Assembly (NCBI GenBank): GCA_028717685.1
Contig: JAQUNI010000001.1
Span: 1-52,305, forward strand
Length of the DNA: 52,305 nucleotides
From: Patescibacteria group bacterium
GTDB lineage: Bacteria > Patescibacteriota > JAQUNI01
Direction: 5' to 3'
The number at the start of each line of letters is the position of its first letter. Within the stretch, counting starts at the first letter, position 1. The position numbers and the translations under genes were made by a program. The notes beneath the pieces were generated by a model, which was given only the letters and a program-made list of their open reading frames with translations, did no database searches and had not been told where the DNA came from. Of the stretch, positions 1 to 52,305 are shown one piece after another.

Positions 1-58
1 GCGCCTTGCGCAAAGCCATAAAATCCCACGGCGGGCAAAAAGAAAAGGAAATGGATTT
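1..58. repeat. Left arm of a 58-bp perfect inverted repeat (partner 1487-1544), cut by the window edge
   Basis: Bases 1-58 are the exact reverse complement of 1487-1544. Identity stops at 59/1486 on the inner side, and the outer side runs off the window. Confidence 0.9.
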
Positions 59-94
59 GTCTTTTTCGTATCTAAAATAATAATTTATAAAATT

Positions 95-1621
95 ATGCTC
101 AAACCAAAATATTTTCTCTACGCTCGTAAATCAACGGAAGATGACGACCACCAAATTATGAGTATTGAAGCTCAATTATTTGAATTGCGAGAATATGCGC
201 GTAGAGAAAATGTAGAAATTCTTGCAGAATTTACAGAAGCGAAAAGCGCAAAGAAACCCGGACGGGAAATGTTTGCCGCCATGATTACAGAAATTGAGAA
301 AATGGACGGCGTAGGAATACTTTCGTGGCACCCTGATAGATTAGCAAGAAATAGTGTTGATGGCGGCAAAATTATTTATCTCGTAGACACGCAGAAAATA
401 GTTTCTTTGCGCTTTCCGACATTTTGGTTTGAGCCCACGCCGCAAGGGTTGTTTATGTTGCAAGTGGCGTTCGGTCAATCCAAATATTACAGCGACAATC
501 TCGTTGAAAATATCAATCGTGGTATTCGCCAAAAACTCCGCCGCGGAGAGTGGCTGACAAAAGCGCCGTTTGGTTATGTGAATAATACTAAAACACGAAC
601 AATAGAACCACACCCGACACTTTCAAAAGTTATTGTTCGCGCTTTTGAAGAGTTCGCCACCGGAAAACATACGCTCGGAAGTTTGGCGGAGTTTTTGGCT
701 GAACTTGGTTTGGAAACAAAAAACCGAACGCCACTTGCCAAAGCGTCCGTTTCGCGAATGCTCACTAATCAAGCATATTTAGGTTTGGTGAAGCATAAAG
801 GCGAATATCACGAAGGACGCTTTGAGCCAATTCTTTCCGCAACGCTTTTTGAAGTCGTGCAAAAAATTCTTTTGCGCCGTGCCAAACCTCGCAAAAGCAA
901 ACAACGCCACGATTTTCCATTTACCGGACTAATGACTTGCGGAGAATGCGGCTCGGCGATCACGGCGCAATTTTCGCGCGGCAAGTGCGGCGGACTATAT
1001 CGCTATTATCGTTGCACAAAAAAGAAAGGTGTTTGCTCGCAAAAATATATCCAAGAAAAAGAACTTGCCGCGCAAATAAAGGCACGGCTTCAAAGCGTTG
1101 CCATTTGCGACGAGTGGACGAATAAAATGCTAAAGCAAGTTGACGAATGGGAAAAAGAACAAAACCACTCGTCGCAAAAGTTTGTCCAAAATCTGAAAAA
1201 TAAAATGTTTGAAACGCAAGAGAAACTGGATAAATTGGTTTCCGCTTACATTGACGGCGACATTCCAAAAGAAAATTATCTGCCGAAAAAAGAGGAACTA
1301 TTGAAGCAAAAAGTTTCTCTTGCGAACGATTTGGAAGATTTTGGACAAACGGGAAAGAATTGGCTCCAACCCTTGCGTGCGTGGATTTTAGATACGAAAA
1401 AAGCCAAAAATTTGGCTTCTTCCGAAAACTATGAGGAAATGAAGCGGTTTGTTCAAAAAGTCGGAACGAACCCCAAATTTTTGGATAAATCCATTTCCTT
1501 TTCTTTTTGCCCGCCGTGGGATTTTATGGCTTTGCGCAAGGCGCAAAGCCCGAATGCCGAGCGGCGAAGCCGCGAGGCAATCCTTTCCCAAAACGGCGAA
1601 AGTTGCGATTGGTGGACCTGA
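95..1621 (+). CDS. Large serine recombinase / integrase
   Basis: 508-aa ORF. It has an N-terminal resolvase-type catalytic region (YARKSTEDDDHQ..SIEAQ, HPDRLARN), a central recombinase domain, a Cys-rich zinc ribbon (CGECGS...YYRCTKKKGVC) and a coiled-coil tail. The stop codon overlaps the 3' end of tRNA-Ala. Confidence 0.85.
   Translation: MLKPKYFLYARKSTEDDDHQIMSIEAQLFELREYARRENVEILAEFTEAKSAKKPGREMFAAMITEIEKMDGVGILSWHPDRLARNSVDGGKIIYLVDTQKIVSLRFPTFWFEPTPQGLFMLQVAFGQSKYYSDNLVENINRGIRQKLRRGEWLTKAPFGYVNNTKTRTIEPHPTLSKVIVRAFEEFATGKHTLGSLAEFLAELGLETKNRTPLAKASVSRMLTNQAYLGLVKHKGEYHEGRFEPILSATLFEVVQKILLRRAKPRKSKQRHDFPFTGLMTCGECGSAITAQFSRGKCGGLYRYYRCTKKKGVCSQKYIQEKELAAQIKARLQSVAICDEWTNKMLKQVDEWEKEQNHSSQKFVQNLKNKMFETQEKLDKLVSAYIDGDIPKENYLPKKEELLKQKVSLANDLEDFGQTGKNWLQPLRAWILDTKKAKNLASSENYEEMKRFVQKVGTNPKFLDKSISFSFCPPWDFMALRKAQSPNAERRSREAILSQNGESCDWWT
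1487..1544. repeat. Right arm of the 58-bp inverted repeat, inside the recombinase 3' coding region
   Basis: Exact reverse complement of 1-58. It contains a 10-bp-stem palindrome, GGCTTTGCGC-AAG-GCGCAAAGCC, at 1527-1549. Confidence 0.9.
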
Positions 1622-1685
1622 GGGGATTTGAACCCCTTACCTCTACAATGCGAATGTAGCGCTCTACCAAATGAGCTACAGGCCC
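1610..1685 (-). tRNA. tRNA-Ala (anticodon CGC), CCA encoded
   Basis: 76-nt cloverleaf read by hand. The acceptor stem is GGGCCTG/CAGGTCC with the G3:U70 alanine identity pair, the anticodon loop is TTCGCAT, the T-loop is GGTTCAAATCC, and the 3' end is ACCA. Confidence 0.9.
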
Positions 1686-1812
1686 GTTTTTTTAATTTTT
1701 AATTTTCAATTTTAAATTTTCATTCAATTTTTAATGCATTAATTTTAAAACTGTTTAAAAATTTTTTCATTAGAAATTTAATAGAAATTAGAAATTGAAA
1801 ATTAGAAATTTA

Positions 1813-2718
1813 TTAGAATCCCGTCTTTTCCCTTAAAATTCTAATCCTTTCTTCCACTGGGGGGTGAGTAGAAAAGAGTTTGGCTAGAAAACTCACTGCT
1901 TTTCTCCCTTTGAAGGGCGAAGTAATAAAAAGATGGGCATTGTAGTTCTGGGCGACACGCATCGGCGTCTTATCTTGCGCTATTTTTTCCAAAGCGCGCG
2001 CCAAACCTTCAGGATAACGGGTCAAAAGGGCACTGGAAGCATCGGCTAAAAATTCGCGTTTGCGGGAAATCGCAAGCTGAATCAGAGTGGCGGCAATCGG
2101 CGCGATAATCGCAGTTACCAATCCTAAAATCAAGACCAGAATACCTCCGCCCCCTGAATCTTCATCATTTCCACCTCTTCCCCAAAAAAATGCTCTTAAA
2201 ATCCAATTCGCGAGCAGAGTTACAATACCCGCTAGAATGACCACAACCGTTTGCAATAATGTATCACGATTTTTAATATGGGAGATTTCGTGAGCAATCA
2301 CCCCCTCTAATTCCACCCTTTCTAGTTTCTGCAATAACCCTGCGGTTACCGCCACCACGGCGTGTTTTTCATCTCTGCCTGTGGCAAAGGCATTGGGTTG
2401 CGCTTCGGGAATAATATAGACCTTGGGCGTGGGCATACCAGCGGTAATCGCCAAATTATACACAACACGATACAGTTCTGGAGCGTCTTTCTCTTGTATA
2501 GCTTCCGCACGGGTTAAGGATAAAACAATTTTATCAGAATACCAATAGCTTAAGATCGCGCTAATTGTGCTAAACAAAAAGGCAATTATTAAAATCAACT
2601 CGCTATCAAAGATATAGCTCAAAACCCAACCTAAAAATAAAATCACGAGCAAAAATAAGGTAATAAAAAACCATGTTTTGCGGATATTGGAACTAATTTG
2701 ATTATAAACATTAGGCAT
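1813..2718 (-). CDS. htpX: M48-family zinc metalloprotease HtpX
   Basis: 301 aa with N-terminal and central TM helices, an HEISH (HExxH) motif and a C-terminal STHPP..ERI motif typical of HtpX. Confidence 0.9.
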   Translation of the reverse strand: MPNVYNQISSNIRKTWFFITLFLLVILFLGWVLSYIFDSELILIIAFLFSTISAILSYWYSDKIVLSLTRAEAIQEKDAPELYRVVYNLAITAGMPTPKVYIIPEAQPNAFATGRDEKHAVVAVTAGLLQKLERVELEGVIAHEISHIKNRDTLLQTVVVILAGIVTLLANWILRAFFWGRGGNDEDSGGGGILVLILGLVTAIIAPIAATLIQLAISRKREFLADASSALLTRYPEGLARALEKIAQDKTPMRVAQNYNAHLFITSPFKGRKAVSFLAKLFSTHPPVEERIRILREKTGF

Positions 2719-2808
2719 TAAAATAAATTAAAAATTTAAAATGAAAAATGAAAAATTACAATGTAAAATTCAAAAGGTAAAATCTCGGGGTTTAAAGAAA
2801 GAGTATAG

Positions 2809-2881
2809 TGCGCTCAGCAGGATTTGAACCTGCGACCTCAAGCTCCGGAGGCTTGCGCTCTATCCGCTGAGCTATGAGCGC
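2809..2881 (-). tRNA. tRNA-Arg (anticodon CCG)
   Basis: 73-nt cloverleaf read by hand. The acceptor stem is GCGCTCA/TGAGCGC, the D-arm is TAGCTCAGCGGATAGAGC, the anticodon stem is CAAGC/GCTTG with loop CTCCGGA, and the T-arm is GCAGGTTCAAATCCTGC. No CCA is encoded. Confidence 0.85.
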
Positions 2882-2990
2882 CAAAAAATAATATATGTCT
2901 GGAATTACAAATCAAAAATCAATATTAAAAAATTTTCTAAATAGAAAAACAACATTCAAGGATTACAATGACAAATGGGCATTTGATTGC

Positions 2991-3275
2991 CTATCCTAAA
3001 ACCTTATAGACCGCATCCCCTTCGCGCACCTTTTGGCTTATTTGCAAACCAATTACATCACCCTGTTTTGCTTCTTGGACCTCTTTGTGCTCAATTTGCA
3101 TTGATTCTACTTTTTGATCAAAATCATCACTATGCCCTTTCACGTGGATTGTATCGCCAATCTTTAATTCGCCTTTTGTAATCTCAATAATTCCCACGCC
3201 AATTTTGTTGTAATAATGGGTAATTTTGCCAATTTCTTCTTCTTGGCGCTCTGCTTGTTTTTTTTCTTCTGCCAT
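2991..3275 (-). CDS. Small EF-Tu domain-2-like beta-barrel protein (translation elongation factor-like)
   Basis: 94 aa from the ATG that follows an AGGAGG RBS. The pattern GVGIIEITKGELKIGDTIHVKG...QGDVIGLQI resembles the EF-Tu/IF2 domain II barrel. Confidence 0.6.
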   Translation of the reverse strand: MAEEKKQAERQEEEIGKITHYYNKIGVGIIEITKGELKIGDTIHVKGHSDDFDQKVESMQIEHKEVQEAKQGDVIGLQISQKVREGDAVYKVLG

Positions 3276-3474
3276 ATTTACCACCTCCTTTTTTGGAATA
3301 TGGAATTATGAATTAGGAATATAGAATCAGAGTGTTTATTTATGATACTCTGCTTTTTTCAGAAAAATTGTTGTGTATTACTATTAATTCAGCTTAGTTC
3401 ATTATAGCAAAAATATGTAAAAAAAGAAATTTTTTCAATAAAAATTCAAAAAATTTCATCTGTGGATAACTCAC

Positions 3475-3503
3475 TTGTATTCGGTTTTTGTTTGGGTTAT
3501 AAT
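3475..3503 (+). promoter_or_regulatory. Candidate sigma-70 promoter (TTGTAT - 17 nt - TATAAT)
   Basis: The -35 TTGTAT (3475-3480) and a perfect -10 TATAAT (3498-3503) are spaced 17 nt apart. It faces the repeat-rich leader upstream of lexA. Confidence 0.3.
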
Positions 3504-3540
3504 ACAAAGAGATGGGCCTCGATGAGCAAACAACATAAAG

Positions 3541-3665
3541 CGTCATTGCGAGGAGTCCCGAGCTTGTCCCGTAGTACGCCTTAACCGGACAGGGCTTGCC
3601 GAGGGACAACAAAGACCGCCCGCCTCGCACTCCCGCGAAGCTTGCGAGCGGGAAGGCAATCTCAT
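3541..3665 (+). repeat. Family-C repeat, long copy (CGTCATTGCGAGGAG ... GGCAATCTCAT)
   Basis: The termini match copies at 3728-3770 (inverted), 25507-25551 and 25571-25622 (inverted). The interior is GC-rich and self-complementary. Confidence 0.75.
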
Positions 3666-3703
3666 TAACAGCCATAAGAATGGTTATCAAAAAGATTTTC
3701 TAA

Positions 3704-3722
3704 AGAACAAAGGTTTTATAAT
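3704..3722 (+). promoter_or_regulatory. Possible LexA (Cheo-type) operator GAACAAAGGTTT abutting a TATAAT -10 box
   Basis: GAAC-N4-GTTT at 3705-3716 is one mismatch from GAAC-N4-GTTC. TATAAT follows directly at 3717-3722, about 57 nt upstream of the lexA ATG. Confidence 0.35.
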
Positions 3723-3727
3723 TTTAT

Positions 3728-3770
3728 GAGATTGCTTCGTCGCTCCTTGCGGTCACTCCTCGCAATGACG
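3728..3770 (-). repeat. Family-C repeat, short copy (inverted)
   Basis: GAGATTGCTTCGTCG...CCTCGCAATGACG is the reverse complement of the family-C termini. It lies in the lexA leader. Confidence 0.75.
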
Positions 3771-3778
3771 ATATCAGT

Positions 3779-4384
3779 ATGCAAATCACTAAACGTCAAA
3801 AACAAATTCTGGACTTTTTGGTTGAATTTATTGCCACGCACGACTATGCCCCTTCCTTTCGGGAAATAGCCGATCATTTTGGTTTGTCCTCCACCGCCAC
3901 CATTCACGAACATATTAAAAACTTAGAAGATGCGGGTTATTTGCAGGCAGTCAAAGGCGAGGCGCGCTCCTTGAGTCCCTCCGGAAAATTCATCCGCTTT
4001 AAAAAAGCAATTGAATTGCCCTTGGTGGGTTTAATCGCCGCGGGCGAACCCATTGAAGCGATACAGGAAAATGAAACATTCTGCGTGCCCTTGGGGCTTG
4101 TAGACCACAAACCCAGCTCTTTTGTCCTGCAGGTAAAAGGCAGTTCTATGATTGAAGACGGAATTTTAGATGGCGACTATATTATTGCCGAGCGCAACTT
4201 TTCGCCAAAGAATGGAGACACAGTGGTCGCGCTTTTGAACAATCAATACGCGACGTTGAAAAAATTCTTTCGCGAAAAGAATCGAATTCGCTTGCAGCCC
4301 GCCAATCGCACAATGAAGCCGATTTATGTGAAGAATCCGGCGATTCAAGGAATTGTAAGGGCGGTGATGAGGAAGTATGTGTGA
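3779..4384 (+). CDS. lexA: LexA repressor (S24 peptidase)
   Basis: 201 aa. It has an N-terminal winged HTH (KRQKQILDFL..YAPSFREIA), a cleavage-region AAGEP, and an S24 catalytic GSSM...DGD...LKKF Ser/Lys dyad context. Confidence 0.9.
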   Translation: MQITKRQKQILDFLVEFIATHDYAPSFREIADHFGLSSTATIHEHIKNLEDAGYLQAVKGEARSLSPSGKFIRFKKAIELPLVGLIAAGEPIEAIQENETFCVPLGLVDHKPSSFVLQVKGSSMIEDGILDGDYIIAERNFSPKNGDTVVALLNNQYATLKKFFREKNRIRLQPANRTMKPIYVKNPAIQGIVRAVMRKYV

Positions 4385-4472
4385 AAAGTTAAAAGTCAAA
4401 TCTCAAAAGTCAAAACTACATCTAAAAGTGTAAAAGTAGCTTTTACTTTTCAGTTTGAAATATAAGGGGAAC

Positions 4473-4503
4473 AAAAATCGACCTTGAAATGGGTCGATTT
4501 TTG
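4473..4503. terminator. Bidirectional intrinsic terminator between lexA and the GNAT gene
   Basis: The hairpin AAAAATCGACC-ttgaaatg-GGTCGATTTTT has A and T runs on both sides and sits between convergent genes. Confidence 0.7.
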
Positions 4504-4517
4504 GGTCTGGAAAAATT

Positions 4518-5042
4518 TTACAATTTCGGATATTTCAAAAAATTACTTTCTTTGGATTTTTGCAGAGATTTATAAAAGAAGTAATCATCGCTGCCATAAT
4601 AATTCTCTGCTATTTTACCTAGCAATTTGTATCCTCTATTTTTATAAAAGTTTACATTCTTCTGATCGGTCCAAAGGTGAAGCTTGTGCACGCCTTTCTT
4701 CTTTAAATCGGTCTCACATAATTCTAAAAGCTTACTTGCAATCCCCTGACCTTGGTGTTTTGAATCCACTGCGATCCAAATAATCAAACATACGCCGCCG
4801 ACATAAACGCCAACAACAAGATAGCCTACCACTTTTTGGTTGGCACAAGCCAAATAAATAACGATGTTATGATTTTTAAGACGCGCGGACAAGGAGACCG
4901 GATCGTATTCTTTTTTAAAAAAGTACTCTTGGGTTTTGATTGAATATTGCGGGAATTGAGAGTGAATGCTTTGCTTGAAAAATACATAAAATGGCTTGAA
5001 ATCATTGGCAGTTGCTTTTTTAAATGTATATTTCTGTCTCAT
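4518..5042 (-). CDS. GNAT family N-acetyltransferase
   Basis: 174 aa. The acetyl-CoA binding motif Q-G-Q-G-I-A-S-K-L-L (HQGQGIASKLL) has the typical GNAT beta-alpha context. Confidence 0.8.
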   Translation of the reverse strand: MRQKYTFKKATANDFKPFYVFFKQSIHSQFPQYSIKTQEYFFKKEYDPVSLSARLKNHNIVIYLACANQKVVGYLVVGVYVGGVCLIIWIAVDSKHQGQGIASKLLELCETDLKKKGVHKLHLWTDQKNVNFYKNRGYKLLGKIAENYYGSDDYFFYKSLQKSKESNFLKYPKL

Positions 5043-5190
5043 AAAATTTCATTCTTTTATTTTAGTTTAGCACCAAAATAAGCGATATACAAATATATGA
5101 TGAAATTCTCCCCTGACAAGAGGAAGGGTAAAAATAAAAAAAGCTCGCTTCGTAGGTATTGCCTAAGAGGCGAGCGAAGGTTCTGAACAT

Positions 5191-5640
5191 CTAAACTTCA
5201 AATCTATGATGAGGTTCATGACGATTACGAAACACCTCTATCATTCTTTGAAGTTTTGGGTCGTATTGTTTTTTGACCCACCACCAACTTCCATCTGGAT
5301 CTTTTTGGAAAAAGAGGTGTGGTTCTGTGTGAGCCACTTCTTTTTCTACCCGGATTATTGTCACAACTATTTCACCGCGATAATTTCTATATCGCAGGAA
5401 CATTGCTTTTTGGGGCGGATCTATGAGAATTTCACGACCTCCCCAGCCAACATTGCTGGGTTGCCAGCCTCGAGCACTATAACCAACCACTCTGCCGGAG
5501 ATTTCAACTATCTCCTCATCAGTGCCTTGGACTATATCTTCGAGACTATTGTAAACTGGAACCAAAACCTCACTATAATATCTAGCGGATGGGTATTGAG
5601 GTTTGAGTTCACCGGAAACAACAGATCTTCTTGCAAACAT
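5191..5640 (-). CDS. Hypothetical protein (149 aa)
   Basis: A strong RBS (GAAAGGAGAACGAAA-ATG) precedes it. The overlapping plus-strand ORF 5206..5706 has an implausible W/F/C-rich composition. Confidence 0.6.
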   Translation of the reverse strand: MFARRSVVSGELKPQYPSARYYSEVLVPVYNSLEDIVQGTDEEIVEISGRVVGYSARGWQPSNVGWGGREILIDPPQKAMFLRYRNYRGEIVVTIIRVEKEVAHTEPHLFFQKDPDGSWWWVKKQYDPKLQRMIEVFRNRHEPHHRFEV

Positions 5641-5972
5641 TTTCGTTCTCCTTTCAAGATTCTCCTCTTCCCTTCCGGCCAGAAGGGATTTTTTCTAAAG
5701 TATTGACTTCAACATAGAAGTGAATACTGGCCATCAGCCTGACTAAGTTTGTTTAAAAAACTTAGAAGACCCATCGCCCTAAATCGGGCCAGAGAAAATA
5801 GCACCCTAAACGGGTAGAAAGGAGCGGCTACTTTTCCAAGCAACCAAATTAATTCTAAAGAAATAGAATCAAATTGCTTGCTTTGAATATTCAATCTCTA
5901 AAACCACAAATATTTATGGGTTTGGGGATTGGGGGCAATGTTATTATCATTGCCCGAGGTTTGATGTGTTAA

Positions 5973-6392
5973 TTAGGCTAGTAGTGTGAGGCCTTTTAGA
6001 ACCCCCAGTTGCTCGTCTGACAAAAGATGATCTAGCGAAGTCCCTAGGAGTAGCTTCATCATTCTTAAGGTCTCAAAGAGTTGGTTGATATACTTTCTAA
6101 TGAACCCCCATGTCTGCTCACATAGCGAAAGATATTCTGCGTCTGCGAGATAAGCTGATGGGATATCATAATTCGCCCAACCGGCATTGAAGAGTATTTT
6201 TGCATATTGGCTGGATCCGGTTGAAATCATTACCGCCGCTGGAATTGGGTCGTGACGACCTTCTTCCCAATCTAACTTTCCTTCCTTCTTCAAACGATCA
6301 GTAATGTCTCCCATTTTTCCCTGAATATATCCATACTGCGGGAGACCCATTATTTCCATTTTAACATAGCCATTAACATCCTTATAAAACAT
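5973..6392 (-). CDS. Hypothetical protein (139 aa)
   Basis: The start was moved to the ATG (MFYKDVNGY) preceded by GGAGGA at 7 nt. I recognise no family. Confidence 0.55.
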   Translation of the reverse strand: MFYKDVNGYVKMEIMGLPQYGYIQGKMGDITDRLKKEGKLDWEEGRHDPIPAAVMISTGSSQYAKILFNAGWANYDIPSAYLADAEYLSLCEQTWGFIRKYINQLFETLRMMKLLLGTSLDHLLSDEQLGVLKGLTLLA

Positions 6393-6587
6393 TTCATATC
6401 CTCCATACAAAACAAACTGTAAGAAACTAATCTCGAGCAACCACACAATGTAGTGCTCCAGGGAATATGGAACGGCTATTGCAAGCCGCTTAAAATCCAC
6501 GCCTTCGGTCAGGCATTCACTATAGATCGTCTAGGCGACCAAGCTGAGGCGGAAAGTTTTAAGAAGAGGAATTATAACCCCTCCTAA

Positions 6588-6609
6588 CCTCCCCCCTTAT
6601 CAGGGGAGG
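6588..6609. repeat. Family-B GC-rich hairpin (CCTCCCC...GGGGAGG)
   Basis: CCTCCCC (6588-6594) pairs with GGGGAGG (6603-6609). It is related to the copies at 7572, 10465 and 16122. Confidence 0.6.
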
Positions 6610-6877
6610 GACCGTACTTCCTTCTTTCGCCGCAATTTGGTCGCTTGGAGACATATAAAGTTTTAAAGAGCAAATGTTGCACTTCAAGGGTAAATTTACC
6701 CTTTTATTTTGTAAATAGAATTATAGCATATTTCAACAAAAAAGTCAACATTTAGCATCAAGTTTGGCTAAAATAAACGAAAAATTGCTTTATTTTGAGC
6801 TATTTTTGACTCCTAATACTTAGTCTGGATTCTGCTTTTTTGGCTTGACTCTGGTAGTAGCTTTCATTATACTACAT

Positions 6878-7483
6878 ATGCTTATGACGCAAAATCGTTC
6901 CGATAAACAACTAATCGCCGATTATCTTGCTGGCGACGAACCATCGCTGGAGGTTTTAATTCAGCAATATCTGAAGCCAATATACAGTTTTGTTTATAGA
7001 TATGTGGGCAATATGGACAATACGGAAGATATCACCCAAGAGGTATTTGCGCGAATGTGGAAGAATATTAAAAAATTTGACCCCAAAAGAAAATTCAAAA
7101 CTTGGCTTTTTAGTATTGCCAAAAACGCGGCCATTGATTTCTTGAGAAAGAAAAAAACCATACCATTTTCGGAATTTTTCGCCCAAGGCAGATCCGCTTT
7201 TGATGGAAAAAATGAAGAGGGAGAAAATATGATTTACGAAACATTAAGCGATCCAGCTCCCCTTCCCGATGAATTACTTGAACGCGCGGATATCGCCCAA
7301 ATGCTCGCCTCGGCAATGGATAAACTTTCACCCAAATATCGTATGGTGATATTCCTTCGCTACAATGACCATTTTACTTTTCACGAAATCGCTGAATCCC
7401 TAGAAGAGCCGCTCAATACTGTAAAAAGCCGCCACAGAAGAGCGCTTGTTAAACTTAGACAAATTATTACTAAATCCGCCTGA
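6878..7483 (+). CDS. ECF-type RNA polymerase sigma factor (sigma-70 family)
   Basis: 201 aa from the internal ATG. Region 2 (DITQEVFARMWKN...WLFSIAKNAAIDFLRK) and region 4 (FHEIAESLEEPLNTVKSRHRRALVKLR) are recognisable. Confidence 0.85.
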   Translation: MLMTQNRSDKQLIADYLAGDEPSLEVLIQQYLKPIYSFVYRYVGNMDNTEDITQEVFARMWKNIKKFDPKRKFKTWLFSIAKNAAIDFLRKKKTIPFSEFFAQGRSAFDGKNEEGENMIYETLSDPAPLPDELLERADIAQMLASAMDKLSPKYRMVIFLRYNDHFTFHEIAESLEEPLNTVKSRHRRALVKLRQIITKSA

Positions 7484-7488
7484 TACAG

Positions 7489-7514
7489 ACCCGCCTAAAT
7501 CTAGGCGGGTTTTA
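7489..7514 (+). terminator. Intrinsic terminator after the sigma factor gene
   Basis: ACCCGCCTA-aatc-TAGGCGGGT followed by TTTT. Confidence 0.7.
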
Positions 7515-7571
7515 TGATTATCCCTTTTGAATTACGAAATCCACGATTTGCCCATCGAAAGAACCCCCCTA

Positions 7572-7588
7572 CCCCCCCTGTCAGGGGG
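7572..7588. repeat. Family-B hairpin (CCCCCT-gtc-AGGGGG)
   Basis: Short C/G-run hairpin of the same type as 6588, 10465 and 16122. Confidence 0.5.
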
Positions 7589-7705
7589 AAATTTGTATTT
7601 TCTAACCTTCCACAAGGGGGTAAAGTATGGACGGGTGCACCAAAATGCATTCTTTGTTCGTATTAGTATATGTAGTAAACCCCGTTAGAGAACCTCGTTT
7701 TCTAA

Positions 7706-7734
7706 CCCCGTCTAGAAATTTATTTCTAACGGGG
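7706..7734 (+). repeat. Family-A palindromic repeat (CCCCGTCTAGAAATTTATTTCTAACGGGG)
   Basis: 29-nt palindrome. Near-identical copies lie at 12570, 18832, 21815 and 30200, and flanking similarity extends over about 7679-7745. Confidence 0.85.
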
Positions 7735-7820
7735 CTAACGGTCTGCACCAATTAAAATCGGCGTATCCGTTACAAATTCATTTATAACGGGATGCACTTT
7801 CTCTAACGGGGTGAAAAACT

Positions 7821-8243
7821 ATGCATAAAAACTACGAACAACTTTTTTCTCACCTTACGCCTCCAGAAATGCCGGATAATCTTTTTGAAAAGACGATGCG
7901 CCGCATCCAAAAAGAACGTCAATCTTCCATTCTTAAACGAAAGGTGATGATTCTCTCTATCGGAATGATTGGAATAATAGGCGCGGCAGCGGCTTTTATC
8001 CCTGCTTTTAAAATGGCGCAAACCGAACTGAGCGAATCTGGCTTTCCGTATTTTTTGTCATTAATATTTTCTGATTTTGAAACTGTGGTTGCATATTGGC
8101 AAAACTTCATTATGTCGCTTTTAGAAACATTGCCCGTTATGGGTTTAGCTACACTTCTCCTAACCATCTTAGTGTTTTTAGGCTCACTAAAATTTCTTGT
8201 AAGAAATGTTAAATCAATTTTTACACTAACAAATAACGCCTAA
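7821..8243 (+). CDS. Putative anti-sigma factor / membrane protein
   Basis: 140 aa downstream of the ECF sigma gene. It has a cytoplasmic N-terminus followed by TM helices. The assignment rests on position and topology only. Confidence 0.5.
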   Translation: MHKNYEQLFSHLTPPEMPDNLFEKTMRRIQKERQSSILKRKVMILSIGMIGIIGAAAAFIPAFKMAQTELSESGFPYFLSLIFSDFETVVAYWQNFIMSLLETLPVMGLATLLLTILVFLGSLKFLVRNVKSIFTLTNNA

Positions 8244-8247
8244 ATTT

Positions 8248-8727
8248 ATGGATTTCAACCAATTTTTTCGCTCAAAAATATTTAAAATTACACTCTTGAC
8301 GATCGGGCTGCTAATCATCATTCTGCTTATTTTCCAAGCAGGAATGCTTGTCGGTTTCAAAAAAGCAGGTTTTTCCTACCGCTGGGGAGAGAATTATCAT
8401 CGTAATTTTGCCGGACCTCGCGGAGGATTCTTTCAAGACTTTGCAGACAAGGATTTTATTGAAGCTCACGGTGTTTTCGGTCCAATTATTAAAATTGACG
8501 GTTCTACCCTTGTTATTAAAGGAGAAAGGGATATAGAGAAAATAATTTTATTGAAAGATGACACCGTAATTAAACATTTTCAAGACACAATCAAACCCGG
8601 CGATTTAAAAATTGACGACCATATTATCGTTATTGGCTCCCCTAATGATGCTGGTCAAATAGAAGCAAAATTAATTCGGGTTTTGCCGCCGCCATCTTCC
8701 GGGATGCCACCACCACCTGGAATGTAA
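8248..8727 (+). CDS. Membrane-anchored protein with a small beta-rich domain and a Pro-rich tail
   Basis: 159 aa. It has an N-terminal TM helix. The C-terminal pattern IIKIDGSTLVIKG...DDTVI...GDLKIDDHIIVIG...IEAKLIRV resembles the domain in ORF 12698..13162. Confidence 0.6.
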   Translation: MDFNQFFRSKIFKITLLTIGLLIIILLIFQAGMLVGFKKAGFSYRWGENYHRNFAGPRGGFFQDFADKDFIEAHGVFGPIIKIDGSTLVIKGERDIEKIILLKDDTVIKHFQDTIKPGDLKIDDHIIVIGSPNDAGQIEAKLIRVLPPPSSGMPPPPGM

Positions 8728-8758
8728 CCGTATTTATTAAAGATTATATATCAAAAAT

Positions 8759-10438
8759 ATGCTGCGAAATTTTTTCAAAATGATATCGCGCCACAAAATT
8801 ATCACAACAATAGTTATTCTTGCGCTAGCAGGCGGTGGCTATTTCGGATATAAGGCATTAAAAGGAAACACAACCGAAACCCGCTATGTTTTGGCAACGG
8901 TTGAAAAAGGAACACTTGTGACATCGGTTACGGGAACTGGACAAGTGTTACCCGTTAATCAAATAGACATTAAACCCAGAGTTGCCGGCGACATAATTGA
9001 TATTAATTTGAAAAGCGGCCAAGCGGTGTCTTCCGGCGAAGTTATTGCCAAACTTGATGTGAGAGATGCTACAAAAGCCGTAAGCGATGCAAAAATAAAC
9101 CTGAATAGCGCAAAACTTGCTTTAGAAAAATTAACATCCTCATCTTTATCAACAAAACAAGATTATGTAGATGCTTATAATACTCTTGAGGGCGCGTTCC
9201 TTAATCTCACTACGAGTATTAACGGAATTGATGATATCTTGCATTATTCTTCTTATATCTGGGGTGATAATGGCAAGGCAGTGGAAGCATTCGGAGGCAC
9301 TGCCACAACATATAGAAAAGACGCGGAACAAAAATATGCCGCCGCGCGCCAAAAATATGATAAAAATTTAAAAGATTATTCAGCTTTAAACCGAGACTCC
9401 GCGATAAGCACTTTAGAATCAGTTTTGGAGGAAACATACAACACGATAGAACTCTCCACGGAAGCGATAAAAAGCACAAAAGTACTGGTGGATTATGTCA
9501 ATAATGAAACTGATCCAAATAATCGCACAACAGCAATGACAGTAGACCAAACGAGTCTTGCGACCTATACAACTAAAGCTGATTCCGATCTTACAGATCT
9601 TTTAGCGGCACAACAGGCAATTAAAGATTCGCAACAGGCAATTAAGGATTCACAAATTGATGTTCAATCGCAACAACTCGCTATTCAACTCAAAGAAAGC
9701 GCGCTTGGAAGTGTCCAAAAGGACCTCCCGAAGTATACTGTTGTCGCCCCGTTTGATGGCGTGATCACAACCGTAAATTCAAAAAAGGGAGACTCTATTA
9801 CCACGGCAACAGCAATTGCCACGCTCATTAGCAAAGAGATGATTGCAGAGGTTACCCTTAATGAAGTTGATATGGCGAAAGTTCAATTAGGTCAGAAGGC
9901 AACGCTCACCTTTGACGCGATTGAAGGTTTAAGCCTCACAGGGGAGGTGGCAGAAATTGACACACTAGGAACAGTAACCCAAGGAGTGGTGACTTACAAT
10001 GCGACAATCGCTTTTGATACGCAAGATAAAAGGATAAAACCCAATATGAGCGTTTCCGCCACGATCATCACTGAAGCAAAACAAAATGTTTTGTTGGTTC
10101 CCAATTCCGCGGTCAAATCTTCAGGCAATAATACAAATTACGTGGAAATGCTTGAACCGACGGTTATTGCGAGCCAACCTGCGGCAGGGAGTGCTGGCAT
10201 TGTCTCAAGGACGCCTCCGAGAGACCAACAAATACAAGTTGGTTTAGTGAATGACACATCCACAGAAGTCATAAGCGGACTCAAAGAAGGCGACCAAGTG
10301 ATTATTCAAACTATCAACACATCAAGTACGCAAAGTACTCAATCGCAAAGTCAAGGTGGTCTATTTCAAGTGCCAGGAGGAGCCAACAGAGGCGGTGGCG
10401 CTGGAATTAGAGGCGCTTCGCAAATCCACGACGATTAA
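8759..10438 (+). CDS. HlyD/MacA-type periplasmic adaptor (membrane fusion protein)
   Basis: 559 aa with an N-terminal TM helix, lipoyl/barrel motifs (GQVLPVNQIDIKPRVAGDI, VVAPFDGVIT) and a long coiled coil. It lies upstream of a MacB-type ABC pair. Confidence 0.85.
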   Translation: MLRNFFKMISRHKIITTIVILALAGGGYFGYKALKGNTTETRYVLATVEKGTLVTSVTGTGQVLPVNQIDIKPRVAGDIIDINLKSGQAVSSGEVIAKLDVRDATKAVSDAKINLNSAKLALEKLTSSSLSTKQDYVDAYNTLEGAFLNLTTSINGIDDILHYSSYIWGDNGKAVEAFGGTATTYRKDAEQKYAAARQKYDKNLKDYSALNRDSAISTLESVLEETYNTIELSTEAIKSTKVLVDYVNNETDPNNRTTAMTVDQTSLATYTTKADSDLTDLLAAQQAIKDSQQAIKDSQIDVQSQQLAIQLKESALGSVQKDLPKYTVVAPFDGVITTVNSKKGDSITTATAIATLISKEMIAEVTLNEVDMAKVQLGQKATLTFDAIEGLSLTGEVAEIDTLGTVTQGVVTYNATIAFDTQDKRIKPNMSVSATIITEAKQNVLLVPNSAVKSSGNNTNYVEMLEPTVIASQPAAGSAGIVSRTPPRDQQIQVGLVNDTSTEVISGLKEGDQVIIQTINTSSTQSTQSQSQGGLFQVPGGANRGGGAGIRGASQIHDD

Positions 10439-10440
10439 TT

Positions 10441-10560
10441 TAACCCCGCTCCCTCCCTCTCCGCCTCCCCCTCGGGCAGGGGGAGAGCCGCTCCCTTCCC
10501 CTTCGAACCCGCTACGCCGACCCGCTACGCCAGAGTGTCAGCGAGGCGAGCAGGAGGAGT
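10441..10560. repeat. Family-B GC-rich repeat element inside the efflux operon
   Basis: The core CTCCCCCT-cgggc-AGGGGGAG (10465-10485) plus GACCGCTCCC is nearly identical to 16122-16150. Confidence 0.8.
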
Positions 10561-10584
10561 AAATTTCGTAATTTAAGGTTTAAT

Positions 10585-11295
10585 ATGATTGAATGCAAAA
10601 ATATAACAAAAATATACCAAAGCGGCACAGTGGAAACAATCGCTCTCAAGGGAATATCATTAACCATTAAAGATGGTGAATTTGTGGCTATCATAGGCCC
10701 TTCTGGTTCAGGCAAATCAACCCTAATGCACATAATAGGAGCGCTGGATACGCCAACAGAAGGCGAATATTTATTTGATGGTGATGATGTTTCCAAACTT
10801 TCTGATGACGAATTAGCCGACATCAGAAAAAATAAAATCGGATTTGTTTTCCAATCATTTAACCTCTTGCCGCGCGCAACCGTTTTGCGCAATGTTGTGT
10901 TGCCGCTCGTTTACGCTGGCATCCCAAAGAGTGAGCGTGAAGCGCGAGCGAAAACCGCGCTCCAAAACGCGGGTTTAAGCGAATCTCACTTTAATCATCT
11001 TTCTAATCAACTTTCAGGTGGACAAATGCAGAGAGTGGCAATCGCGCGGGCGCTCGTCAACAATCCAACACTGATTTTAGCTGATGAACCAACGGGTAAC
11101 CTTGATAGTAAAACTGGTGAAGCTGTTCTTAAAACTTTTCAGAGTCTAAACAAACAAGGCAAAACAATTATTTTAATTACTCACGAAAAATATATCGCAG
11201 AGAGAACGAAACGCATAATTGATATCAAGGACGGAGAAATTATTGAAGATATTGCTACTCATCATTCTAAAACAGCTCAACAAATTCAAGAATAA
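10585..11295 (+). CDS. ABC transporter ATP-binding protein (MacB/LolD type)
   Basis: Walker [10 protein letters not shown], signature [15 protein letters not shown], Walker [13 protein letters not shown]-loop ITHE. Confidence 0.95.
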
Positions 11296-11300
11296 AAAAT

Positions 11301-12521
11301 ATGTTCATCGCTGATCTATTTCAAGAAACATTTTCGGCTATATTTGTAAATAAAGCACGTTCGGGACTTACTATGCTTGGTATTGTTATTGGCATTGGTT
11401 CAGTGATCGCGATGATCTCTATTGGCCAAGGAGCGCAAGGTTCAATTGAATCCAGCATCCAATCAATCGGATCAAATCTAATATTAATTATGCCTGGATT
11501 TCAAAGAGGATTCAGCCAAGTTAGCTCCGGGCGCGGCGCGGCAACAACTTTAACCCAAGCCGATGCCGATGCCATCCAAAAAGAAATTACGCTGACGAAA
11601 GCTGTTGCTCCGGAAATCTCAAGAAGATATCAAGTAACCGCGAAGGGTAAAAATACCAACACGCAAATTGTGGGAACCGTCGCAGTATATCCAGAAGTGC
11701 GCAATATTCAAATTGACAATGGTTCATTTATTTCTGATCAAAATGTGGTTGGTTTATCTAAAGTAGCTGTGCTCGGCCCTACGACAAGAGATGATCTTTT
11801 CGGAGAAGGCACAAACCCCATCGGAGCAAGTATCCGCATCAACCACGTGGATTTCAAAGTGATCGGCGTTACTAAATCCAAAGGGGGTAGCGGCTTTGGC
11901 AGCCAAGATGATGTGATTTTCGTGCCCCTTTCCACAGCCCAACGGTTTCTCGCGGGCGATACTTACGTGACCACAATCAGCGTGGAAGCAATGGACCAAA
12001 ACTCTATGGTTACCATTCAGCAGGAAATCAGTGATTTATTGCTCCAAAGACATAATATATCTGATCCCCAGCTCGCCGACTTTCAAATATTAAATCAGCA
12101 GGATATTGTGCAAACCGCTTCAACAGTGACAAACACTTTTACAATGCTCCTTGCTTCCATAGCTGGTATCTCTCTTATCGTGGGCGGCATCGGCATTATG
12201 AATATGATGCTCACGACCGTCACGGAACGGACGCGGGAAATCGGATTGCGCAAAGCCATTGGCGCCAAAAAGAAAGACATTAATCTTCAATTTCTGACTG
12301 AAGCTATTATGCTTACATTTATAAGCGGAATAATTGGGGTCTTCTTGGGGTGGCTGGTCTCTTTAATAATTTCTCATTTTGGTGGTATTGCGACACAAAT
12401 TTCACTATCTTCAATCATCTTGGCATTTGGCGTGTCAGCCGCTATCGGAATTATCTTTGGTTATTACCCCGCCCGCCGTGCCGCGGGACTAAATCCTATA
12501 GAGGCGCTGCGCTATGAATAA
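11301..12521 (+). CDS. ABC transporter permease (MacB/FtsX type)
   Basis: 406 aa with an N-terminal TM helix, a large periplasmic domain and a C-terminal FtsX domain (ERTREIGLRKAIGA...NPIEALRYE). Confidence 0.95.
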   Translation: MFIADLFQETFSAIFVNKARSGLTMLGIVIGIGSVIAMISIGQGAQGSIESSIQSIGSNLILIMPGFQRGFSQVSSGRGAATTLTQADADAIQKEITLTKAVAPEISRRYQVTAKGKNTNTQIVGTVAVYPEVRNIQIDNGSFISDQNVVGLSKVAVLGPTTRDDLFGEGTNPIGASIRINHVDFKVIGVTKSKGGSGFGSQDDVIFVPLSTAQRFLAGDTYVTTISVEAMDQNSMVTIQQEISDLLLQRHNISDPQLADFQILNQQDIVQTASTVTNTFTMLLASIAGISLIVGGIGIMNMMLTTVTERTREIGLRKAIGAKKKDINLQFLTEAIMLTFISGIIGVFLGWLVSLIISHFGGIATQISLSSIILAFGVSAAIGIIFGYYPARRAAGLNPIEALRYE

Positions 12522-12569
12522 TACAAAATTTTAATTCTTAATTTTTGATTTTTAACTAACTCTTATTTG

Positions 12570-12598
12570 CCCTGTTAGAAATAAATTTCTAAACGGAG
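12570..12598 (-). repeat. Family-A palindromic repeat (inverted orientation)
   Basis: CCCTGTTAGAAATAAATTTCTAAACGGAG, about 50 nt downstream of the permease stop. Confidence 0.8.
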
Positions 12599-12697
12599 TC
12601 AGAGAATGAGGTTCCCCCAATGGAGTTTGCTTAATTTTTATTGACATTATAAATAAGATAATAATTTAATAACTTAATAAAAAATAACCAAAAAATT

Positions 12698-13162
12698 ATG
12701 ACTACAGAAAATTTATCAAAAACATCTAACGGGATAAAAAAAATATTGCCTATGGTGATTTTGCTGATATTGGTTATTGGTGGCGGAACTTTTTACGGAG
12801 GAATGAAATATAGTCAAAGCAAGAGAGGTAATCCAAACTTCGGAAATCTTTCACCAGAACAACGTCAGCAACTCGGCGCGAACGCGAGAGGAGGATTAAG
12901 ATCAGGAAATCAGGGAAGAGATAATTTTACTGCTGGAGAAATCATTGCTAAAGATGATAAAAGCGTAACCGTTAAACTCAGTGATGGCGGTTCAAAAATT
13001 ATTTTCTTTTCGGATTCTACTGAAGTTGTAAAATCGGTGAGCGGCGCTGCAAGCGACTTAGAAATCGGTAAGACAATTACCGTAAATGGCACAGCGAATC
13101 AGGACGGCAGTATGACCGCCCAATCAATTCAGCTAAGACCGGCAAATCCACCTACTCCCTAA
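12698..13162 (+). CDS. Membrane-anchored/secreted small beta-domain protein
   Basis: 154 aa with an N-terminal TM helix. The C-terminal pattern GEIIAKDDKSVTVKL...STEVVK...DLEIGKTITVNG...MTAQSIQL is similar to ORF 8248..8727. Confidence 0.6.
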   Translation: MTTENLSKTSNGIKKILPMVILLILVIGGGTFYGGMKYSQSKRGNPNFGNLSPEQRQQLGANARGGLRSGNQGRDNFTAGEIIAKDDKSVTVKLSDGGSKIIFFSDSTEVVKSVSGAASDLEIGKTITVNGTANQDGSMTAQSIQLRPANPPTP

Positions 13163-13192
13163 TATGGAAACAAAAGCAAGTATACGGGGAAT

Positions 13193-13226
13193 AAATCCCG
13201 CGTTAATTTTGATGCGGGATTTTTAT
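13193..13226 (+). terminator. Intrinsic terminator
   Basis: AAATCCCGC - 12-nt loop - GCGGGATTT followed by a T-run. Confidence 0.7.
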
Positions 13227-13440
13227 AATCGGAAATAAAAAAAGGTAATTAACTTTTGTTTGTTAATTACCTTAAATAATAATTTCACTATCACGCCGGC
13301 CGGACGTCCGTCTTTACAGGTACTTTCTTTTCAGCTTCTTGAACAGCTTTTAGGATTTCATCGAGTCCTGCTTCTCCCTTCTGCACCACCTGACAGCCCA
13401 TATTTGTTATCTCCTCTAAGACTTCTGAGTCGTCAACCAC

Positions 13441-15993
13441 TTATCCCGCTTTCTTCTTCATTTTAATCTGAACACCTTTCACCGCGATCTTCTCTTTTAA
13501 ATTAACAACTTTTTTCTTCTTTATCTCTTTGATGGGTTTATCCGAGACTAGGGCTTCATTTAAAACCTGATCCATATTGGAAACGGGGATGAATTTTAAT
13601 TCAGCTCTCGCTTCTTTCGGAATTTCATTTAAGTCCTTTTGGTTATCCTTGGGAATAATGACCACTTTAGCTCCAGCCCGATGGGCGGCTAAAGCTTTTT
13701 CTTTTAAACCGCCGATTTCCAATGTATTGCCGCGAAGCGTCACCTCACCCGTCATTGCCACCTCTCTCTTCACAGGACGCCTAGAAATAGCGGAAATTAA
13801 GGCGGTGGTAATCGCAATCCCGGCTGATGGTCCGTCTTTAGGAATGGCGCCGGCAGGAACATGGACATGAATATCATTCTTTTGAAAAAAATTCTCATCA
13901 ATTCCCAACGCCCGCGCCTTGCTGCGCGCATAGGAAAGAGCGGCTTGCGCCGATTCCTTCATTACCTCGCCGAGCTGACCAGTCAAAATCAAATTACCCT
14001 TGCCAACCATTGTCGTGGCTTCAATGGACAAAATTTCGCCGCCAGCCTGGGTCCAGGCAAGACCTGTCACCACCCCGATCTCATTTTTTTTCTCGGTCAA
14101 AGAGAGGGCGAATTTGGCTGGCCCAAGGTATTTGCCAAGTTCCGCAAGTTTAATCCGATAGCCTTTTTTCTTACCATTTCCCGCAATCTTGCGCACAATC
14201 TTGCGACACAAAGTGGCAATCTCTCTTTCCAGATTACGCACACCCGCTTCCCGCGTATATTCTGTGATCACCGCCCGAATCACCGCATCATTAATTAGCA
14301 AATCTTTATTCTTCAAACCGTGGGATTTATACAGTTTTGGCAAAAGATGCCTTTTGGCAATGGCGAGTTTTTCATCCTCGGTATACCCGGGAAAATGAAT
14401 CACTTCCATCCGATCACGCAGAGCAGAAGGAATCGTGTCTAAAACATTGGCGGTGGTGATAAACATCGCCTTGGATAAGTCAAAGGGCACTTCCAGATAA
14501 TGATCGGAAAACTCATAATTTTGCTCGGGATCCAGAGCTTCCAAAAGCGCGGAGGTAGGATCGCCGCGAAAATCCTTGCCGACCTTGTCAATCTCATCAA
14601 GCATAAAAACAGGATTTTTCTCGCCTACCGTGTTCATTCCTTGAATGATGCGTCCCGGAAGAGCGCCGACATAAGTGCGCCTGTGCCCCCGAATCTCTGC
14701 TTCGTCGCGAACCCCGCCCAAGCTCATCCGAAAAAATTTTCGGCCAAGCGCGCGCGCAATAGATTTGCCAATAGAGGTTTTACCCGTGCCGGGCGGTCCT
14801 ACAAAGCATAAAATCGGCCCTTTAATCTTGCCGACCATCTTCTGCACCGCTAAATATTCAATGATTCTCTCCTTAATCTTTTCCAAGCCATAATGATCCT
14901 CGGCTAAAATTTTCTCCGCTTTTTTGATGTCAATTTCGGTTTTCGCTTCCCGCGACCAAGGCAAATCAATGAGCCAGTCCAAATAAGTGCGCAGATAAGA
15001 AATTTCCGGCGAAAAAGAAGGCATTTGTTCCATGCGGGCTAATTCTTTCAAAGCGACCTTCTCCACGTTCTCGGGCATCTTTGCCATTTTGATTTTCGCC
15101 TGCAAATCTTCACCCCCCGCGCCCTCTCCTTCGCCCAGTTCTTTCTGAATGCTCTTTAATTGCTCGCGCAAAAACATCTCTTTCTGCATTTTGCCTAATT
15201 CCTTCTGGGTTTTGCGTTCAATTCTTTTCCCTGTTTCCAAAATTTGTTTCTCGCGCGCGAGGTGGCGAGAGAGCAATGCCAATCTCTCCTGAATGCCCAC
15301 AGTCTCTAAAATCTTCTGCCGTTCTTCCAGCGATAAATCTAAATTAAAAACAATAAGATCAATCATCTGATCAGGGGTTTTGGCGTTAAAAATCGCGACA
15401 AGAACATCCAAAGGAACCATCTTGCCCATAGAAATGCATTCTTTGAATTGGGCGAGAATATTCCGAATCAAAGCCTTGACCGCCAGAGTGTTTTTTTCTT
15501 TGGGCTCTAAAACTTTGATCCTCACCTTAAGAAAAGGTGATTCCTGCGCAAGATCCAAAATCTTAGCGCGAGCCATACCTTCTATAATTACCTTTATTGA
15601 ACCGTCCGGCAATAATAAATCTTGAGCAATCATCGCCACCGTGCCCATTTTGTAAATATTTTTCAAAGTCACTCCCCCTATCTCTTCTTTTTTCCCTTCT
15701 TCCTTTTTTGGGGAAATTTGGGTGACAAAAAGGGCAAGGCGATCCTTCTTCACCGCTTCCTCGAGGGCGGCGACGCTTTTTTTCTCGCGAATAATTAAAG
15801 GTAAAACCAGTTTTGGAAAAATCACCGCGTCTTGCACTGCAACCAAAGGCATCACTTTTTTAATTTGGGGTTTTTTAGGGTTAGGGGGATTAATCTCTTT
15901 ACTTTGAAAGTTGAGGCTGAAATCTTCGTTATCTCCCTCAATCTCTCCTTCTTCAGGGTCAATGTCCGCGGGAGCGTTATTTGGATGCATCAT
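13441..15993 (-). CDS. lon: ATP-dependent Lon protease
   Basis: 850 aa with an N-terminal LON domain, AAA+ Walker A GPPGTGKTS, and the protease motif PKDGPSAGIA with the catalytic Ser. The ~47-aa N-terminal extension before MPLVAV may mean a later true start. Confidence 0.95.
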   Translation of the reverse strand: MMHPNNAPADIDPEEGEIEGDNEDFSLNFQSKEINPPNPKKPQIKKVMPLVAVQDAVIFPKLVLPLIIREKKSVAALEEAVKKDRLALFVTQISPKKEEGKKEEIGGVTLKNIYKMGTVAMIAQDLLLPDGSIKVIIEGMARAKILDLAQESPFLKVRIKVLEPKEKNTLAVKALIRNILAQFKECISMGKMVPLDVLVAIFNAKTPDQMIDLIVFNLDLSLEERQKILETVGIQERLALLSRHLAREKQILETGKRIERKTQKELGKMQKEMFLREQLKSIQKELGEGEGAGGEDLQAKIKMAKMPENVEKVALKELARMEQMPSFSPEISYLRTYLDWLIDLPWSREAKTEIDIKKAEKILAEDHYGLEKIKERIIEYLAVQKMVGKIKGPILCFVGPPGTGKTSIGKSIARALGRKFFRMSLGGVRDEAEIRGHRRTYVGALPGRIIQGMNTVGEKNPVFMLDEIDKVGKDFRGDPTSALLEALDPEQNYEFSDHYLEVPFDLSKAMFITTANVLDTIPSALRDRMEVIHFPGYTEDEKLAIAKRHLLPKLYKSHGLKNKDLLINDAVIRAVITEYTREAGVRNLEREIATLCRKIVRKIAGNGKKKGYRIKLAELGKYLGPAKFALSLTEKKNEIGVVTGLAWTQAGGEILSIEATTMVGKGNLILTGQLGEVMKESAQAALSYARSKARALGIDENFFQKNDIHVHVPAGAIPKDGPSAGIAITTALISAISRRPVKREVAMTGEVTLRGNTLEIGGLKEKALAAHRAGAKVVIIPKDNQKDLNEIPKEARAELKFIPVSNMDQVLNEALVSDKPIKEIKKKKVVNLKEKIAVKGVQIKMKKKAG

Positions 15994-16104
15994 TTTTGTT
16001 TTTAGGTTAAATATGGAACTGTGAATTATAAAACTTCCATAAAATCATAAAATATTCCTCCCGCTTAGGGAAGCGAGGGGTCTAGGAGGGCTTCTGAAAG
16101 TTTA

Positions 16105-16190
16105 TCTCCCACCCCTTCCACCTCCCCCTCGGGCAGGGGGAGGACCGCTCCCACCCCCTCTTGCCTCCCCGCTCAGGGCAGTGGGAGTGC
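16105..16190. repeat. Family-B GC-rich repeat element
   Basis: CCTCCCCCTCGGGCAGGGGGAGGACCGCTCCC (hairpin 16122-16142) is shared with 10464-10495. Confidence 0.8.
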
Positions 16191-16266
16191 ATAAGGCTTA
16201 ACTAAATTTATTATAACATATTTCAGAAAATAAAAAAGGGCGGTATGTTTTTCAGAACATATGCCC

Positions 16267-16443
16267 TCAAGACTTTTGAGATCTCTCCTTTCGAAGTTTT
16301 TTTAATTCTTTGATACCGGATACCTCAGGCTTGCCTAATTCCTCCAAGACGCGTTTCCAATATTTATCCCTTTGAAGAATACAACCGCCCCCGCAAAGAA
16401 GACCAAATAAAAAAAATAAAATAGCGGGAAGAATCCATTCCAT
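16267..16443 (-). CDS. Small membrane protein (58 aa), below the ORF-track cutoff as trimmed
   Basis: ATG preceded by AAGGAG. The sequence is MEWILPAILFFLFGLLCGGGC (TM helix) followed by a Lys/Glu-rich tail. Confidence 0.4.
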   Translation of the reverse strand: MEWILPAILFFLFGLLCGGGCILQRDKYWKRVLEELGKPEVSGIKELKKLRKERSQKS

Positions 16444-16444
16444 T

Positions 16445-16621
16445 CTAACACTCCTTTTCATAATAAGGACACACTTTACAAGCATATGATCTTGTTTCAC
16501 TACAATGAAAGCATTCGGGCGGATCCGTATAATGCGGAGCATTTTTTATCCCTCGCCAAAGAGGATAAACTATAACCACAAACAAAAAAAAGGCTATAAG
16601 AATACTGAAAAGCATCCTCAT
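16445..16621 (-). CDS. Small membrane protein (58 aa) with CxxC...CxxC tail, absent from the ORF track
   Basis: ATG preceded by AGGAGG. The sequence is MRMLFSILIAFFLFVVIVYPLW (TM helix) followed by ECFHC...CKVC. The stop lies 1 nt before the next small ORF. Confidence 0.4.
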   Translation of the reverse strand: MRMLFSILIAFFLFVVIVYPLWRGIKNAPHYTDPPECFHCSETRSYACKVCPYYEKEC

Positions 16622-16636
16622 TCAGTACACCTCCTA

Positions 16637-17452
16637 TCATTGAATAATTATCACCGCTTTCCTTCCCTGTTCTATTTTCTCTTTCGTCCCAGGGAAATCG
16701 TGAATCGCGTTATATAATACATCGTAAGGATAGAAGTAATGTTCACCGCGCCGCGTGCCGGGGTCATTAGCGATAAATCCCTTTTCATTAAAACCAATCA
16801 AAACTAAATTGTGATATAAAGGACCGGGTGGGGTAAAATAAGGATTATAGAGAAGGCGGCCCGCTGCCGGAACAATAACGGGATTACCAGCCGCAATTTC
16901 TCTTTTTAAGCTAGAAATACTAATATCATAGCTTACCCTTACTTTTTTGTAATGATAACACTCTTCTGCCAATTTAGCAATACCCTCGGCATCACTATCT
17001 TTGTAATCGCCATAATGCTTAATCTGGAACTCAATGAGCGCGTCCAGCTCCTGCCGCATTAACTCTTTGGTTAAAACTTTCTTTTGCCGAAAATAATGAA
17101 CCATCACGATACTCGCTTCTTCGCAGGATTCCTCGTCGCGTTCGTCCCACTTGCTATAAGGGGATTGGGAAGCGAAGGGCACATCTAATAGAAATTCCGA
17201 AGGTATTTTCTCTTCTTCACGGGGGATCTTTGCTGACGCAAGGGGCAAAGAACCTTGAGGCAAACTACTCGTGTCTTTTTGCTCCTTTACCTCCATAGTC
17301 TCAGGGGTTGAGGGCAAATCACTATTGTGTTGCGCGGATTGCTGTACTTCTAAAAATTCTACCTCCACCCTACTCCAATATAAAATAAACCCCGCGGCAA
17401 TAATGCTCAAGGTTAAAACTAGGAAGATGCTTTTCTTAGGTGAAATAATCAT
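16637..17452 (-). CDS. Secreted peptidase C39-like domain protein
   Basis: 271 aa with an N-terminal TM/signal anchor. VPFASQSPYSKWDERDEESCEEASIVMV matches the C39-like (papain-fold) motif context, and a later ...HNLVLIGF... supplies the His. Confidence 0.7.
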   Translation of the reverse strand: MIISPKKSIFLVLTLSIIAAGFILYWSRVEVEFLEVQQSAQHNSDLPSTPETMEVKEQKDTSSLPQGSLPLASAKIPREEEKIPSEFLLDVPFASQSPYSKWDERDEESCEEASIVMVHYFRQKKVLTKELMRQELDALIEFQIKHYGDYKDSDAEGIAKLAEECYHYKKVRVSYDISISSLKREIAAGNPVIVPAAGRLLYNPYFTPPGPLYHNLVLIGFNEKGFIANDPGTRRGEHYFYPYDVLYNAIHDFPGTKEKIEQGRKAVIIIQ

Positions 17453-17460
17453 TAAAAAAA

Positions 17461-18627
17461 TTATTCAGAGACCTGAAAATATAATTCTAAAACCACACCA
17501 AGAATTAAAACTCCTAACAAAACATAAGGCATCCAGTGAGAAAAAGGCAGGCGATAAGAAACCCTCTTTTTCCCTTTGCGCCGCGCGGCGTAAAAAAGCT
17601 TAATCATCAAGACGCCCTCAATTCCAACAATAAAAACACCTATTAAAGAAATAATCCCTATAAAATCCCGCGCTCCCACCAAAAATAAACACAGCGGAAC
17701 AATAAGGGTAATAAAGGTTGCTAAATGCTGATTTATTTTATAATCATACCAAAGAATTTTTTTAAAATTTGATCCTATAGTGAAAAAAGAAGTCATTATA
17801 GCCAAAAAACCCAAAAAGGCGCCAAAAATCACCACCCATTTGCCTAAAAATAATTCTAAAGCCGAAATCGCATCCTTGGTTACGGCTGGACCAGCTATCC
17901 CAATGACAAGGACTGCGAAAAAGAAAAAAACAAATAAAGGCACTAAGGTACCGATGACAATTGCTCTTTTAATCTTGAAGGGTTTTCTTTTTAATACTTC
18001 CACTATCTCCGGCACAGCGCATCCCCCGCTTAAAGAAAATAAAACTGCTCCATAAGGAAAGAAGAAGTCAGCCACACTCACTTTGGCTAGATTACCTGCC
18101 TGAACATAAGGCAACCCCCAAAATCCCAAAATGACAATCATTAAAAAAAGGAGCAAACCAACTAAAATCAAATTTATTTTATCCAGTAATTTGACCCCGA
18201 AGATAACGCCAGGAGCGAGGAGGGCGAAAAAAAATAAAGTATAAATTTCTACCGAGCCTCCTAACCAGAAATGGAAAATATTCTGGAGGAAAACGCCGCC
18301 AAGAACTAAATAAGCAAGCAGAGTGCCAATATGCCCAAATGCACTCATTACGGTGGCAAAAATTTGGACTTTGCGGGAAAAATATTTTTTGATGAAGCCG
18401 ATATAGCGCCGTTTACCCGGCGTACGCAACACAACCTCTCCATAAAGCAAATGCAAATAAAGGGTGAGACAGCCTCCCAAAAATAACAAAAGCGCGCCCA
18501 AAAAAAAGCCGCTTTTCTCCATCGCGTAAGGAAGACCGAATATACCCGCGCCGATAATGGTGCCTACAAGAAGCGAGACAGCGTACCAAAAAGTTTTATT
18601 TTTCATGAATTTAGAATCAAGAAGCAA
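17461..18627 (-). CDS. Amino acid permease (aromatic amino acid/APC-superfamily type)
   Basis: 388 aa with about 11 TM helices. The N-terminal GTIIGAGIFGLP motif is typical of amino-acid transporters. Confidence 0.75.
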   Translation of the reverse strand: MLLDSKFMKNKTFWYAVSLLVGTIIGAGIFGLPYAMEKSGFFLGALLLFLGGCLTLYLHLLYGEVVLRTPGKRRYIGFIKKYFSRKVQIFATVMSAFGHIGTLLAYLVLGGVFLQNIFHFWLGGSVEIYTLFFFALLAPGVIFGVKLLDKINLILVGLLLFLMIVILGFWGLPYVQAGNLAKVSVADFFFPYGAVLFSLSGGCAVPEIVEVLKRKPFKIKRAIVIGTLVPLFVFFFFAVLVIGIAGPAVTKDAISALELFLGKWVVIFGAFLGFLAIMTSFFTIGSNFKKILWYDYKINQHLATFITLIVPLCLFLVGARDFIGIISLIGVFIVGIEGVLMIKLFYAARRKGKKRVSYRLPFSHWMPYVLLGVLILGVVLELYFQVSE

Positions 18628-18831
18628 GAATCAAGGAGCGATTTGATTTTACCATATTTAAGTCTCATTTCAAAACCTTAATTCTTAATTCGTAATTCTT
18701 GCTTCTGATTAAAAGTGGATAACCCTCTATCCCCTATTTTAAAAATATGCTATAGTGATATGATTTCTTGATACTTATCCACAACTTTTAGAAACAAAAT
18801 AAAATAATTCCTCCTTCCTTTGATAATTTAT

Positions 18832-18859
18832 CCCGTTAGAAATAAATTTCTAACCAGGG
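18832..18859 (-). repeat. Family-A palindromic repeat (inverted orientation)
   Basis: CCCGTTAGAAATAAATTTCTAACCAGGG. Confidence 0.8.
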
Positions 18860-18903
18860 TTTACAAAGGAAGGAAACGGGAAATAGAAAGGAGGTGATTA
18901 TTC

Positions 18904-19719
18904 TTGGATAACAATACTCTCTTTAATGAAGAAGACGACAAAAAAGAAAAAGATTCAAAAAAAGATGAGATTGAAGACGAGTTAAATTTAGAAGAAGGAG
19001 AAGAGGATATCATTCCGATTGAAGAAACCGGCGGGGGCGGACGTAAAATTCTTTGGACCATCGTTGTCTTGATTATTATTGGGTTAGGCATTTATTCTTT
19101 CGCGAAAAGAGAGCAAATCAGAGAAAGCCTGAAGAGCCAAACAGGCGAAGACCAAACAGGAGAACTAGGAGCAGCTTCTGAAACAACTCTAGAAAAATTT
19201 ACCTGGGAGAATCAAGATCAAAACACAGGTGAAACTCAAGCCAAGACTAGCATCCAAGAGGAGGACAATAAAATTGTCACCACGGAAACCGAACCGCCAA
19301 AACTAGAAGAATTTACTGCCAATGGAGAAGAAGGTACGGATGGATCCGCAGACACCCAGACGGAAGTGAAAGAAGAAGTGACCGCAAACGCGCAAGAAAA
19401 TACCCCACCCGCTATAGAAAGCCAAGAAGATAAATTTGTCGTTGCCGCGCAAAAAGGAGAAGGGATCACCAATCTTGCCCGCCGCGCCCTCAAAGAATAT
19501 CTGGATAAGACCAACCGCGGAGGAGAACTCAATGCCGAACAAAAAATTTACATTGAGGATTATCTCCAAAACAAAACTGGCACCGAAAGGCTGGGAATCA
19601 ATGAAACGCGAACGTTTACGGTGGGAATGATGGAAGAATCTATCAATGCCGCAAAACAGCTCAATGAAAAACAACTTAAAAATTTGGAAAAATATTCAAA
19701 GCTTGTTTATTCCGAATGA
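18904..19719 (+). CDS. Acidic membrane-anchored hypothetical protein
   Basis: 271 aa with a TTG start in the track, an acidic low-complexity N-terminus, one TM helix and an E/T/Q-rich region. Confidence 0.55.
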   Translation: MDNNTLFNEEDDKKEKDSKKDEIEDELNLEEGEEDIIPIEETGGGGRKILWTIVVLIIIGLGIYSFAKREQIRESLKSQTGEDQTGELGAASETTLEKFTWENQDQNTGETQAKTSIQEEDNKIVTTETEPPKLEEFTANGEEGTDGSADTQTEVKEEVTANAQENTPPAIESQEDKFVVAAQKGEGITNLARRALKEYLDKTNRGGELNAEQKIYIEDYLQNKTGTERLGINETRTFTVGMMEESINAAKQLNEKQLKNLEKYSKLVYSE

Positions 19720-19888
19720 AAATATAAAAAACCGTAATGGAGCCTGTTTTAAAATGGGTTCCATAAAATAAAAAAGCCCTCCACTTAAAAAATGGAGGGG
19801 CAGAAAATAAAAAGCAGCCGCTCGCGAAAAGGCATGCCAAAAACCGCGGGCGGTTTTGTTTTCACCCCCTATGGTATAGATGGGGGTA

Positions 19889-20512
19889 CTATTTTAAAAC
19901 AGAAAACTGTTTCTCCTTACTTGAGATGAGATCTGCCAGGGAATCAATAATCTCCTCTGATTTTACACCTAGCTTCAGAAAATCTTCTCTTTTCATATAA
20001 CTGGAGGTAATCATTAGTACCCCCACGCCAGCAGCTTTCCCTGCCATAAAATCAGATTTATAACTATCGCCAATCAGGAGAATCTCGCTAGGCTTGATGG
20101 GCCATTGCTGCAAAATAGGATCAAAAACCCGGGGGTCAGGCTTCTTAAAGTCGTCGTCACGGGTAATAATAATGTCAAAAACATTCAGATCTAAACCTAA
20201 GCGCCGAGCATGCCACCTCAAAATCTTTGAACTGCGGACAGTAACTATCCCCAATAAATATTCTTCTCTTTTTAAGTAAGATATCACATCAATGGCACCA
20301 GGGATTAAATCCTTCCTTGATGTTCCTAAGGGCAAAGAAAGATAAGCGCTAACCTCTTGCAAAAACAAATAAATAACCAGAGGGATATTCTTTAAGGTCT
20401 TCCATAATCCTAAACGATAAGCCGTTTTGAAACAAAGCCCTAAAGAATTGGTCAAAAAGAGCCGCAACACTCCATCAAAATCAAACAGGGTAATTTTTAT
20501 TTCCTGATTCAC
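19889..20512 (-). CDS. HAD-superfamily hydrolase
   Basis: 207 aa with motif I LFDFDGVL (DxD) and motif IV LIGDSYKSD. Confidence 0.75.
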   Translation of the reverse strand: MNQEIKITLFDFDGVLRLFLTNSLGLCFKTAYRLGLWKTLKNIPLVIYLFLQEVSAYLSLPLGTSRKDLIPGAIDVISYLKREEYLLGIVTVRSSKILRWHARRLGLDLNVFDIIITRDDDFKKPDPRVFDPILQQWPIKPSEILLIGDSYKSDFMAGKAAGVGVLMITSSYMKREDFLKLGVKSEEIIDSLADLISSKEKQFSVLK

Positions 20513-20651
20513 GCTAAACCTCCTTCCTTTAGGACATCAATAGTTTCCGTTTTAAAAAATAAAGAACAATAAACAAGAAGATAATATAATAGCTCAAAAA
20601 GAACTAAGAATCAATAGAATTCGGATTCTTAATTATTTTTGAGCTTTTAGA

Positions 20652-21695
20652 TTATTTTTGTTGAGTCCCGCGGCTTTTTTTCAACACAGCGCCAGTAATA
20701 AGAAGAATGATGGAAAAACCAATAATAGCTCCAGCCTCAACTGATTTGAATAAATTAAATCGTCCAAATATATCCGAAAAAATCGAACCAACGCTGTCCG
20801 ATATGGCAGGATCTAACGCAATCGGCGTTTGAAATAATTTCAGAATATCGGATATTTTGATACTGACAGCGAAAATATAAGAACATAAAGAAAGAAGGAA
20901 AATTGGCAGACTGCTAACCAAAAGAACAATGCCAATTTTCTTTAAGACTGCGGCAAAGGGCCGCCAAGTTAAAAGCCCAATGGAAACTAAAAGGATAACT
21001 AAAACGACTGTGGCAAGATTAAGGATAAAAAATCCTAAATGTATATAATCTCGAAATTTATTTAAACCTGACATTACAAGCTCTTGAGGGTTGGCGCTGC
21101 CGGCAGAGGCAGCTGTTTTATTTTGATTCAAGTTGAGCAAGTCAAAAGTATCAGGAATATCTTTGAGGCTAGAGGCGGAAACCGTCTCATTCACAAGTTT
21201 ATCTAAATCAGCGTCTTTCATATTAGAAGGAAGACAACCAGTCGGTTTCCCTTGAGAGGATTTCAACTGGCTAGGGGTGCACTGCGGCAATTGAAGCAAA
21301 GTTTGTTTCTGCATCTTTTGCAGTTCTGGTTGCGCGGCTTGTTTTAACCCCTTCAGGGAGATTGCGAGGTCAAGACTAGAATCGTCAGAATAAAGCCAGG
21401 CAAAAAAATTGTCCACCACTCTTACCACCTCTTTTTCCAAGCCCGCTTTACTAATTATGTTAGTTAATGCCTGACCTATAGCGTCACTCCCTTGCGGCGT
21501 CCCTTCAGTTTGACTTTTTTGCAAGGAGCTAACAATTAAAGAAGTAAGTGCGTTCGTGATCCGACCTTGCTCCAAGAGTTCTTCATAAATTCCGGGCTTC
21601 AAGAAGACATATTTGACATTGTAGCCATAGAGAACGAGCGCAAAGAGAAAAAAGAAAATGATACTTAATAAAACGGCGACGATTTTGCGAAACAT
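20652..21695 (-). CDS. Hypothetical membrane protein
   Basis: 347 aa with an N-terminal TM helix, an extracytoplasmic domain and a C-terminal cluster of TM helices. Confidence 0.6.
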   Translation of the reverse strand: MFRKIVAVLLSIIFFFLFALVLYGYNVKYVFLKPGIYEELLEQGRITNALTSLIVSSLQKSQTEGTPQGSDAIGQALTNIISKAGLEKEVVRVVDNFFAWLYSDDSSLDLAISLKGLKQAAQPELQKMQKQTLLQLPQCTPSQLKSSQGKPTGCLPSNMKDADLDKLVNETVSASSLKDIPDTFDLLNLNQNKTAASAGSANPQELVMSGLNKFRDYIHLGFFILNLATVVLVILLVSIGLLTWRPFAAVLKKIGIVLLVSSLPIFLLSLCSYIFAVSIKISDILKLFQTPIALDPAISDSVGSIFSDIFGRFNLFKSVEAGAIIGFSIILLITGAVLKKSRGTQQK

Positions 21696-21814
21696 AAGTT
21701 TTTTTTATTTTTTATTTTAAAAATTAAGCTTTGTTTTTATTATAGCACGAAAAATGATTTTCAAAAAATTATTTACCCCATTAGAGAAAACCGTTAGGGA
21801 ACTAAGTTCTCTAA

Positions 21815-21843
21815 CCCCGTTTAGAAATTTATTTCTAATGGGG
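21815..21843 (+). repeat. Family-A palindromic repeat
   Basis: CCCCGTTTAGAAATTTATTTCTAATGGGG, immediately downstream of the second MacB-type permease. Confidence 0.85.
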
Positions 21844-21853
21844 CTAACGGGGT

Positions 21854-23101
21854 TTACTCATAGCGCAGCGCCTCTATGGGATTCAGAGCTGCGGCGCGGC
21901 GAGCAGGATAAAGACCGAAAATTAAACCTACGGCAGCGGCAACGCTCACGGCTAAAATAATGGACATCAAAGGCACAGAGAAAACCCAATCCGCGTACCC
22001 AAGACTTTTAATGATAATGGAGGCAACCAAAGAAAAGAGAGCGCCTAAAATAATCCCGCCGATTCCCCCCAAAACCGTGAGCATTACCGACTCCAATAAA
22101 AATTGGGTTAAAATATCAGAATTAGTCGCGCCGAGAGCTTTGCGCAATCCGATTTCCCGCGTCCGTTCGGTAACCGAAACAAGCATAATATTCATAATCC
22201 CGATCCCGCCAACCACTAAAGAAATGGCGGCAATGGAAGAAAGCATGATAGATAAGGCGCCCATAACCTGCGAGAGCATATCTTGCGCTTGCGCTTGCGT
22301 CCCCGTATGAAAATCATCCTTGGATGGATCGCTACTGGGGTTATCAATTTTATGCTGGGCGCGCATTGTCCATTGGATATCTTGTTCCGCCTCACTGACC
22401 ACATCCTTGCTTCGCGCTTCGGCAATAAAAGCTAAAAGATAATCAATACCCAGAAGTTTCTTTTGGGCAGTCAAAAGAGGAATATAAATTTGACTATCCT
22501 GACTTTGGAAACTAGCGCTTCCTATTTTTTCCAGTACGCCAATTACCTCAAAATTCTTGCCTTTGATTTTTACTTTTTTACCTAGAGGATCCTGGTCATT
22601 AAATAAATCTTCTTTAATTTGAGCCCCCAAAACCACGACTTGGGCTTCAGATTTCACCTCATCAGAGGTAAAGAAACGTCCCGCGACAACCTTTAAATCC
22701 GATATTTTTTCCATATCCGCGTCCACCCCAATAAAGGTTGCCCCAACATCATTATTTTCATAAACAACCTGACTTTTGCCAGGAATGTAGCCTGAAACCG
22801 CGGCAATTAAATTCAACTTCCTGACTGCTTCCACGTCTTTATTTTTAATCGTGGTCAGATTAATTCCACTCATCATATCCGGCGGCCCATTTTTATTTAA
22901 AGCCCCCGGCTCAACAATAATATTAGCTGCCCCAAAACCCTGAATTTGATTTAGAATAAACCCCTCGGCGCCAGAGCCAATAGACATAATTAAAATCACG
23001 GAGGTAATGCCGATAATAATTCCGAGCATAGTTAAGGCACTCCGAGATTTATTGCGGGTCAGGGCGTGGGTGGAAGTTTTTAGGGTATCAAATATTTTCA
23101 T
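21854..23101 (-). CDS. ABC transporter permease (MacB/FtsX type), paralogue of 11301..12521
   Basis: 415 aa with the same architecture and an identical C-terminus (ERTREIGLRKALGA...LNPIEALRYE). Confidence 0.95.
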   Translation of the reverse strand: MKIFDTLKTSTHALTRNKSRSALTMLGIIIGITSVILIMSIGSGAEGFILNQIQGFGAANIIVEPGALNKNGPPDMMSGINLTTIKNKDVEAVRKLNLIAAVSGYIPGKSQVVYENNDVGATFIGVDADMEKISDLKVVAGRFFTSDEVKSEAQVVVLGAQIKEDLFNDQDPLGKKVKIKGKNFEVIGVLEKIGSASFQSQDSQIYIPLLTAQKKLLGIDYLLAFIAEARSKDVVSEAEQDIQWTMRAQHKIDNPSSDPSKDDFHTGTQAQAQDMLSQVMGALSIMLSSIAAISLVVGGIGIMNIMLVSVTERTREIGLRKALGATNSDILTQFLLESVMLTVLGGIGGIILGALFSLVASIIIKSLGYADWVFSVPLMSIILAVSVAAAVGLIFGLYPARRAAALNPIEALRYE

Positions 23102-23243
23102 AGATTATTTTAATTTAGAGTAAGCAGCGTGAAATAATTTTTAATTTTTATTTCTTAATTTTTAACTAATTTTTGTTGAGTTATTGAATTATTGTCTTAT
23201 TTATAATGACAATAGAAATTAGTCAAAAATCAAAAATTAAGAA

Positions 23244-23930
23244 CTAAAAATTTTGATGGTTCTTTACGTCGCTTTCTATTTCTCCGTCTCTTAAGTGAAT
23301 AAGTCTTTTCGCATGTCCAGCATCTTCTGGGTCGTGAGTGACCATAATAATCGTCCTGCCTTCCTGATTTAATTTTTGCAAAAGATGTAAAATCTGATCT
23401 GAATTTTTACTGTCTAAATTGCCCGTCGGCTCATCCGCGAAAATCACACTCGGATTAGTAACGAGCGCGCGGGCAATCGCTACCCTTTGCGCTTCTCCGC
23501 CGGATAACTGGTTGGACAAATTATTCAGGCGAAACCCTAAATTCACTTTGAGAGCGGCTACTCTGGCTAAATCGTCCCTATCTTTTGCCTTAGAATAAAT
23601 GAGGGGCAGCTTAATATTTTCTAAAACCGTAGTTCGAGGCAATAAATTAAAAGCTTGAAAAATAAACCCTACTTTTTCATTACGCAAATGAGCCAAGGAT
23701 TCATCATCCAATCCCTCACTGCTTTGGCCGCCAAAAATATATTGACCTTCGCTTGGACGATCTAAAAAACCCATAATGTGCATTAAGGTAGACTTGCCGG
23801 AACCGGAAGGGCCCATAATGGCGACAAATTCACCCTCTCCGATTTTAAGGTTAATATTATGCAGAGCGATAGTGGCCACGCCTTCGTTTTGATAAATTTT
23901 ACTTAGATTTTTTAGCGCAATCAAAGACAT
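23244..23930 (-). CDS. ABC transporter ATP-binding protein (MacB/LolD type)
   Basis: Walker [10 protein letters not shown], signature [15 protein letters not shown], Walker [12 protein letters not shown]. Confidence 0.95.
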
Positions 23931-24095
23931 AAATTGTTAAATTCCAAATTCAAAATTCTCTCGCTCCGCGAGATCTGGCGAAGCCAGACAAATAAATTCA
24001 AAATTCCAATTTCCAAAATCCAAAACAAAGCAGTTCTGAATTTTAGTATCGTGATTATTTTGGAACTTGAGATTTTGGGTCTAGGATTCCAAATT

Positions 24096-25433
24096 TTATT
24101 GCTTAACAAACGTTATCACTTCATCTCCTTCTTTTAAGCCTTCTAAAATTTCAATTCTGCCGCCATCACCCTTTAAGCCTGTTTGAACGAAAATTTGTTT
24201 ATTGGGTTTATCTTCTCCTTCCCATATCTCAACATATTTTTTTCCATCTTGCTCTTTCACGGCGCGCAATGGCACACTTAGAACATTCTTTTTTTCTAAG
24301 ATTTTAACATTGATATCCGCGCTCATACCGGAACGGGTTAATTTTCCAGGATCTTGAAAATTAATCTTAATTTTGTAGTAGGTTACGCCTTCAATAATCG
24401 TCTCGGCTGGCTCAATAGAGGCAACCTGACCACTAAAAGTTTGGTCTGGAACAGCATCCAAAGTAATTTCGCATTCCTGACCTGTCTTGACCGCGTTAAT
24501 ATCGCTCTCGGGCACCTCTGCTTCAATCTCCCGCTCTTGCGCAATCAGAGTCATTATTGGCGAAAACGCAGAGGCTATCTCTCCCTCCTCAACATTAATC
24601 TTGCTTACAATACCAGCAATAGGGCTCACAAACGAATTTTTCGTTATCTGCAACTGTGCTAATTCTAAAGCTATCCGATCATAATCCACTTGGTGCAAAA
24701 GATTGGATTTTTCCCAGTTTTGGGCTAAAGCCTTCTGCCGTTCTAAAGCTTCGCGCGCTTGTTCTTGTCTATACCACGCATCATCCTCCGCTTGTTTAGT
24801 GGTTAATTCCAAAGTCGCTAAGGCTTCACGCGTTTTGCGCTCTTGGGCTTGAATATTGGTAAGATTGGTCCGCGCCAAATCGCGCAGGGTGAGAGTAGTA
24901 TCACCATCCTCATAATCCTTTTCAATATCATTAAAATACTCTTGATAATCACGCGTATAATTTTCTGCTTCTTCCAAGCTCACCTCTCCCTCGCGAAGAT
25001 CGCGTTTGTTCTTCTCTTGAAGATTAAGATAACTTTGATGAGCCTCATTATAAGTCGTTTCCGCGACCAGCAAGTCATTGGTTTGCGCCATCGCAAGATT
25101 ACTTTTCGCCAGATTCAAACTGGCTTGCACCTGCTCCAGACGGAGAGCTTCTTCGCGGTTATCTAATTGAATTAAGGGCTGTCCTGCTTTCACTTCATCG
25201 CCTACTTTCACGTTCATCTTTTTCACCACGCCCGTATTTTCAAAAGACAATTCCAAAACTTTTTGCGGCTTCACCGTGCCATTAACACTTACGGTTTGTT
25301 TCAAATCCCCCGCCGCCGCTTTTTCCACAGAATATTGAGGTTGCTTTTGAGGACGCAAAAAAATCGCGGCTAATATACCGCCAATAACCAAAACGATAAT
25401 AACCAGCATAATCCATTTAGTGCGTTTTTTCAT
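24096..25433 (-). CDS. HlyD/MacA-type periplasmic adaptor
   Basis: 445 aa with an N-terminal TM helix, a lipoyl motif (NGTVKPQKVLELSFENTGVV), a coiled coil and a beta-barrel (VSPIAGIVSKINVEEGE). Confidence 0.85.
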   Translation of the reverse strand: MKKRTKWIMLVIIVLVIGGILAAIFLRPQKQPQYSVEKAAAGDLKQTVSVNGTVKPQKVLELSFENTGVVKKMNVKVGDEVKAGQPLIQLDNREEALRLEQVQASLNLAKSNLAMAQTNDLLVAETTYNEAHQSYLNLQEKNKRDLREGEVSLEEAENYTRDYQEYFNDIEKDYEDGDTTLTLRDLARTNLTNIQAQERKTREALATLELTTKQAEDDAWYRQEQAREALERQKALAQNWEKSNLLHQVDYDRIALELAQLQITKNSFVSPIAGIVSKINVEEGEIASAFSPIMTLIAQEREIEAEVPESDINAVKTGQECEITLDAVPDQTFSGQVASIEPAETIIEGVTYYKIKINFQDPGKLTRSGMSADINVKILEKKNVLSVPLRAVKEQDGKKYVEIWEGEDKPNKQIFVQTGLKGDGGRIEILEGLKEGDEVITFVKQ

Positions 25434-25506
25434 CTTTTTAAATAGATAATACTAAGTATCTAAGATAGCATTTTTGGCTATTTTAGTCAACCCCTCACCC
25501 ACCTTT

Positions 25507-25551
25507 CGTCATTGCGAGGAGGACTTTCAAAGCCCGACGAAGCAATCTCAT
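25507..25551 (+). repeat. Family-C repeat (short copy)
   Basis: CGTCATTGCGAGGAGG...CGACGAAGCAATCTCAT. Confidence 0.75.
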
Positions 25552-25570
25552 TAAACGATATTTATGCCTA

Positions 25571-25622
25571 ATTTATAAAATTGTTTCGTCGTCACTCAAT
25601 AAGCTCGGGACTCATCGCTAAT
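25571..25622 (-). repeat. Family-C-related repeat (inverted, diverged)
   Basis: AAGCTCGGGACTCATCGCTAAT resembles the reverse complement of 3541-3565 (CGTCATTGCGAGGAGTCCCGAGCTT). Confidence 0.55.
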
Positions 25623-25685
25623 AGACACAAGGTAAGGGATTAAACAAAAAAGAGGCTGGTTTTCAGACTCCCTTATTCTCTTTTT

Positions 25686-26513
25686 TTAAAAATCCACTTT
25701 AAATCCTCCGCTTTCAATAATCTTTTTAGGATTTAAAAATAATTTTTCTTTTAACTGCGCTTCGGAGAGTGCTCCTTCTAAAACTAAACCATAGGAAAGA
25801 GGGAGGAAAGAGGAAAAATTGGCAATGCCCGTTTTGCGCGGCAGGGGAGCATAATCACTCGCAATAACGTCAATCGTGCCGTCGGCTAGCCCTTTTTTCA
25901 CTGCCTCAATGTCTTCCTTCAATCCTAAAGGAGGATTCACTTTCACGTCTAAATCATCTTTAGTGTAGGTGAAATAATGGGGACAGGTTTCGCAGGTTAT
26001 TTTTAAGCCTTGCTTCTTGGCGCGGCGAATTAAAATCACACTCCCCTTTTTGCTAACGTGCTGAATATGGAGCCTGCCGCCAACTTTTTTTAGAACCATT
26101 AAATATTTTTTTATAAACTCTGTTTCCAGATAAGGTCTTTTTAATCCTACCTTATAAGATGGACTGCAATGAGCCATCACTAAAACCCCTTTTCGCAAAA
26201 TTACTGTTAACAAATTAAGGTTGGCTAAGTAATTTCCATCATCGCTAAATCCAACTACAGAGGATTTTATTTTATCTACTGCCACTAGCCTTTTGCCGGA
26301 CAAATTTTTGGTGATTGCGCTTACAGGCAATGCTTCGCAATATCTTTTTTTCTTTAAAGACCGCTTGATAGCCGCCAAATTATCCAAGGGAGGATCAGTA
26401 TTGGCCATATAAATAACAACGTCAATACCGCACATTTTAGCAATTCTGGTGTGCCCTGCGATATCATTTCTTAAATGAGCATGAAGATCAATGACCGGAT
26501 AACCTAGAAACAT
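25686..26513 (-). CDS. Short dihydroorotase-like amidohydrolase
   Basis: 275 aa with DLHAHLR (HxH metal motif) and VKVNPPLGLKEDIEAVKKGLADGTIDVIASDYAP, which resembles the DHOase ...NPPLR...DGTID..TDHAP block with His replaced by Tyr. It lacks the N- and C-terminal composite domain. Confidence 0.65.
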   Translation of the reverse strand: MFLGYPVIDLHAHLRNDIAGHTRIAKMCGIDVVIYMANTDPPLDNLAAIKRSLKKKRYCEALPVSAITKNLSGKRLVAVDKIKSSVVGFSDDGNYLANLNLLTVILRKGVLVMAHCSPSYKVGLKRPYLETEFIKKYLMVLKKVGGRLHIQHVSKKGSVILIRRAKKQGLKITCETCPHYFTYTKDDLDVKVNPPLGLKEDIEAVKKGLADGTIDVIASDYAPLPRKTGIANFSSFLPLSYGLVLEGALSEAQLKEKLFLNPKKIIESGGFKVDF

Positions 26514-26543
26514 AATTTGTTAAAAATATTAAAGATTGGAATT

Positions 26544-27290
26544 TTACCCCCAAATCAACAAGGTAGCCATAATGCCAATGCCTGAAATTATAGCCATTAA
26601 CTGTTTTATGGAGGTTTTGGGATTAAATTCATGATGTAATTCCGGAATTAAATCCGCGCCCGCGATATAGATGAAACCGCCGGCGGCAATAGGGAGAATT
26701 ATAGATGAAAATCCAGCCACGACCGAGCCAACTAATAAAGCAATCACCGCGCCCAAAATGGCGGTAGAAGCGGAAAGAAAGTTAAATATAACCGCTTTTT
26801 TGACCGAAAGACCACCATAGACCAAAACACCAAAGTCCCCAATCTCCTGCGGAATTTCGTGTAAAATCACGGCCAAGGTGGTAGCAAGCCCCAAAGAAAA
26901 ATCAAGACTATAACTTGCCGCAATAATCATTCCATCAGTCAAATTATGCAATCCATCGCCAATTAAATTCATCGGCACCACGGGGTGAATATGGGTTTTG
27001 GAATTTGGAATATGACAATGCCGCCAACGCACTACTTTTTCTAAAATAAAGAACAGGCAGATTCCAGCCAAAATCAAAAGGGAAATTAAAAGGTGGTCTG
27101 TCTCGCTTTGAAAAGCTTGAGGCAAAAGATGGATAAAAGCGTCACCAAAAAGACCGCCCACGGCAAAACTCACGAGATAAAGCAATATTTTCTGCAATCT
27201 TTCTTTATTTAAAGAAAGAAAAAAAATCCCCACTAAAGAGATGAGGCTCACAATCACCACGCTCGCAATGGTGTATAACCAAATAGTCAT
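26544..27290 (-). CDS. ZIP-family divalent metal transporter
   Basis: 248 aa with 7-8 TM helices and the HEIPQEIGDFGVL motif (the HExPxExGD signature of ZIP/LIV-1-type transporters). Confidence 0.85.
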   Translation of the reverse strand: MTIWLYTIASVVIVSLISLVGIFFLSLNKERLQKILLYLVSFAVGGLFGDAFIHLLPQAFQSETDHLLISLLILAGICLFFILEKVVRWRHCHIPNSKTHIHPVVPMNLIGDGLHNLTDGMIIAASYSLDFSLGLATTLAVILHEIPQEIGDFGVLVYGGLSVKKAVIFNFLSASTAILGAVIALLVGSVVAGFSSIILPIAAGGFIYIAGADLIPELHHEFNPKTSIKQLMAIISGIGIMATLLIWG

Positions 27291-27384
27291 AGGTTCAAAT
27301 CTTTTTAATTTTTTTTAGTATAGCAAATTTTTGTTAAAAAATAAATAAAAAACCCACCCTAAATTTTGATTGAGTGAGGGTAGA

Positions 27385-28314
27385 TTATTTATTGTAAGCT
27401 TCTAGATGAGGCTCTAAGACCTTCTCTATCCGGTCTGTTTGATCCCAAGGAATGGGCTCTGTCAGCACCCAGGTTTCCTTGTGCGCACACATCTCGCCAG
27501 GCTTCAAGGTCACCCAAGGGCTCATTGTTTCCATTTCCACCATAAAGTTTTCTAGCCCTATATACAAAGCTACATTACAACCACGAGGATACCGTTCTTC
27601 CAGCGCAGTTTCAAACTTCGCAATTTTAAAGAAAGAACAACCGGCGTGGGGCGCGTAACAACCAATCCAACCCTGATGAACAGCAAACATTCTTTTTGCT
27701 TCTATGCCTCGCGGCTCAATGATCATAAGCTCGTCTCTCGCGTCAGGCTGGAACTGGGGATCATTCACGCGCGACGTGTGCCCAGCCCATCTCTTAAAAA
27801 TTACCATCGGCACAGTACTCCAATCACCTTTTCCTCCCAAAGGCACAGCAAAACTTTTTCCTATGGGATCAATGCAAGTTAAAGCCCAGACCCCGCCGCT
27901 CCAGAGCATATCACTGCCATTTCGAATAAAACTCTCCACATCAATCGCACCTGATCCTGCTTCCGTAATACTGAAGCCGCGTTGGATCTTGAAAACGGAA
28001 TCTTGTGCTCCCCAAAATCCCCAAGTGCGGTCCATCGCGCCAAAATAACAAGGTTTATTATCAGGCGCATACGCTTCTTCTGTTTCATCCGCACCCGGAC
28101 GATGCGTCCAAACCCGATGACCGCCATATAAAAACCACCCGCCACGGCACCGCTCTTGATTATCCCAAAAGAGAAGATTATCCTTATTCTGCAAACCAAA
28201 ATGATGAATCCGTGGACCTATGCCAATAGTCACGCCAATTTTATAACCACCATCGGTTGTAAATACTACCTCCTGCAAAGTACCATCTTTTTTAATCTCT
28301 TCAACTTTTTTCAT
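27385..28314 (-). CDS. Hypothetical protein (309 aa), possibly with a mutarotase-like beta-sandwich
   Basis: Long ORF with an AAGGAG RBS. The composition is GC-richer than the neighbours. I cannot assign a family with confidence. Confidence 0.6.
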   Translation of the reverse strand: MKKVEEIKKDGTLQEVVFTTDGGYKIGVTIGIGPRIHHFGLQNKDNLLFWDNQERCRGGWFLYGGHRVWTHRPGADETEEAYAPDNKPCYFGAMDRTWGFWGAQDSVFKIQRGFSITEAGSGAIDVESFIRNGSDMLWSGGVWALTCIDPIGKSFAVPLGGKGDWSTVPMVIFKRWAGHTSRVNDPQFQPDARDELMIIEPRGIEAKRMFAVHQGWIGCYAPHAGCSFFKIAKFETALEERYPRGCNVALYIGLENFMVEMETMSPWVTLKPGEMCAHKETWVLTEPIPWDQTDRIEKVLEPHLEAYNK

Positions 28315-28598
28315 CTTATACTCCTTCTCTAAAAAACAAACCTTAATTCTCTTAAACCTTAAGCTTCCAGAACAACAGTACCACCACCTCCTTCTCTCTA
28401 TAAAATAAAAAAACCTAACCAGAACTTAATATTTTATTATTTTAACAAAGATGTGTCAACTTATAAAAAATCTTGGCTACTTATAAAAAAGTCAAGGCAA
28501 ATAATACACGCACATTTTTTGCGCTTTCTGTTAATCCAAGGGCGCATGAAAATTATGCCCAATCCAACCAGCGAGGAACGGTTAAATAGGTTGCTTTT

Positions 28599-28630
28599 AA
28601 TAAAAAACACTGATTAATAAAATCAGTGTT
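28599..28630 (-). terminator. Intrinsic terminator after the radical SAM gene
   Basis: On the minus strand, AACACTGATT-ttatt-AATCAGTGTT is followed by TTTTATT. It overlaps the stop codon. Confidence 0.7.
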
Positions 28631-30155
28631 AAAGCAGGCTTTCCAGATACGCCTCTTTTTCGCCTAAATCTTCCGAGCTCAAAGGCTCTCCTTTGCAGCT
28701 GTCTTGGGGTCTCTCTACAAGATGTCTTTTGGACCGCGGTAAACCGTCCATAATAAACTGGTACGGCCGCCCGACTCGCCGCTTGCCCCACTCGGAAATC
28801 AGCCGGCAGTATAATATCGCCCGAAAAACATCAAATCTCAATCCTCGAGGTCCCGACAAGGCTTTGCCTAAACTGTAAATTATGGGGAAAACCTGGGCGG
28901 AAACTCTTTTTGCTTCCTCCGGCGACATATAGTAAAGTTTCCTGACGAAATGACCAGTATCATAATTATTCAGGTCCCAATCTATAATTTCCCCGTTGGC
29001 GACGGCATCGCAATAATCTTTTGTCCCCGGAAGAGCCGCCAGCCTGAATGGGGCCACGAAATCGAATGTTGCCGCCATGAGGCGCGCATCATTCAAAATA
29101 TCTTCCTCTCTCTGCCAAGGAAAACCGACAATCCAGCCAGCGTCTACTAAAATGCCGTGCGCGTGGAAGGCGTCCACAATCCGCTTATAGTCTTGCGGCT
29201 GGTTTTGTTTTTTATTGGCTTGCTTTAAAGTTGCAGGATCAAAACTCTCAATACCCAGGAAAACTTGATCCACGCCCGCTGCTGCCAAGTCGGGCACTTC
29301 TTCGGCGACATCCGGGGACGCATCAAGCTGCACAAGAATTTCCAGTTTCCTTTTGAGCTTCGCGTTCAGCCTGATCAATTTTTCTAACAAAACATGATAA
29401 TGCGGGGAACGCCGAAAGTTATCGTCCAGAAACATTATCGGCAGACCGAGCGCGTGCGTTTTTAAAACCCACTCAATAATTCCTTCCGGAGCGCGCGCGC
29501 GGCAGCGCTCCATCTTGCGGCCGCGCAGAACTGTAACCGAACAAAAAGAACAATTAAACGGACAGCCTTCCGCCGTATCCACGCCAGCTAAACGGTTTAA
29601 AGCAAAGCGGTAGCCGTCCCCGATGATATCGGGCATTGCCGGAATAGGCGCCACGCTTAAATCAACAAAAGACCTCTGCCAATATAACGGTTTTAGCGCG
29701 CCGCGCGCCGCATCCTGAATAATCTGGGTGGCGGTCACTTCACCCTCACCCACATTAAAAGAGATGCCTTCTTTTTTCAGAAGCGCGTAAACTTTCCAAT
29801 CTGCCAAAGTAACGCCAATCCCGCCGATGACAACGTCCAAACCTGCCTTTTTAAACTGCCGCGCGAGATCAATAGCCCGTGGCAATTCAAAAGTTTTGGC
29901 GCTTAATAAAATCAGCTTTCGGGCGTAATCACGATTCGCAATAATGCGTTGAATATAAGCATCACCAATCTCTGTTCTTTCATTAATACAGAAGATGTCT
30001 AACGCGATACCCGCTCCAGCCGCCGCTTGCCAAATCAAAGACTTTAACACGCCGAAAATAGGCGGGATCATCAACAGGCGGAAAAACTGAAACAAATATC
30101 CCCCATCATCGTAGGAACTAGGGGAAATTATCCAGACACCCAAATCTTTTTTCAT
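28629..30155 (-). CDS. B12-binding-domain radical SAM protein
   Basis: 508 aa. It has an N-terminal Rossmann-like cobalamin-binding-type region and the radical SAM cluster motif CPFNCSFC (CxxxCxxC) followed by TIM-barrel motifs (FLDDNF, GIESF). Confidence 0.85.
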   Translation of the reverse strand: MKKDLGVWIISPSSYDDGGYLFQFFRLLMIPPIFGVLKSLIWQAAAGAGIALDIFCINERTEIGDAYIQRIIANRDYARKLILLSAKTFELPRAIDLARQFKKAGLDVVIGGIGVTLADWKVYALLKKEGISFNVGEGEVTATQIIQDAARGALKPLYWQRSFVDLSVAPIPAMPDIIGDGYRFALNRLAGVDTAEGCPFNCSFCSVTVLRGRKMERCRARAPEGIIEWVLKTHALGLPIMFLDDNFRRSPHYHVLLEKLIRLNAKLKRKLEILVQLDASPDVAEEVPDLAAAGVDQVFLGIESFDPATLKQANKKQNQPQDYKRIVDAFHAHGILVDAGWIVGFPWQREEDILNDARLMAATFDFVAPFRLAALPGTKDYCDAVANGEIIDWDLNNYDTGHFVRKLYYMSPEEAKRVSAQVFPIIYSLGKALSGPRGLRFDVFRAILYCRLISEWGKRRVGRPYQFIMDGLPRSKRHLVERPQDSCKGEPLSSEDLGEKEAYLESLL

Positions 30156-30199
30156 TACATCACTCCTTTACCCCTTTTAAAAAAGAACAAAGTTTTCTA

Positions 30200-30228
30200 A
30201 CCCCGTTTAGAAATTTATTTCTAACGGG
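30200..30228 (+). repeat. Family-A palindromic repeat
   Basis: CCCCGTTTAGAAATTTATTTCTAACGGGG, 45 nt upstream of the radical SAM start. Confidence 0.85.
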
Positions 30229-30429
30229 GACTCGCAACATTCAGGACTATCAAAACAAAAAAACGGAATTGATAAATTTTATAAGCAAAAATCTAACCAT
30301 ACAAATGGAAGTATAAATAAAAAAAGGTCAGGTTTCAAGTCAGGCTTTTTTTAATTACTCAACTTTATTGCCTGCGATACCCTATAAATAAAAAACCTCC
30401 ATATATGAGAGGATTTCTGTTTAGACAAT

Positions 30430-31413
30430 TTATTTAATTAAACTGATGTCACATTTTTGCTTTATGATTTCGCGCAACAGTTTTTCAATCCGAGCAATAC
30501 TTTCATCGTCAATCACGGAAATTGGAATCACTTCTTTCTTTAATACTTTTAATTTTTTCAATTTTTGAGCAACCTCCTCTTCGCTCGCCAAGTCGATTTT
30601 ACTTAAAATAATATATTCTGTTCTATCTAATAATTCTTTGTTGAAAGCTTTAAGCTCATTTCTAATAATCTTATAATCTTTTATTGGTTCCGGCGATTCC
30701 GCGGAAACAAAATGAAAAAGCGTTTTAGTTCTTTCAATATGCCGTAAAAATTTAATGCCAAGCCCTTTGCCTTCTGACGCCCCTTCAATCAAGCCCGGAA
30801 TGTCGGCTAAAATTAGTTCAAAATAAACTCCGAGATTCGGCTCAAGGGTTGTAAAGGGATAATTAGCCACTTTACTTTTGGCATTAGTTAAACTGTTTAA
30901 CAAACTTGACTTGCCAACATTCGGCAAACCGATAAAGCCAATATCAGCGATCAGTTTTAATTCTAACCTTAACTCACACTCCTCACCCGCTGAACCCTCT
31001 TGAAATTCAGTCGGGCTGGTGTTAATTGGCGAACGAAACATAAAATTGCCTTTTCCGCCCCTGCCCCCTTTGGCTACCAACAGACTCTGCCCAATAGCCA
31101 CTATTTCAATATCCTCGCCACTTGATAAATTATGAACAACTGTGCCAACCGGCACTTTTAAAACCAAGTCCCTGCCATCCGCTCCATTATTTAACTGCCG
31201 CCCTCCTTTTTCTCCGTCTTCTCCTATTAATTCTTTTTTATAACGAAACTGAATTAAGGCGCTCAAATCCGTAACGCCCTTAAAATAAATGTTTCCTCCG
31301 TTGCCTCCTCTTCCCCCAGTCGGGCCAAGAGACATTTTTGTTTTATTAAAAGCCACGTTGCCGTCCCCGCCACGGCCAGCCCTGACCCTAATTTTTACAT
31401 CATCAATAAGCAT
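30430..31413 (-). CDS. obg: GTPase Obg/CgtA
   Basis: 327 aa with an N-terminal Gly-rich Obg fold (RAGRGGDGNVAFNK..GGRGGNGGNI) and G motifs GLPNVGKSS, DIPGLIEGA, SKID. Confidence 0.95.
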   Translation of the reverse strand: MLIDDVKIRVRAGRGGDGNVAFNKTKMSLGPTGGRGGNGGNIYFKGVTDLSALIQFRYKKELIGEDGEKGGRQLNNGADGRDLVLKVPVGTVVHNLSSGEDIEIVAIGQSLLVAKGGRGGKGNFMFRSPINTSPTEFQEGSAGEECELRLELKLIADIGFIGLPNVGKSSLLNSLTNAKSKVANYPFTTLEPNLGVYFELILADIPGLIEGASEGKGLGIKFLRHIERTKTLFHFVSAESPEPIKDYKIIRNELKAFNKELLDRTEYIILSKIDLASEEEVAQKLKKLKVLKKEVIPISVIDDESIARIEKLLREIIKQKCDISLIK

Positions 31414-31502
31414 ATTGATATAATAATGCTCTAATTTTTCTAATTTGTCGAATATTTTCTAAATAAGCATAGAAATAATTCTATAAGGAGGGATATATTT
31501 TG

Positions 31503-31530
31503 GAACAAAAAACTCCCGTGTCGGGAGCTT
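31503..31530 (-). terminator. Intrinsic terminator after the cold-shock gene
   Basis: On the minus strand, GCTCCCGA-cac-GGGAGT is followed by TTTTTGTT. Confidence 0.7.
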
Positions 31531-31549
31531 TTTGCTGAAGCTGAATAGT

Positions 31550-31825
31550 CTATATTTCCATCTTCTCGTCTGTTTCTTCTATCTCGCCTATTTCCTCTGT
31601 TTCATCTGTTGCATCTGTTTCATCTGTCGCAACGCGGGATACGTTCACCGCGTTTGGTCCCTTTGGAGAGTCGGCCTTTTCAAAAGATACTTTGTCACCG
31701 ACTTTTAGCTCGTCATAGCTTACGCCTTTGAGTTCATTGCTGTGAAAAAATAAATCTTTTTCTTCGCCATCCACAGTAATAAATCCAAATCCTTTATCTG
31801 TAAGGGTTTTAATTGTTCCTTCCAT
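31550..31825 (-). CDS. Cold-shock domain protein with an acidic C-terminal tail
   Basis: 91 aa with RNP1 KGFGFI and RNP2-like LFFHS, followed by a ~25-aa T/D/E-rich tail (TDETDATDETEEIGEIEETDE). Confidence 0.9.
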   Translation of the reverse strand: MEGTIKTLTDKGFGFITVDGEEKDLFFHSNELKGVSYDELKVGDKVSFEKADSPKGPNAVNVSRVATDETDATDETEEIGEIEETDEKMEI

Positions 31826-31901
31826 AGTAGTTGTAAAGTTAGTTTAATTAATTTTTTAAGGTTTTACCCTAAAGTTTAGTTCCTTGAATAAACTCGACTA
31901 G

Positions 31902-32078
31902 GGAGCTGGCTGCAAAATTATTCCTACTGCAATTTTATCTTTTTGGCTACGGCTTCGTCAGACATCGCAAAAAGCTTTTCGCCATAGCTCTAGCTATGAC
32001 TCAAACCTTTTTGCTCGTCTTCCTCGCCTCGCCTAAAAATCTAAAATTTCGCTACGAAATAATTTTGTAGTCAGCTCC
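31902..32078. repeat. ~177-bp imperfect palindrome upstream of the cold-shock gene
   Basis: The outer arms GGAGCTGGCTGCAAAATTATT (31902-31922) and AATAATTTTGTAGTCAGCTCC (32058-32078) are complementary at 19/21 positions. The inner arms remain largely complementary around a centre near 31990. Confidence 0.75.
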
Positions 32079-32165
32079 ATTTTTATTAAGCAACTATCTT
32101 ACTTATATAACATTAACATCTAAAAGCCAAATAGTCAAACTGATTAAAATTTGAACTCCTCGGCA

Positions 32166-33437
32166 TTACGCGTTAGCGCCTGCCGCGTATCCAGTGCTCC
32201 AACAAATTTGCAAGTTATAACCGCCTGTGGGACCGTCTAAATCAATAATTTCACCGGCAAAAAATAAATTTTCAATAATTTTTGACCGCATTGTTCGCGA
32301 ATCAATTTCTTTTAAATCAATTCCCCCGCTTGTGATAATCGCCTGGCTAAAACCAGTTGACCGCGAAACATTTAATTCTAAACATTTTAAAAAATTAATA
32401 ATTTTTTTTCGCTCTTCTTTGCTGATACAATTTAATTTTTTATCAGGGCTTATGCCTGTAAACTTAATAATTAAATCGCCCAATCTTTGAGGGAGAAGTT
32501 CCGGCAAATAATTTTTAAAATTCTTGTTTCTTGTAAAGTCCCTTTGTAATCTTTTATCCAATATTAAAACATCCAAAGCCGGCTTTAAATCAATTTTTAA
32601 ACATACTGCCCCTGTAGCCATTAATTCTCCAATTCTCTTGCTTAAATCAAGAATTATCGGTCCGCTTAAACCAAAATGGGTAAAAATCATTTCTCCAAAT
32701 TTTGAGTCCCACTTTTTGTTATTTTGAAAAACAGAAACGCTGACATTTTTTAAAGTTAAGCCCTGCAAACCCTTAACCCAATTTTCTTTGGTTTCTATCG
32801 GCACTAAAGCGGGCATTGGCTTTATAATTTTGTGCCCCATTTTTTGCGCCCATTCATATCCATCGCCGGTGGAACCAGTTCCGGGATAGGCTTTCCCGCC
32901 GGTGGCTAAAATAAACGCCTTGGCAATTATTTCTTTTTCTTTAAGTTTTACTGCTTCAATCCTTCCTTCTTTTACATCAAAGCCAACGACTTTTTGGTTA
33001 AGCAGAACCTTAACTTTATTTTTATTCAAACATCGCGACAAAACATTTAAAACATCCCGCGATTTATCGGAGGCGGGAAAAATTCTGCCGCCTCTTTCTA
33101 CTTTTGTTTTCAAACCCTTTTTTTCAAAAAAATTTATAACTTCCTCGGGACCAAAAGCGAAAAGCGAGGAAAAAAGAAACCGACCTTTCTTTCCTAATTT
33201 TTCAACAAATTTTTTATCATTAAACTCGGCTTGCCCCATCAGAGACGAAGCCTCTAACGGGGCTTGGGTAATATTGCATCTGCCACCCCCGGTAATTAAA
33301 AGTTTTTTGCCAAGAATTGGATTTTTTTCAATCAAAACAACCTTGGCGCCTTTTTCGCCAGCTTTAATCGCGGCTATTATTCCGGAGGGTCCGCCTCCGA
33401 TAACCGCCACATCAAATTTTTCTGGAATTTTGGACAT
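32166..33437 (-). CDS. HI0933/BaiN-family NAD(P)/FAD-dependent flavoprotein
   Basis: 423 aa from the internal ATG with the dinucleotide motif DVAVIGGGPSGIIAA, GGGRCNIT, and the C-terminal GEIIDLDGPTGGYNLQ typical of this family. Confidence 0.85.
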   Translation of the reverse strand: MSKIPEKFDVAVIGGGPSGIIAAIKAGEKGAKVVLIEKNPILGKKLLITGGGRCNITQAPLEASSLMGQAEFNDKKFVEKLGKKGRFLFSSLFAFGPEEVINFFEKKGLKTKVERGGRIFPASDKSRDVLNVLSRCLNKNKVKVLLNQKVVGFDVKEGRIEAVKLKEKEIIAKAFILATGGKAYPGTGSTGDGYEWAQKMGHKIIKPMPALVPIETKENWVKGLQGLTLKNVSVSVFQNNKKWDSKFGEMIFTHFGLSGPIILDLSKRIGELMATGAVCLKIDLKPALDVLILDKRLQRDFTRNKNFKNYLPELLPQRLGDLIIKFTGISPDKKLNCISKEERKKIINFLKCLELNVSRSTGFSQAIITSGGIDLKEIDSRTMRSKIIENLFFAGEIIDLDGPTGGYNLQICWSTGYAAGANA

Positions 33438-33552
33438 AGCAAATAAGTATAACACACATTAGGATGAATGGGAGCAGGTCAAAAATTTTGAGGAACACTG
33501 TATATTTTGAAATAAAAAGGTCAAGATTCAAAACCTGACCTCTATTCCCTTT

Positions 33553-35367
33553 TTATCTCTTCCTTTTATCCCGAATGCGGTCAATTTCGGTTAAGATTTT
33601 TTTTCTTAGGCGGACGGATTGAGGAGTAATTTCCAAATATTCATCATTACTCACAATTTCTAATCCTCTCTCAATAGTTAATTGAAGGGGTGGAGTGAGA
33701 ATCAGCGCTTCCTCGGCGCCTTTGGAGCGCACATTAGTCAAGTGTTTGCCTTTAGTGGGATTAACCGCCATCTCATCGCCTTTGGCTGTGTTGCCGATAA
33801 TCATACCCGCGTAAACTTCAGTGCCCGCGTTAATATAAAGAGCGCCGCGTTCTTGCAAATTATACAGGGCATAAGCGACAGCGGTGCCTGTTGCCATGGA
33901 AACCATTGAGCCGACTTTTTTCTTTTTAATATTGCCAACAAATGGTCTAAAACCGATTACCTGACTATAAAGAATGCCTTCGCCCTTTGTATCAACCACG
34001 AAGTCGCCGCGATAACCCAATAATCCTCGAGTGGGAATTTCAAAAATAATGCGGGTATAATTTTTTTCTTGGGTGAGGCTAGCCATTATCCCCTTTCTTC
34101 GGGATAATTTTTCAATCACCGTGCCCATAGCAAAATTCGGCACGCTCAAGGTTAACTCTTCAAACGGTTCAAGCTTCACCCCATTTTCTTCTTTTATAAT
34201 GACCTGGGGCTCGCTGACCTGAAGCTCGTGGCCTTCGCGCCGCATATTTTCTAATAAAATCGCGACATGCAATTCACCGCGGCCATATACTTTAAAATAA
34301 TCTCCGGGCGAAAAATCAATTTTGAGGCCCACATTCACTTCCAGTTCTCTTTCTAATCTTTCCCGAATTTGGCGGCTGGTTACTTTGGCGCCTTCTTTGC
34401 CCACAAAGGGTGAATTGTTAACTGAAAAATTCAGAGAGATTGTCGGTTCATCAATATTAATCGCGGGAAGAGCTTCCGTGTCTGGATCATCACAAATTGT
34501 TTCACCGATATCAATATCAGGGAGACCGGCGAGCATCACAATATCGCCGGCAGAGGCTTCCGCCACTTCTTTCCTATCCAAGCCTTGAAAGGTAAAGACT
34601 TTAGCAATTTTGCCCGGGCGCGCCGCGCTGCCTCCCTTTTTAACATAAACTTTATCGCCCGCCTGAACAGTGCCTTCGTAGACGCGGCAAATCGCCAATC
34701 GTCCCATAAAATTATCATAAGCAAGATTAAAGGGTTGGACTTTTAACTTCTTCTCACTTAATCCTTCCTTGGAAGCGATCGGGACCTCCTTTAAAATAAG
34801 GTCAAGAAGAGGAGTTAAATCTTTGGATTCATCGCTTAGGTTTTTTTTAGCAATGCCTTCTCTGGCAATCGCATAGACTAAGGGGAATTCAAGTTGTGCT
34901 TCATTGGCGCCGAGGTCAATAAAAAGTTCGATTAATTTATCATGCACCCAGGCTGACCGCGCCGCTTCTTTGTCTATTTTATTAATCACTACGATCGGCT
35001 TTAATCCGAGCTCTAAAGATTTTTTAAGAACGAATTTAGTCTGGGGCATAGGACCCTCCTGCGCGTCCACGACTAAAATGACGGAATCTATGGAACGCAA
35101 AACGCGCTCCACCTCGGAACCAAAATCAACATGACCGGGAGTATCCACGATGTTAATTTTAGTGCCCTTGTAAAAAATAGAGGTATTTTTGGAGTAAATG
35201 GTAATGCCGCGCTCTTTTTCAAGATCATTAGAGTCCATGCTGAACCCTTCTTCTGCCGCGCCAGTTTGGCGCATTAGGGCATCGGTAAGGCTGGTTTTAC
35301 CATGATCAACATGGGCAATAATGGCGATATTTCTAATTTTTATTTTATCAGAATCTCCGATTTCCAT
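33553..35367 (-). CDS. typA: Translational GTPase TypA/BipA
   Basis: 604 aa with G1 AHVDHGKTS and G3 DTPGH, and EF-G-like domains lacking domain IV. The length and C-terminal domain are typical of BipA. Confidence 0.95.
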   Translation of the reverse strand: MEIGDSDKIKIRNIAIIAHVDHGKTSLTDALMRQTGAAEEGFSMDSNDLEKERGITIYSKNTSIFYKGTKINIVDTPGHVDFGSEVERVLRSIDSVILVVDAQEGPMPQTKFVLKKSLELGLKPIVVINKIDKEAARSAWVHDKLIELFIDLGANEAQLEFPLVYAIAREGIAKKNLSDESKDLTPLLDLILKEVPIASKEGLSEKKLKVQPFNLAYDNFMGRLAICRVYEGTVQAGDKVYVKKGGSAARPGKIAKVFTFQGLDRKEVAEASAGDIVMLAGLPDIDIGETICDDPDTEALPAINIDEPTISLNFSVNNSPFVGKEGAKVTSRQIRERLERELEVNVGLKIDFSPGDYFKVYGRGELHVAILLENMRREGHELQVSEPQVIIKEENGVKLEPFEELTLSVPNFAMGTVIEKLSRRKGIMASLTQEKNYTRIIFEIPTRGLLGYRGDFVVDTKGEGILYSQVIGFRPFVGNIKKKKVGSMVSMATGTAVAYALYNLQERGALYINAGTEVYAGMIIGNTAKGDEMAVNPTKGKHLTNVRSKGAEEALILTPPLQLTIERGLEIVSNDEYLEITPQSVRLRKKILTEIDRIRDKRKR

Positions 35368-35637
35368 AAAAAAAATTTAATGAAGTTTTTAATAAAAAAC
35401 CCCGCTTACAAAAGAAGGGGGGAATTTTTCCGTTCCATCCTCGCTTTCTTTACTTGGATTATACCATATTTTTGTAAAATGACAATAGCGACAAAAAAAA
35501 TTAACTTTAGTTGCCAAATTTACTCCTTCGTGCTATTATATACAGCTCTTGAATCCCCTGCCGCAAACGGCGGAATGTAAAAATTCAATAGACAACTGCA
35601 TACTAGAAACTGTAAATCTATAAAGGAGGTAAGGAAG

Positions 35638-36225
35638 ATGTCCAGAGGGTTATATTATATCCCAATGTTGCATACGGAAGAAGAGCTGGGCGGGCTAAAA
35701 GAAACCTTAACAGAAGCGCACAAGAGTTTGTTTAGCGCCCAACAAACAGAGGTGTTATTCAAAGAGATAAAAGAATACTGGAGATTGGTGGCAGAGAGAA
35801 TTGAAAAAGCCGCGTTTCGCGAAAGAGAAACTGCCTCTCCCCTGCACATTTTTGTAGACAGTTTACCCAATGGCACAGAAGATCTGATCCAGAAAACAGT
35901 ACAGAGCTTAATCGCTTCAGGCAAAATCCCTGCCTACCAAATTATTGCCAAACTGCAAGCGGACGGCGCAAAAGTGCACGGCACAGAAAATCTTGAATGG
36001 CTTATTAAAGAGGTTAACTATTGGAAAGCTGTGGTCGGGCGCGAGCGACTAAGAAACCCCCAAGAGGAAAAAGAGCTCCTTGAAAATCGCGATAAGGCGA
36101 TAATTGACCGCATCAACGAAGTAGTGCCCCAAGAAGAAATAGGCATTCTTTTCATCGGCAGAATGCATAATGTGGTAAAACCGCTAACCCAACAGCCATA
36201 CAACTTTGAAATAATCTATCTATGA
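35638..36225 (+). CDS. Hypothetical protein (195 aa)
   Basis: An AGGAGG-type RBS (AAAGGAGGTAAGGAAG-ATG) precedes it. I recognise no family. Confidence 0.6.
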   Translation: MSRGLYYIPMLHTEEELGGLKETLTEAHKSLFSAQQTEVLFKEIKEYWRLVAERIEKAAFRERETASPLHIFVDSLPNGTEDLIQKTVQSLIASGKIPAYQIIAKLQADGAKVHGTENLEWLIKEVNYWKAVVGRERLRNPQEEKELLENRDKAIIDRINEVVPQEEIGILFIGRMHNVVKPLTQQPYNFEIIYL

Positions 36226-36240
36226 AAGAAGGTGAAAAGT

Positions 36241-36777
36241 ATGCCGCGAGGCAAAGCAAAATGCGGGAAATGCGGGTTCTTGGTAATTGCTGAAGTGGAG
36301 CAAATTATTGAATGCCCAGGTTGCGGCAGAAAATTCTATATACCTAATGAACCGCGATACACAAATTCTTTAAATTCTTTAAGAAGCCACTCCATTGCTC
36401 AATTAAGTTCGGGTCTTGGTTTGAGGCCTCTCTGGAATACAGAAGATTCAAGGCGCTTTACAGACGCACCTGAAGGCAAATGGGAGATACACCCAGAAGC
36501 AAGGCGCAAGGATTTACGGATAAAGCTGCTGCCTTTTCCAGCAAGAAACGACCCCGAACTGATGCTAGAACAGGGCTGGTTGAGGGTTATTGTAGAATTC
36601 TACGGTCACGATGAGATTGAGAAGATTGAAGTGGCTGTAATAAAAGGCGAACTCATCCTTCAGAGCCACCTGTCTCTTTGCCCTTATCGCAACGCAATTG
36701 CCTTGCCCGAGGGCTTTGGAACAATATCCGAAGCCACCTTAAGAAATGGCATACTAGAGGTGAAAATAAAAGAATAA
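36241..36777 (+). CDS. Zinc-ribbon protein with an Hsp20/alpha-crystallin-like C-terminal domain
   Basis: 178 aa from the ATG after GAAGGTG. It has an N-terminal CGKCG...CPGCG ribbon. The C-terminal ...ALPEGFGTISEATLRNGILEVKIKE matches the canonical sHSP C-terminal strand pattern. Confidence 0.55.
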   Translation: MPRGKAKCGKCGFLVIAEVEQIIECPGCGRKFYIPNEPRYTNSLNSLRSHSIAQLSSGLGLRPLWNTEDSRRFTDAPEGKWEIHPEARRKDLRIKLLPFPARNDPELMLEQGWLRVIVEFYGHDEIEKIEVAVIKGELILQSHLSLCPYRNAIALPEGFGTISEATLRNGILEVKIKE

Positions 36778-36798
36778 TCTCCCTACTATTAACCATTT

Positions 36799-36827
36799 AA
36801 AGATATCCTTGCGATATCTTTTTTTAT
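36799..36827 (+). terminator. Intrinsic terminator at the core/accessory boundary
   Basis: AAGATATC-cttgc-GATATCTT followed by TTTTTTT. Confidence 0.7.
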
Positions 36828-36900
36828 TTATTCAGAATAAGAATCTTCGTTAGTTCAATTCTCCCAAATTAAACCATTAGTTTATGCAGAATTATAGGGT

Positions 36901-37152
36901 TCAGGTCTGGTTTTTTATTAAATTAAGTTTCCTTTTTCGCCGCCAGCTCTTAATCTCGGCTTCTCTTTGTCTTGCCTCTTTTAGTGTTTTATATTCCTCC
37001 GAATGCTTTAAAACAACCGGCCTGCGAATTTTAGTATAATGGGCGCCATGTTTTGATTGATTATGTTCTTGCAATCTCTTTTTTAGATTATTGGTGCAAC
37101 CAACATAAAGAGAATTATCCGCGCATTCAAGGATGTAAGTATAATACAACAT
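36901..37152 (-). CDS. Small GIY-YIG nuclease-domain protein
   Basis: 83 aa. YYTYILECADNSLYVGCTNNLKKRLQEHN...EAEIKSW carries the GIY...YVG and downstream Arg/Glu motifs of stand-alone GIY-YIG proteins. Confidence 0.85.
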   Translation of the reverse strand: MLYYTYILECADNSLYVGCTNNLKKRLQEHNQSKHGAHYTKIRRPVVLKHSEEYKTLKEARQREAEIKSWRRKRKLNLIKNQT

Positions 37153-37240
37153 TTTTATTTACTCGCTTTGCAGCTTACTCGCTTCGTCCTCCTTCGTCGC
37201 TCCACTCCTTAAGAATTCCTTAGTGTCTCGTTTTGTTCGA

Positions 37241-37387
37241 GCTGGGCATAAGGTACGACCCGCCTGCTCACAAGCCTGATGGCGAAGCCAATGGCGGGCA
37301 GGTCTTCGAACCTTTTTCATGCTGAATGAATGGGAAAATGAATTTGTGACAACAAAAAAACCTAGAGTTTCGAGAATTTTAACGTAA
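37241..37387 (+). repeat. R-repeat copy R1 (carries a 44-nt net hairpin insertion)
   Basis: It starts with GCTGGGCATAAGGTACGA, is interrupted by CCCGCC...GGCGGGCAGGT, then resumes CTTCGAACCTTTTTCATGCTGAATGAATGGGAAAATGAATTTGT. The 3' part is diverged. Confidence 0.85.
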
Positions 37388-37399
37388 GCGGTAATTATT

Positions 37400-37729
37400 C
37401 TATTTTAGGGCAGATAAAATTGATTTTTTCAATTCTTTCAAATCTTCTTTGCAGGTTTCCCAAATAATTCTTTTGTTTACGCCAAAATATTCATGGATTA
37501 AAACATTGCGGATGCCAATTATTTTGCGCCAAGGGATTTCGGGATTGTCTTGGCGAAATTTATCACTGACATTATTCGCTGCTTCACCGATGATTTCTAA
37601 TTCTTTCATTACGGCATCAATAATTAGATCATTGCAACTAAAAGAACCATAAGATAAACCACTCAGATATTTTTCAATCTTAGTGATTGCGTCTTGAATG
37701 TGTTTTAGGTATGTATAGTCATCTTTCAT
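37400..37729 (-). CDS. hepT: HepT-type HEPN (DUF86) toxin
   Basis: 109 aa with the Rx4HxY motif in GIRNVLIHEYFGV. It overlaps the upstream MNT gene by 11 nt. Confidence 0.9.
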   Translation of the reverse strand: MKDDYTYLKHIQDAITKIEKYLSGLSYGSFSCNDLIIDAVMKELEIIGEAANNVSDKFRQDNPEIPWRKIIGIRNVLIHEYFGVNKRIIWETCKEDLKELKKSILSALK

Positions 37730-38024
37730 AGATGATTTCTGCTTGATTTAGAACTTCATCGCGGAAATATTCACTTAGTTGTTCAGGGGTAAGAAGATCG
37801 ATGGGTTTATTAATTTGGTCTTCGAGATCATTTTTGATTTGAACAAATTTAAAAAGTCCCACTTTAGCTTTTGGCGTAAATTCAATAAGAAGATCCACAT
37901 CGCTATCTTTCTTTGCAGTTTCTGATAAATAGGAGCCAAAAAGAGAGACTTTTTGAATATCTTCTAGGTGGGGATTTTTAATAATGGCTTCTTTAATTTT
38001 AGCTTTGATGGCTTGTTTGCTCAT
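37719..38024 (-). CDS. mntA: MntA-type minimal nucleotidyltransferase antitoxin
   Basis: 101 aa with the motif LFGSYLSETAKKDSDVDLLIEF (GS...DxD). Confidence 0.9.
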   Translation of the reverse strand: MSKQAIKAKIKEAIIKNPHLEDIQKVSLFGSYLSETAKKDSDVDLLIEFTPKAKVGLFKFVQIKNDLEDQINKPIDLLTPEQLSEYFRDEVLNQAEIIYER

Positions 38025-38120
38025 AATAATATTGATAATGGATGGTTGATTTTAATATAACATTTTTGGGGGAAGGTGACAAATAAATGTGGGGGAATTA
38101 TGCTATTTTGGATTTTGAGT

Positions 38121-38156
38121 AAAAAAATAGCACAATCCATACGAGAGATTGTGCTC
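38121..38156 (-). terminator. Intrinsic terminator after the 758-aa gene
   Basis: On the minus strand, AGCACAATC-tctcgtatg-GATTGTGCT is followed by ATTTTTTT. Confidence 0.7.
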
Positions 38157-38190
38157 AATGAATGTATTCATTTACAATCTTTAATTGGGC

Positions 38191-40467
38191 TTATTTTTTA
38201 TATGCCTCTTTTCTGTTTAGCACAAAAAAATATAATTCTTTACGATCATTATTTATTCTCCAAAAGATTCTTACAGGTCCCCTTTTGAGCTTACGCCATC
38301 CCTCATAGAGCACATGCAAACGAGGAAATAAGGATCTTTGGTATGGCTCAAGCATCAACAGATATATCAGCTTATCAAGAATCTCTTCGCCTCCAACTGT
38401 TAGACTATTTTTAAAATAATCGTTGAAGGCAGTAGGGATCGGTTCAATAGCTTCATTGTTACTATTAGGATGTGCTAATACAAAGAAACTCCACCCTTTA
38501 GTTGGGCTTTGAGTATTAGTAACCGTTTCCTCTACTACTTCCACAATGACCTTCGTTTTTCTGTTCTTCTTCTTTGGAGCCCTTTGGGAAGGGGAAGTAG
38601 TTTTTGAAAAAAGATAAGAATTATAAGATAGCCCCAGTTTTTCTAATATTATCCACATCAAGAAATCCTGATGAGCCCTTCTTAACTCTTCATCTTCATA
38701 CCAATCTTTCTTTATAAGTTCATCGGCAACCAGAACTCCAAAATACTCATCTGAATCTGAAGCCTTTTGAAAAAGTTCTTTAAGATGACTGAGTTCTACA
38801 ACTTTTCCAATCCGTTTAATGAGTGTAATTATTCTCCACGCTCTGTCAAACTGATTTTTAGGAATCCTATGCCGAAGATCAGCCCGCTGAATGTCTAAAA
38901 AACCAAGAATGATTTCTATTCCTTCATCTACATCTTCCAGCTCTAGACATTCAGCTCCGCGAAGGAATAAATATTCCACAAAGTTACTTATCTCATCGGA
39001 AGCCCTGCGATGGTCTCTTGTATATTCGTCGACAATATCCATGGTTCTGCCTGGATATTTATCAATGTATACCCTCAAGCCATCAAACCCCCTTAAAGCC
39101 TCCTCTCTATCAGCACGCTGGGCTGAATCCTCTTCTTGATTTTCTGATTCAGAAGTCAACATTGCTACTAGCTCTTCTTGGAGTGGATGATCTTCTTTTT
39201 TATGACTGAGTTCACCGTCCACGTCCACAATTTCTTTTGCTAAGAAATGGGCTTCCTTGAATCTTTTTCGAGAATAAAACAAAGCAAATAAAACTTCCTT
39301 TTCCGTTCGCAATAAGTCCTCGAACTTTTTGTCTTGCTTTTTGATAAAACGTTGAAGTAATCTAATCGCTTCATCAGAATTTTTTTCTTTTAAATGAGAT
39401 AAAACGCTATTCCAGATTTTTTGGGGATTCCCCTTGGAATATGGTGGGAGAAAAGGGAAAATAAAGATGTTTTCAAGAGACAAATTGTCATAGTTACCTT
39501 TTATTATCTCTTTAAGGACTTGGTTAGATCTTTCCCGCTTTTCTTCTAACTCTTTTTTAACTATTGCTTCACTTTCCTGTTCTTCATTACCTTGGGAATA
39601 ATTGGCTATTTCATTTCTTATATCTTGAATCCAATTTTTAATGGTTTGATTAAGATCTTGTCGGTTAACACTTTCTTCAATTAGGGCTTTAACCAAATTA
39701 TAGTTCCCATCGAAATAATAAACCATAATTTTTAGGATTACGGCTACCCCATCCAAGTGTGGGCAGGAAAAATCCGGAAGCTCAAGAATTTGTTTTCGAA
39801 TATCCTCTCTTCTGAGTAAGTGTATATATTGCTCGGAAGTATCATGGCTAGACATTTCTTCAGAATTCCATAGTTCAGTCAATGGGCTCCATGCCAGCAT
39901 TAAACATTGCATAACATTGATGGGGCATATTAATGGGCCAAAGGTTGCCAGCACTTTGGCTAAAATATTGTCTCCGCAATCAATCTGACGGTAGGGCATC
40001 TGAAAATCCTTGGGGGATTTTTCAATTGCGATTTGACAGGCTTCTATATCGCCGAAAAATAAGAGCTTTGAAAGAACTTTTTCAACTTCGTTCTTATTTA
40101 TTTCTCCTGTATACTGCAAGAAATTACGCGCTGATTCAAATAAAGATAATTTATCATCAATGCGCGCTATAGTGAGCGAAAGGTGATTCCATAACTGCGC
40201 ATTCTTTGGATAGGCAGAAACCCCTGATTTGAGCATCTTAATAATTTCATTTTCAGAGGCATCATCTTCAACATCTGAATGCCGTCCTGCTATTTCGGCT
40301 TTCTTAGACCTTTCTTCATATATTTTTTCAACACAGTAAGAGGCGAGTATAAACATATTAGGACTAGGCTTTTCGGCTTGACCAATGGCTCTTTGATAAT
40401 ATTTAAGTGCCTCTTCATAACGTTTTTTGCGAAGGAAACCATTTCCTCTGTTTTCATTCGGGTTCAT
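38191..40467 (-). CDS. Large TPR-like helical protein with a C-terminal RelE/ParE-like toxin domain
   Basis: 758 aa from the ATG after AAAGGAGGA. The N-terminal TPR-like GNGFLRKKRYEEALKYYQRAI is followed by about 650 aa of helical sequence and a Lys-rich linker (APKKKNRKTK). The last ~60 aa, LYEGWRKLKRGPVRIFWRINNDRKELYFFVLNRKEAYKK, match the RelE/ParE pattern (..G.yRiiY.i.d....i.il.i.hRkeaY). Confidence 0.75.
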   Translation of the reverse strand: MNPNENRGNGFLRKKRYEEALKYYQRAIGQAEKPSPNMFILASYCVEKIYEERSKKAEIAGRHSDVEDDASENEIIKMLKSGVSAYPKNAQLWNHLSLTIARIDDKLSLFESARNFLQYTGEINKNEVEKVLSKLLFFGDIEACQIAIEKSPKDFQMPYRQIDCGDNILAKVLATFGPLICPINVMQCLMLAWSPLTELWNSEEMSSHDTSEQYIHLLRREDIRKQILELPDFSCPHLDGVAVILKIMVYYFDGNYNLVKALIEESVNRQDLNQTIKNWIQDIRNEIANYSQGNEEQESEAIVKKELEEKRERSNQVLKEIIKGNYDNLSLENIFIFPFLPPYSKGNPQKIWNSVLSHLKEKNSDEAIRLLQRFIKKQDKKFEDLLRTEKEVLFALFYSRKRFKEAHFLAKEIVDVDGELSHKKEDHPLQEELVAMLTSESENQEEDSAQRADREEALRGFDGLRVYIDKYPGRTMDIVDEYTRDHRRASDEISNFVEYLFLRGAECLELEDVDEGIEIILGFLDIQRADLRHRIPKNQFDRAWRIITLIKRIGKVVELSHLKELFQKASDSDEYFGVLVADELIKKDWYEDEELRRAHQDFLMWIILEKLGLSYNSYLFSKTTSPSQRAPKKKNRKTKVIVEVVEETVTNTQSPTKGWSFFVLAHPNSNNEAIEPIPTAFNDYFKNSLTVGGEEILDKLIYLLMLEPYQRSLFPRLHVLYEGWRKLKRGPVRIFWRINNDRKELYFFVLNRKEAYKK

Positions 40468-40612
40468 TAGATCATATCCTCCTTTCAAGGAATGAATTAG
40501 TAAAGAACATTAACGGTTTAACTTTAACCTTATAATAATAGAATATTTTCGTATTTAGTCAATGAAATATGGTTTTACTAAAAAATGTCTTTAATAAGCC
40601 ATTTTAATGCAA

Positions 40613-40690
40613 GCTGGGCATAAGGTACGATCTTCAAACCTTTTTTATGTTGAATGAATGGGAATGCCCTGTAAAGACAGCAACTTTGAT
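40613..40690 (+). repeat. R-repeat copy R2 (internally deleted)
   Basis: GCTGGGCATAAGGTACGATCTTCAAACCTTTTTTATGTTGAATGAATGGGAA then jumps to TGCCCTGTAAAGACAGCAAC, which matches the sequence found about 10 nt after the stop of R3. Confidence 0.8.
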
Positions 40691-40771
40691 AGGTTAAAAG
40701 TTGAAGGAATTACTTTCAAAACGAAAAGGTGCTGGCAAAAATAGAATCAACCCCTATTTCCCTATTTCCTC

Positions 40772-41347
40772 CTAGTTACCATTTGCAATTTTCTTGGCTC
40801 CAGCATATTGAGGATTAATCCATTTAGGAACCTGCTTCTTCCCTGTGACTCTCGTTTTAAGTATGCTAAAAATATATTCTAATTGTTTTGTTTCTTCTGG
40901 GGTATAAGTGATTTTTTTAAATTTCCTTTCTCCATGCCCCGGAATTTGATGGGTTCTTTTTCTTGCTTCATACATAATCAGAACCGCCGCCTTCCACAAA
41001 ATGAATTCTCTGGCCTTCTTTGTTCTTAATGGATATTTTTCAAAGTGAGGAATAACTGCCTTTACCAAATCTGGAATTGAGGTTACTTGCCATTGAGCTT
41101 GACCATAAGCATGCAAGAGTTTCAATGATTTTGGATTTGATACTGCAAAGTTTCCGCAACCATTAAAATATTTTTGAATATCTTTTAGAATACTTTGATC
41201 GTCACCTCTAAGATTAATTGCAAATGCGGCTTTCCAATAAAAATAATGAAAAATTTTACTTTTCTTTTGTTGTTTATCCTTCCTAACATAAATTGTAAAG
41301 CACCCCTCTCCGTCGGTAAATCCTGTAATATAATATGGATGAATCAT
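40772..41347 (-). CDS. LAGLIDADG-family homing endonuclease (single-motif type)
   Basis: 191 aa with YITGFTDGEGCF near the N-terminus and a size typical of homodimeric LAGLIDADG enzymes. Confidence 0.85.
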   Translation of the reverse strand: MIHPYYITGFTDGEGCFTIYVRKDKQQKKSKIFHYFYWKAAFAINLRGDDQSILKDIQKYFNGCGNFAVSNPKSLKLLHAYGQAQWQVTSIPDLVKAVIPHFEKYPLRTKKAREFILWKAAVLIMYEARKRTHQIPGHGERKFKKITYTPEETKQLEYIFSILKTRVTGKKQVPKWINPQYAGAKKIANGN

Positions 41348-41353
41348 GATTTT

Positions 41354-41881
41354 TTATGAAAGTCTAATGCAATAATTTTTTGGGTAAACTATCCATACTT
41401 CTTTGAAATCACTGTTATGAAAAATAATTTTAAATTTTTCTGTTACATTATTTTTGACTCGCGTGGTGACATTCCAGAATCCGTCCAGTAGAAGAATTAT
41501 TTCTTTTCTCTCTTTGCGATCCAGATTCGACAATTTTATGATTTCTTTTTTCCATTGGTCGATTAATGGGTGGCACTCTCCTTGATCAACTATTCTTAAA
41601 AAGCTGCCAATTTTTTTATCGTTAAGATATCTTCTTGCTTCGGGATCAAAAGTTTTGATTTGTAGTTTTAATACTTTTTTGATATCAGACTTACTATTTA
41701 TTAAAACATCAATAGAGTCATCAATGTTGGGTTGGATTTCTGACAGAATGTAATTTGTTTGATTTTTTCTATTATAGAATTTAACAAATCTGGAGGCAAC
41801 TTGTAGTTCTTCAGGTTTATGGGGATCATCCGAATTTTTTATTAGTTTTTGAATTTGTGCAATTGTTTTGCATATCAACAT
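41354..41881 (-). CDS. Hypothetical protein (175 aa)
   Basis: The ORF ends 6 nt before the LAGLIDADG start. I recognise no family. Confidence 0.55.
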   Translation of the reverse strand: MLICKTIAQIQKLIKNSDDPHKPEELQVASRFVKFYNRKNQTNYILSEIQPNIDDSIDVLINSKSDIKKVLKLQIKTFDPEARRYLNDKKIGSFLRIVDQGECHPLIDQWKKEIIKLSNLDRKERKEIILLLDGFWNVTTRVKNNVTEKFKIIFHNSDFKEVWIVYPKNYCIRLS

Positions 41882-41990
41882 TATTTTTTATAACAAAAAG
41901 TAAAATATCTATCTTTAATTATGTCTCGAAATTGGTATTAAGGCAAACATTCTGCTTCTTTTAGCTATTTCTATAATATGCCTATTTGTT

Positions 41991-43106
41991 TTATTGACAA
42001 AAGGCATTGAAAGAGGTAAATGTCCGAGGGGCCATATGCCAATCTTCTAAAATACTCCGGCTACATCCGTACTTGTAATGGCCGCCGAGACCTTCTCCAT
42101 GTGTTTCAGTCATCCTTGATAGTATTTGATCACAACTACAACCATATGTATAGTCCATATTAAAGTTTTTGGATGGCTTTTTTCCTTTACTTGCAGTAGT
42201 TTCCCAGCTATCCCCATCCCACATCCAACGGTTTACTCCAAGCCTTATCGAGGGATCATCTGCAACTGTTTCTGGACATTGATCATCTGTATTCAAAACT
42301 CCATCGCCATCTTCATCAACTTCGATGTTAGTAGTGTCAGCGAGGCACCGAACAGAATAACCGAACGCCTTTTGATAGTTGGAGCGGTAAATCATATCAT
42401 TGCCAGAACCCATGCCACGATTCCACATGTAAGAAGGGACTATGTGTGGGAGTAATTGTTCAGAGGATGACAAAAAATGAATAGCTGGCTCACGCTTGTC
42501 AAAAAAACTGTCTTCCCCATTCGTTTCATGGTTGCCAGCTCCTATCGCATCAAAACCGGAGCTTCCGCCGAGCTTGAGTTTAGTTCCAGCATCGGCACAG
42601 CCCCAACCCAACCTTGCCGCATCACATGTCTGCCCCGGTGTTTTTAGATAATTTTCCAGTATATAAAATTCCTCATCAGTCGGGATGTGCCAACCGTTGG
42701 GACAGATGCCTTGATTGAGAGTTGGAATACTGCAAGAAGTCAGATTGCAAGAATCAGGCAGGGCGTTGGCTTCGGCCCAGGTATATAATCCTCCTTCGCT
42801 GGTGCAATAAGCTAGAGAATTGTCATAACACCATTTTGAAAAAGTGTTTGGATCATTGAGGGTTGGAGCGGTGTCATCAGGGGTTTCAAAATTCCCTATC
42901 ATTTCTCCAGCATTGAGATTTTTTTTGAACCAACATTGGGTGCCGATGAGAACTGTATTGTAGGTAACGCCTCCGTATGAGCAAGCGTTTCCGCAGGTCG
43001 TCGAAGCGCTACATTCAGCTGCCTTAGTATCTTTTGGAAAAAGAATTATAGCTCCGGCCAGCATGATTAGGATCAGTAGACATTTTTTGATCTTTATGTT
43101 TTTCAT
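41991..43106 (-). CDS. Secreted FISUMP-domain protein with a thrombospondin-type-3-like Ca-binding repeat
   Basis: 371 aa with a signal peptide. GVTYNTVLIGTQCWFKKNLN, GGLYTWAEA, ICPNGWHIPTDEEF and YSVRCL match the Fibrobacter succinogenes major paralogous domain. DEDGDGVLNTDDQCPE is a TSP3-like repeat. Confidence 0.8.
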   Translation of the reverse strand: MKNIKIKKCLLILIMLAGAIILFPKDTKAAECSASTTCGNACSYGGVTYNTVLIGTQCWFKKNLNAGEMIGNFETPDDTAPTLNDPNTFSKWCYDNSLAYCTSEGGLYTWAEANALPDSCNLTSCSIPTLNQGICPNGWHIPTDEEFYILENYLKTPGQTCDAARLGWGCADAGTKLKLGGSSGFDAIGAGNHETNGEDSFFDKREPAIHFLSSSEQLLPHIVPSYMWNRGMGSGNDMIYRSNYQKAFGYSVRCLADTTNIEVDEDGDGVLNTDDQCPETVADDPSIRLGVNRWMWDGDSWETTASKGKKPSKNFNMDYTYGCSCDQILSRMTETHGEGLGGHYKYGCSRSILEDWHMAPRTFTSFNAFCQ

Positions 43107-43387
43107 AGGTTTTTAGTTGATAATAAAAAAGCAAAACGCCTACCCTCAATCTCAAAAACTTGAATCGGATGATTAGTAAACATTTTGCTTGTTTTAGCTC
43201 TTTTTATGATATACCTATTCGGTTTTCTTGGTAAACGGGTTCAAATATTGTAATTTCGAACTTTTTTGATTTTTAACATTCGAACTCTTTGTCTTTGGCT
43301 TAATGCAACCGAGAATAGACCGTTTTTAGCTCGGTCATCCTAGCAAGCTGGGGAGGCAGGATCTCTCGGCAAGCTCGAGATTAAACA

Positions 43388-43684
43388 TTACCTCTCTAAC
43401 CTTTCGACAGTCTCAGGGCCTTTACTAAGTTTTTTGAGAAGATCGATATTTTGCTTAATTAACGCTAACTTCTTTGGGAAGCTCCATTTTTTAAGTTGAA
43501 TTTCTCTATTTTCAGCGTCTTGCCGTCTATTATATTTTTCATAATAAACAAGCCTTATATCAGAAAACCTCTTGGTGTAGAATGATTTTTTATTTTTATG
43601 TTGAGAGATTCTTTCTTGAAGGTCATTCGTGATACCAATATAAAAGATTTTCTGATTGCAAAGAAGAATATATGTATACCACAT
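43388..43684 (-). CDS. Small GIY-YIG nuclease-domain protein
   Basis: 98 aa. WYTYILLCNQKIFYIGITNDLQERISQHKN...ENREIQLKKW. Confidence 0.85.
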   Translation of the reverse strand: MWYTYILLCNQKIFYIGITNDLQERISQHKNKKSFYTKRFSDIRLVYYEKYNRRQDAENREIQLKKWSFPKKLALIKQNIDLLKKLSKGPETVERLER

Positions 43685-43716
43685 TTTTTGAGGACAGGCC
43701 CTGAGCCTGCCGAAGG

Positions 43717-43819
43717 GCTGGGCATAAGGTACGATCTTCGAACTTTTTTTGTCCTTAACGAATGGAAAAATGAGTTTATAAAAGAAAAAAAGGTTAGAGT
43801 CCGGAAAGTCTATGCGTAG
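43717..43819 (+). repeat. R-repeat copy R3
   Basis: GCTGGGCATAAGGTACGATCTTCGAACTTTTTTTGTCCTTAACGAATGGAAAAATGAGTTT...GTCTATGCGTAG. Similarity to the R4 flank continues to about 43990. Confidence 0.9.
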
Positions 43820-43903
43820 GATAGATTGTGCCAGCCAAAGACAGCAACTGTCATTGTTTAAGCTTAGGTTGAATGTTATTCAATTTTTGGTTTTTATTTA
43901 TTT

Positions 43904-44206
43904 TCAAATACTTTTAACGTTTAATTCTAATTTCTTAATTCTTTTTTCATGATTTTCAAGATCATCGGAAAAACGGCGGTTCTGTGAGTATTACATGGTG
44001 TTTTCCTGGACTAAAGTTTCCAGATTTTTAGCTATTTTATCATTGCTAGTTAAAACCTGATCAAATTTTTCTGACATTTCCTCTCTAAGATCATTTTCGA
44101 GATTTTTTAAATCTTGTTTGGTCGCAAAAACCTCTTCCATGGCTGGAATTAAAACTTCCCGAATATCTTTAATGGTTAATGGTTGGTTGTCTATCGGTTT
44201 AGGCAT
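43904..44206 (-). pseudogene. Small coiled-coil ORF interrupted by an in-frame TAA (71 aa + 28 aa)
   Basis: ORF 43991..44206 ends in TAA. The same frame continues YSQNRRFSDDLENHEKRIKKLELNVKSI to 43904. The tail aligns codon by codon with the end of ORF 46862..47083, with TAA opposite CAA. Confidence 0.45.
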
Positions 44207-44539
44207 AGATCTATGTCTTTAGTATAACATTCTATTAAGATAAGTTAAAGTGTGGATAAAAATATCGTTTAGATTTTTTATTATTCAAATTTTGGTTAGA
44301 TTATTCGTGCGCCTTATCGCTTTAATCGCTTTTTTAACATCTCTGGTTATTTCCCACTGTTTGGCACTTTTATTCCTGACTCTGATTTTAGTAAAGATTT
44401 TCATTGCCTCTTTACGTTGTTTGGTTGCAGAATTCATAAATTTTACAGGAATAAGTAATATTAGGTAAATGGAAGGGAAAATACAATCATGATGGAGAGT
44501 TTTATTGTTAAGGTATAAGACTTTAACTAATCAATGAAT

Positions 44540-45019
44540 TTATTTTAGTAAAATTTGCTGCCAGTATCTTTCAAGATATCGGATAACTTCTCGCCAAGCA
44601 TTCTCTAATAGATTATTCGGGCTATCAAAGTCTTTTCTAACTTTACCTCCGGAACCTACAGAATGGTGAGTAACCTCTCTCCAATCAAGATATTTATGTT
44701 CTTTTTTGAATTTTGGGAATCTAAAGCGAATATAACTGCCATTGATTTCTATAGCTGGCAAAAACCTGCCATGTAGTATTCTGTTTCTGTATTGCCTCAA
44801 AAAAGAGAGAGGATCCTTTATTTTTGACCTCCATGCAATTCTTGCCTTCCGACCTTCTTTTGTGGACCATGCTTTATAAAGTTTGGGGTTTATAAAGCGT
44901 TCTAAAAGTTCGTCAGCAACATCTAGGCACGCACAAAGTCTCGTGATACCCTCAATAAATTGGTCTATATTTAAAATGCAAACATTTTTAAGCTCATATA
45001 CTCTTGCTAGATGTTTCAA
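44540..45019 (-). CDS. HEPN-like (Rx4H) protein; the frame stays open upstream to 45277 without a canonical start
   Basis: 159 aa from a TTG start, with the motif LRQYRNRILHGR (R-x4-H). A further 86 in-frame sense codons upstream contain no ATG, GTG or TTG. Confidence 0.5.
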   Translation of the reverse strand: MKHLARVYELKNVCILNIDQFIEGITRLCACLDVADELLERFINPKLYKAWSTKEGRKARIAWRSKIKDPLSFLRQYRNRILHGRFLPAIEINGSYIRFRFPKFKKEHKYLDWREVTHHSVGSGGKVRKDFDSPNNLLENAWREVIRYLERYWQQILLK

Positions 45020-45350
45020 GGCAGTATAATGTAGTTGCGCAATACATATATCATTGGCTGTTTTTTTAATTCTTTTTAATTCTTTGTCGGTTTTAAAGAA
45101 TATATTGTGGGGACGATTAGTAAGAGCAACGATTTTCTTTTTCCAGAACTTTTCATAACTGGGGAATTCACTTGGCAGAAATAAAAACCAACATTTTTGT
45201 TCTGTATCGTCACCATCATCTTTTAAATGGTAGATTTTTTTTATTTTTAGTATTGTAGCTTTAGATTTACTTCTATTTTACCTCTTTCATTTTTATGGAG
45301 CAAATAAAAAAGGACAGTGTTTATCTGTCCTATTAGAGACTTGTTTTTCC

Positions 45351-46202
45351 CTAATTAATAATGAACTCTGTTTCGAGTTCATTATTCTGCGGCACATATT
45401 GCCGCCATATCCTCCCATTATTGAACCATAGCGGATCTATAACAAGACCCGTCGTTCCTGGTTTTAGTCCCTGATATCCCACTGCAAAGAATGTAGACGT
45501 AGGTAAAGATCTGCCGTATGTCCAACCCATGCATAAAAGAAATCCAGGGCCTGCTGGAAGTGTCCATAGATAAACGTCCTCTACCTTACAATTGATTGAA
45601 ACAATATTAATTGCTTCAGGATCATATCGTATCACGAAACAGAAACCATTTATTCCATTTAGTCCGTAAAATGAGAGAATACTATACTCATTCATATTGC
45701 CTGTCCACTTGGCAGAGAGCTTAATCGTTGGAACAACTCTAAGTGTTCCTTCTATCCCATAGACCGCCGGACCTGTGTAGAGGTATGATTTATATCCGCC
45801 ATCAGAGAAATATATATCTCTAATACAAATATAGTTCATTCCTTCTACCAGTCCTTGGAAGTTCATGGTCAGCCTGAACTCGTTCGGAAGATTCCCGTTT
45901 TCCGCCCAACCGGTGAAGAAGTAGGCGTTATCTTCATTGGGGTGTTGGAAGTAGTTTATTGTGACTCCTTCTGATGAATACACGCTATTCAAGGCCAAGT
46001 TCGGGGGAAAGGTCATGTAGAATCTAAAAATAGTTGCTTTTAATCCTCCAATACCGGAGAAATTCATGTATTTGTCTACATTGTTACCAACCGCTACTTC
46101 GTAGTTGTGGTCGTTAATGTTTACATAAACTTCCGCCAGAGATGAGGTTGCAAGGGTTAAAACCATTAATCCAGCCAACGCGAACAAAGACATCTTTTTC
46201 AT
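45351..46202 (-). CDS. Secreted hypothetical protein (283 aa)
   Basis: It has a signal peptide (MKKMSLFALAGLMVLTLATSSLA), a beta-rich composition and an AAGGAG RBS. Confidence 0.65.
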   Translation of the reverse strand: MKKMSLFALAGLMVLTLATSSLAEVYVNINDHNYEVAVGNNVDKYMNFSGIGGLKATIFRFYMTFPPNLALNSVYSSEGVTINYFQHPNEDNAYFFTGWAENGNLPNEFRLTMNFQGLVEGMNYICIRDIYFSDGGYKSYLYTGPAVYGIEGTLRVVPTIKLSAKWTGNMNEYSILSFYGLNGINGFCFVIRYDPEAINIVSINCKVEDVYLWTLPAGPGFLLCMGWTYGRSLPTSTFFAVGYQGLKPGTTGLVIDPLWFNNGRIWRQYVPQNNELETEFIIN

Positions 46203-46499
46203 TGCATACTCCTTAATGTGTGAATGTGTGGGTTGTAGAAAGAATAGAGAACAGGGTAACTTTTGATTATTTTGACCGCTTAGTTTGTGTGTAACATTAT
46301 CGCTTAAAAGAGCGCTTTGTACTTAAACTCGAAGTTTAGGCACAAATTAGCTATTTCAAGTGAACGAGGAATTTGAAAAGGGCAAGAATGAGCGGAATAT
46401 CGAAAAATATGGAAGAAATTGAAAAGAGATAGTTTTGTTTATAGATTTTGCACTATATCATACTTATTACAATCTGTCAATATTTTGAGACTATTTTAG

Positions 46500-46565
46500 C
46501 TAAAATAAGGCAAAAAAATGCCATTCAACTGGCACATTTTTAATTTTGTGATTGTAGTATGGCAT
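46500..46565 (-). pseudogene. 5' remnant of a GIY-YIG gene (21 codons)
   Basis: The ATG and its upstream bases (CAT-TTTTATGTACT on the plus strand) match the start region of GIY-YIG gene 36901..37152 (CAT-TTTTATTTACT). The following ~60 nt up to R4 match the spacer before R1. The ORF reads MPYYNH.. and then stops. Confidence 0.5.
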
Positions 46566-46648
46566 TTTTATGTACTTTATAATTTCGGCACTTCGTTCTC
46601 CTTCGTCGCTCCGCTCCTCGGAGTTCCTCAGTGTCTCGTTTCACTCGA

Positions 46649-46751
46649 GCTGGGCATAAGGTACGATCTTCGAACCTTTTTCACTCTAAATACTTGGGAA
46701 AACGAGTTTGTGAAGAGAAAAAAGGTTAGGGTTAGGAAGGTTTATGCGTAA
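46649..46751 (+). repeat. R-repeat copy R4
   Basis: GCTGGGCATAAGGTACGATCTTCGAACCTTTTTCACTCTAAATACTTGGGAAAACGAGTTT...GTTTATGCGTAA. Confidence 0.9.
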
Positions 46752-46861
46752 TATAGAATATGCCAGCCAGAGACGAACAGCGCCATTATAAAAGGTTGGT
46801 GAATATTACTCAATTTTTTTCTTCATCTATTTGTCAAATAGTTTTAACTTTTAGCTCTAAT

Positions 46862-47083
46862 TTATTGATTCTTTTTTCGTTGAGCTTCAAGACGATCTAA
46901 GAAACGGCGATTTTGAGAAAATTGTATTTTCTTTTGTTGGATTAAATCATCTAGCTTTTTCAACATTTTATCTAGGACATTCATTACGAGATTGATGTTT
47001 TTTTTGATAGCAAACTTTTCCAAATTATATTTGGGAGCAAAATTCAGTGTATTCTCTTTACGTTGTTTGGTTGCATAATTCAT
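46862..47083 (-). CDS. Small basic coiled-coil protein (73 aa)
   Basis: The first 10 codons (MNYATKQRKE) are 29/30 nt identical to 44408-44437. The last ~15 codons are homologous to 43904-43990. Confidence 0.5.
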   Translation of the reverse strand: MNYATKQRKENTLNFAPKYNLEKFAIKKNINLVMNVLDKMLKKLDDLIQQKKIQFSQNRRFLDRLEAQRKKNQ

Positions 47084-47135
47084 ATTATTGATATATCAAT
47101 CTCATTTAGGTGATATATTCTCTAACCATTAGCGC

Positions 47136-47258
47136 TTGAAGCCGTGTGACTTGGAGAGTGGTGATGACTTGAGCGATAGTGGATTCAAGCCACGTGCTTC
47201 TAGCCATTACGGCTCGAAGCGTGATGATTCGAAGCATTACGGCTCTATGCACCATGAT
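47136..47258 (+). repeat. Tandem array T1: 8 degenerate units with 15-nt period (one 18-nt unit), consensus TCGAAGC + 8 nt
   Basis: The units are ttgaagccgtgtgac / ttggagagtggtgatgac / ttgagcgatagtgga / ttcaagccacgtgct / tctagccattacggc / tcgaagcgtgatgat / tcgaagcattacggc / tctatgcaccatgat. Confidence 0.8.
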
Positions 47259-47499
47259 TATTTATATCTGACGATTCTGTTTTCAGCGAAAAATAATGTT
47301 GTTTTTCACTTTTTAATTCCATTGCAATAACATCGGAATAGCCTTTGTTTTTAAAATATTTAGTTTCTTGAACAAAATTTTCAAAAGCGGATTTTGCATC
47401 ATCTCCACTATTAACTCCTAAAACTTGCATATTTTCAACATCCTCTTCACTTGGGGTTTTAGTTTCACCCTCATGGGTGAGGAAAATAAAATGTTTCAT
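47245..47499 (-). CDS. Hypothetical protein (84 aa)
   Basis: Trimmed to ATG MKHFIFLTHEG. The 3' end overlaps array T1. Confidence 0.45.
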   Translation of the reverse strand: MKHFIFLTHEGETKTPSEEDVENMQVLGVNSGDDAKSAFENFVQETKYFKNKGYSDVIAMELKSEKQHYFSLKTESSDINNHGA

Positions 47500-47598
47500 T
47501 GTTTTATTGTTAGAAAATCTGTCACATCTTCTTCTATGAAGTCTTATCACCGCACGTAACGACGGAATCGAATAATATGGTATCGCTGAATTCTAGAA

Positions 47599-48240
47599 TT
47601 ACAGGGGATAAATTACTTCATAGGGAGATTCACGTTTATAATCCTTCCATAAAGACCGTACATCCTGTTTAAAGACTTCCATAAGGAAATCTTCTATTCG
47701 CTCACCATTATAAATCCAGTCATTAAGATTTGGGATAAAATTTTTTTCTGGGCTTTTCCTCTCCAACCAGATGATGAATGCTGCGGCACAATAGTATATA
47801 TCAGTTTCGTAGCATTTTCCTTGCGGACACTCAATCTTCCAACCTAGATCGTCTTTGCCAAATCTATATCTGCAATATTGCGCCATACCTTCTATAATCC
47901 ATTTTTGAGTATCATCACCATACTTGTTCTTCTCAGGATAATTTTGAACGATGTGACCGACCTCGTGAACCAAGCACCCCATGTCCTCTAAAGAGTTATC
48001 AATACCATATTCAATCTCTGTTTTTTGGTTGTTTACGCCTAAGCCACTTCCTTTACGGAAGGATATCTTAATCTTATCATGCGGCACTTTTTTCTTAAGG
48101 AAATCAAATACCCCTTGGTAGTGCTTATCAAAATATTCCACCAACCTTTGGGCCCTTTTGTGGCAACTCGGAAACATCGAATAATCGAATACACAATGAT
48201 GGCCATATATAATGTATTTGTTGCTATTTTCTGTTCTCAT
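47599..48240 (-). CDS. HExxH zinc metallopeptidase (resembles basic-secretory-protein-like peptidases)
   Basis: 213 aa from the ATG after GGGAGGA, with HEVGHIVQ followed by WIIEGMAQYCRYRFG (HExxH + E, gluzincin-type spacing). Confidence 0.65.
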   Translation of the reverse strand: MRTENSNKYIIYGHHCVFDYSMFPSCHKRAQRLVEYFDKHYQGVFDFLKKKVPHDKIKISFRKGSGLGVNNQKTEIEYGIDNSLEDMGCLVHEVGHIVQNYPEKNKYGDDTQKWIIEGMAQYCRYRFGKDDLGWKIECPQGKCYETDIYYCAAAFIIWLERKSPEKNFIPNLNDWIYNGERIEDFLMEVFKQDVRSLWKDYKRESPYEVIYPL

Positions 48241-48477
48241 GAGATCCTCCCGCATATTAGTCAAAATTTAGACATTCAAATGAATCTACTGCTACCATAA
48301 ACCTACTGTAAAGGTTAAGAAACTTTGTAGCTTTATTGAACGTCATCTAATCAGAGAGCTCTCCGCCAAATCTCTTTTTATAAAACTCCTTAAACTCATT
48401 TATATCCTTCTCGGATAACACTTTGTTTTAATTGATTTTGTATTTTATCTATAATGTCAAAATGCTAAAGATATGAA

Positions 48478-49023
48478 TTAAGAATTTTTATCCTCAATTG
48501 GTCTACCGAAATAGTTACTTAATGCCCATCCCAAGTGGTGACGCCCCCAATCAGTCATAGTAATAATTTTATTGCTCTTATATTTTTCTAAAAAAGTTTT
48601 TGGAATATAATGAATAGTTAAAAAATCTACCAAGGAATCTCCTATAATTCCTTCTAATTCTGGTAAATAGAACCAGTAGTTAATTTTGCGTTTTTTTATC
48701 AGTCCTGCTTTACCATCTGTAAGTATACCGTTATCTTCAAATAGTTTAATCGGATAAACCGGGGCAATAATTATATTTTCTTTATCCTGAACATCGCAGG
48801 TTTGAGATAATATAATTATATTATTCAGCTTTGCGTTTATCGCTAAAAGCGCCTCGCCATTATTAAATGATTTCTCCCCAATCTTTATTGCTTCGTATGT
48901 GTTGGTCTTTTTTAGGTTCTTTAAACTTCGCAATTCATCTTCAAAAATAAAAAAGGGGGCGTTTTTGATGACATCCCCTTGATATAAAATATCAAAACTC
49001 AAATCTTCCGATTTCACATACAT
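48478..49023 (-). CDS. Hypothetical protein (181 aa), third gene of the protease operon
   Basis: It begins 12 nt after the preceding gene and has a conserved-looking ILSQTCDV motif. I cannot assign a family. Confidence 0.6.
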   Translation of the reverse strand: MYVKSEDLSFDILYQGDVIKNAPFFIFEDELRSLKNLKKTNTYEAIKIGEKSFNNGEALLAINAKLNNIIILSQTCDVQDKENIIIAPVYPIKLFEDNGILTDGKAGLIKKRKINYWFYLPELEGIIGDSLVDFLTIHYIPKTFLEKYKSNKIITMTDWGRHHLGWALSNYFGRPIEDKNS

Positions 49024-49035
49024 AAAATCTAAACA

Positions 49036-49242
49036 TTAAAAGCTTTTGGTTTCAAAAACCTTTTTATAAAACTTTATTCTGTCTTCTTTAGAAATCGTTT
49101 CTTCTGGGGATAAATCATCAAAGATGATGGGGTTTGAATTAAATTTATAGTCTTTCTTACTGTCGTTAACATCGGAATTAGAACTCTCGTGGAGAGTAAT
49201 GTCTTCAGCACCTGTTTGTGAAAAATATTTATATTGGGTCAT
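49036..49242 (-). CDS. Small acidic protein (68 aa), second gene of the protease operon
   Basis: It begins 10 nt after the protease stop and has a D/E/S-rich, probably disordered composition. Confidence 0.5.
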   Translation of the reverse strand: MTQYKYFSQTGAEDITLHESSNSDVNDSKKDYKFNSNPIIFDDLSPEETISKEDRIKFYKKVFETKSF

Positions 49243-49252
49243 ATATTTTATA

Positions 49253-50269
49253 CTATTTTTCTAACAACCATTGGTTGTTGATATTATTAACAATAAATTG
49301 TTGTCTCCCCGACGGATCGGGGGTTTTCAAAATTTGATAAGTTGATTTGAAATTATATTTTATTTTATTACTGCGAACAATTGCTCTTACCAGATTCATA
49401 GTCTTTTCCTGTGCTTCTCCTAATATCTGCGATGGATTAAATTCCTTCTTTGTTTCTAAGAATTCGTTACACTCATCGAATAAATCATCAACTAATTCCT
49501 TTGTTTTTGGTTTTGCGAATTCTATTATATTACCAAACCCAATTAAATCCCTTGCTTCTCTTCGGTTAATTAAATGCCTATGGGAATATAGCTTTTGAGT
49601 TAAATTCTCAATTATTTCTTTGCTTTGCTTGTCAGTAAGCCTCTGTTTATGCAAATCTAATAGATTTTTCGTTAATCTTCTAACCAACGCATGAGTGCGG
49701 TTAACGGACCCAAGCAATGTAGGGTTAATTTCTTTTGCTAATTCCTTCATAACCTCAGCTAAAGACGACTGTTCTGCAATTCCTATTTTTTCTCTTGCGA
49801 GATCAATAAACCCAATAATATCTTCTATTTCAAATCTTTTTATCTGCTTTTTATCATTGTCAACAATATCAGCTGCTGGGTCTACTGGGCCTAATTGTGA
49901 ATAAGGAAGCATTACAATCTTATCTGCCCCTAAAGCAATCATTGTGCCTGCGCTTAGTGCCTTCTCTGGCACAATAACCTCGAAAGCACCACAATATTCT
50001 CTTATTAAATTTACAAGTGGCCAAGGAGTTTCTAAGTGACCGCCATTAGTATTAAGAACTAATGATATTTTATTTGTATTCTGACCAAAACTTTCAACAA
50101 TTTCTTTAAAAAATGGTAAGACGTCTGACGCTATTTGAGTAGCGAATTGCTGAGGAGGGTTCTTCTCCCCCGTAAAATAAACAATGACTCGAGATTTTCT
50201 TTCGCCCTCAAGCTGTTCAATTAGAGTCTTTTTTATTGCTTTTCTCTTAGTATTAGATTTATTAGGCAT
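49253..50269 (-). CDS. Clp-fold serine protease of the SDH (serine dehydrogenase proteinase)/SppA-like family
   Basis: 338 aa from an ATG. The block VIVYFTGE...ISLVLNTNGGHLETPWPLVNLIREY...VIVPEKALSAGTMIALGADKIVMLPYSQLGPVDP matches the ClpP/SppA-type nucleophile-Ser context, and a helical C-terminal half follows. Confidence 0.75.
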   Translation of the reverse strand: MPNKSNTKRKAIKKTLIEQLEGERKSRVIVYFTGEKNPPQQFATQIASDVLPFFKEIVESFGQNTNKISLVLNTNGGHLETPWPLVNLIREYCGAFEVIVPEKALSAGTMIALGADKIVMLPYSQLGPVDPAADIVDNDKKQIKRFEIEDIIGFIDLAREKIGIAEQSSLAEVMKELAKEINPTLLGSVNRTHALVRRLTKNLLDLHKQRLTDKQSKEIIENLTQKLYSHRHLINRREARDLIGFGNIIEFAKPKTKELVDDLFDECNEFLETKKEFNPSQILGEAQEKTMNLVRAIVRSNKIKYNFKSTYQILKTPDPSGRQQFIVNNINNQWLLEK

Positions 50270-50597
50270 ATGAGTATATTCACTATAACCCAAAATAATA
50301 TTTTTTACTAGCCTTTACTACCTTGAATGTCTTACTGACGAAACTATTAACATATTAAAAAGAAGAAAAATTTAAAACTACTGAACGTAGGTTGAGTAAA
50401 AAAAGTATGAGTTACCATGAGTAGTTATGAGATAAATTAATTATATTTTAACTTTTTTGTTTTTGTAGGGTAATAAAATCCTATTTCGTACTCGAATTTA
50501 CCTTCGAACCGAATATTTTAGCTAATTTAAGCTCATTTTAGGAAAACCGTACGGACTGGGGTATAAAGGGTAAAAAATCTTCGAACCATAATTTTCT

Positions 50598-50622
50598 CTA
50601 AAAAATCGCCTTTTCAGGCGAT
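50598..50622 (-). terminator. Intrinsic terminator just past R5 (gene orientation)
   Basis: On the minus strand, ATCGCC-tgaaaa-GGCGAT is followed by TTTTTT. Confidence 0.65.
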
Positions 50623-50633
50623 AGTACGAACTG

Positions 50634-50736
50634 GCTGGGCATAAGGTACGATCTTCGAACCTTTTTTATGCTTAATGAGTGGAAAAATGAGTTTGTAGAA
50701 GGGAAAAAGGTTAGAGTTCGGAAGGTTTATGCGTAA
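50634..50736 (+). repeat. R-repeat copy R5
   Basis: GCTGGGCATAAGGTACGATCTTCGAACCTTTTTTATGCTTAATGAGTGGAAAAATGAGTTT...GTTTATGCGTAA. Degenerate core-like fragments lie at about 50486-50510 and 50552-50587. Confidence 0.9.
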
Positions 50737-50849
50737 ATCAAAGCTTACGTGAAGTATGCCCGCCAAAGATGATAACCGTCATTATTTTATGCTTTGGTGG
50801 ATTTTATTCAATTTTTTATTTTTACGATAGTGCTCCTAACCATCAACGC

Positions 50850-50923
50850 TCGAAGCCATACGGCTTGGAGAATGGTGGCTCTAAAAATAGTGCTTCGAAG
50901 TATTACGGTTGGATATTCTCTAC
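50850..50923 (+). repeat. Tandem array T2: 5 units of 15 nt, homologous to T1
   Basis: The units are tcgaagccatacggc / ttggagaatggtggc / tctaaaaatagtgct / tcgaagtattacggt / tggatattctctact. The array is flanked by CTAACCAT at 50836 and 50927. Confidence 0.8.
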
Positions 50924-50934
50924 TCTAACCATTA

Positions 50935-51579
50935 TTAAATGCGAGCATTTTTATCGCCTAGACATACTTGATGGTTCATGTTCCAGAACAAATCTTTTGC
51001 GTCTTCAAGATCATTTGAATCTTTAGAATGAGTTAGTAAAGACACGATTTCGGTTTTAAATGCTTTTTTTGAATTTTCCGATGCCTCTTTTGTAGTATGC
51101 CCTTTAATTAATGAGATTGCTACTTTATTGGATGGATCCAAAAATCTTTCCGCGCGTTTATCTTTTAATGGATGATTGAGAAAATTGCGATCTATGTTTA
51201 GAATAAAGGAATCTTTATAGCCGATAAACGAAGCTTTGTTGTGAGCGCAAACTTTTTTTCCTAATACTTTTGCGGAGGAGCAAGAAACAGCATAGGTAAT
51301 CCGATTTTGAAGCAGGACCTCATTTTCCCCTACTTCTACCAAAACTTCATTATCATGACCACAGATGGAAAAGTTGTCGCCGTGTCCGTTTAATAATACT
51401 AAAGAAGGATCAGTTTTTTTGATCCTTCCGGTGAAATCTTTTTGGTTAGCCTTTTTTTAATATAAATCAATGACATCAATCCCTTTCTTTTTGGCGTTTT
51501 CAATAACTTTCGTATTCCAGTGGGATAAATGCCTGGTCAAGGGATCATGTTCTGGGCGCGTGATGAGAATTTTAGCCAT
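50935..51579 (-). pseudogene. Caspase-like (His-Gly ... Cys) protein ORF with an in-frame TAA at codon 41
   Basis: ATG at 51579, 40 codons, TAA at 51457-51459 next to an A7 run, then 173 more in-frame codons. The merged protein has LVLLNGHGD and, 34 aa later, ITYAVSCSSA, the strand-HG / strand-C layout of clan CD peptidases. Confidence 0.45.
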
Positions 51580-51582
51580 TTA

Positions 51583-51843
51583 TTATTGTTGATTAGAAAG
51601 TTCATGAACAATGCCTTTTTTGAGGGCTTTAAGCCATTCCATTTCTACTTTTTCAATGGTTTTGCCAATGTTATCTCCTTTTTGGACGTGCGCGATTAAC
51701 TGATCTCGACTGTAATAACCAGCATTTCCGATACATTTAATTGTATCTGGGGAAATAGTTTTTAGACGGGCAACCACAAGTTTCCTGATTTCCTCATCAG
51801 TGGAAATACTATTATTGGTCTTTTTTTGACTTTTTTTATTCAT
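51583..51843 (-). CDS. Hypothetical protein (86 aa)
   Basis: It is tightly coupled to its neighbours, starting 1 nt after the upstream stop and ending 3 nt before the downstream ATG. Confidence 0.5.
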   Translation of the reverse strand: MNKKSQKKTNNSISTDEEIRKLVVARLKTISPDTIKCIGNAGYYSRDQLIAHVQKGDNIGKTIEKVEMEWLKALKKGIVHELSNQQ

Positions 51844-51844
51844 G

Positions 51845-52033
51845 TTAAATTAATTCAAGTTTTTCTAATTTAGCTAAAATTGTTTTACCGGCTGGAGTAT
51901 CATTATCAATTTCGAAAAAAGCGACATCCCAAGTAATGGGTCTGTTATCGAGGGTTAAAATAATCTCGTTTCGGAGATTGAGGGGTAGATTGGCATAAAC
52001 TTTGAGAAATTTTTCTTTGGAAGTTAAGGGCAT
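51845..52033 (-). CDS. Hypothetical protein (62 aa from the ATG; 85 aa if the TTG at 52102 is used)
   Basis: First gene of a three-gene string. The start is uncertain. Confidence 0.45.
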   Translation of the reverse strand: MPLTSKEKFLKVYANLPLNLRNEIILTLDNRPITWDVAFFEIDNDTPAGKTILAKLEKLELI

Positions 52034-52147
52034 GATTTTTGGGTAATATATTTTGGTAGCATGGCTTGAGTTTAATATAGCATTTTTGGAATAAATTGCC
52101 AAACAAATATATCTGATGTTATTTCGTGTTGGGGTAGGGGAAACAAA

Positions 52148-52305
52148 TTATTTATAAAATGATTGTAATTTTTTATCTATTCTGCCGAGTATTTCCAAGT
52201 GTAAGTTAGTCATAAAGTCATTCCATAACATGTATGGGTGTTTGAATTCTTTTATTGTAGCAACTATTTCCTCTGGTTCTTTTTTTACAAATTTTCGATA
52301 TCTCT
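52148..52305 (-). CDS. 3' end of an ORF running off the window (52 codons seen)
   Basis: The minus-strand frame reads ..RYRKFVKKEPEEIVATIKEFKHPYMLWNDFMTNLHLEILGRIDKKLQSFYK-stop (stop at 52148-52150). It is not in the ORF track because it is partial. Confidence 0.35.
   Translation of the reverse strand, partial: RYRKFVKKEPEEIVATIKEFKHPYMLWNDFMTNLHLEILGRIDKKLQSFYK

Follow-up and report, generated by a model that had tools for sequence, protein, structure and literature searches.

Repeats parting a cargo-gene array in a Patescibacteria bacterium look like leftover attachment sites that imitate the end of a glutamine tRNA gene

The right-hand part of the window (the whole 52,305-nt stretch of DNA analysed here), from a Patescibacteria (Candidatus Doudnabacteria) bacterium with a tiny genome, probably belongs to a variable island of ~18 kb at a tRNA-Gln gene, of which it makes up the distal 15.5 kb, and in which integrase-less elements carrying toxin, protease, and nuclease genes are stacked in tandem. 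The five repeats that part these elements (R1–R5) look, from their sequence, like leftover attachment sites imitating the end of the glutamine tRNA gene, and the blocks between them would formerly have been mobile as units. Among the three architectures put forward in an earlier sequence-only reading (a sedentary integron, tandem site-specific integrations that each regenerate an att core, and a homing-endonuclease hotspot), the second is the best supported: the 3' end of a tRNA stands at the head of the array, homology links the core of R plus flank to this tRNA end plus flank, 17 nt of the tRNA end recur as an exact copy within the array, and the closest relative loses synteny at the core. 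The architecture itself is already known from tRNA islands, cis-mobilizable elements, and tycheposon arrays; what is unusual is the pseudo-tRNA site of 28 nt, the absent recombinase, and the host phylum.

Structure of the Repeats

The sequence-only reading had described five co-oriented copies of R, about 105 nt long, and all five are recovered where it had placed them (Table 1); the length does not hold, as R3, R4, and R5 can be aligned over 150–190 nt and R3 and R4 over 328 nt. The 28-nt core, GGTTCGAAGATCGTACCTTATGCCCAGC, occurs on the plus strand at 40613, 43717, 46649, and 50634 with 0–1 mismatch, against an expectation of none in shuffled sequences. The hairpin insertion in R1 and the internal deletion in R2, both described earlier, are likewise found. 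At 37241, the R1 core is split after GGTACGA by the 44-nt insertion, and is 100% identical once this is removed, while the R2 deletion fuses the arm to sequence that normally sits downstream. The insertion occurs once in the window, is present in Logan contigs from three samples, among which R1 does not vary, and is missing from the orthologous R of the closest relative, L004. Conservation is graded, with the core 93–100% identical and the adjoining arm 61–84%, and the flank opposite the arm is unrelated between copies, GIY-YIG leaders excepted. The left half of the core reads GTTC-N7-GTCC, and its 16 nt are identical across unrelated genomes.

Table 1. Features of the array, in window coordinates
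Feature	Coordinates	Strand	Description
X	36844-36895	-	52-nt flank between GIY-YIG gene g1 and the core genome
Terminal cassette	36901-37240	-	Conserved leader (37153-37240) and g1 (36901-37152, 83 aa)
R1	37241-37387	-	28-nt core (37241-37258 and 37303-37312), split by insertion; arm on tRNA-proximal side; junction of TPR/RelE-like, MntA, HepT block with terminal GIY-YIG cassette
Hairpin insertion	37259-37302	.	44 nt, mid R1 core
Cargo block	37400-40488	-	765-aa protein (weak TPR matches, RelE/ParE-like tail), MntA, HepT
R2	40613-40760	-	Core with 1 mismatch; arm with internal deletion; junction of FISUMP, 175-aa, LAGLIDADG block with TPR/RelE-like block
Cargo block	40772-43106	-	FISUMP protein, 175-aa unknown, free-standing LAGLIDADG endonuclease
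S-like flank	43247-43345	-	Degenerate; follows 17-nt tRNA-end copy; TTCGAAC fragments at 43255 and 43279
tRNA-end copy	43346-43362	-	Exact 17-nt copy of tRNA 3' end, ATCCTGCCTCCCCAGCT on minus strand
g3	43388-43684	-	GIY-YIG gene, 98 aa, 38% identical to g1
R3	43717-43896	-	Core, arm, terminator-like hairpin with T-rich tail
Cargo block	43991-46202	-	283-aa unknown with signal-peptide-like N-terminus, 159-aa unknown, small ORFs
Cassette remnant	46518-46648	-	g1-type GIY-YIG, after R4 core; leader and first few codons, then terminator-like hairpin
R4	46649-46830	-	Core, arm, hairpin
Cargo block	46862-50293	-	SDH/ClpP-like protease, 68-aa and 181-aa ORFs, BSP-family peptidase, small ORFs
S5	50454-50633	-	Flank after R5 core; homologous to flank downstream of tRNA
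R5	50634-50824	-	Core, arm, hairpin
tRNA-proximal block	50935-52305	-	Distal part; runs past window to ~54470

The tRNA End and Its Copies

An integrase had been expected just to the right of the window, but none lies within 2.4 kb, and the end of a tRNA gene is found there instead. The extension was made with Logan contig L002, which is 100% identical to window positions 50637-52305 and reaches 54698, where it ends in ATTCGCAGGTTCGAATCCTGCCTCCCCAGCTA, corresponding to the T-arm and the acceptor 3' strand. This tRNA 3' end occupies ~54669-54698 in extended coordinates, on the gene strand and ~2.4 kb past the right end of the window, and is read as that of a tRNA-Gln from the 30 nt of its 3' end. 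The R core mimics the T-loop-to-acceptor end of the tRNA, GGTTCGAATCCTGCCTCCCCAGC, with five extra bases (28 versus 23 nt), and differs from it in the acceptor-side sequence, so recombination between R and the resident tRNA is not self-evident. The similarity extends beyond the core, as R5 core plus flank (50662-50454) and the tRNA end plus flank (54692-54497) are 76% identical over 211 nt (E = 3e-34).

Degenerate core-like fragments had also been listed in the earlier reading, and they proved genuine and telling, taking in the exact tRNA-end copy and parts of S5; the fragment at 36850-36872 bears only a weak likeness to the core. The tRNA-end copy reads as an attR-type scar bounding a single-gene GIY-YIG cassette after R3; g3 starts 33 nt past the R3 core and ends 26 nt short of the copy. 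The flank that follows the copy is weakly similar to S5 and to S6, the latter following the tRNA-proximal block together with the tRNA 3' end. S5 holds additional GGTTCGAAG...CCCCAG units in degenerate form, as well as a terminator-like hairpin (50605-50622). The extended sequence has 12 TTCGAAC motifs, 11 of them inside the array. The duplicated flank, S, is up to ~180 nt long and thus longer than a classical att core, which counts against accretion; this duplication could stem from homologous or illegitimate events instead.

Cargo and Recombinase Content

From 36901 onwards, every long ORF of the window lies on the minus strand, as had been noted for the predicted genes. Domain assignment of the array ORFs with Pfam bears out the cargo named earlier: two GIY-YIG proteins, HepT, MntA, LAGLIDADG, FISUMP, a BSP peptidase, and an SDH/ClpP-like protease. 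A reported GIY-YIG remnant at R4 stands as a leader, 73–80% identical to those at R1 and in L004, and a few codons, with nothing more of the gene, and neither of two reported arrays, T1 and T2, was detected by Tandem Repeats Finder. The blocks are 2.7–4 kb in length and multi-gene; the tRNA-proximal block continues beyond the window with an HD_3 protein and two unknowns of 318 and 172 aa. Two window blocks and one L004 cassette share their ends, with an S module 5' and an R arm 3', the FISUMP block shares them weakly, and the block at 43991-46202 has a 3' module of ~330–430 nt in common with that at 46862-50293 (74% over 328 nt).

Pfam searches for tyrosine or serine recombinases returned none, whether among the long array ORFs tested, among 20 ORFs taken as a sample of the remaining window, or in the extension of 2.4 kb, and none was found in the parallel arrays of L080 and L092 described below. 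The sole recombinase near the array of L004 is a large serine recombinase ~16 kb away, which looks like part of a separate element. Neither excised forms, circular junctions, nor empty sites came to light, which, like the missing recombinase and the invariant R1, speaks against accretion.

Related Loci

L004 is a Candidatus Doudnabacteria MAG with a 96% identical TypA. It keeps a single R, an orthologous GIY-YIG gene (90% amino acid identity to g1), and the same neighbouring core genes. Block content, whose invariance among relatives had been named as evidence against an array of this kind, varies, as the L004 cargo differs from that of the window. On the GIY-YIG side, the L004 repeat is orthologous to R1 (84%), whereas its arm is closest to R5 (84%, versus 70% to R1); therefore, synteny breaks at the core. 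The X flank is doubled in L004 as a direct repeat (5234-5286 and 8439-8490).

Comparable integrase-less arrays or inserts anchored at tRNA-Gln occur in two other Patescibacteria contigs. In L092, a perfect 30-nt direct repeat, which starts within the tRNA, surrounds a 1.6-kb insert with AbiEii, and no integrase is found within 10 kb. In L080, the tRNA-Gln is followed by four tightly packed cassettes of one or two genes apiece, each terminating in AACAGGTTCTAACATCGTCCCATAGCCCCAGCTA, a 28-nt sequence resembling the tRNA end; the second repeat joins a repeat-type left half to a tRNA-type right half, and the tRNA flank reappears after the last repeat. A further contig, L012, carries ~75-nt repeats around a 3.8-kb block with a Fic gene.

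Proposed Mechanism

Recombinase-less cargo elements would have integrated successively at the tRNA 3' end, each R being the junction of two adjacent elements. Read in the tRNA direction, such a junction would open with the 3' end of the upstream element, which is conserved and comprises a terminator-like hairpin and an arm of ~75 nt. The 28-nt core would come next, and then the 5' end of the following element, in the form of either the ~180-nt S module, a putative copy of the sequence flanking the tRNA on its downstream side, or a leader-bearing GIY-YIG cassette. Strand exchange would occur in or beside the core, and the enzyme would act in trans, most likely as a tyrosine integrase that targets tRNA genes and is encoded at another genomic locus or by a helper element. 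With a trans-acting enzyme, the blocks would hence behave as cis-mobilizable or satellite elements, and not as integron cassettes.

Alternative Explanations

The array could instead be a flexible island shaped by homologous recombination and local duplication, without a site-specific recombinase, although we regard this as unlikely. R, S, Q, and X would then be conserved intergenic modules (terminators, promoters, or operators) that serve as homology anchors for cargo swaps, and the resemblance to the tRNA end would go back to an ancient duplication around the tRNA. The long duplicated segments (S, ~180 nt; X, 52 nt; R3/R4, 328 nt) are consistent with such a history, as are the terminator-like hairpin, T-rich tail, and promoter-like element of R, the left half of the core, a potential protein operator, and the failure to find a recombinase gene in cis. 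However, the core is far better conserved than the arms and is where the L004 synteny break maps, its left half recurs in unrelated genomes, and the L092 direct repeat begins inside the tRNA. In the second L080 repeat and the copy at 43346-43362, a right half of tRNA type is joined to a left half that is unrelated or of repeat type, and these hybrid sites switch at the same place in the T-loop region, which is a signature of site-specific exchange.

A homing-endonuclease hotspot, in which free-standing GIY-YIG (and LAGLIDADG) enzymes cut at or near the tRNA-like core and repair from related genomes copies the endonuclease gene with neighbouring cargo, appears quite unlikely; R would be a cleavage site or homology arm rather than a recombinase site. 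The association behind this proposal stands, as the core is immediately followed by a small GIY-YIG gene or a leader remnant at R1, R3, R4, and in L004, and the two GIY-YIG lineages are just 38% identical, which argues for repeated association with the core. Moreover, in L089 a core-like motif precedes a GIY-YIG gene by ~200 nt, family members 70–80% identical occur across many Patescibacteria, consistent with mobility, one member resides within the RNase P RNA gene of L043, and the LAGLIDADG gene is the last before R2. Free-standing homing endonuclease genes of the GIY-YIG Seg type and of the LAGLIDADG family resemble the present case in that small GIY-YIG genes, whose leader is conserved, recur beside a conserved sequence and that one family member sits in a stable-RNA gene of another genome. 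A homing site is usually disrupted or altered by insertion, yet the adjoining core is intact at R3, R4, and in L004. The GIY-YIG proteins, unlike such homing enzymes, are catalytic domains of 83–98 aa with no recognisable DNA-binding domain, no endonuclease gene is present at R2, at R5, or in the L080 and L092 arrays, and the genes can equally be read as core-bounded single-gene cassettes (one running from the R3 core to the 17-nt copy, the other from the R1 core to X).

That R is an ordinary MITE or dispersed repeat accumulated by chance in an accessory region is very improbable. Its short terminal inverted repeats (GCTGGGCATA and TATGCCAGCC, ~125 nt apart) and the breaking of assembly contigs at R (L001 and L002 terminate within the R4 and R5 cores) would fit a MITE, but all five copies are co-oriented and lie exactly on block boundaries, and homology ties the core and flank to the tRNA end. 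Nor are copies scattered, as the earlier reading had considered for such a repeat: a profile search finds the five copies in the extended window and one in L004, at the orthologous junction, with no copy in the remaining 36.8 kb of the window and none among other Patescibacteria loci totalling ~1.3 Mb.

A sedentary integron or CALIN, with R as a folded single-strand attC-type site and an IntI-type integrase beyond the window, is hardly credible: ordered, co-oriented, toxin–antitoxin-rich cargo between co-oriented conserved sites of 105–190 nt, a recombinase-free array, the compact L080 cassettes, and a possible imperfect palindrome in R (GGGCATAA with TTATGCC; AACCTTTTT with AAAAAGGTT) are integron-like, but CTCTAAC/GTTCGAA misfits RYYYAAC/GTTRRRY and is complementary at 4/7 positions, single-strand folding z-scores (−0.1 to −3.75) are weak and inconsistent between copies and strands, the L080 sites are ~35 nt and palindrome-free, the window blocks are multi-gene with their own terminators, and the platform is a tRNA 3' end rather than attI beside intI, with no IntI or other recombinase found among the window ORFs tested, in the extension, or in the parallel arrays.

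Comparison with Known Systems

For tandem accretion at tRNA-Gln, the closest known systems appear to be tRNA-anchored islands that grew as integrative elements, and derivatives of these without an integrase, accreted in tandem. Cis-mobilizable elements (CIMEs) occur with ICE/IME arrays at a tRNA-Lys gene in streptococci. The tycheposon arrays of Prochlorococcus islands comprise tandem elements parted by partial tRNAs, with degraded remnants (bioRxiv 10.1101/2020.12.28.424599). As in tRNA islands, the island starts at a tRNA gene, successive elements are parted by co-oriented partial copies of the 3' end of that gene, cargo varies among close relatives, integrase-less remnants persist, and newcomers would push older elements away from the tRNA. 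Unlike those islands, the present array and its parallels show no integrase or integrase fragment (in ~18 kb here), the recurrent site is a look-alike with extra bases rather than a plain tRNA-end copy, unrelated genomes share a conserved left half of the site, the elements are very small (1–4 kb), and the host is a Patescibacteria bacterium.

IMEX elements at dif (integrative mobile elements exploiting Xer) and pdif modules are also similar, being integrase-less modules with 28-nt sites that use a host enzyme in trans and form tandem arrays with direct repeats of the site. In contrast, the 28-nt core here has little two-arm inverted symmetry (5/11 positions), with one arm alone resembling E. 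coli dif (9/11), and the array lies at a tRNA gene and not at a demonstrated replication terminus. In addition, pdif modules alternate in site orientation, whereas the sites here are all direct.

Structure and distribution of the R repeats

The five repeats that separate the cargo blocks (R1-R5) share a 28-nt core, GCTGGGCATAAGGTACGATCTTCGAACC, which is found on the + strand at R2, R3, R4, and R5 with at most one mismatch, where chance would be expected to give none. In R1, the core is split after GGTACGA by a 44-nt hairpin insertion (CCCGCC...GGCGGG) that lies exactly mid-core, and removal of the insertion leaves an identical core; the five co-oriented copies described in the sequence-only reading are thus all recovered. 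The insertion is unique within the window; the orthologous R of the closest relative lacks it, and contigs of three sequencing runs carry it. R1 is identical in three Logan samples, on contigs found for the first GIY-YIG protein, and exact-protein look-ups for strain variation placed the other proteins on one contig only or returned no record. R2 carries an internal deletion. The repeats had been described as ~105 nt long; they are real, but they extend further, with R3, R4, and R5 alignable over 150-190 nt and R3 and R4 over 328 nt, including a common small ORF.

A profile search with R recovered the five copies in the window and one in the closest relative, and gave no match across the remaining 36.8 kb of the window or ~1.3 Mb of sequence from other Patescibacteria loci. 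Exact 20-mers of the core had no match in GTDB species genomes or IMG/VR, and the sole JGI metagenome match to the core was rejected as a chance match within a membrane-protein gene. Scanning the array against Rfam with gathering or E-value thresholds gave no RNA family match to R, and ARAGORN found no tRNA within the array; because both were empty, R was rejected as a known RNA.

The + strand of the R arm in R3, R4, and R5 contains an open 33-codon frame with a common stop (…LNEWKNEFV..KKVRVRKVYA-stop), in which the copies differ mostly at third codon positions. No protein sharing words with this frame was found in a 5.8-billion protein set, and there was no match in 1.84 billion representatives or in phage records; the frame has an internal TGA in the copy of the relative and is broken in R1. 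The lack of homologues, the internal stop, and the broken frame led to the rejection of R as the 3' end of a current + strand gene.

Coordinates of the repeats, junction features, and compared loci (extended, window plus the rightward Logan contig L002)
Feature	Sequence	Position	Remark
R1	window	37241 (start)	
R1 hairpin insertion	window	37259-37302	44 nt
R2	window	40613 (start)	
R3	window	43717 (start)	33-codon frame 43745-43819, + strand
R4	window	46649 (start)	33-codon frame 46677-46751, + strand
R5	window	50634 (start)	33-codon frame 50662-50736, + strand
R5 core and following 180 nt	window	50662-50454	aligned with tRNA end
tRNA end and downstream flank	extended	54692-54497	aligned with R5
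Exact tRNA-end copy	window	43346-43362	17 nt
Common 3' module, R3 block	window	43991-44438	
Common 3' module, R4 block	window	46862-47084	
LexA homologue	window	3779-4384	
Repeats on palindrome CCCCGTTTAGAAATTTATTTCTAACGGGG	window	7673-7741, 21782-21850, 30168-30236, also 12565-12599, 18826-18860	
G+C-rich palindromic repeat CTCCCCCTCGGGCAGGGGGAG	window	10449-10502, 16106-16159	
G+C-rich palindromic repeat CTCCCCCTCGGGCAGGGGGAG	L004	4635-4675	adjoins Q junction
9-nt periodic repeats	window	31552-31646	
Large serine recombinase element	L084	1-9935	
AbiEii insert bracketed by 30-nt repeats	L092	308-1994	
tRNA-Gln and four cassettes	L080	1-3200	
Fifth motif copy	L080	14183	
28-nt motif context	L095	14200-14740	minus strand
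GIY-YIG genes at RNase P RNA gene	L043	6504-7125	ORFs 6771-6980, 7128-7331
GIY-YIG gene at RNase P RNA gene	L066	~14850-15313	

A putative tRNA end heading the array

Run SRR22315506 yields two Logan contigs that match the window at 100% identity, and each of them terminates within an R core. The identical contig L002 reaches 2393 nt beyond the window end, and its final sequence is ATTCGCAGGTTCGAATCCTGCCTCCCCAGCTA. An integrase had been expected to the right of the window; Pfam detects none in this extension, and the array is headed by a putative tRNA 3' end. The terminal 30 nt, on the same strand as all cargo genes, comprise a perfect T-arm (GCAGG-TTCGAAT-CCTGC) and, after it, the 3' strand of an acceptor with G73. 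These 30 nt are read as the 3' end of a putative tRNA-Gln because they resemble the tRNA-Gln genes of two other Patescibacteria loci (L080 and L092) and E. coli tRNA-Gln. The block between R5 and the tRNA end encodes an HD_3 protein and unknowns.

Read in the tRNA direction, the R core (GGTTCGAAGATCGTACCTTATGCCCAGC) and the tRNA (GGTTCGAATCCTGCCTCCCCAGC) have the same start and finish, with five extra bases in R. This likeness is not due to chance, since the R5 core and its following 180 nt align over 211 nt with the tRNA end and its downstream flank, with 76% identity (E = 3e-34). The R cores are diverged look-alikes of the tRNA end and not exact copies; an exact 17-nt copy, ATCCTGCCTCCCCAGCT, is found 26 nt past the stop codon of the GIY-YIG gene after R3, and the extended sequence has 12 TTCGAAC motifs, of which 11 fall within the array. 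Direct repeats of the tRNA 3' end are therefore present at element boundaries, both as the 17-nt copy and as the R core with its homologous flank, and the degenerate core-like fragments reported previously are real pieces of the tRNA end and its flank.

Junction anatomy and cargo

Identity across the junctions is graded, at 93-100% in the core and 61-84% in the tRNA-proximal arm, and the opposite side is unrelated, barring the GIY-YIG leaders after R1, R4, and the R of the relative, which are 73-84% identical. The arm side is the 3' end of the preceding block and carries a terminator-like hairpin with a T-rich tail, and the far side of the core is either a ~180-nt flank module (S) or a GIY-YIG cassette. 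S follows the tRNA, R5, and a related core of the relative. Two window blocks and one single-gene cassette of the relative are bounded alike, by S on the 5' side and the R arm on the 3' side, and the FISUMP block has the R arm and a 5' end that is weakly S-like. Both GIY-YIG genes are read as single-gene cassettes, the first running from the R1 core to a 52-nt flank (X) and the second from the R3 core to the 17-nt tRNA-end copy. The S and X duplications are longer than a classical att core.

From 36901 onward, the minus strand carries every long ORF, in agreement with the sequence-only reading, and Pfam confirms HepT, MntA, a BSP-family peptidase, an SDH/ClpP-like protease, two GIY-YIG proteins, LAGLIDADG, and FISUMP. 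The blocks are 2.7-4 kb in size and contain 3-7 ORFs each, some with terminator-like hairpins. PADLOC gave no defence-system match in the cargo, and Tandem Repeats Finder reported nothing for the proposed arrays T1 and T2. The blocks ending at R3 and R4 have a common 3' module, in which short ORFs start with MN(S/Y)ATKQRKE and a 31-nt stretch is 97% identical.

Comparison with the closest relative

TypA assigns the organism to Patescibacteria, and by this protein the nearest genome is a Candidatus Doudnabacteria MAG (contigs L004 and L084; 96% identity), which has the same core genes, an orthologous GIY-YIG gene (90% at the amino acid level), and one R at the same junction; the cargo upstream of this R is entirely different from that of the window. 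The GIY-YIG side of the L004 R is orthologous to R1 (84%), whereas its arm is nearest to R5 (84%, versus 70% for R1), and the synteny break therefore lies at the core. Block turnover with breakpoints at the core, which had been proposed as something to look for among relatives, is displayed by this genome pair and speaks for exchange at the core. A second junction family (Q) of the relative ends in a related 28-nt core, AGTTCTAACGTTGTCCACGATGCCCAGC, which matches the R core at 19 of 28 positions.

Extension of the relative's contig by 9 kb revealed no tRNA, and the recombinase found there is of the large serine type, apparently in a separate element. This element, upstream of the variable region in L084, also encodes a Toprim primase, DUF5659, and an excisionase-like HTH_17 protein. 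Synteny is not kept in more distant relatives: a search for the ancestral empty site in 25 further Patescibacteria loci found no tRNA adjacent to typA.

Comparable loci in other Patescibacteria

L092 contains a tRNA-Gln followed by a 1.6-kb AbiEii insert, which is bracketed by a perfect 30-nt direct repeat that begins inside the tRNA and comprises the tRNA-Gln 3' end and 12 nt of flank; no integrase is found within 10 kb. A methyltransferase/HinfI-type restriction pair follows the insert. In L080, four cassettes of 1-2 genes each (tRNA_bind, Abi_alpha, bPH_2, and unknowns) lie downstream of a tRNA-Gln, and each cassette terminates in AACAGGTTCTAACATCGTCCCATAGCCCCAGCTA, the tRNA end with five extra bases. 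At one L080 site, a left half of the repeat type is fused to a right half of the tRNA type, and the tRNA flank is repeated after the last repeat. Each cassette end is a ~35-nt tRNA-end look-alike, the motif occurs a fifth time 11 kb away, between two co-oriented genes, and the core genes obg, engB, and typA come after the array.

Two ~75-nt repeats with the same core type flank a 3.8-kb block with a Fic gene in L012, and L080 and L012 share an identical left half of the site, GGTTCTAACATCGTCC. The 16-nt left half has 14 matches in IMG/VR, 13 of which are in unrelated contexts, consistent with chance. The other, in L095, presents the full 28-nt motif context near the end of a phage-like contig (capsid, portal, terminase), after a terminator; no tRNA or Rfam family was found near the motif, and a structured-looking, G+C-rich stretch of ~400 nt after it had no Rfam match. 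A tie between the motif and a tyrosine integrase element in L089 was rejected, as no flanking repeat was found.

Origin of the array

In 40 window ORFs (the array and 20 sampled elsewhere in the window), Pfam detected neither Phage_integrase nor another recombinase, and it found none in the block beyond the window (~54.7 kb read in total) or in the L080 and L092 arrays; near the relative's array, the only recombinase is the large serine recombinase ~16 kb away. The best-supported reading is the tandem site-specific integration that the sequence-only reading had listed among three options, in which cargo elements would integrate successively at the tRNA end to build a tRNA-anchored island, with R left as the junction between neighbouring elements. 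This reading is favoured by the tRNA-end homology and by the synteny break located at the core. Since no recombinase was found in the sampled window ORFs, the extension, or the L080 and L092 arrays, the enzyme would presumably act in trans. This locus is a hotspot of mobile DNA, probably a tRNA island that carries att scars, and not an integron.

Cis-mobilizable elements in streptococci accrete in tandem at tRNA genes. Tycheposon islands likewise grow by tandem accretion at tRNA genes, with partial tRNAs between the elements and degraded remnants that persist (10.1101/2020.12.28.424599). The architecture of the array described here matches such accretion at tRNA genes, and the missing enzyme is what is unusual about it.

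It is also conceivable, though improbable, that Patescibacteria possess a previously undescribed gene-capture system, integron-like in its working and built differently, with a tRNA-Gln platform and a trans-acting recombinase. In such a system, the tRNA-Gln 3' end would be the platform for 1-4 kb cassettes in which genes for toxin-antitoxin systems, Abi, nucleases, and proteases are abundant, and every cassette would carry a 28-nt pseudo-tRNA site (GGTTC[T/G]AA..TCGT.C-N7-CCAGC) that consists of the tRNA end and five extra bases, which would disable tRNA function. One recombinase encoded elsewhere would insert and shuffle the cassettes, with the conserved left half of the site serving as its binding site and the variable right half matching the local tRNA.

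Patescibacteria have genomes of ~1 Mb with few recognised mobile elements, and the acquisition and turnover of their accessory and conflict genes are poorly understood. The window locus and three comparable loci point to a recurrent hotspot downstream of tRNA-Gln, at which small, integrase-less cargo units are stacked, with a conserved site between them that mimics the end of the tRNA. The unusual features are this 28-nt pseudo-tRNA site, the absence from four arrays of any recombinase encoded in cis, and the phylum of the host. Should the site be recombined in trans, the locus would represent a compact platform for gene capture in a phylum from which none has been described, and the 28-nt motif provides a concrete search handle for both cassettes and enzyme; if the blocks are simply decayed integrative elements, it would be an ordinary tRNA island, well resolved and in an uncultivated lineage.

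Alternative explanations

A homing-endonuclease hotspot at the tRNA-like cores, another of the three options, is possible, though less probable: a GIY-YIG gene or remnant lies beside three of the five cores and beside the L004 R, these genes are of two lineages, the family is 70-80% identical across the phylum, and one L043 member resides inside an RNase P RNA gene, yet the GIY-YIG proteins are bare catalytic domains, the cores adjoining their genes are intact, and R2, R5, and whole arrays are without such a gene. In both L043 and L066, members of this family are located within or against the bacterial RNase P RNA gene; the Rfam RF00010 match that spans the GIY-YIG ORF has E = 2.4e-13 and is below the gathering score. 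Cargo may also, less probably, be swapped by ordinary homologous recombination between conserved intergenic modules, which would leave unexplained the conservation of the core above that of the arms, as well as the sites in which a tRNA-type right half is attached to a left half that is unrelated or of the repeat type.

The remaining option, an integron or CALIN with R as an attC-type site, is very improbable. attC sites are imperfect palindromes of 57-141 nt with the inverse core sites R'' (RYYYAAC) and R' (GTTRRRY), integron cassettes are mostly single promoterless ORFs, and IntI with attI beside the first cassette defines the integron and is absent by definition from CALIN. In R, CTCTAAC deviates at position 1 and GTTCGAA at 2-3 positions, and the two are complementary to each other at 4/7. 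Single-strand DNA folding is weak and inconsistent, with z = -0.5, -1.9, and -3.75 on the + strand, -0.2, -1.5, and -2.8 on the - strand, and -0.6 and -0.1 for the L004 copy. The blocks are multi-gene, some with terminator-like hairpins of their own, Pfam finds no IntI in the 40 window ORFs or the block beyond, and a putative tRNA 3' end occupies the array head.

Xer/dif sites, as in IMEX and pdif, are 28 nt long and consist of two 11-nt imperfect inverted arms and a 6-nt spacer. The R core is also 28 nt, and its two arms match each other at 5/11; compared by hand with what we take to be E. coli dif, one matches the XerC arm at 9/11 and the other matches at 4/11. A MITE or similar dispersed repeat, expected in many copies at unrelated loci, in either orientation, and with terminal inverted repeats and target-site duplications, does not agree with R copies that all lie in the array in one orientation, with none elsewhere in the window or the 1.3 Mb of related loci.

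Other repeats and regulatory features in the window

Dispersed intergenic repeats built on the palindrome CCCCGTTTAGAAATTTATTTCTAACGGGG are distinct from R, and the G+C-rich palindromic repeat CTCCCCCTCGGGCAGGGGGAG is found both in the window and beside the Q junction of L004. The 9-nt periodic repeats, with ~8 in-register copies, lie in a minus-strand gene region between obg and an HI0933-like gene. The left half of the 28-nt core, GTTC-N7-GT(C/A)C, resembles direct-repeat SOS boxes known from other phyla, and the window encodes a LexA homologue.

Follow-up and report, generated by a model that had tools for sequence, protein, structure and literature searches.

A direct repeat with coding-type constraint and a conserved 15-nt core, possibly a cassette-joining site, in a hypervariable island of a Patescibacteria genome

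The repeat described here, referred to as R, was studied at positions 43717-43819 of the window, by which we mean the whole 52,305-nt stretch of contig JAQUNI010000001.1 (positions 1 to 52,305, forward strand) from the Patescibacteria group bacterium assembly GCA_028717685.1. The R core is present in five direct copies on the plus strand, which start (CTGGGC...) at 37242, 40614, 43718, 46650 and 50635; the chance expectation is 0.01. The studied copy, R3 (43718-43819), carries an intact frame of 33 codons plus a stop with a tail of type A (see below), and intact 33-codon frames with a stop are also found in R4 (46650-46751) and R5 (50635-50736). In the leftmost copy, R1 (37242-37387), a 44-nt hairpin element (37259-37302) interrupts the frame, exactly between GGTACGA and TCTTCGAACC. 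R2 (40614-40697) is a short variant of type C that retains codons 1-17, continues into a different 10-codon end and has CGA changed to CAA; the metagenome locus L029 has the same architecture. Following the stop, a non-coding extension of R3 (43820-43948, plus strand) is common to R4 (46752-46878) and R5 (50737-50824), with indels present. Partial cores pile up by R5 and on both sides of a GIY-YIG gene: a degenerate partial copy lies 5' of R5 at 50546-50589 on the plus strand, a layout also found in the sister genome G001, with an additional CCTTCGAACC nearby at 50503-50512, and R-like plus-strand fragments at 43255-43375, on the far side of the GIY-YIG gene linked to R3, comprise the right half of the core and the tail start followed by a piece resembling the core left part. 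Two segments to the right of R4 and R5 (47136-47258 and 50850-50923) look alike by eye, and Tandem Repeats Finder was silent on them even when the minimum score was set to 30. DNA, six-frame and profile searches of the 1.10-Mb, five-contig genome (G000) found no R copies outside the window. Shufflon-type switching was considered and rejected: no inverted core copies were detected with up to three mismatches in the first 60 kb of contig C1 or in positions 1-40 kb of G001 contig C10, or with up to two mismatches genome-wide.

The genes neighbouring R are all on the minus strand. R keeps a single orientation, antisense to these cargo genes, among which are a HepT/MNT pair, a 765-aa TPR protein, a LAGLIDADG endonuclease, a Fib_succ_major-domain protein, two small GIY-YIG genes, a BSP-type peptidase and an SDH-type ClpP-like protease; the island is rich in toxin-antitoxin and defence genes, and the cargo at R loci elsewhere is defence-like and includes a DNA methylase and an AAA_15/AAA_21 ATPase. 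The 98-aa GIY-YIG gene (43388-43684, minus strand; PF01541, E 1.4e-16) starts 33 nt from codon 1 of R3, and the 83-aa GIY-YIG gene (36901-37152, minus strand), which has an ortholog in G001, starts 89 nt from codon 1 of R1. The LAGLIDADG gene (40772-41347, minus strand; PF00961, E 1.3e-21) ends 75 nt past the R2 stop. The original prediction had placed GIY-YIG gene starts 30-90 nt away from three copies; this holds for R1 and R3, but only a remnant lies at R4. Altogether, a homing-endonuclease gene or its remnant is found within 90 nt of four of the five window copies. Since the R copies of L037, L040 (metagenome contigs) and G003 (another genus of the same family) have no endonuclease gene alongside, we read these genes as secondary settlers. 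Elsewhere on contig C1 (locus L051, at about 360.6-361.1 kb), a small GIY-YIG gene is bracketed by 33- to 43-nt direct repeats (8624-8705 and 9044-9102 of the locus) that are 93-100% identical and overlap a tRNA-like sequence, by eye a minus-strand tRNA-Cys of which part is duplicated. This suggests that small GIY-YIG genes settle in conserved sequences and duplicate part of the target.

The 44-nt insert of R1 (CCCGCCTGC...GGCGGGCAGG) is a member of a family of small hairpin (REP-like) elements with at least three other sites in G000 (C1:151230-151260, 420826-420853 and 388147-388167), and it sits exactly at the centre of the core palindrome. No Y1 (RAYT-type) transposase, IS110 or rve enzyme was found in G000, and Pfam scans of the ORFs from 35.6 to 51.8 kb detected no recombinase. 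PF00589 has a single match in the genome, an Xer-like tyrosine recombinase located a long way from the array, at C1:468 kb. Two large serine recombinases are also present, one of which (113-1730 of the window) is 35 kb away. A link between R and these serine recombinases was dropped, as the enzymes of G000 C1, G000 C5 and G001 are only ~31% identical and C5 carries no R. At the start of the contig, positions 1-61 repeat 1484-1544 of the serine recombinase gene in inverted orientation at 98% identity, which may be a contig-end assembly artefact. We also rejected a dif/Xer site: the array lies off the GC-skew switch (near 440 kb, the apparent origin), and the right arm of the core lacks dif-like symmetry.

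R lies in a variable island. G000 and G001 are collinear at 91-93% identity up to 37256, which falls within the R1 core, and become collinear again by dnaX, from 54669 in G000 and from 32500 in G001; ~17 kb of unrelated genes lie between in each genome. The single G001 copy, which a six-frame search located at the R1-orthologous position, is most similar to R1 in its left flank (84%) and to R5 in its tail (85%), and the segment after the stop groups R3, R4 and R5, so the relationships switch within R. The switches map to the core or its immediate vicinity, in support of crossover there, and a second time close to the stop codon. In L037, R abuts the 3' part of a homologue of the window gene at 27385-28314, and the join resembles the left part of the core; in G003, ~500 nt separate R from a cold-shock gene, which has its homologue at 31.5 kb of the window. 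The left junction within this one neighbourhood thus differs between genomes. A second variable spot, at 27382-30335, holds ~3 kb in G000 (genes for 309-aa and 508-aa proteins, the latter resembling a radical-SAM enzyme by sequence) and ~200 nt in G001, and the R array of L037 begins within the homologue of the 309-aa gene. An integrative element that carries a primase-like gene and encodes a 565-aa serine recombinase forms the right end of the island in G001 (C10:25004-32590, L024); ~100 nt over the end of this recombinase gene are 91% identical to G000 C1:54669-54768, where no recombinase gene is present.

Six copies were found outside G000, in two related genomes and four metagenome contigs, which brings the total to 11, a small sample of related, non-independent sequences whose outside members were found with protein-biased queries. 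Six-frame searches gave the G001 copy and one copy in G003 at a contig end; a degenerate codon-aware DNA pattern run on 185,579 species genomes recovered G003 again, and in metagenomes it gave 17 matches, four of them true copies (L029, L032, L037 and L040). Viral contigs gave no match. All copies share (L/M)G..YDLRTFF.LNEW and end in one of three tail variants, two of them strongly basic: type A (33 codons) ends in NEF..KKVRVRKVYA, type B (40 codons) continues as NPFPKRFPMK.RR.KK..., and type C (27-28 codons) is found in R2 and L029.

The original prediction had described a nucleotide-invariant 28-nt core followed by a stretch that varies like a coding sequence. The near-invariance of the core was confirmed within the window, where the first 27-28 nt are 93-100% identical among the five copies. 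The differences among R3, R4 and R5 do fall mostly on third bases: 25 of 103 nt columns are variable, and of these 15 are third, seven first and three second codon positions (binomial test, p = 0.0056; 0.017 when corrected for three frames). These columns fall in 17 codons; 11 of the codons carry synonymous changes only (including TAG/TAA at the stop) and six change the residue, where roughly 13 of about 17 differences had been estimated to be synonymous. The peptide tail and the common stop position of R3-R5 are as described. When types A and B were combined, the third-position excess reached p = 0.0007. In the window copies R3-R5 (codons 10-33), pN/pS was 0.17 in the plus frame and 0.39 in the antisense frame that shares its wobble positions. 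The corresponding values were 0.28 and 0.46 for type A (R3, R4, R5 and L037), 0.21 and 0.39 for type B, and 0.16 and 0.41 for the 14 codons shared by all 11 copies. Because the searches for outside copies were protein-biased, stretches that the search pattern had not selected were scored separately, giving 0.29 and 0.41 for type A codons 15-33 and 0.15 and 0.23 for type B codons 15-35. In every data set the plus frame, at 0.15-0.29, was the lowest of the six; the other four frames were near or above 1 in most sets (0.62-1.97), with extremes of 0.55 and 3.1 in the two short sets from codon 15 onward.

The position of stops and indels follows the same frame. The R frame is open in nine of the 11 copies, and the two disrupted ones are the leftmost, R1 by the insertion and the G001 copy by a TGG to TGA change. 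Five of the six type A copies have their stop at codon 34, and the two type B copies long enough to include it stop at codon 41; the L026 sequence ends at a contig edge. Apart from the R1 hairpin element, the 99-nt frame of the type A copies is free of indels, which start right after the stop. Conservation begins at codon 1 in every copy, and past the stop R1 and the G001 copy are only 46-59% identical to each other and to all others, compared with 44-59% for unrelated left flanks; the conserved module is therefore roughly the frame itself. Third-position bias, low pN/pS and a conserved stop position in three copy sets, including the unselected stretches, support the coding reading. We take the substitution pattern as showing coding-type constraint, with the whole R frame under purifying selection on a peptide. 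A structure model of the peptide consists of a single low-confidence helix (pLDDT 65) and is uninformative, and the protein collections searched hold an entry for only one of the 11 copies.

Within this frame the core is constrained further. The nearly invariant stretch across genera is GTACGATCTTCGAAC, a 15-nt pseudo-palindrome of 6+3+6 nt (GTACGA-TCT-TCGAAC) within codons 4-9, located at 43729-43743 on the plus strand in R3, and it is the only stretch nearly fixed in the 11 copies. Codon 5 (Tyr) is TAC and codon 7 (Leu) is CTT in 11 of 11 copies, while codon 6 (Asp) is GAT and codon 8 (Arg) CGA in nine; by comparison, six different codons occur among the 11 copies at codon 13 (Leu) and again at codon 12 (Met/Thr/Val). 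Codons 1-4 differ outside the genus, so the stretch held at the nucleotide level across genera is GTACGA-TCT-TCGAAC. The two-layer structure proposed for R is thus real in its frozen layer, which is 28 nt within G000 but narrows to 15 nt across genera. A synonymous CGT at codon 8 would make a perfect stem, yet it is absent from all 11 copies, and it follows that the constraint is on sequence and not on hairpin stability. These codon counts show the core to be constrained beyond coding, though not toward a better hairpin, and they point to recognition by a protein. The idea that the core hairpin and the adjoining T-run form a terminator was not sustained: the terminator scan was silent, and the stem has 7 bp with an A/A mismatch and lies inside the conserved frame.

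The reading that we prefer, given below, was weighed against three other explanations. One is that R is a relic att repeat, the duplicated 3' end of a larger target gene at which serial insertions restored diverged tails, with the parent lost or present in unsequenced donors. An identity block followed by a coding-like, diverging tail is the pattern of tandem islands at gene 3' ends, the crossovers map to the core, no credible start codon is present, and a large serine recombinase element lies at the right edge of the island in G001. Against this, no gene body is attached to R in G000, G001, G003 or the four metagenome contigs. The statement in the original prediction that no conserved ORF body lies upstream was upheld, the frame being closed by in-frame stops two codons upstream in R2 and three codons upstream in L037. 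Ahead of codon 1 the copies have unrelated sequences; the exceptions are R1, G001 and R4, which have a GIY-YIG 5' region in common where the frame is not conserved, and the leftmost copy reaches no further 5' than the others. A full-length gene ending in KKVRVRKVYA, which the original prediction had proposed to look for, was not found in six-frame searches of the own genome, in 60 relatives, in the whole reference class (only four genomes) or in 400 sampled genomes of the phylum. A HMMER scan of 1.8 billion representative proteins found no parent protein, its only matches being a G003-type ORF of 69 aa and a tandem-repeat ORF; among 5.8 billion clusters, word searches found no longer or near-length protein with the tail, and Pfam, PDB and ESM Atlas searches with the R peptide were empty. 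A weak match in genome G002 lies inside an unrelated 274-aa protein and was dismissed. The other match to the peptide profile, P0002 (217 aa), contains five 27-aa tandem repeats with VRYELRGFFSMN, resembling IRYDLRTFFMLN, and is probably a translated DNA satellite. In addition, no integrase or recombinase was found at the edge of each element, the nearest being those at 113-1730 and 468 kb. These searches show no parent gene for R, and we consider a duplicated gene end with replacement tails unlikely.

A second explanation is that the antisense wobble-sharing frame, with a Phe/Leu-rich peptide ending in KKVRRSY, is the real coding frame and that the plus-frame signal is its shadow. Third-position changes barely discriminate the two frames, as most are silent in both; the antisense frame is co-oriented with all cargo genes and lies downstream of a conserved minus-strand promoter-like site, its pN/pS is 0.23-0.46, it is open across R in type B, and its peptide is hydrophobic and then basic, like small membrane toxins. 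The plus frame nevertheless shows a lower pN/pS than the antisense frame throughout the data sets. The antisense frame is closed in type A by a conserved TAA/TAG just before the conserved part, with no start codon after it, and by a stop in R2. It has no conserved end, most of the positions at which the plus frame retains LNEW are variable in it, and no parent protein was found for it either; we regard it as improbable. The last explanation takes R as a non-coding structured element (an attC-like site, hairpin terminator or insulator) with the triplet pattern as a by-product of the stem. R4 and R5 can be folded as a long imperfect hairpin in which AACCTTTTT pairs with AAAAAGGTT and GCATAA with TTATGC, and length, array layout and toxin-antitoxin-rich cargo resemble those of chromosomal integrons. 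The single-fold energies of R are ordinary, however (z -1.5 to +0.6), and the covariation term of the RNAalifold consensus is unfavourable at +1.68; shuffled alignments matched the observed paired cells in 259 of 500 cases and the covariation score in 341 of 500. L037 breaks the long-range pairs and the tail variants B and C (two of three) lack the 3' arm, with the peptide retained in all. Rfam gave no match for R at the gathering score or at E up to 1, the terminator scan omits the core hairpin, there is no integron integrase, and the best matches to the attC boxes, TTCGAAC and GTTAGAG, deviate from RYYYAAC and GTTRRRY. We regard a non-coding structured element as very improbable. The original prediction had set third-position bias against compensatory stem changes as the deciding evidence for the tail, and on those terms the coding reading of the tail holds up and its structural reading is refuted.

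Start and promoter signals of the plus frame are inconspicuous. Codon 1 is CTG in seven copies, CTC in two, ATG in one and CGG in one. The context upstream of codon 1 is G+C-rich; G000 gene starts are A/T-rich. The missing ribosome-binding site, which had been raised against a gene at R, carries no weight, because a Shine-Dalgarno-like 4-mer precedes only ~18% of the long ORFs in G000 and its absence is uninformative. No conserved plus-strand promoter was found at R, and the one promoter-like site that is conserved faces in the opposite direction. Hexamer pairs resembling promoters (such as TTGAGT-17-TATAAT) are located on the minus strand at 43854-43825, 46813-46785 and 50811-50784, equivalent places to the right of R3, R4 and R5, and are aimed through the repeat at the next cassette. 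A 14-codon minus-strand ORF starts at about the same position in R3, R4 and R5.

The reading that we prefer, at a probability of roughly 0.45, is that a lineage-specific cassette array has R at its junctions as a small coding module, whose core doubles as a joining or recognition site. R would be a self-contained module of 27-40 codons, made of a conserved N-terminal half and one of three tail variants, that sits at cassette-array junctions in a hypervariable island of a small CPR lineage, and its peptide would actually be made. Cassettes would be joined at the core, which could serve as the recognition or cleavage site of a protein, perhaps a homing endonuclease or some recombinase, or as an identity block that resolves homologous exchange after DNA uptake. 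The GIY-YIG genes and the REP-like hairpin element would then be secondary invaders landing at R. A more far-reaching form, which we put forward as speculative and on balance doubtful, is that CPR bacteria capture cassettes without an integrase, in an array whose junction element is a hitherto undescribed micro-protein gene of 27-40 codons: the 15-nt site of that gene would take cassettes, homing-endonuclease genes and hairpin elements, and the gene would be copied with each new cassette. Such an array would be a novel type of cassette system, based on a coding repeat instead of a folded att site. We found no description of such arrays in the literature searched on CPR or Saccharibacteria. How ultra-small CPR genomes, with very few recombinases, acquire and shuffle accessory and defence genes is little understood, and here two congeneric species have wholly different cargo, ~17 kb of it, in a fixed neighbourhood from the cold-shock gene to dnaX, which would be swapped at a repeat that behaves as a tiny gene. 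If the peptide is real, it is a conserved micro-protein missed by gene callers; if the core is a recognition site, it offers a handle on the enzyme that builds such islands. In both cases, R neatly illustrates that a 'repeat' and an 'ORF' can be one object.

R resembles several known systems in part. Tandem islands at gene 3' ends include the SCCmec composite islands at rlmH/orfX and islands at tRNA and tmRNA genes. Like R, they have direct repeats at every junction, accessory or defence cargo, and an invariant crossover block followed by an element-supplied copy of the gene end; in R, by contrast, all copies start at one point, codon 1, no copy has a parent gene, and no integrase or Ccr-type recombinase is located by the array. 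Chromosomal integron cassette arrays and CALINs (attC) are similar to the R array in uniform orientation, in repeats of ~100 nt at the 3' end of the cassette relative to its genes, in a cargo with much toxin-antitoxin and defence content, and in the close similarity of repeats within an array. The R array differs in that IntI, the R''/L''-L'/R' symmetry and covariation are absent, the cassettes have one to four genes and their own promoter-like sites, and the repeat evolves as coding sequence. In the minimal mobile elements of Neisseria, cassettes are swapped by transformation and homologous recombination in conserved flanks. As with R, different cassettes occupy one chromosomal site with mosaic junctions, and exchange would need no dedicated recombinase; the Neisseria flanks are ordinary full-length genes, whereas R, the flank in the present case, is a repeat of 100 nt that has a reading frame of its own.

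Free-standing homing endonuclease genes, such as the seg and mob genes of phage T4, spread by 'intronless homing'. In this case, too, GIY-YIG or LAGLIDADG genes adjoin conserved coding sequence, flanks are co-converted, and the recognised bases are fixed while wobble positions farther away drift, cleavage at R being putative. Unlike the T4 system, the GIY-YIG proteins near R have 83-98 aa and a catalytic domain only, and the copies of L037, L040 and G003 stand without an adjoining endonuclease gene. Orphan or silent coding cassettes are known from the CDI and Rhs orphan toxin modules and from pilS. They share with R a coding-like repeat with neither a start codon nor a gene in front, but R has no expressed master gene in the genome and is antisense to the neighbouring genes, and its conserved piece is a complete short frame rather than a homology handle for a variable domain.
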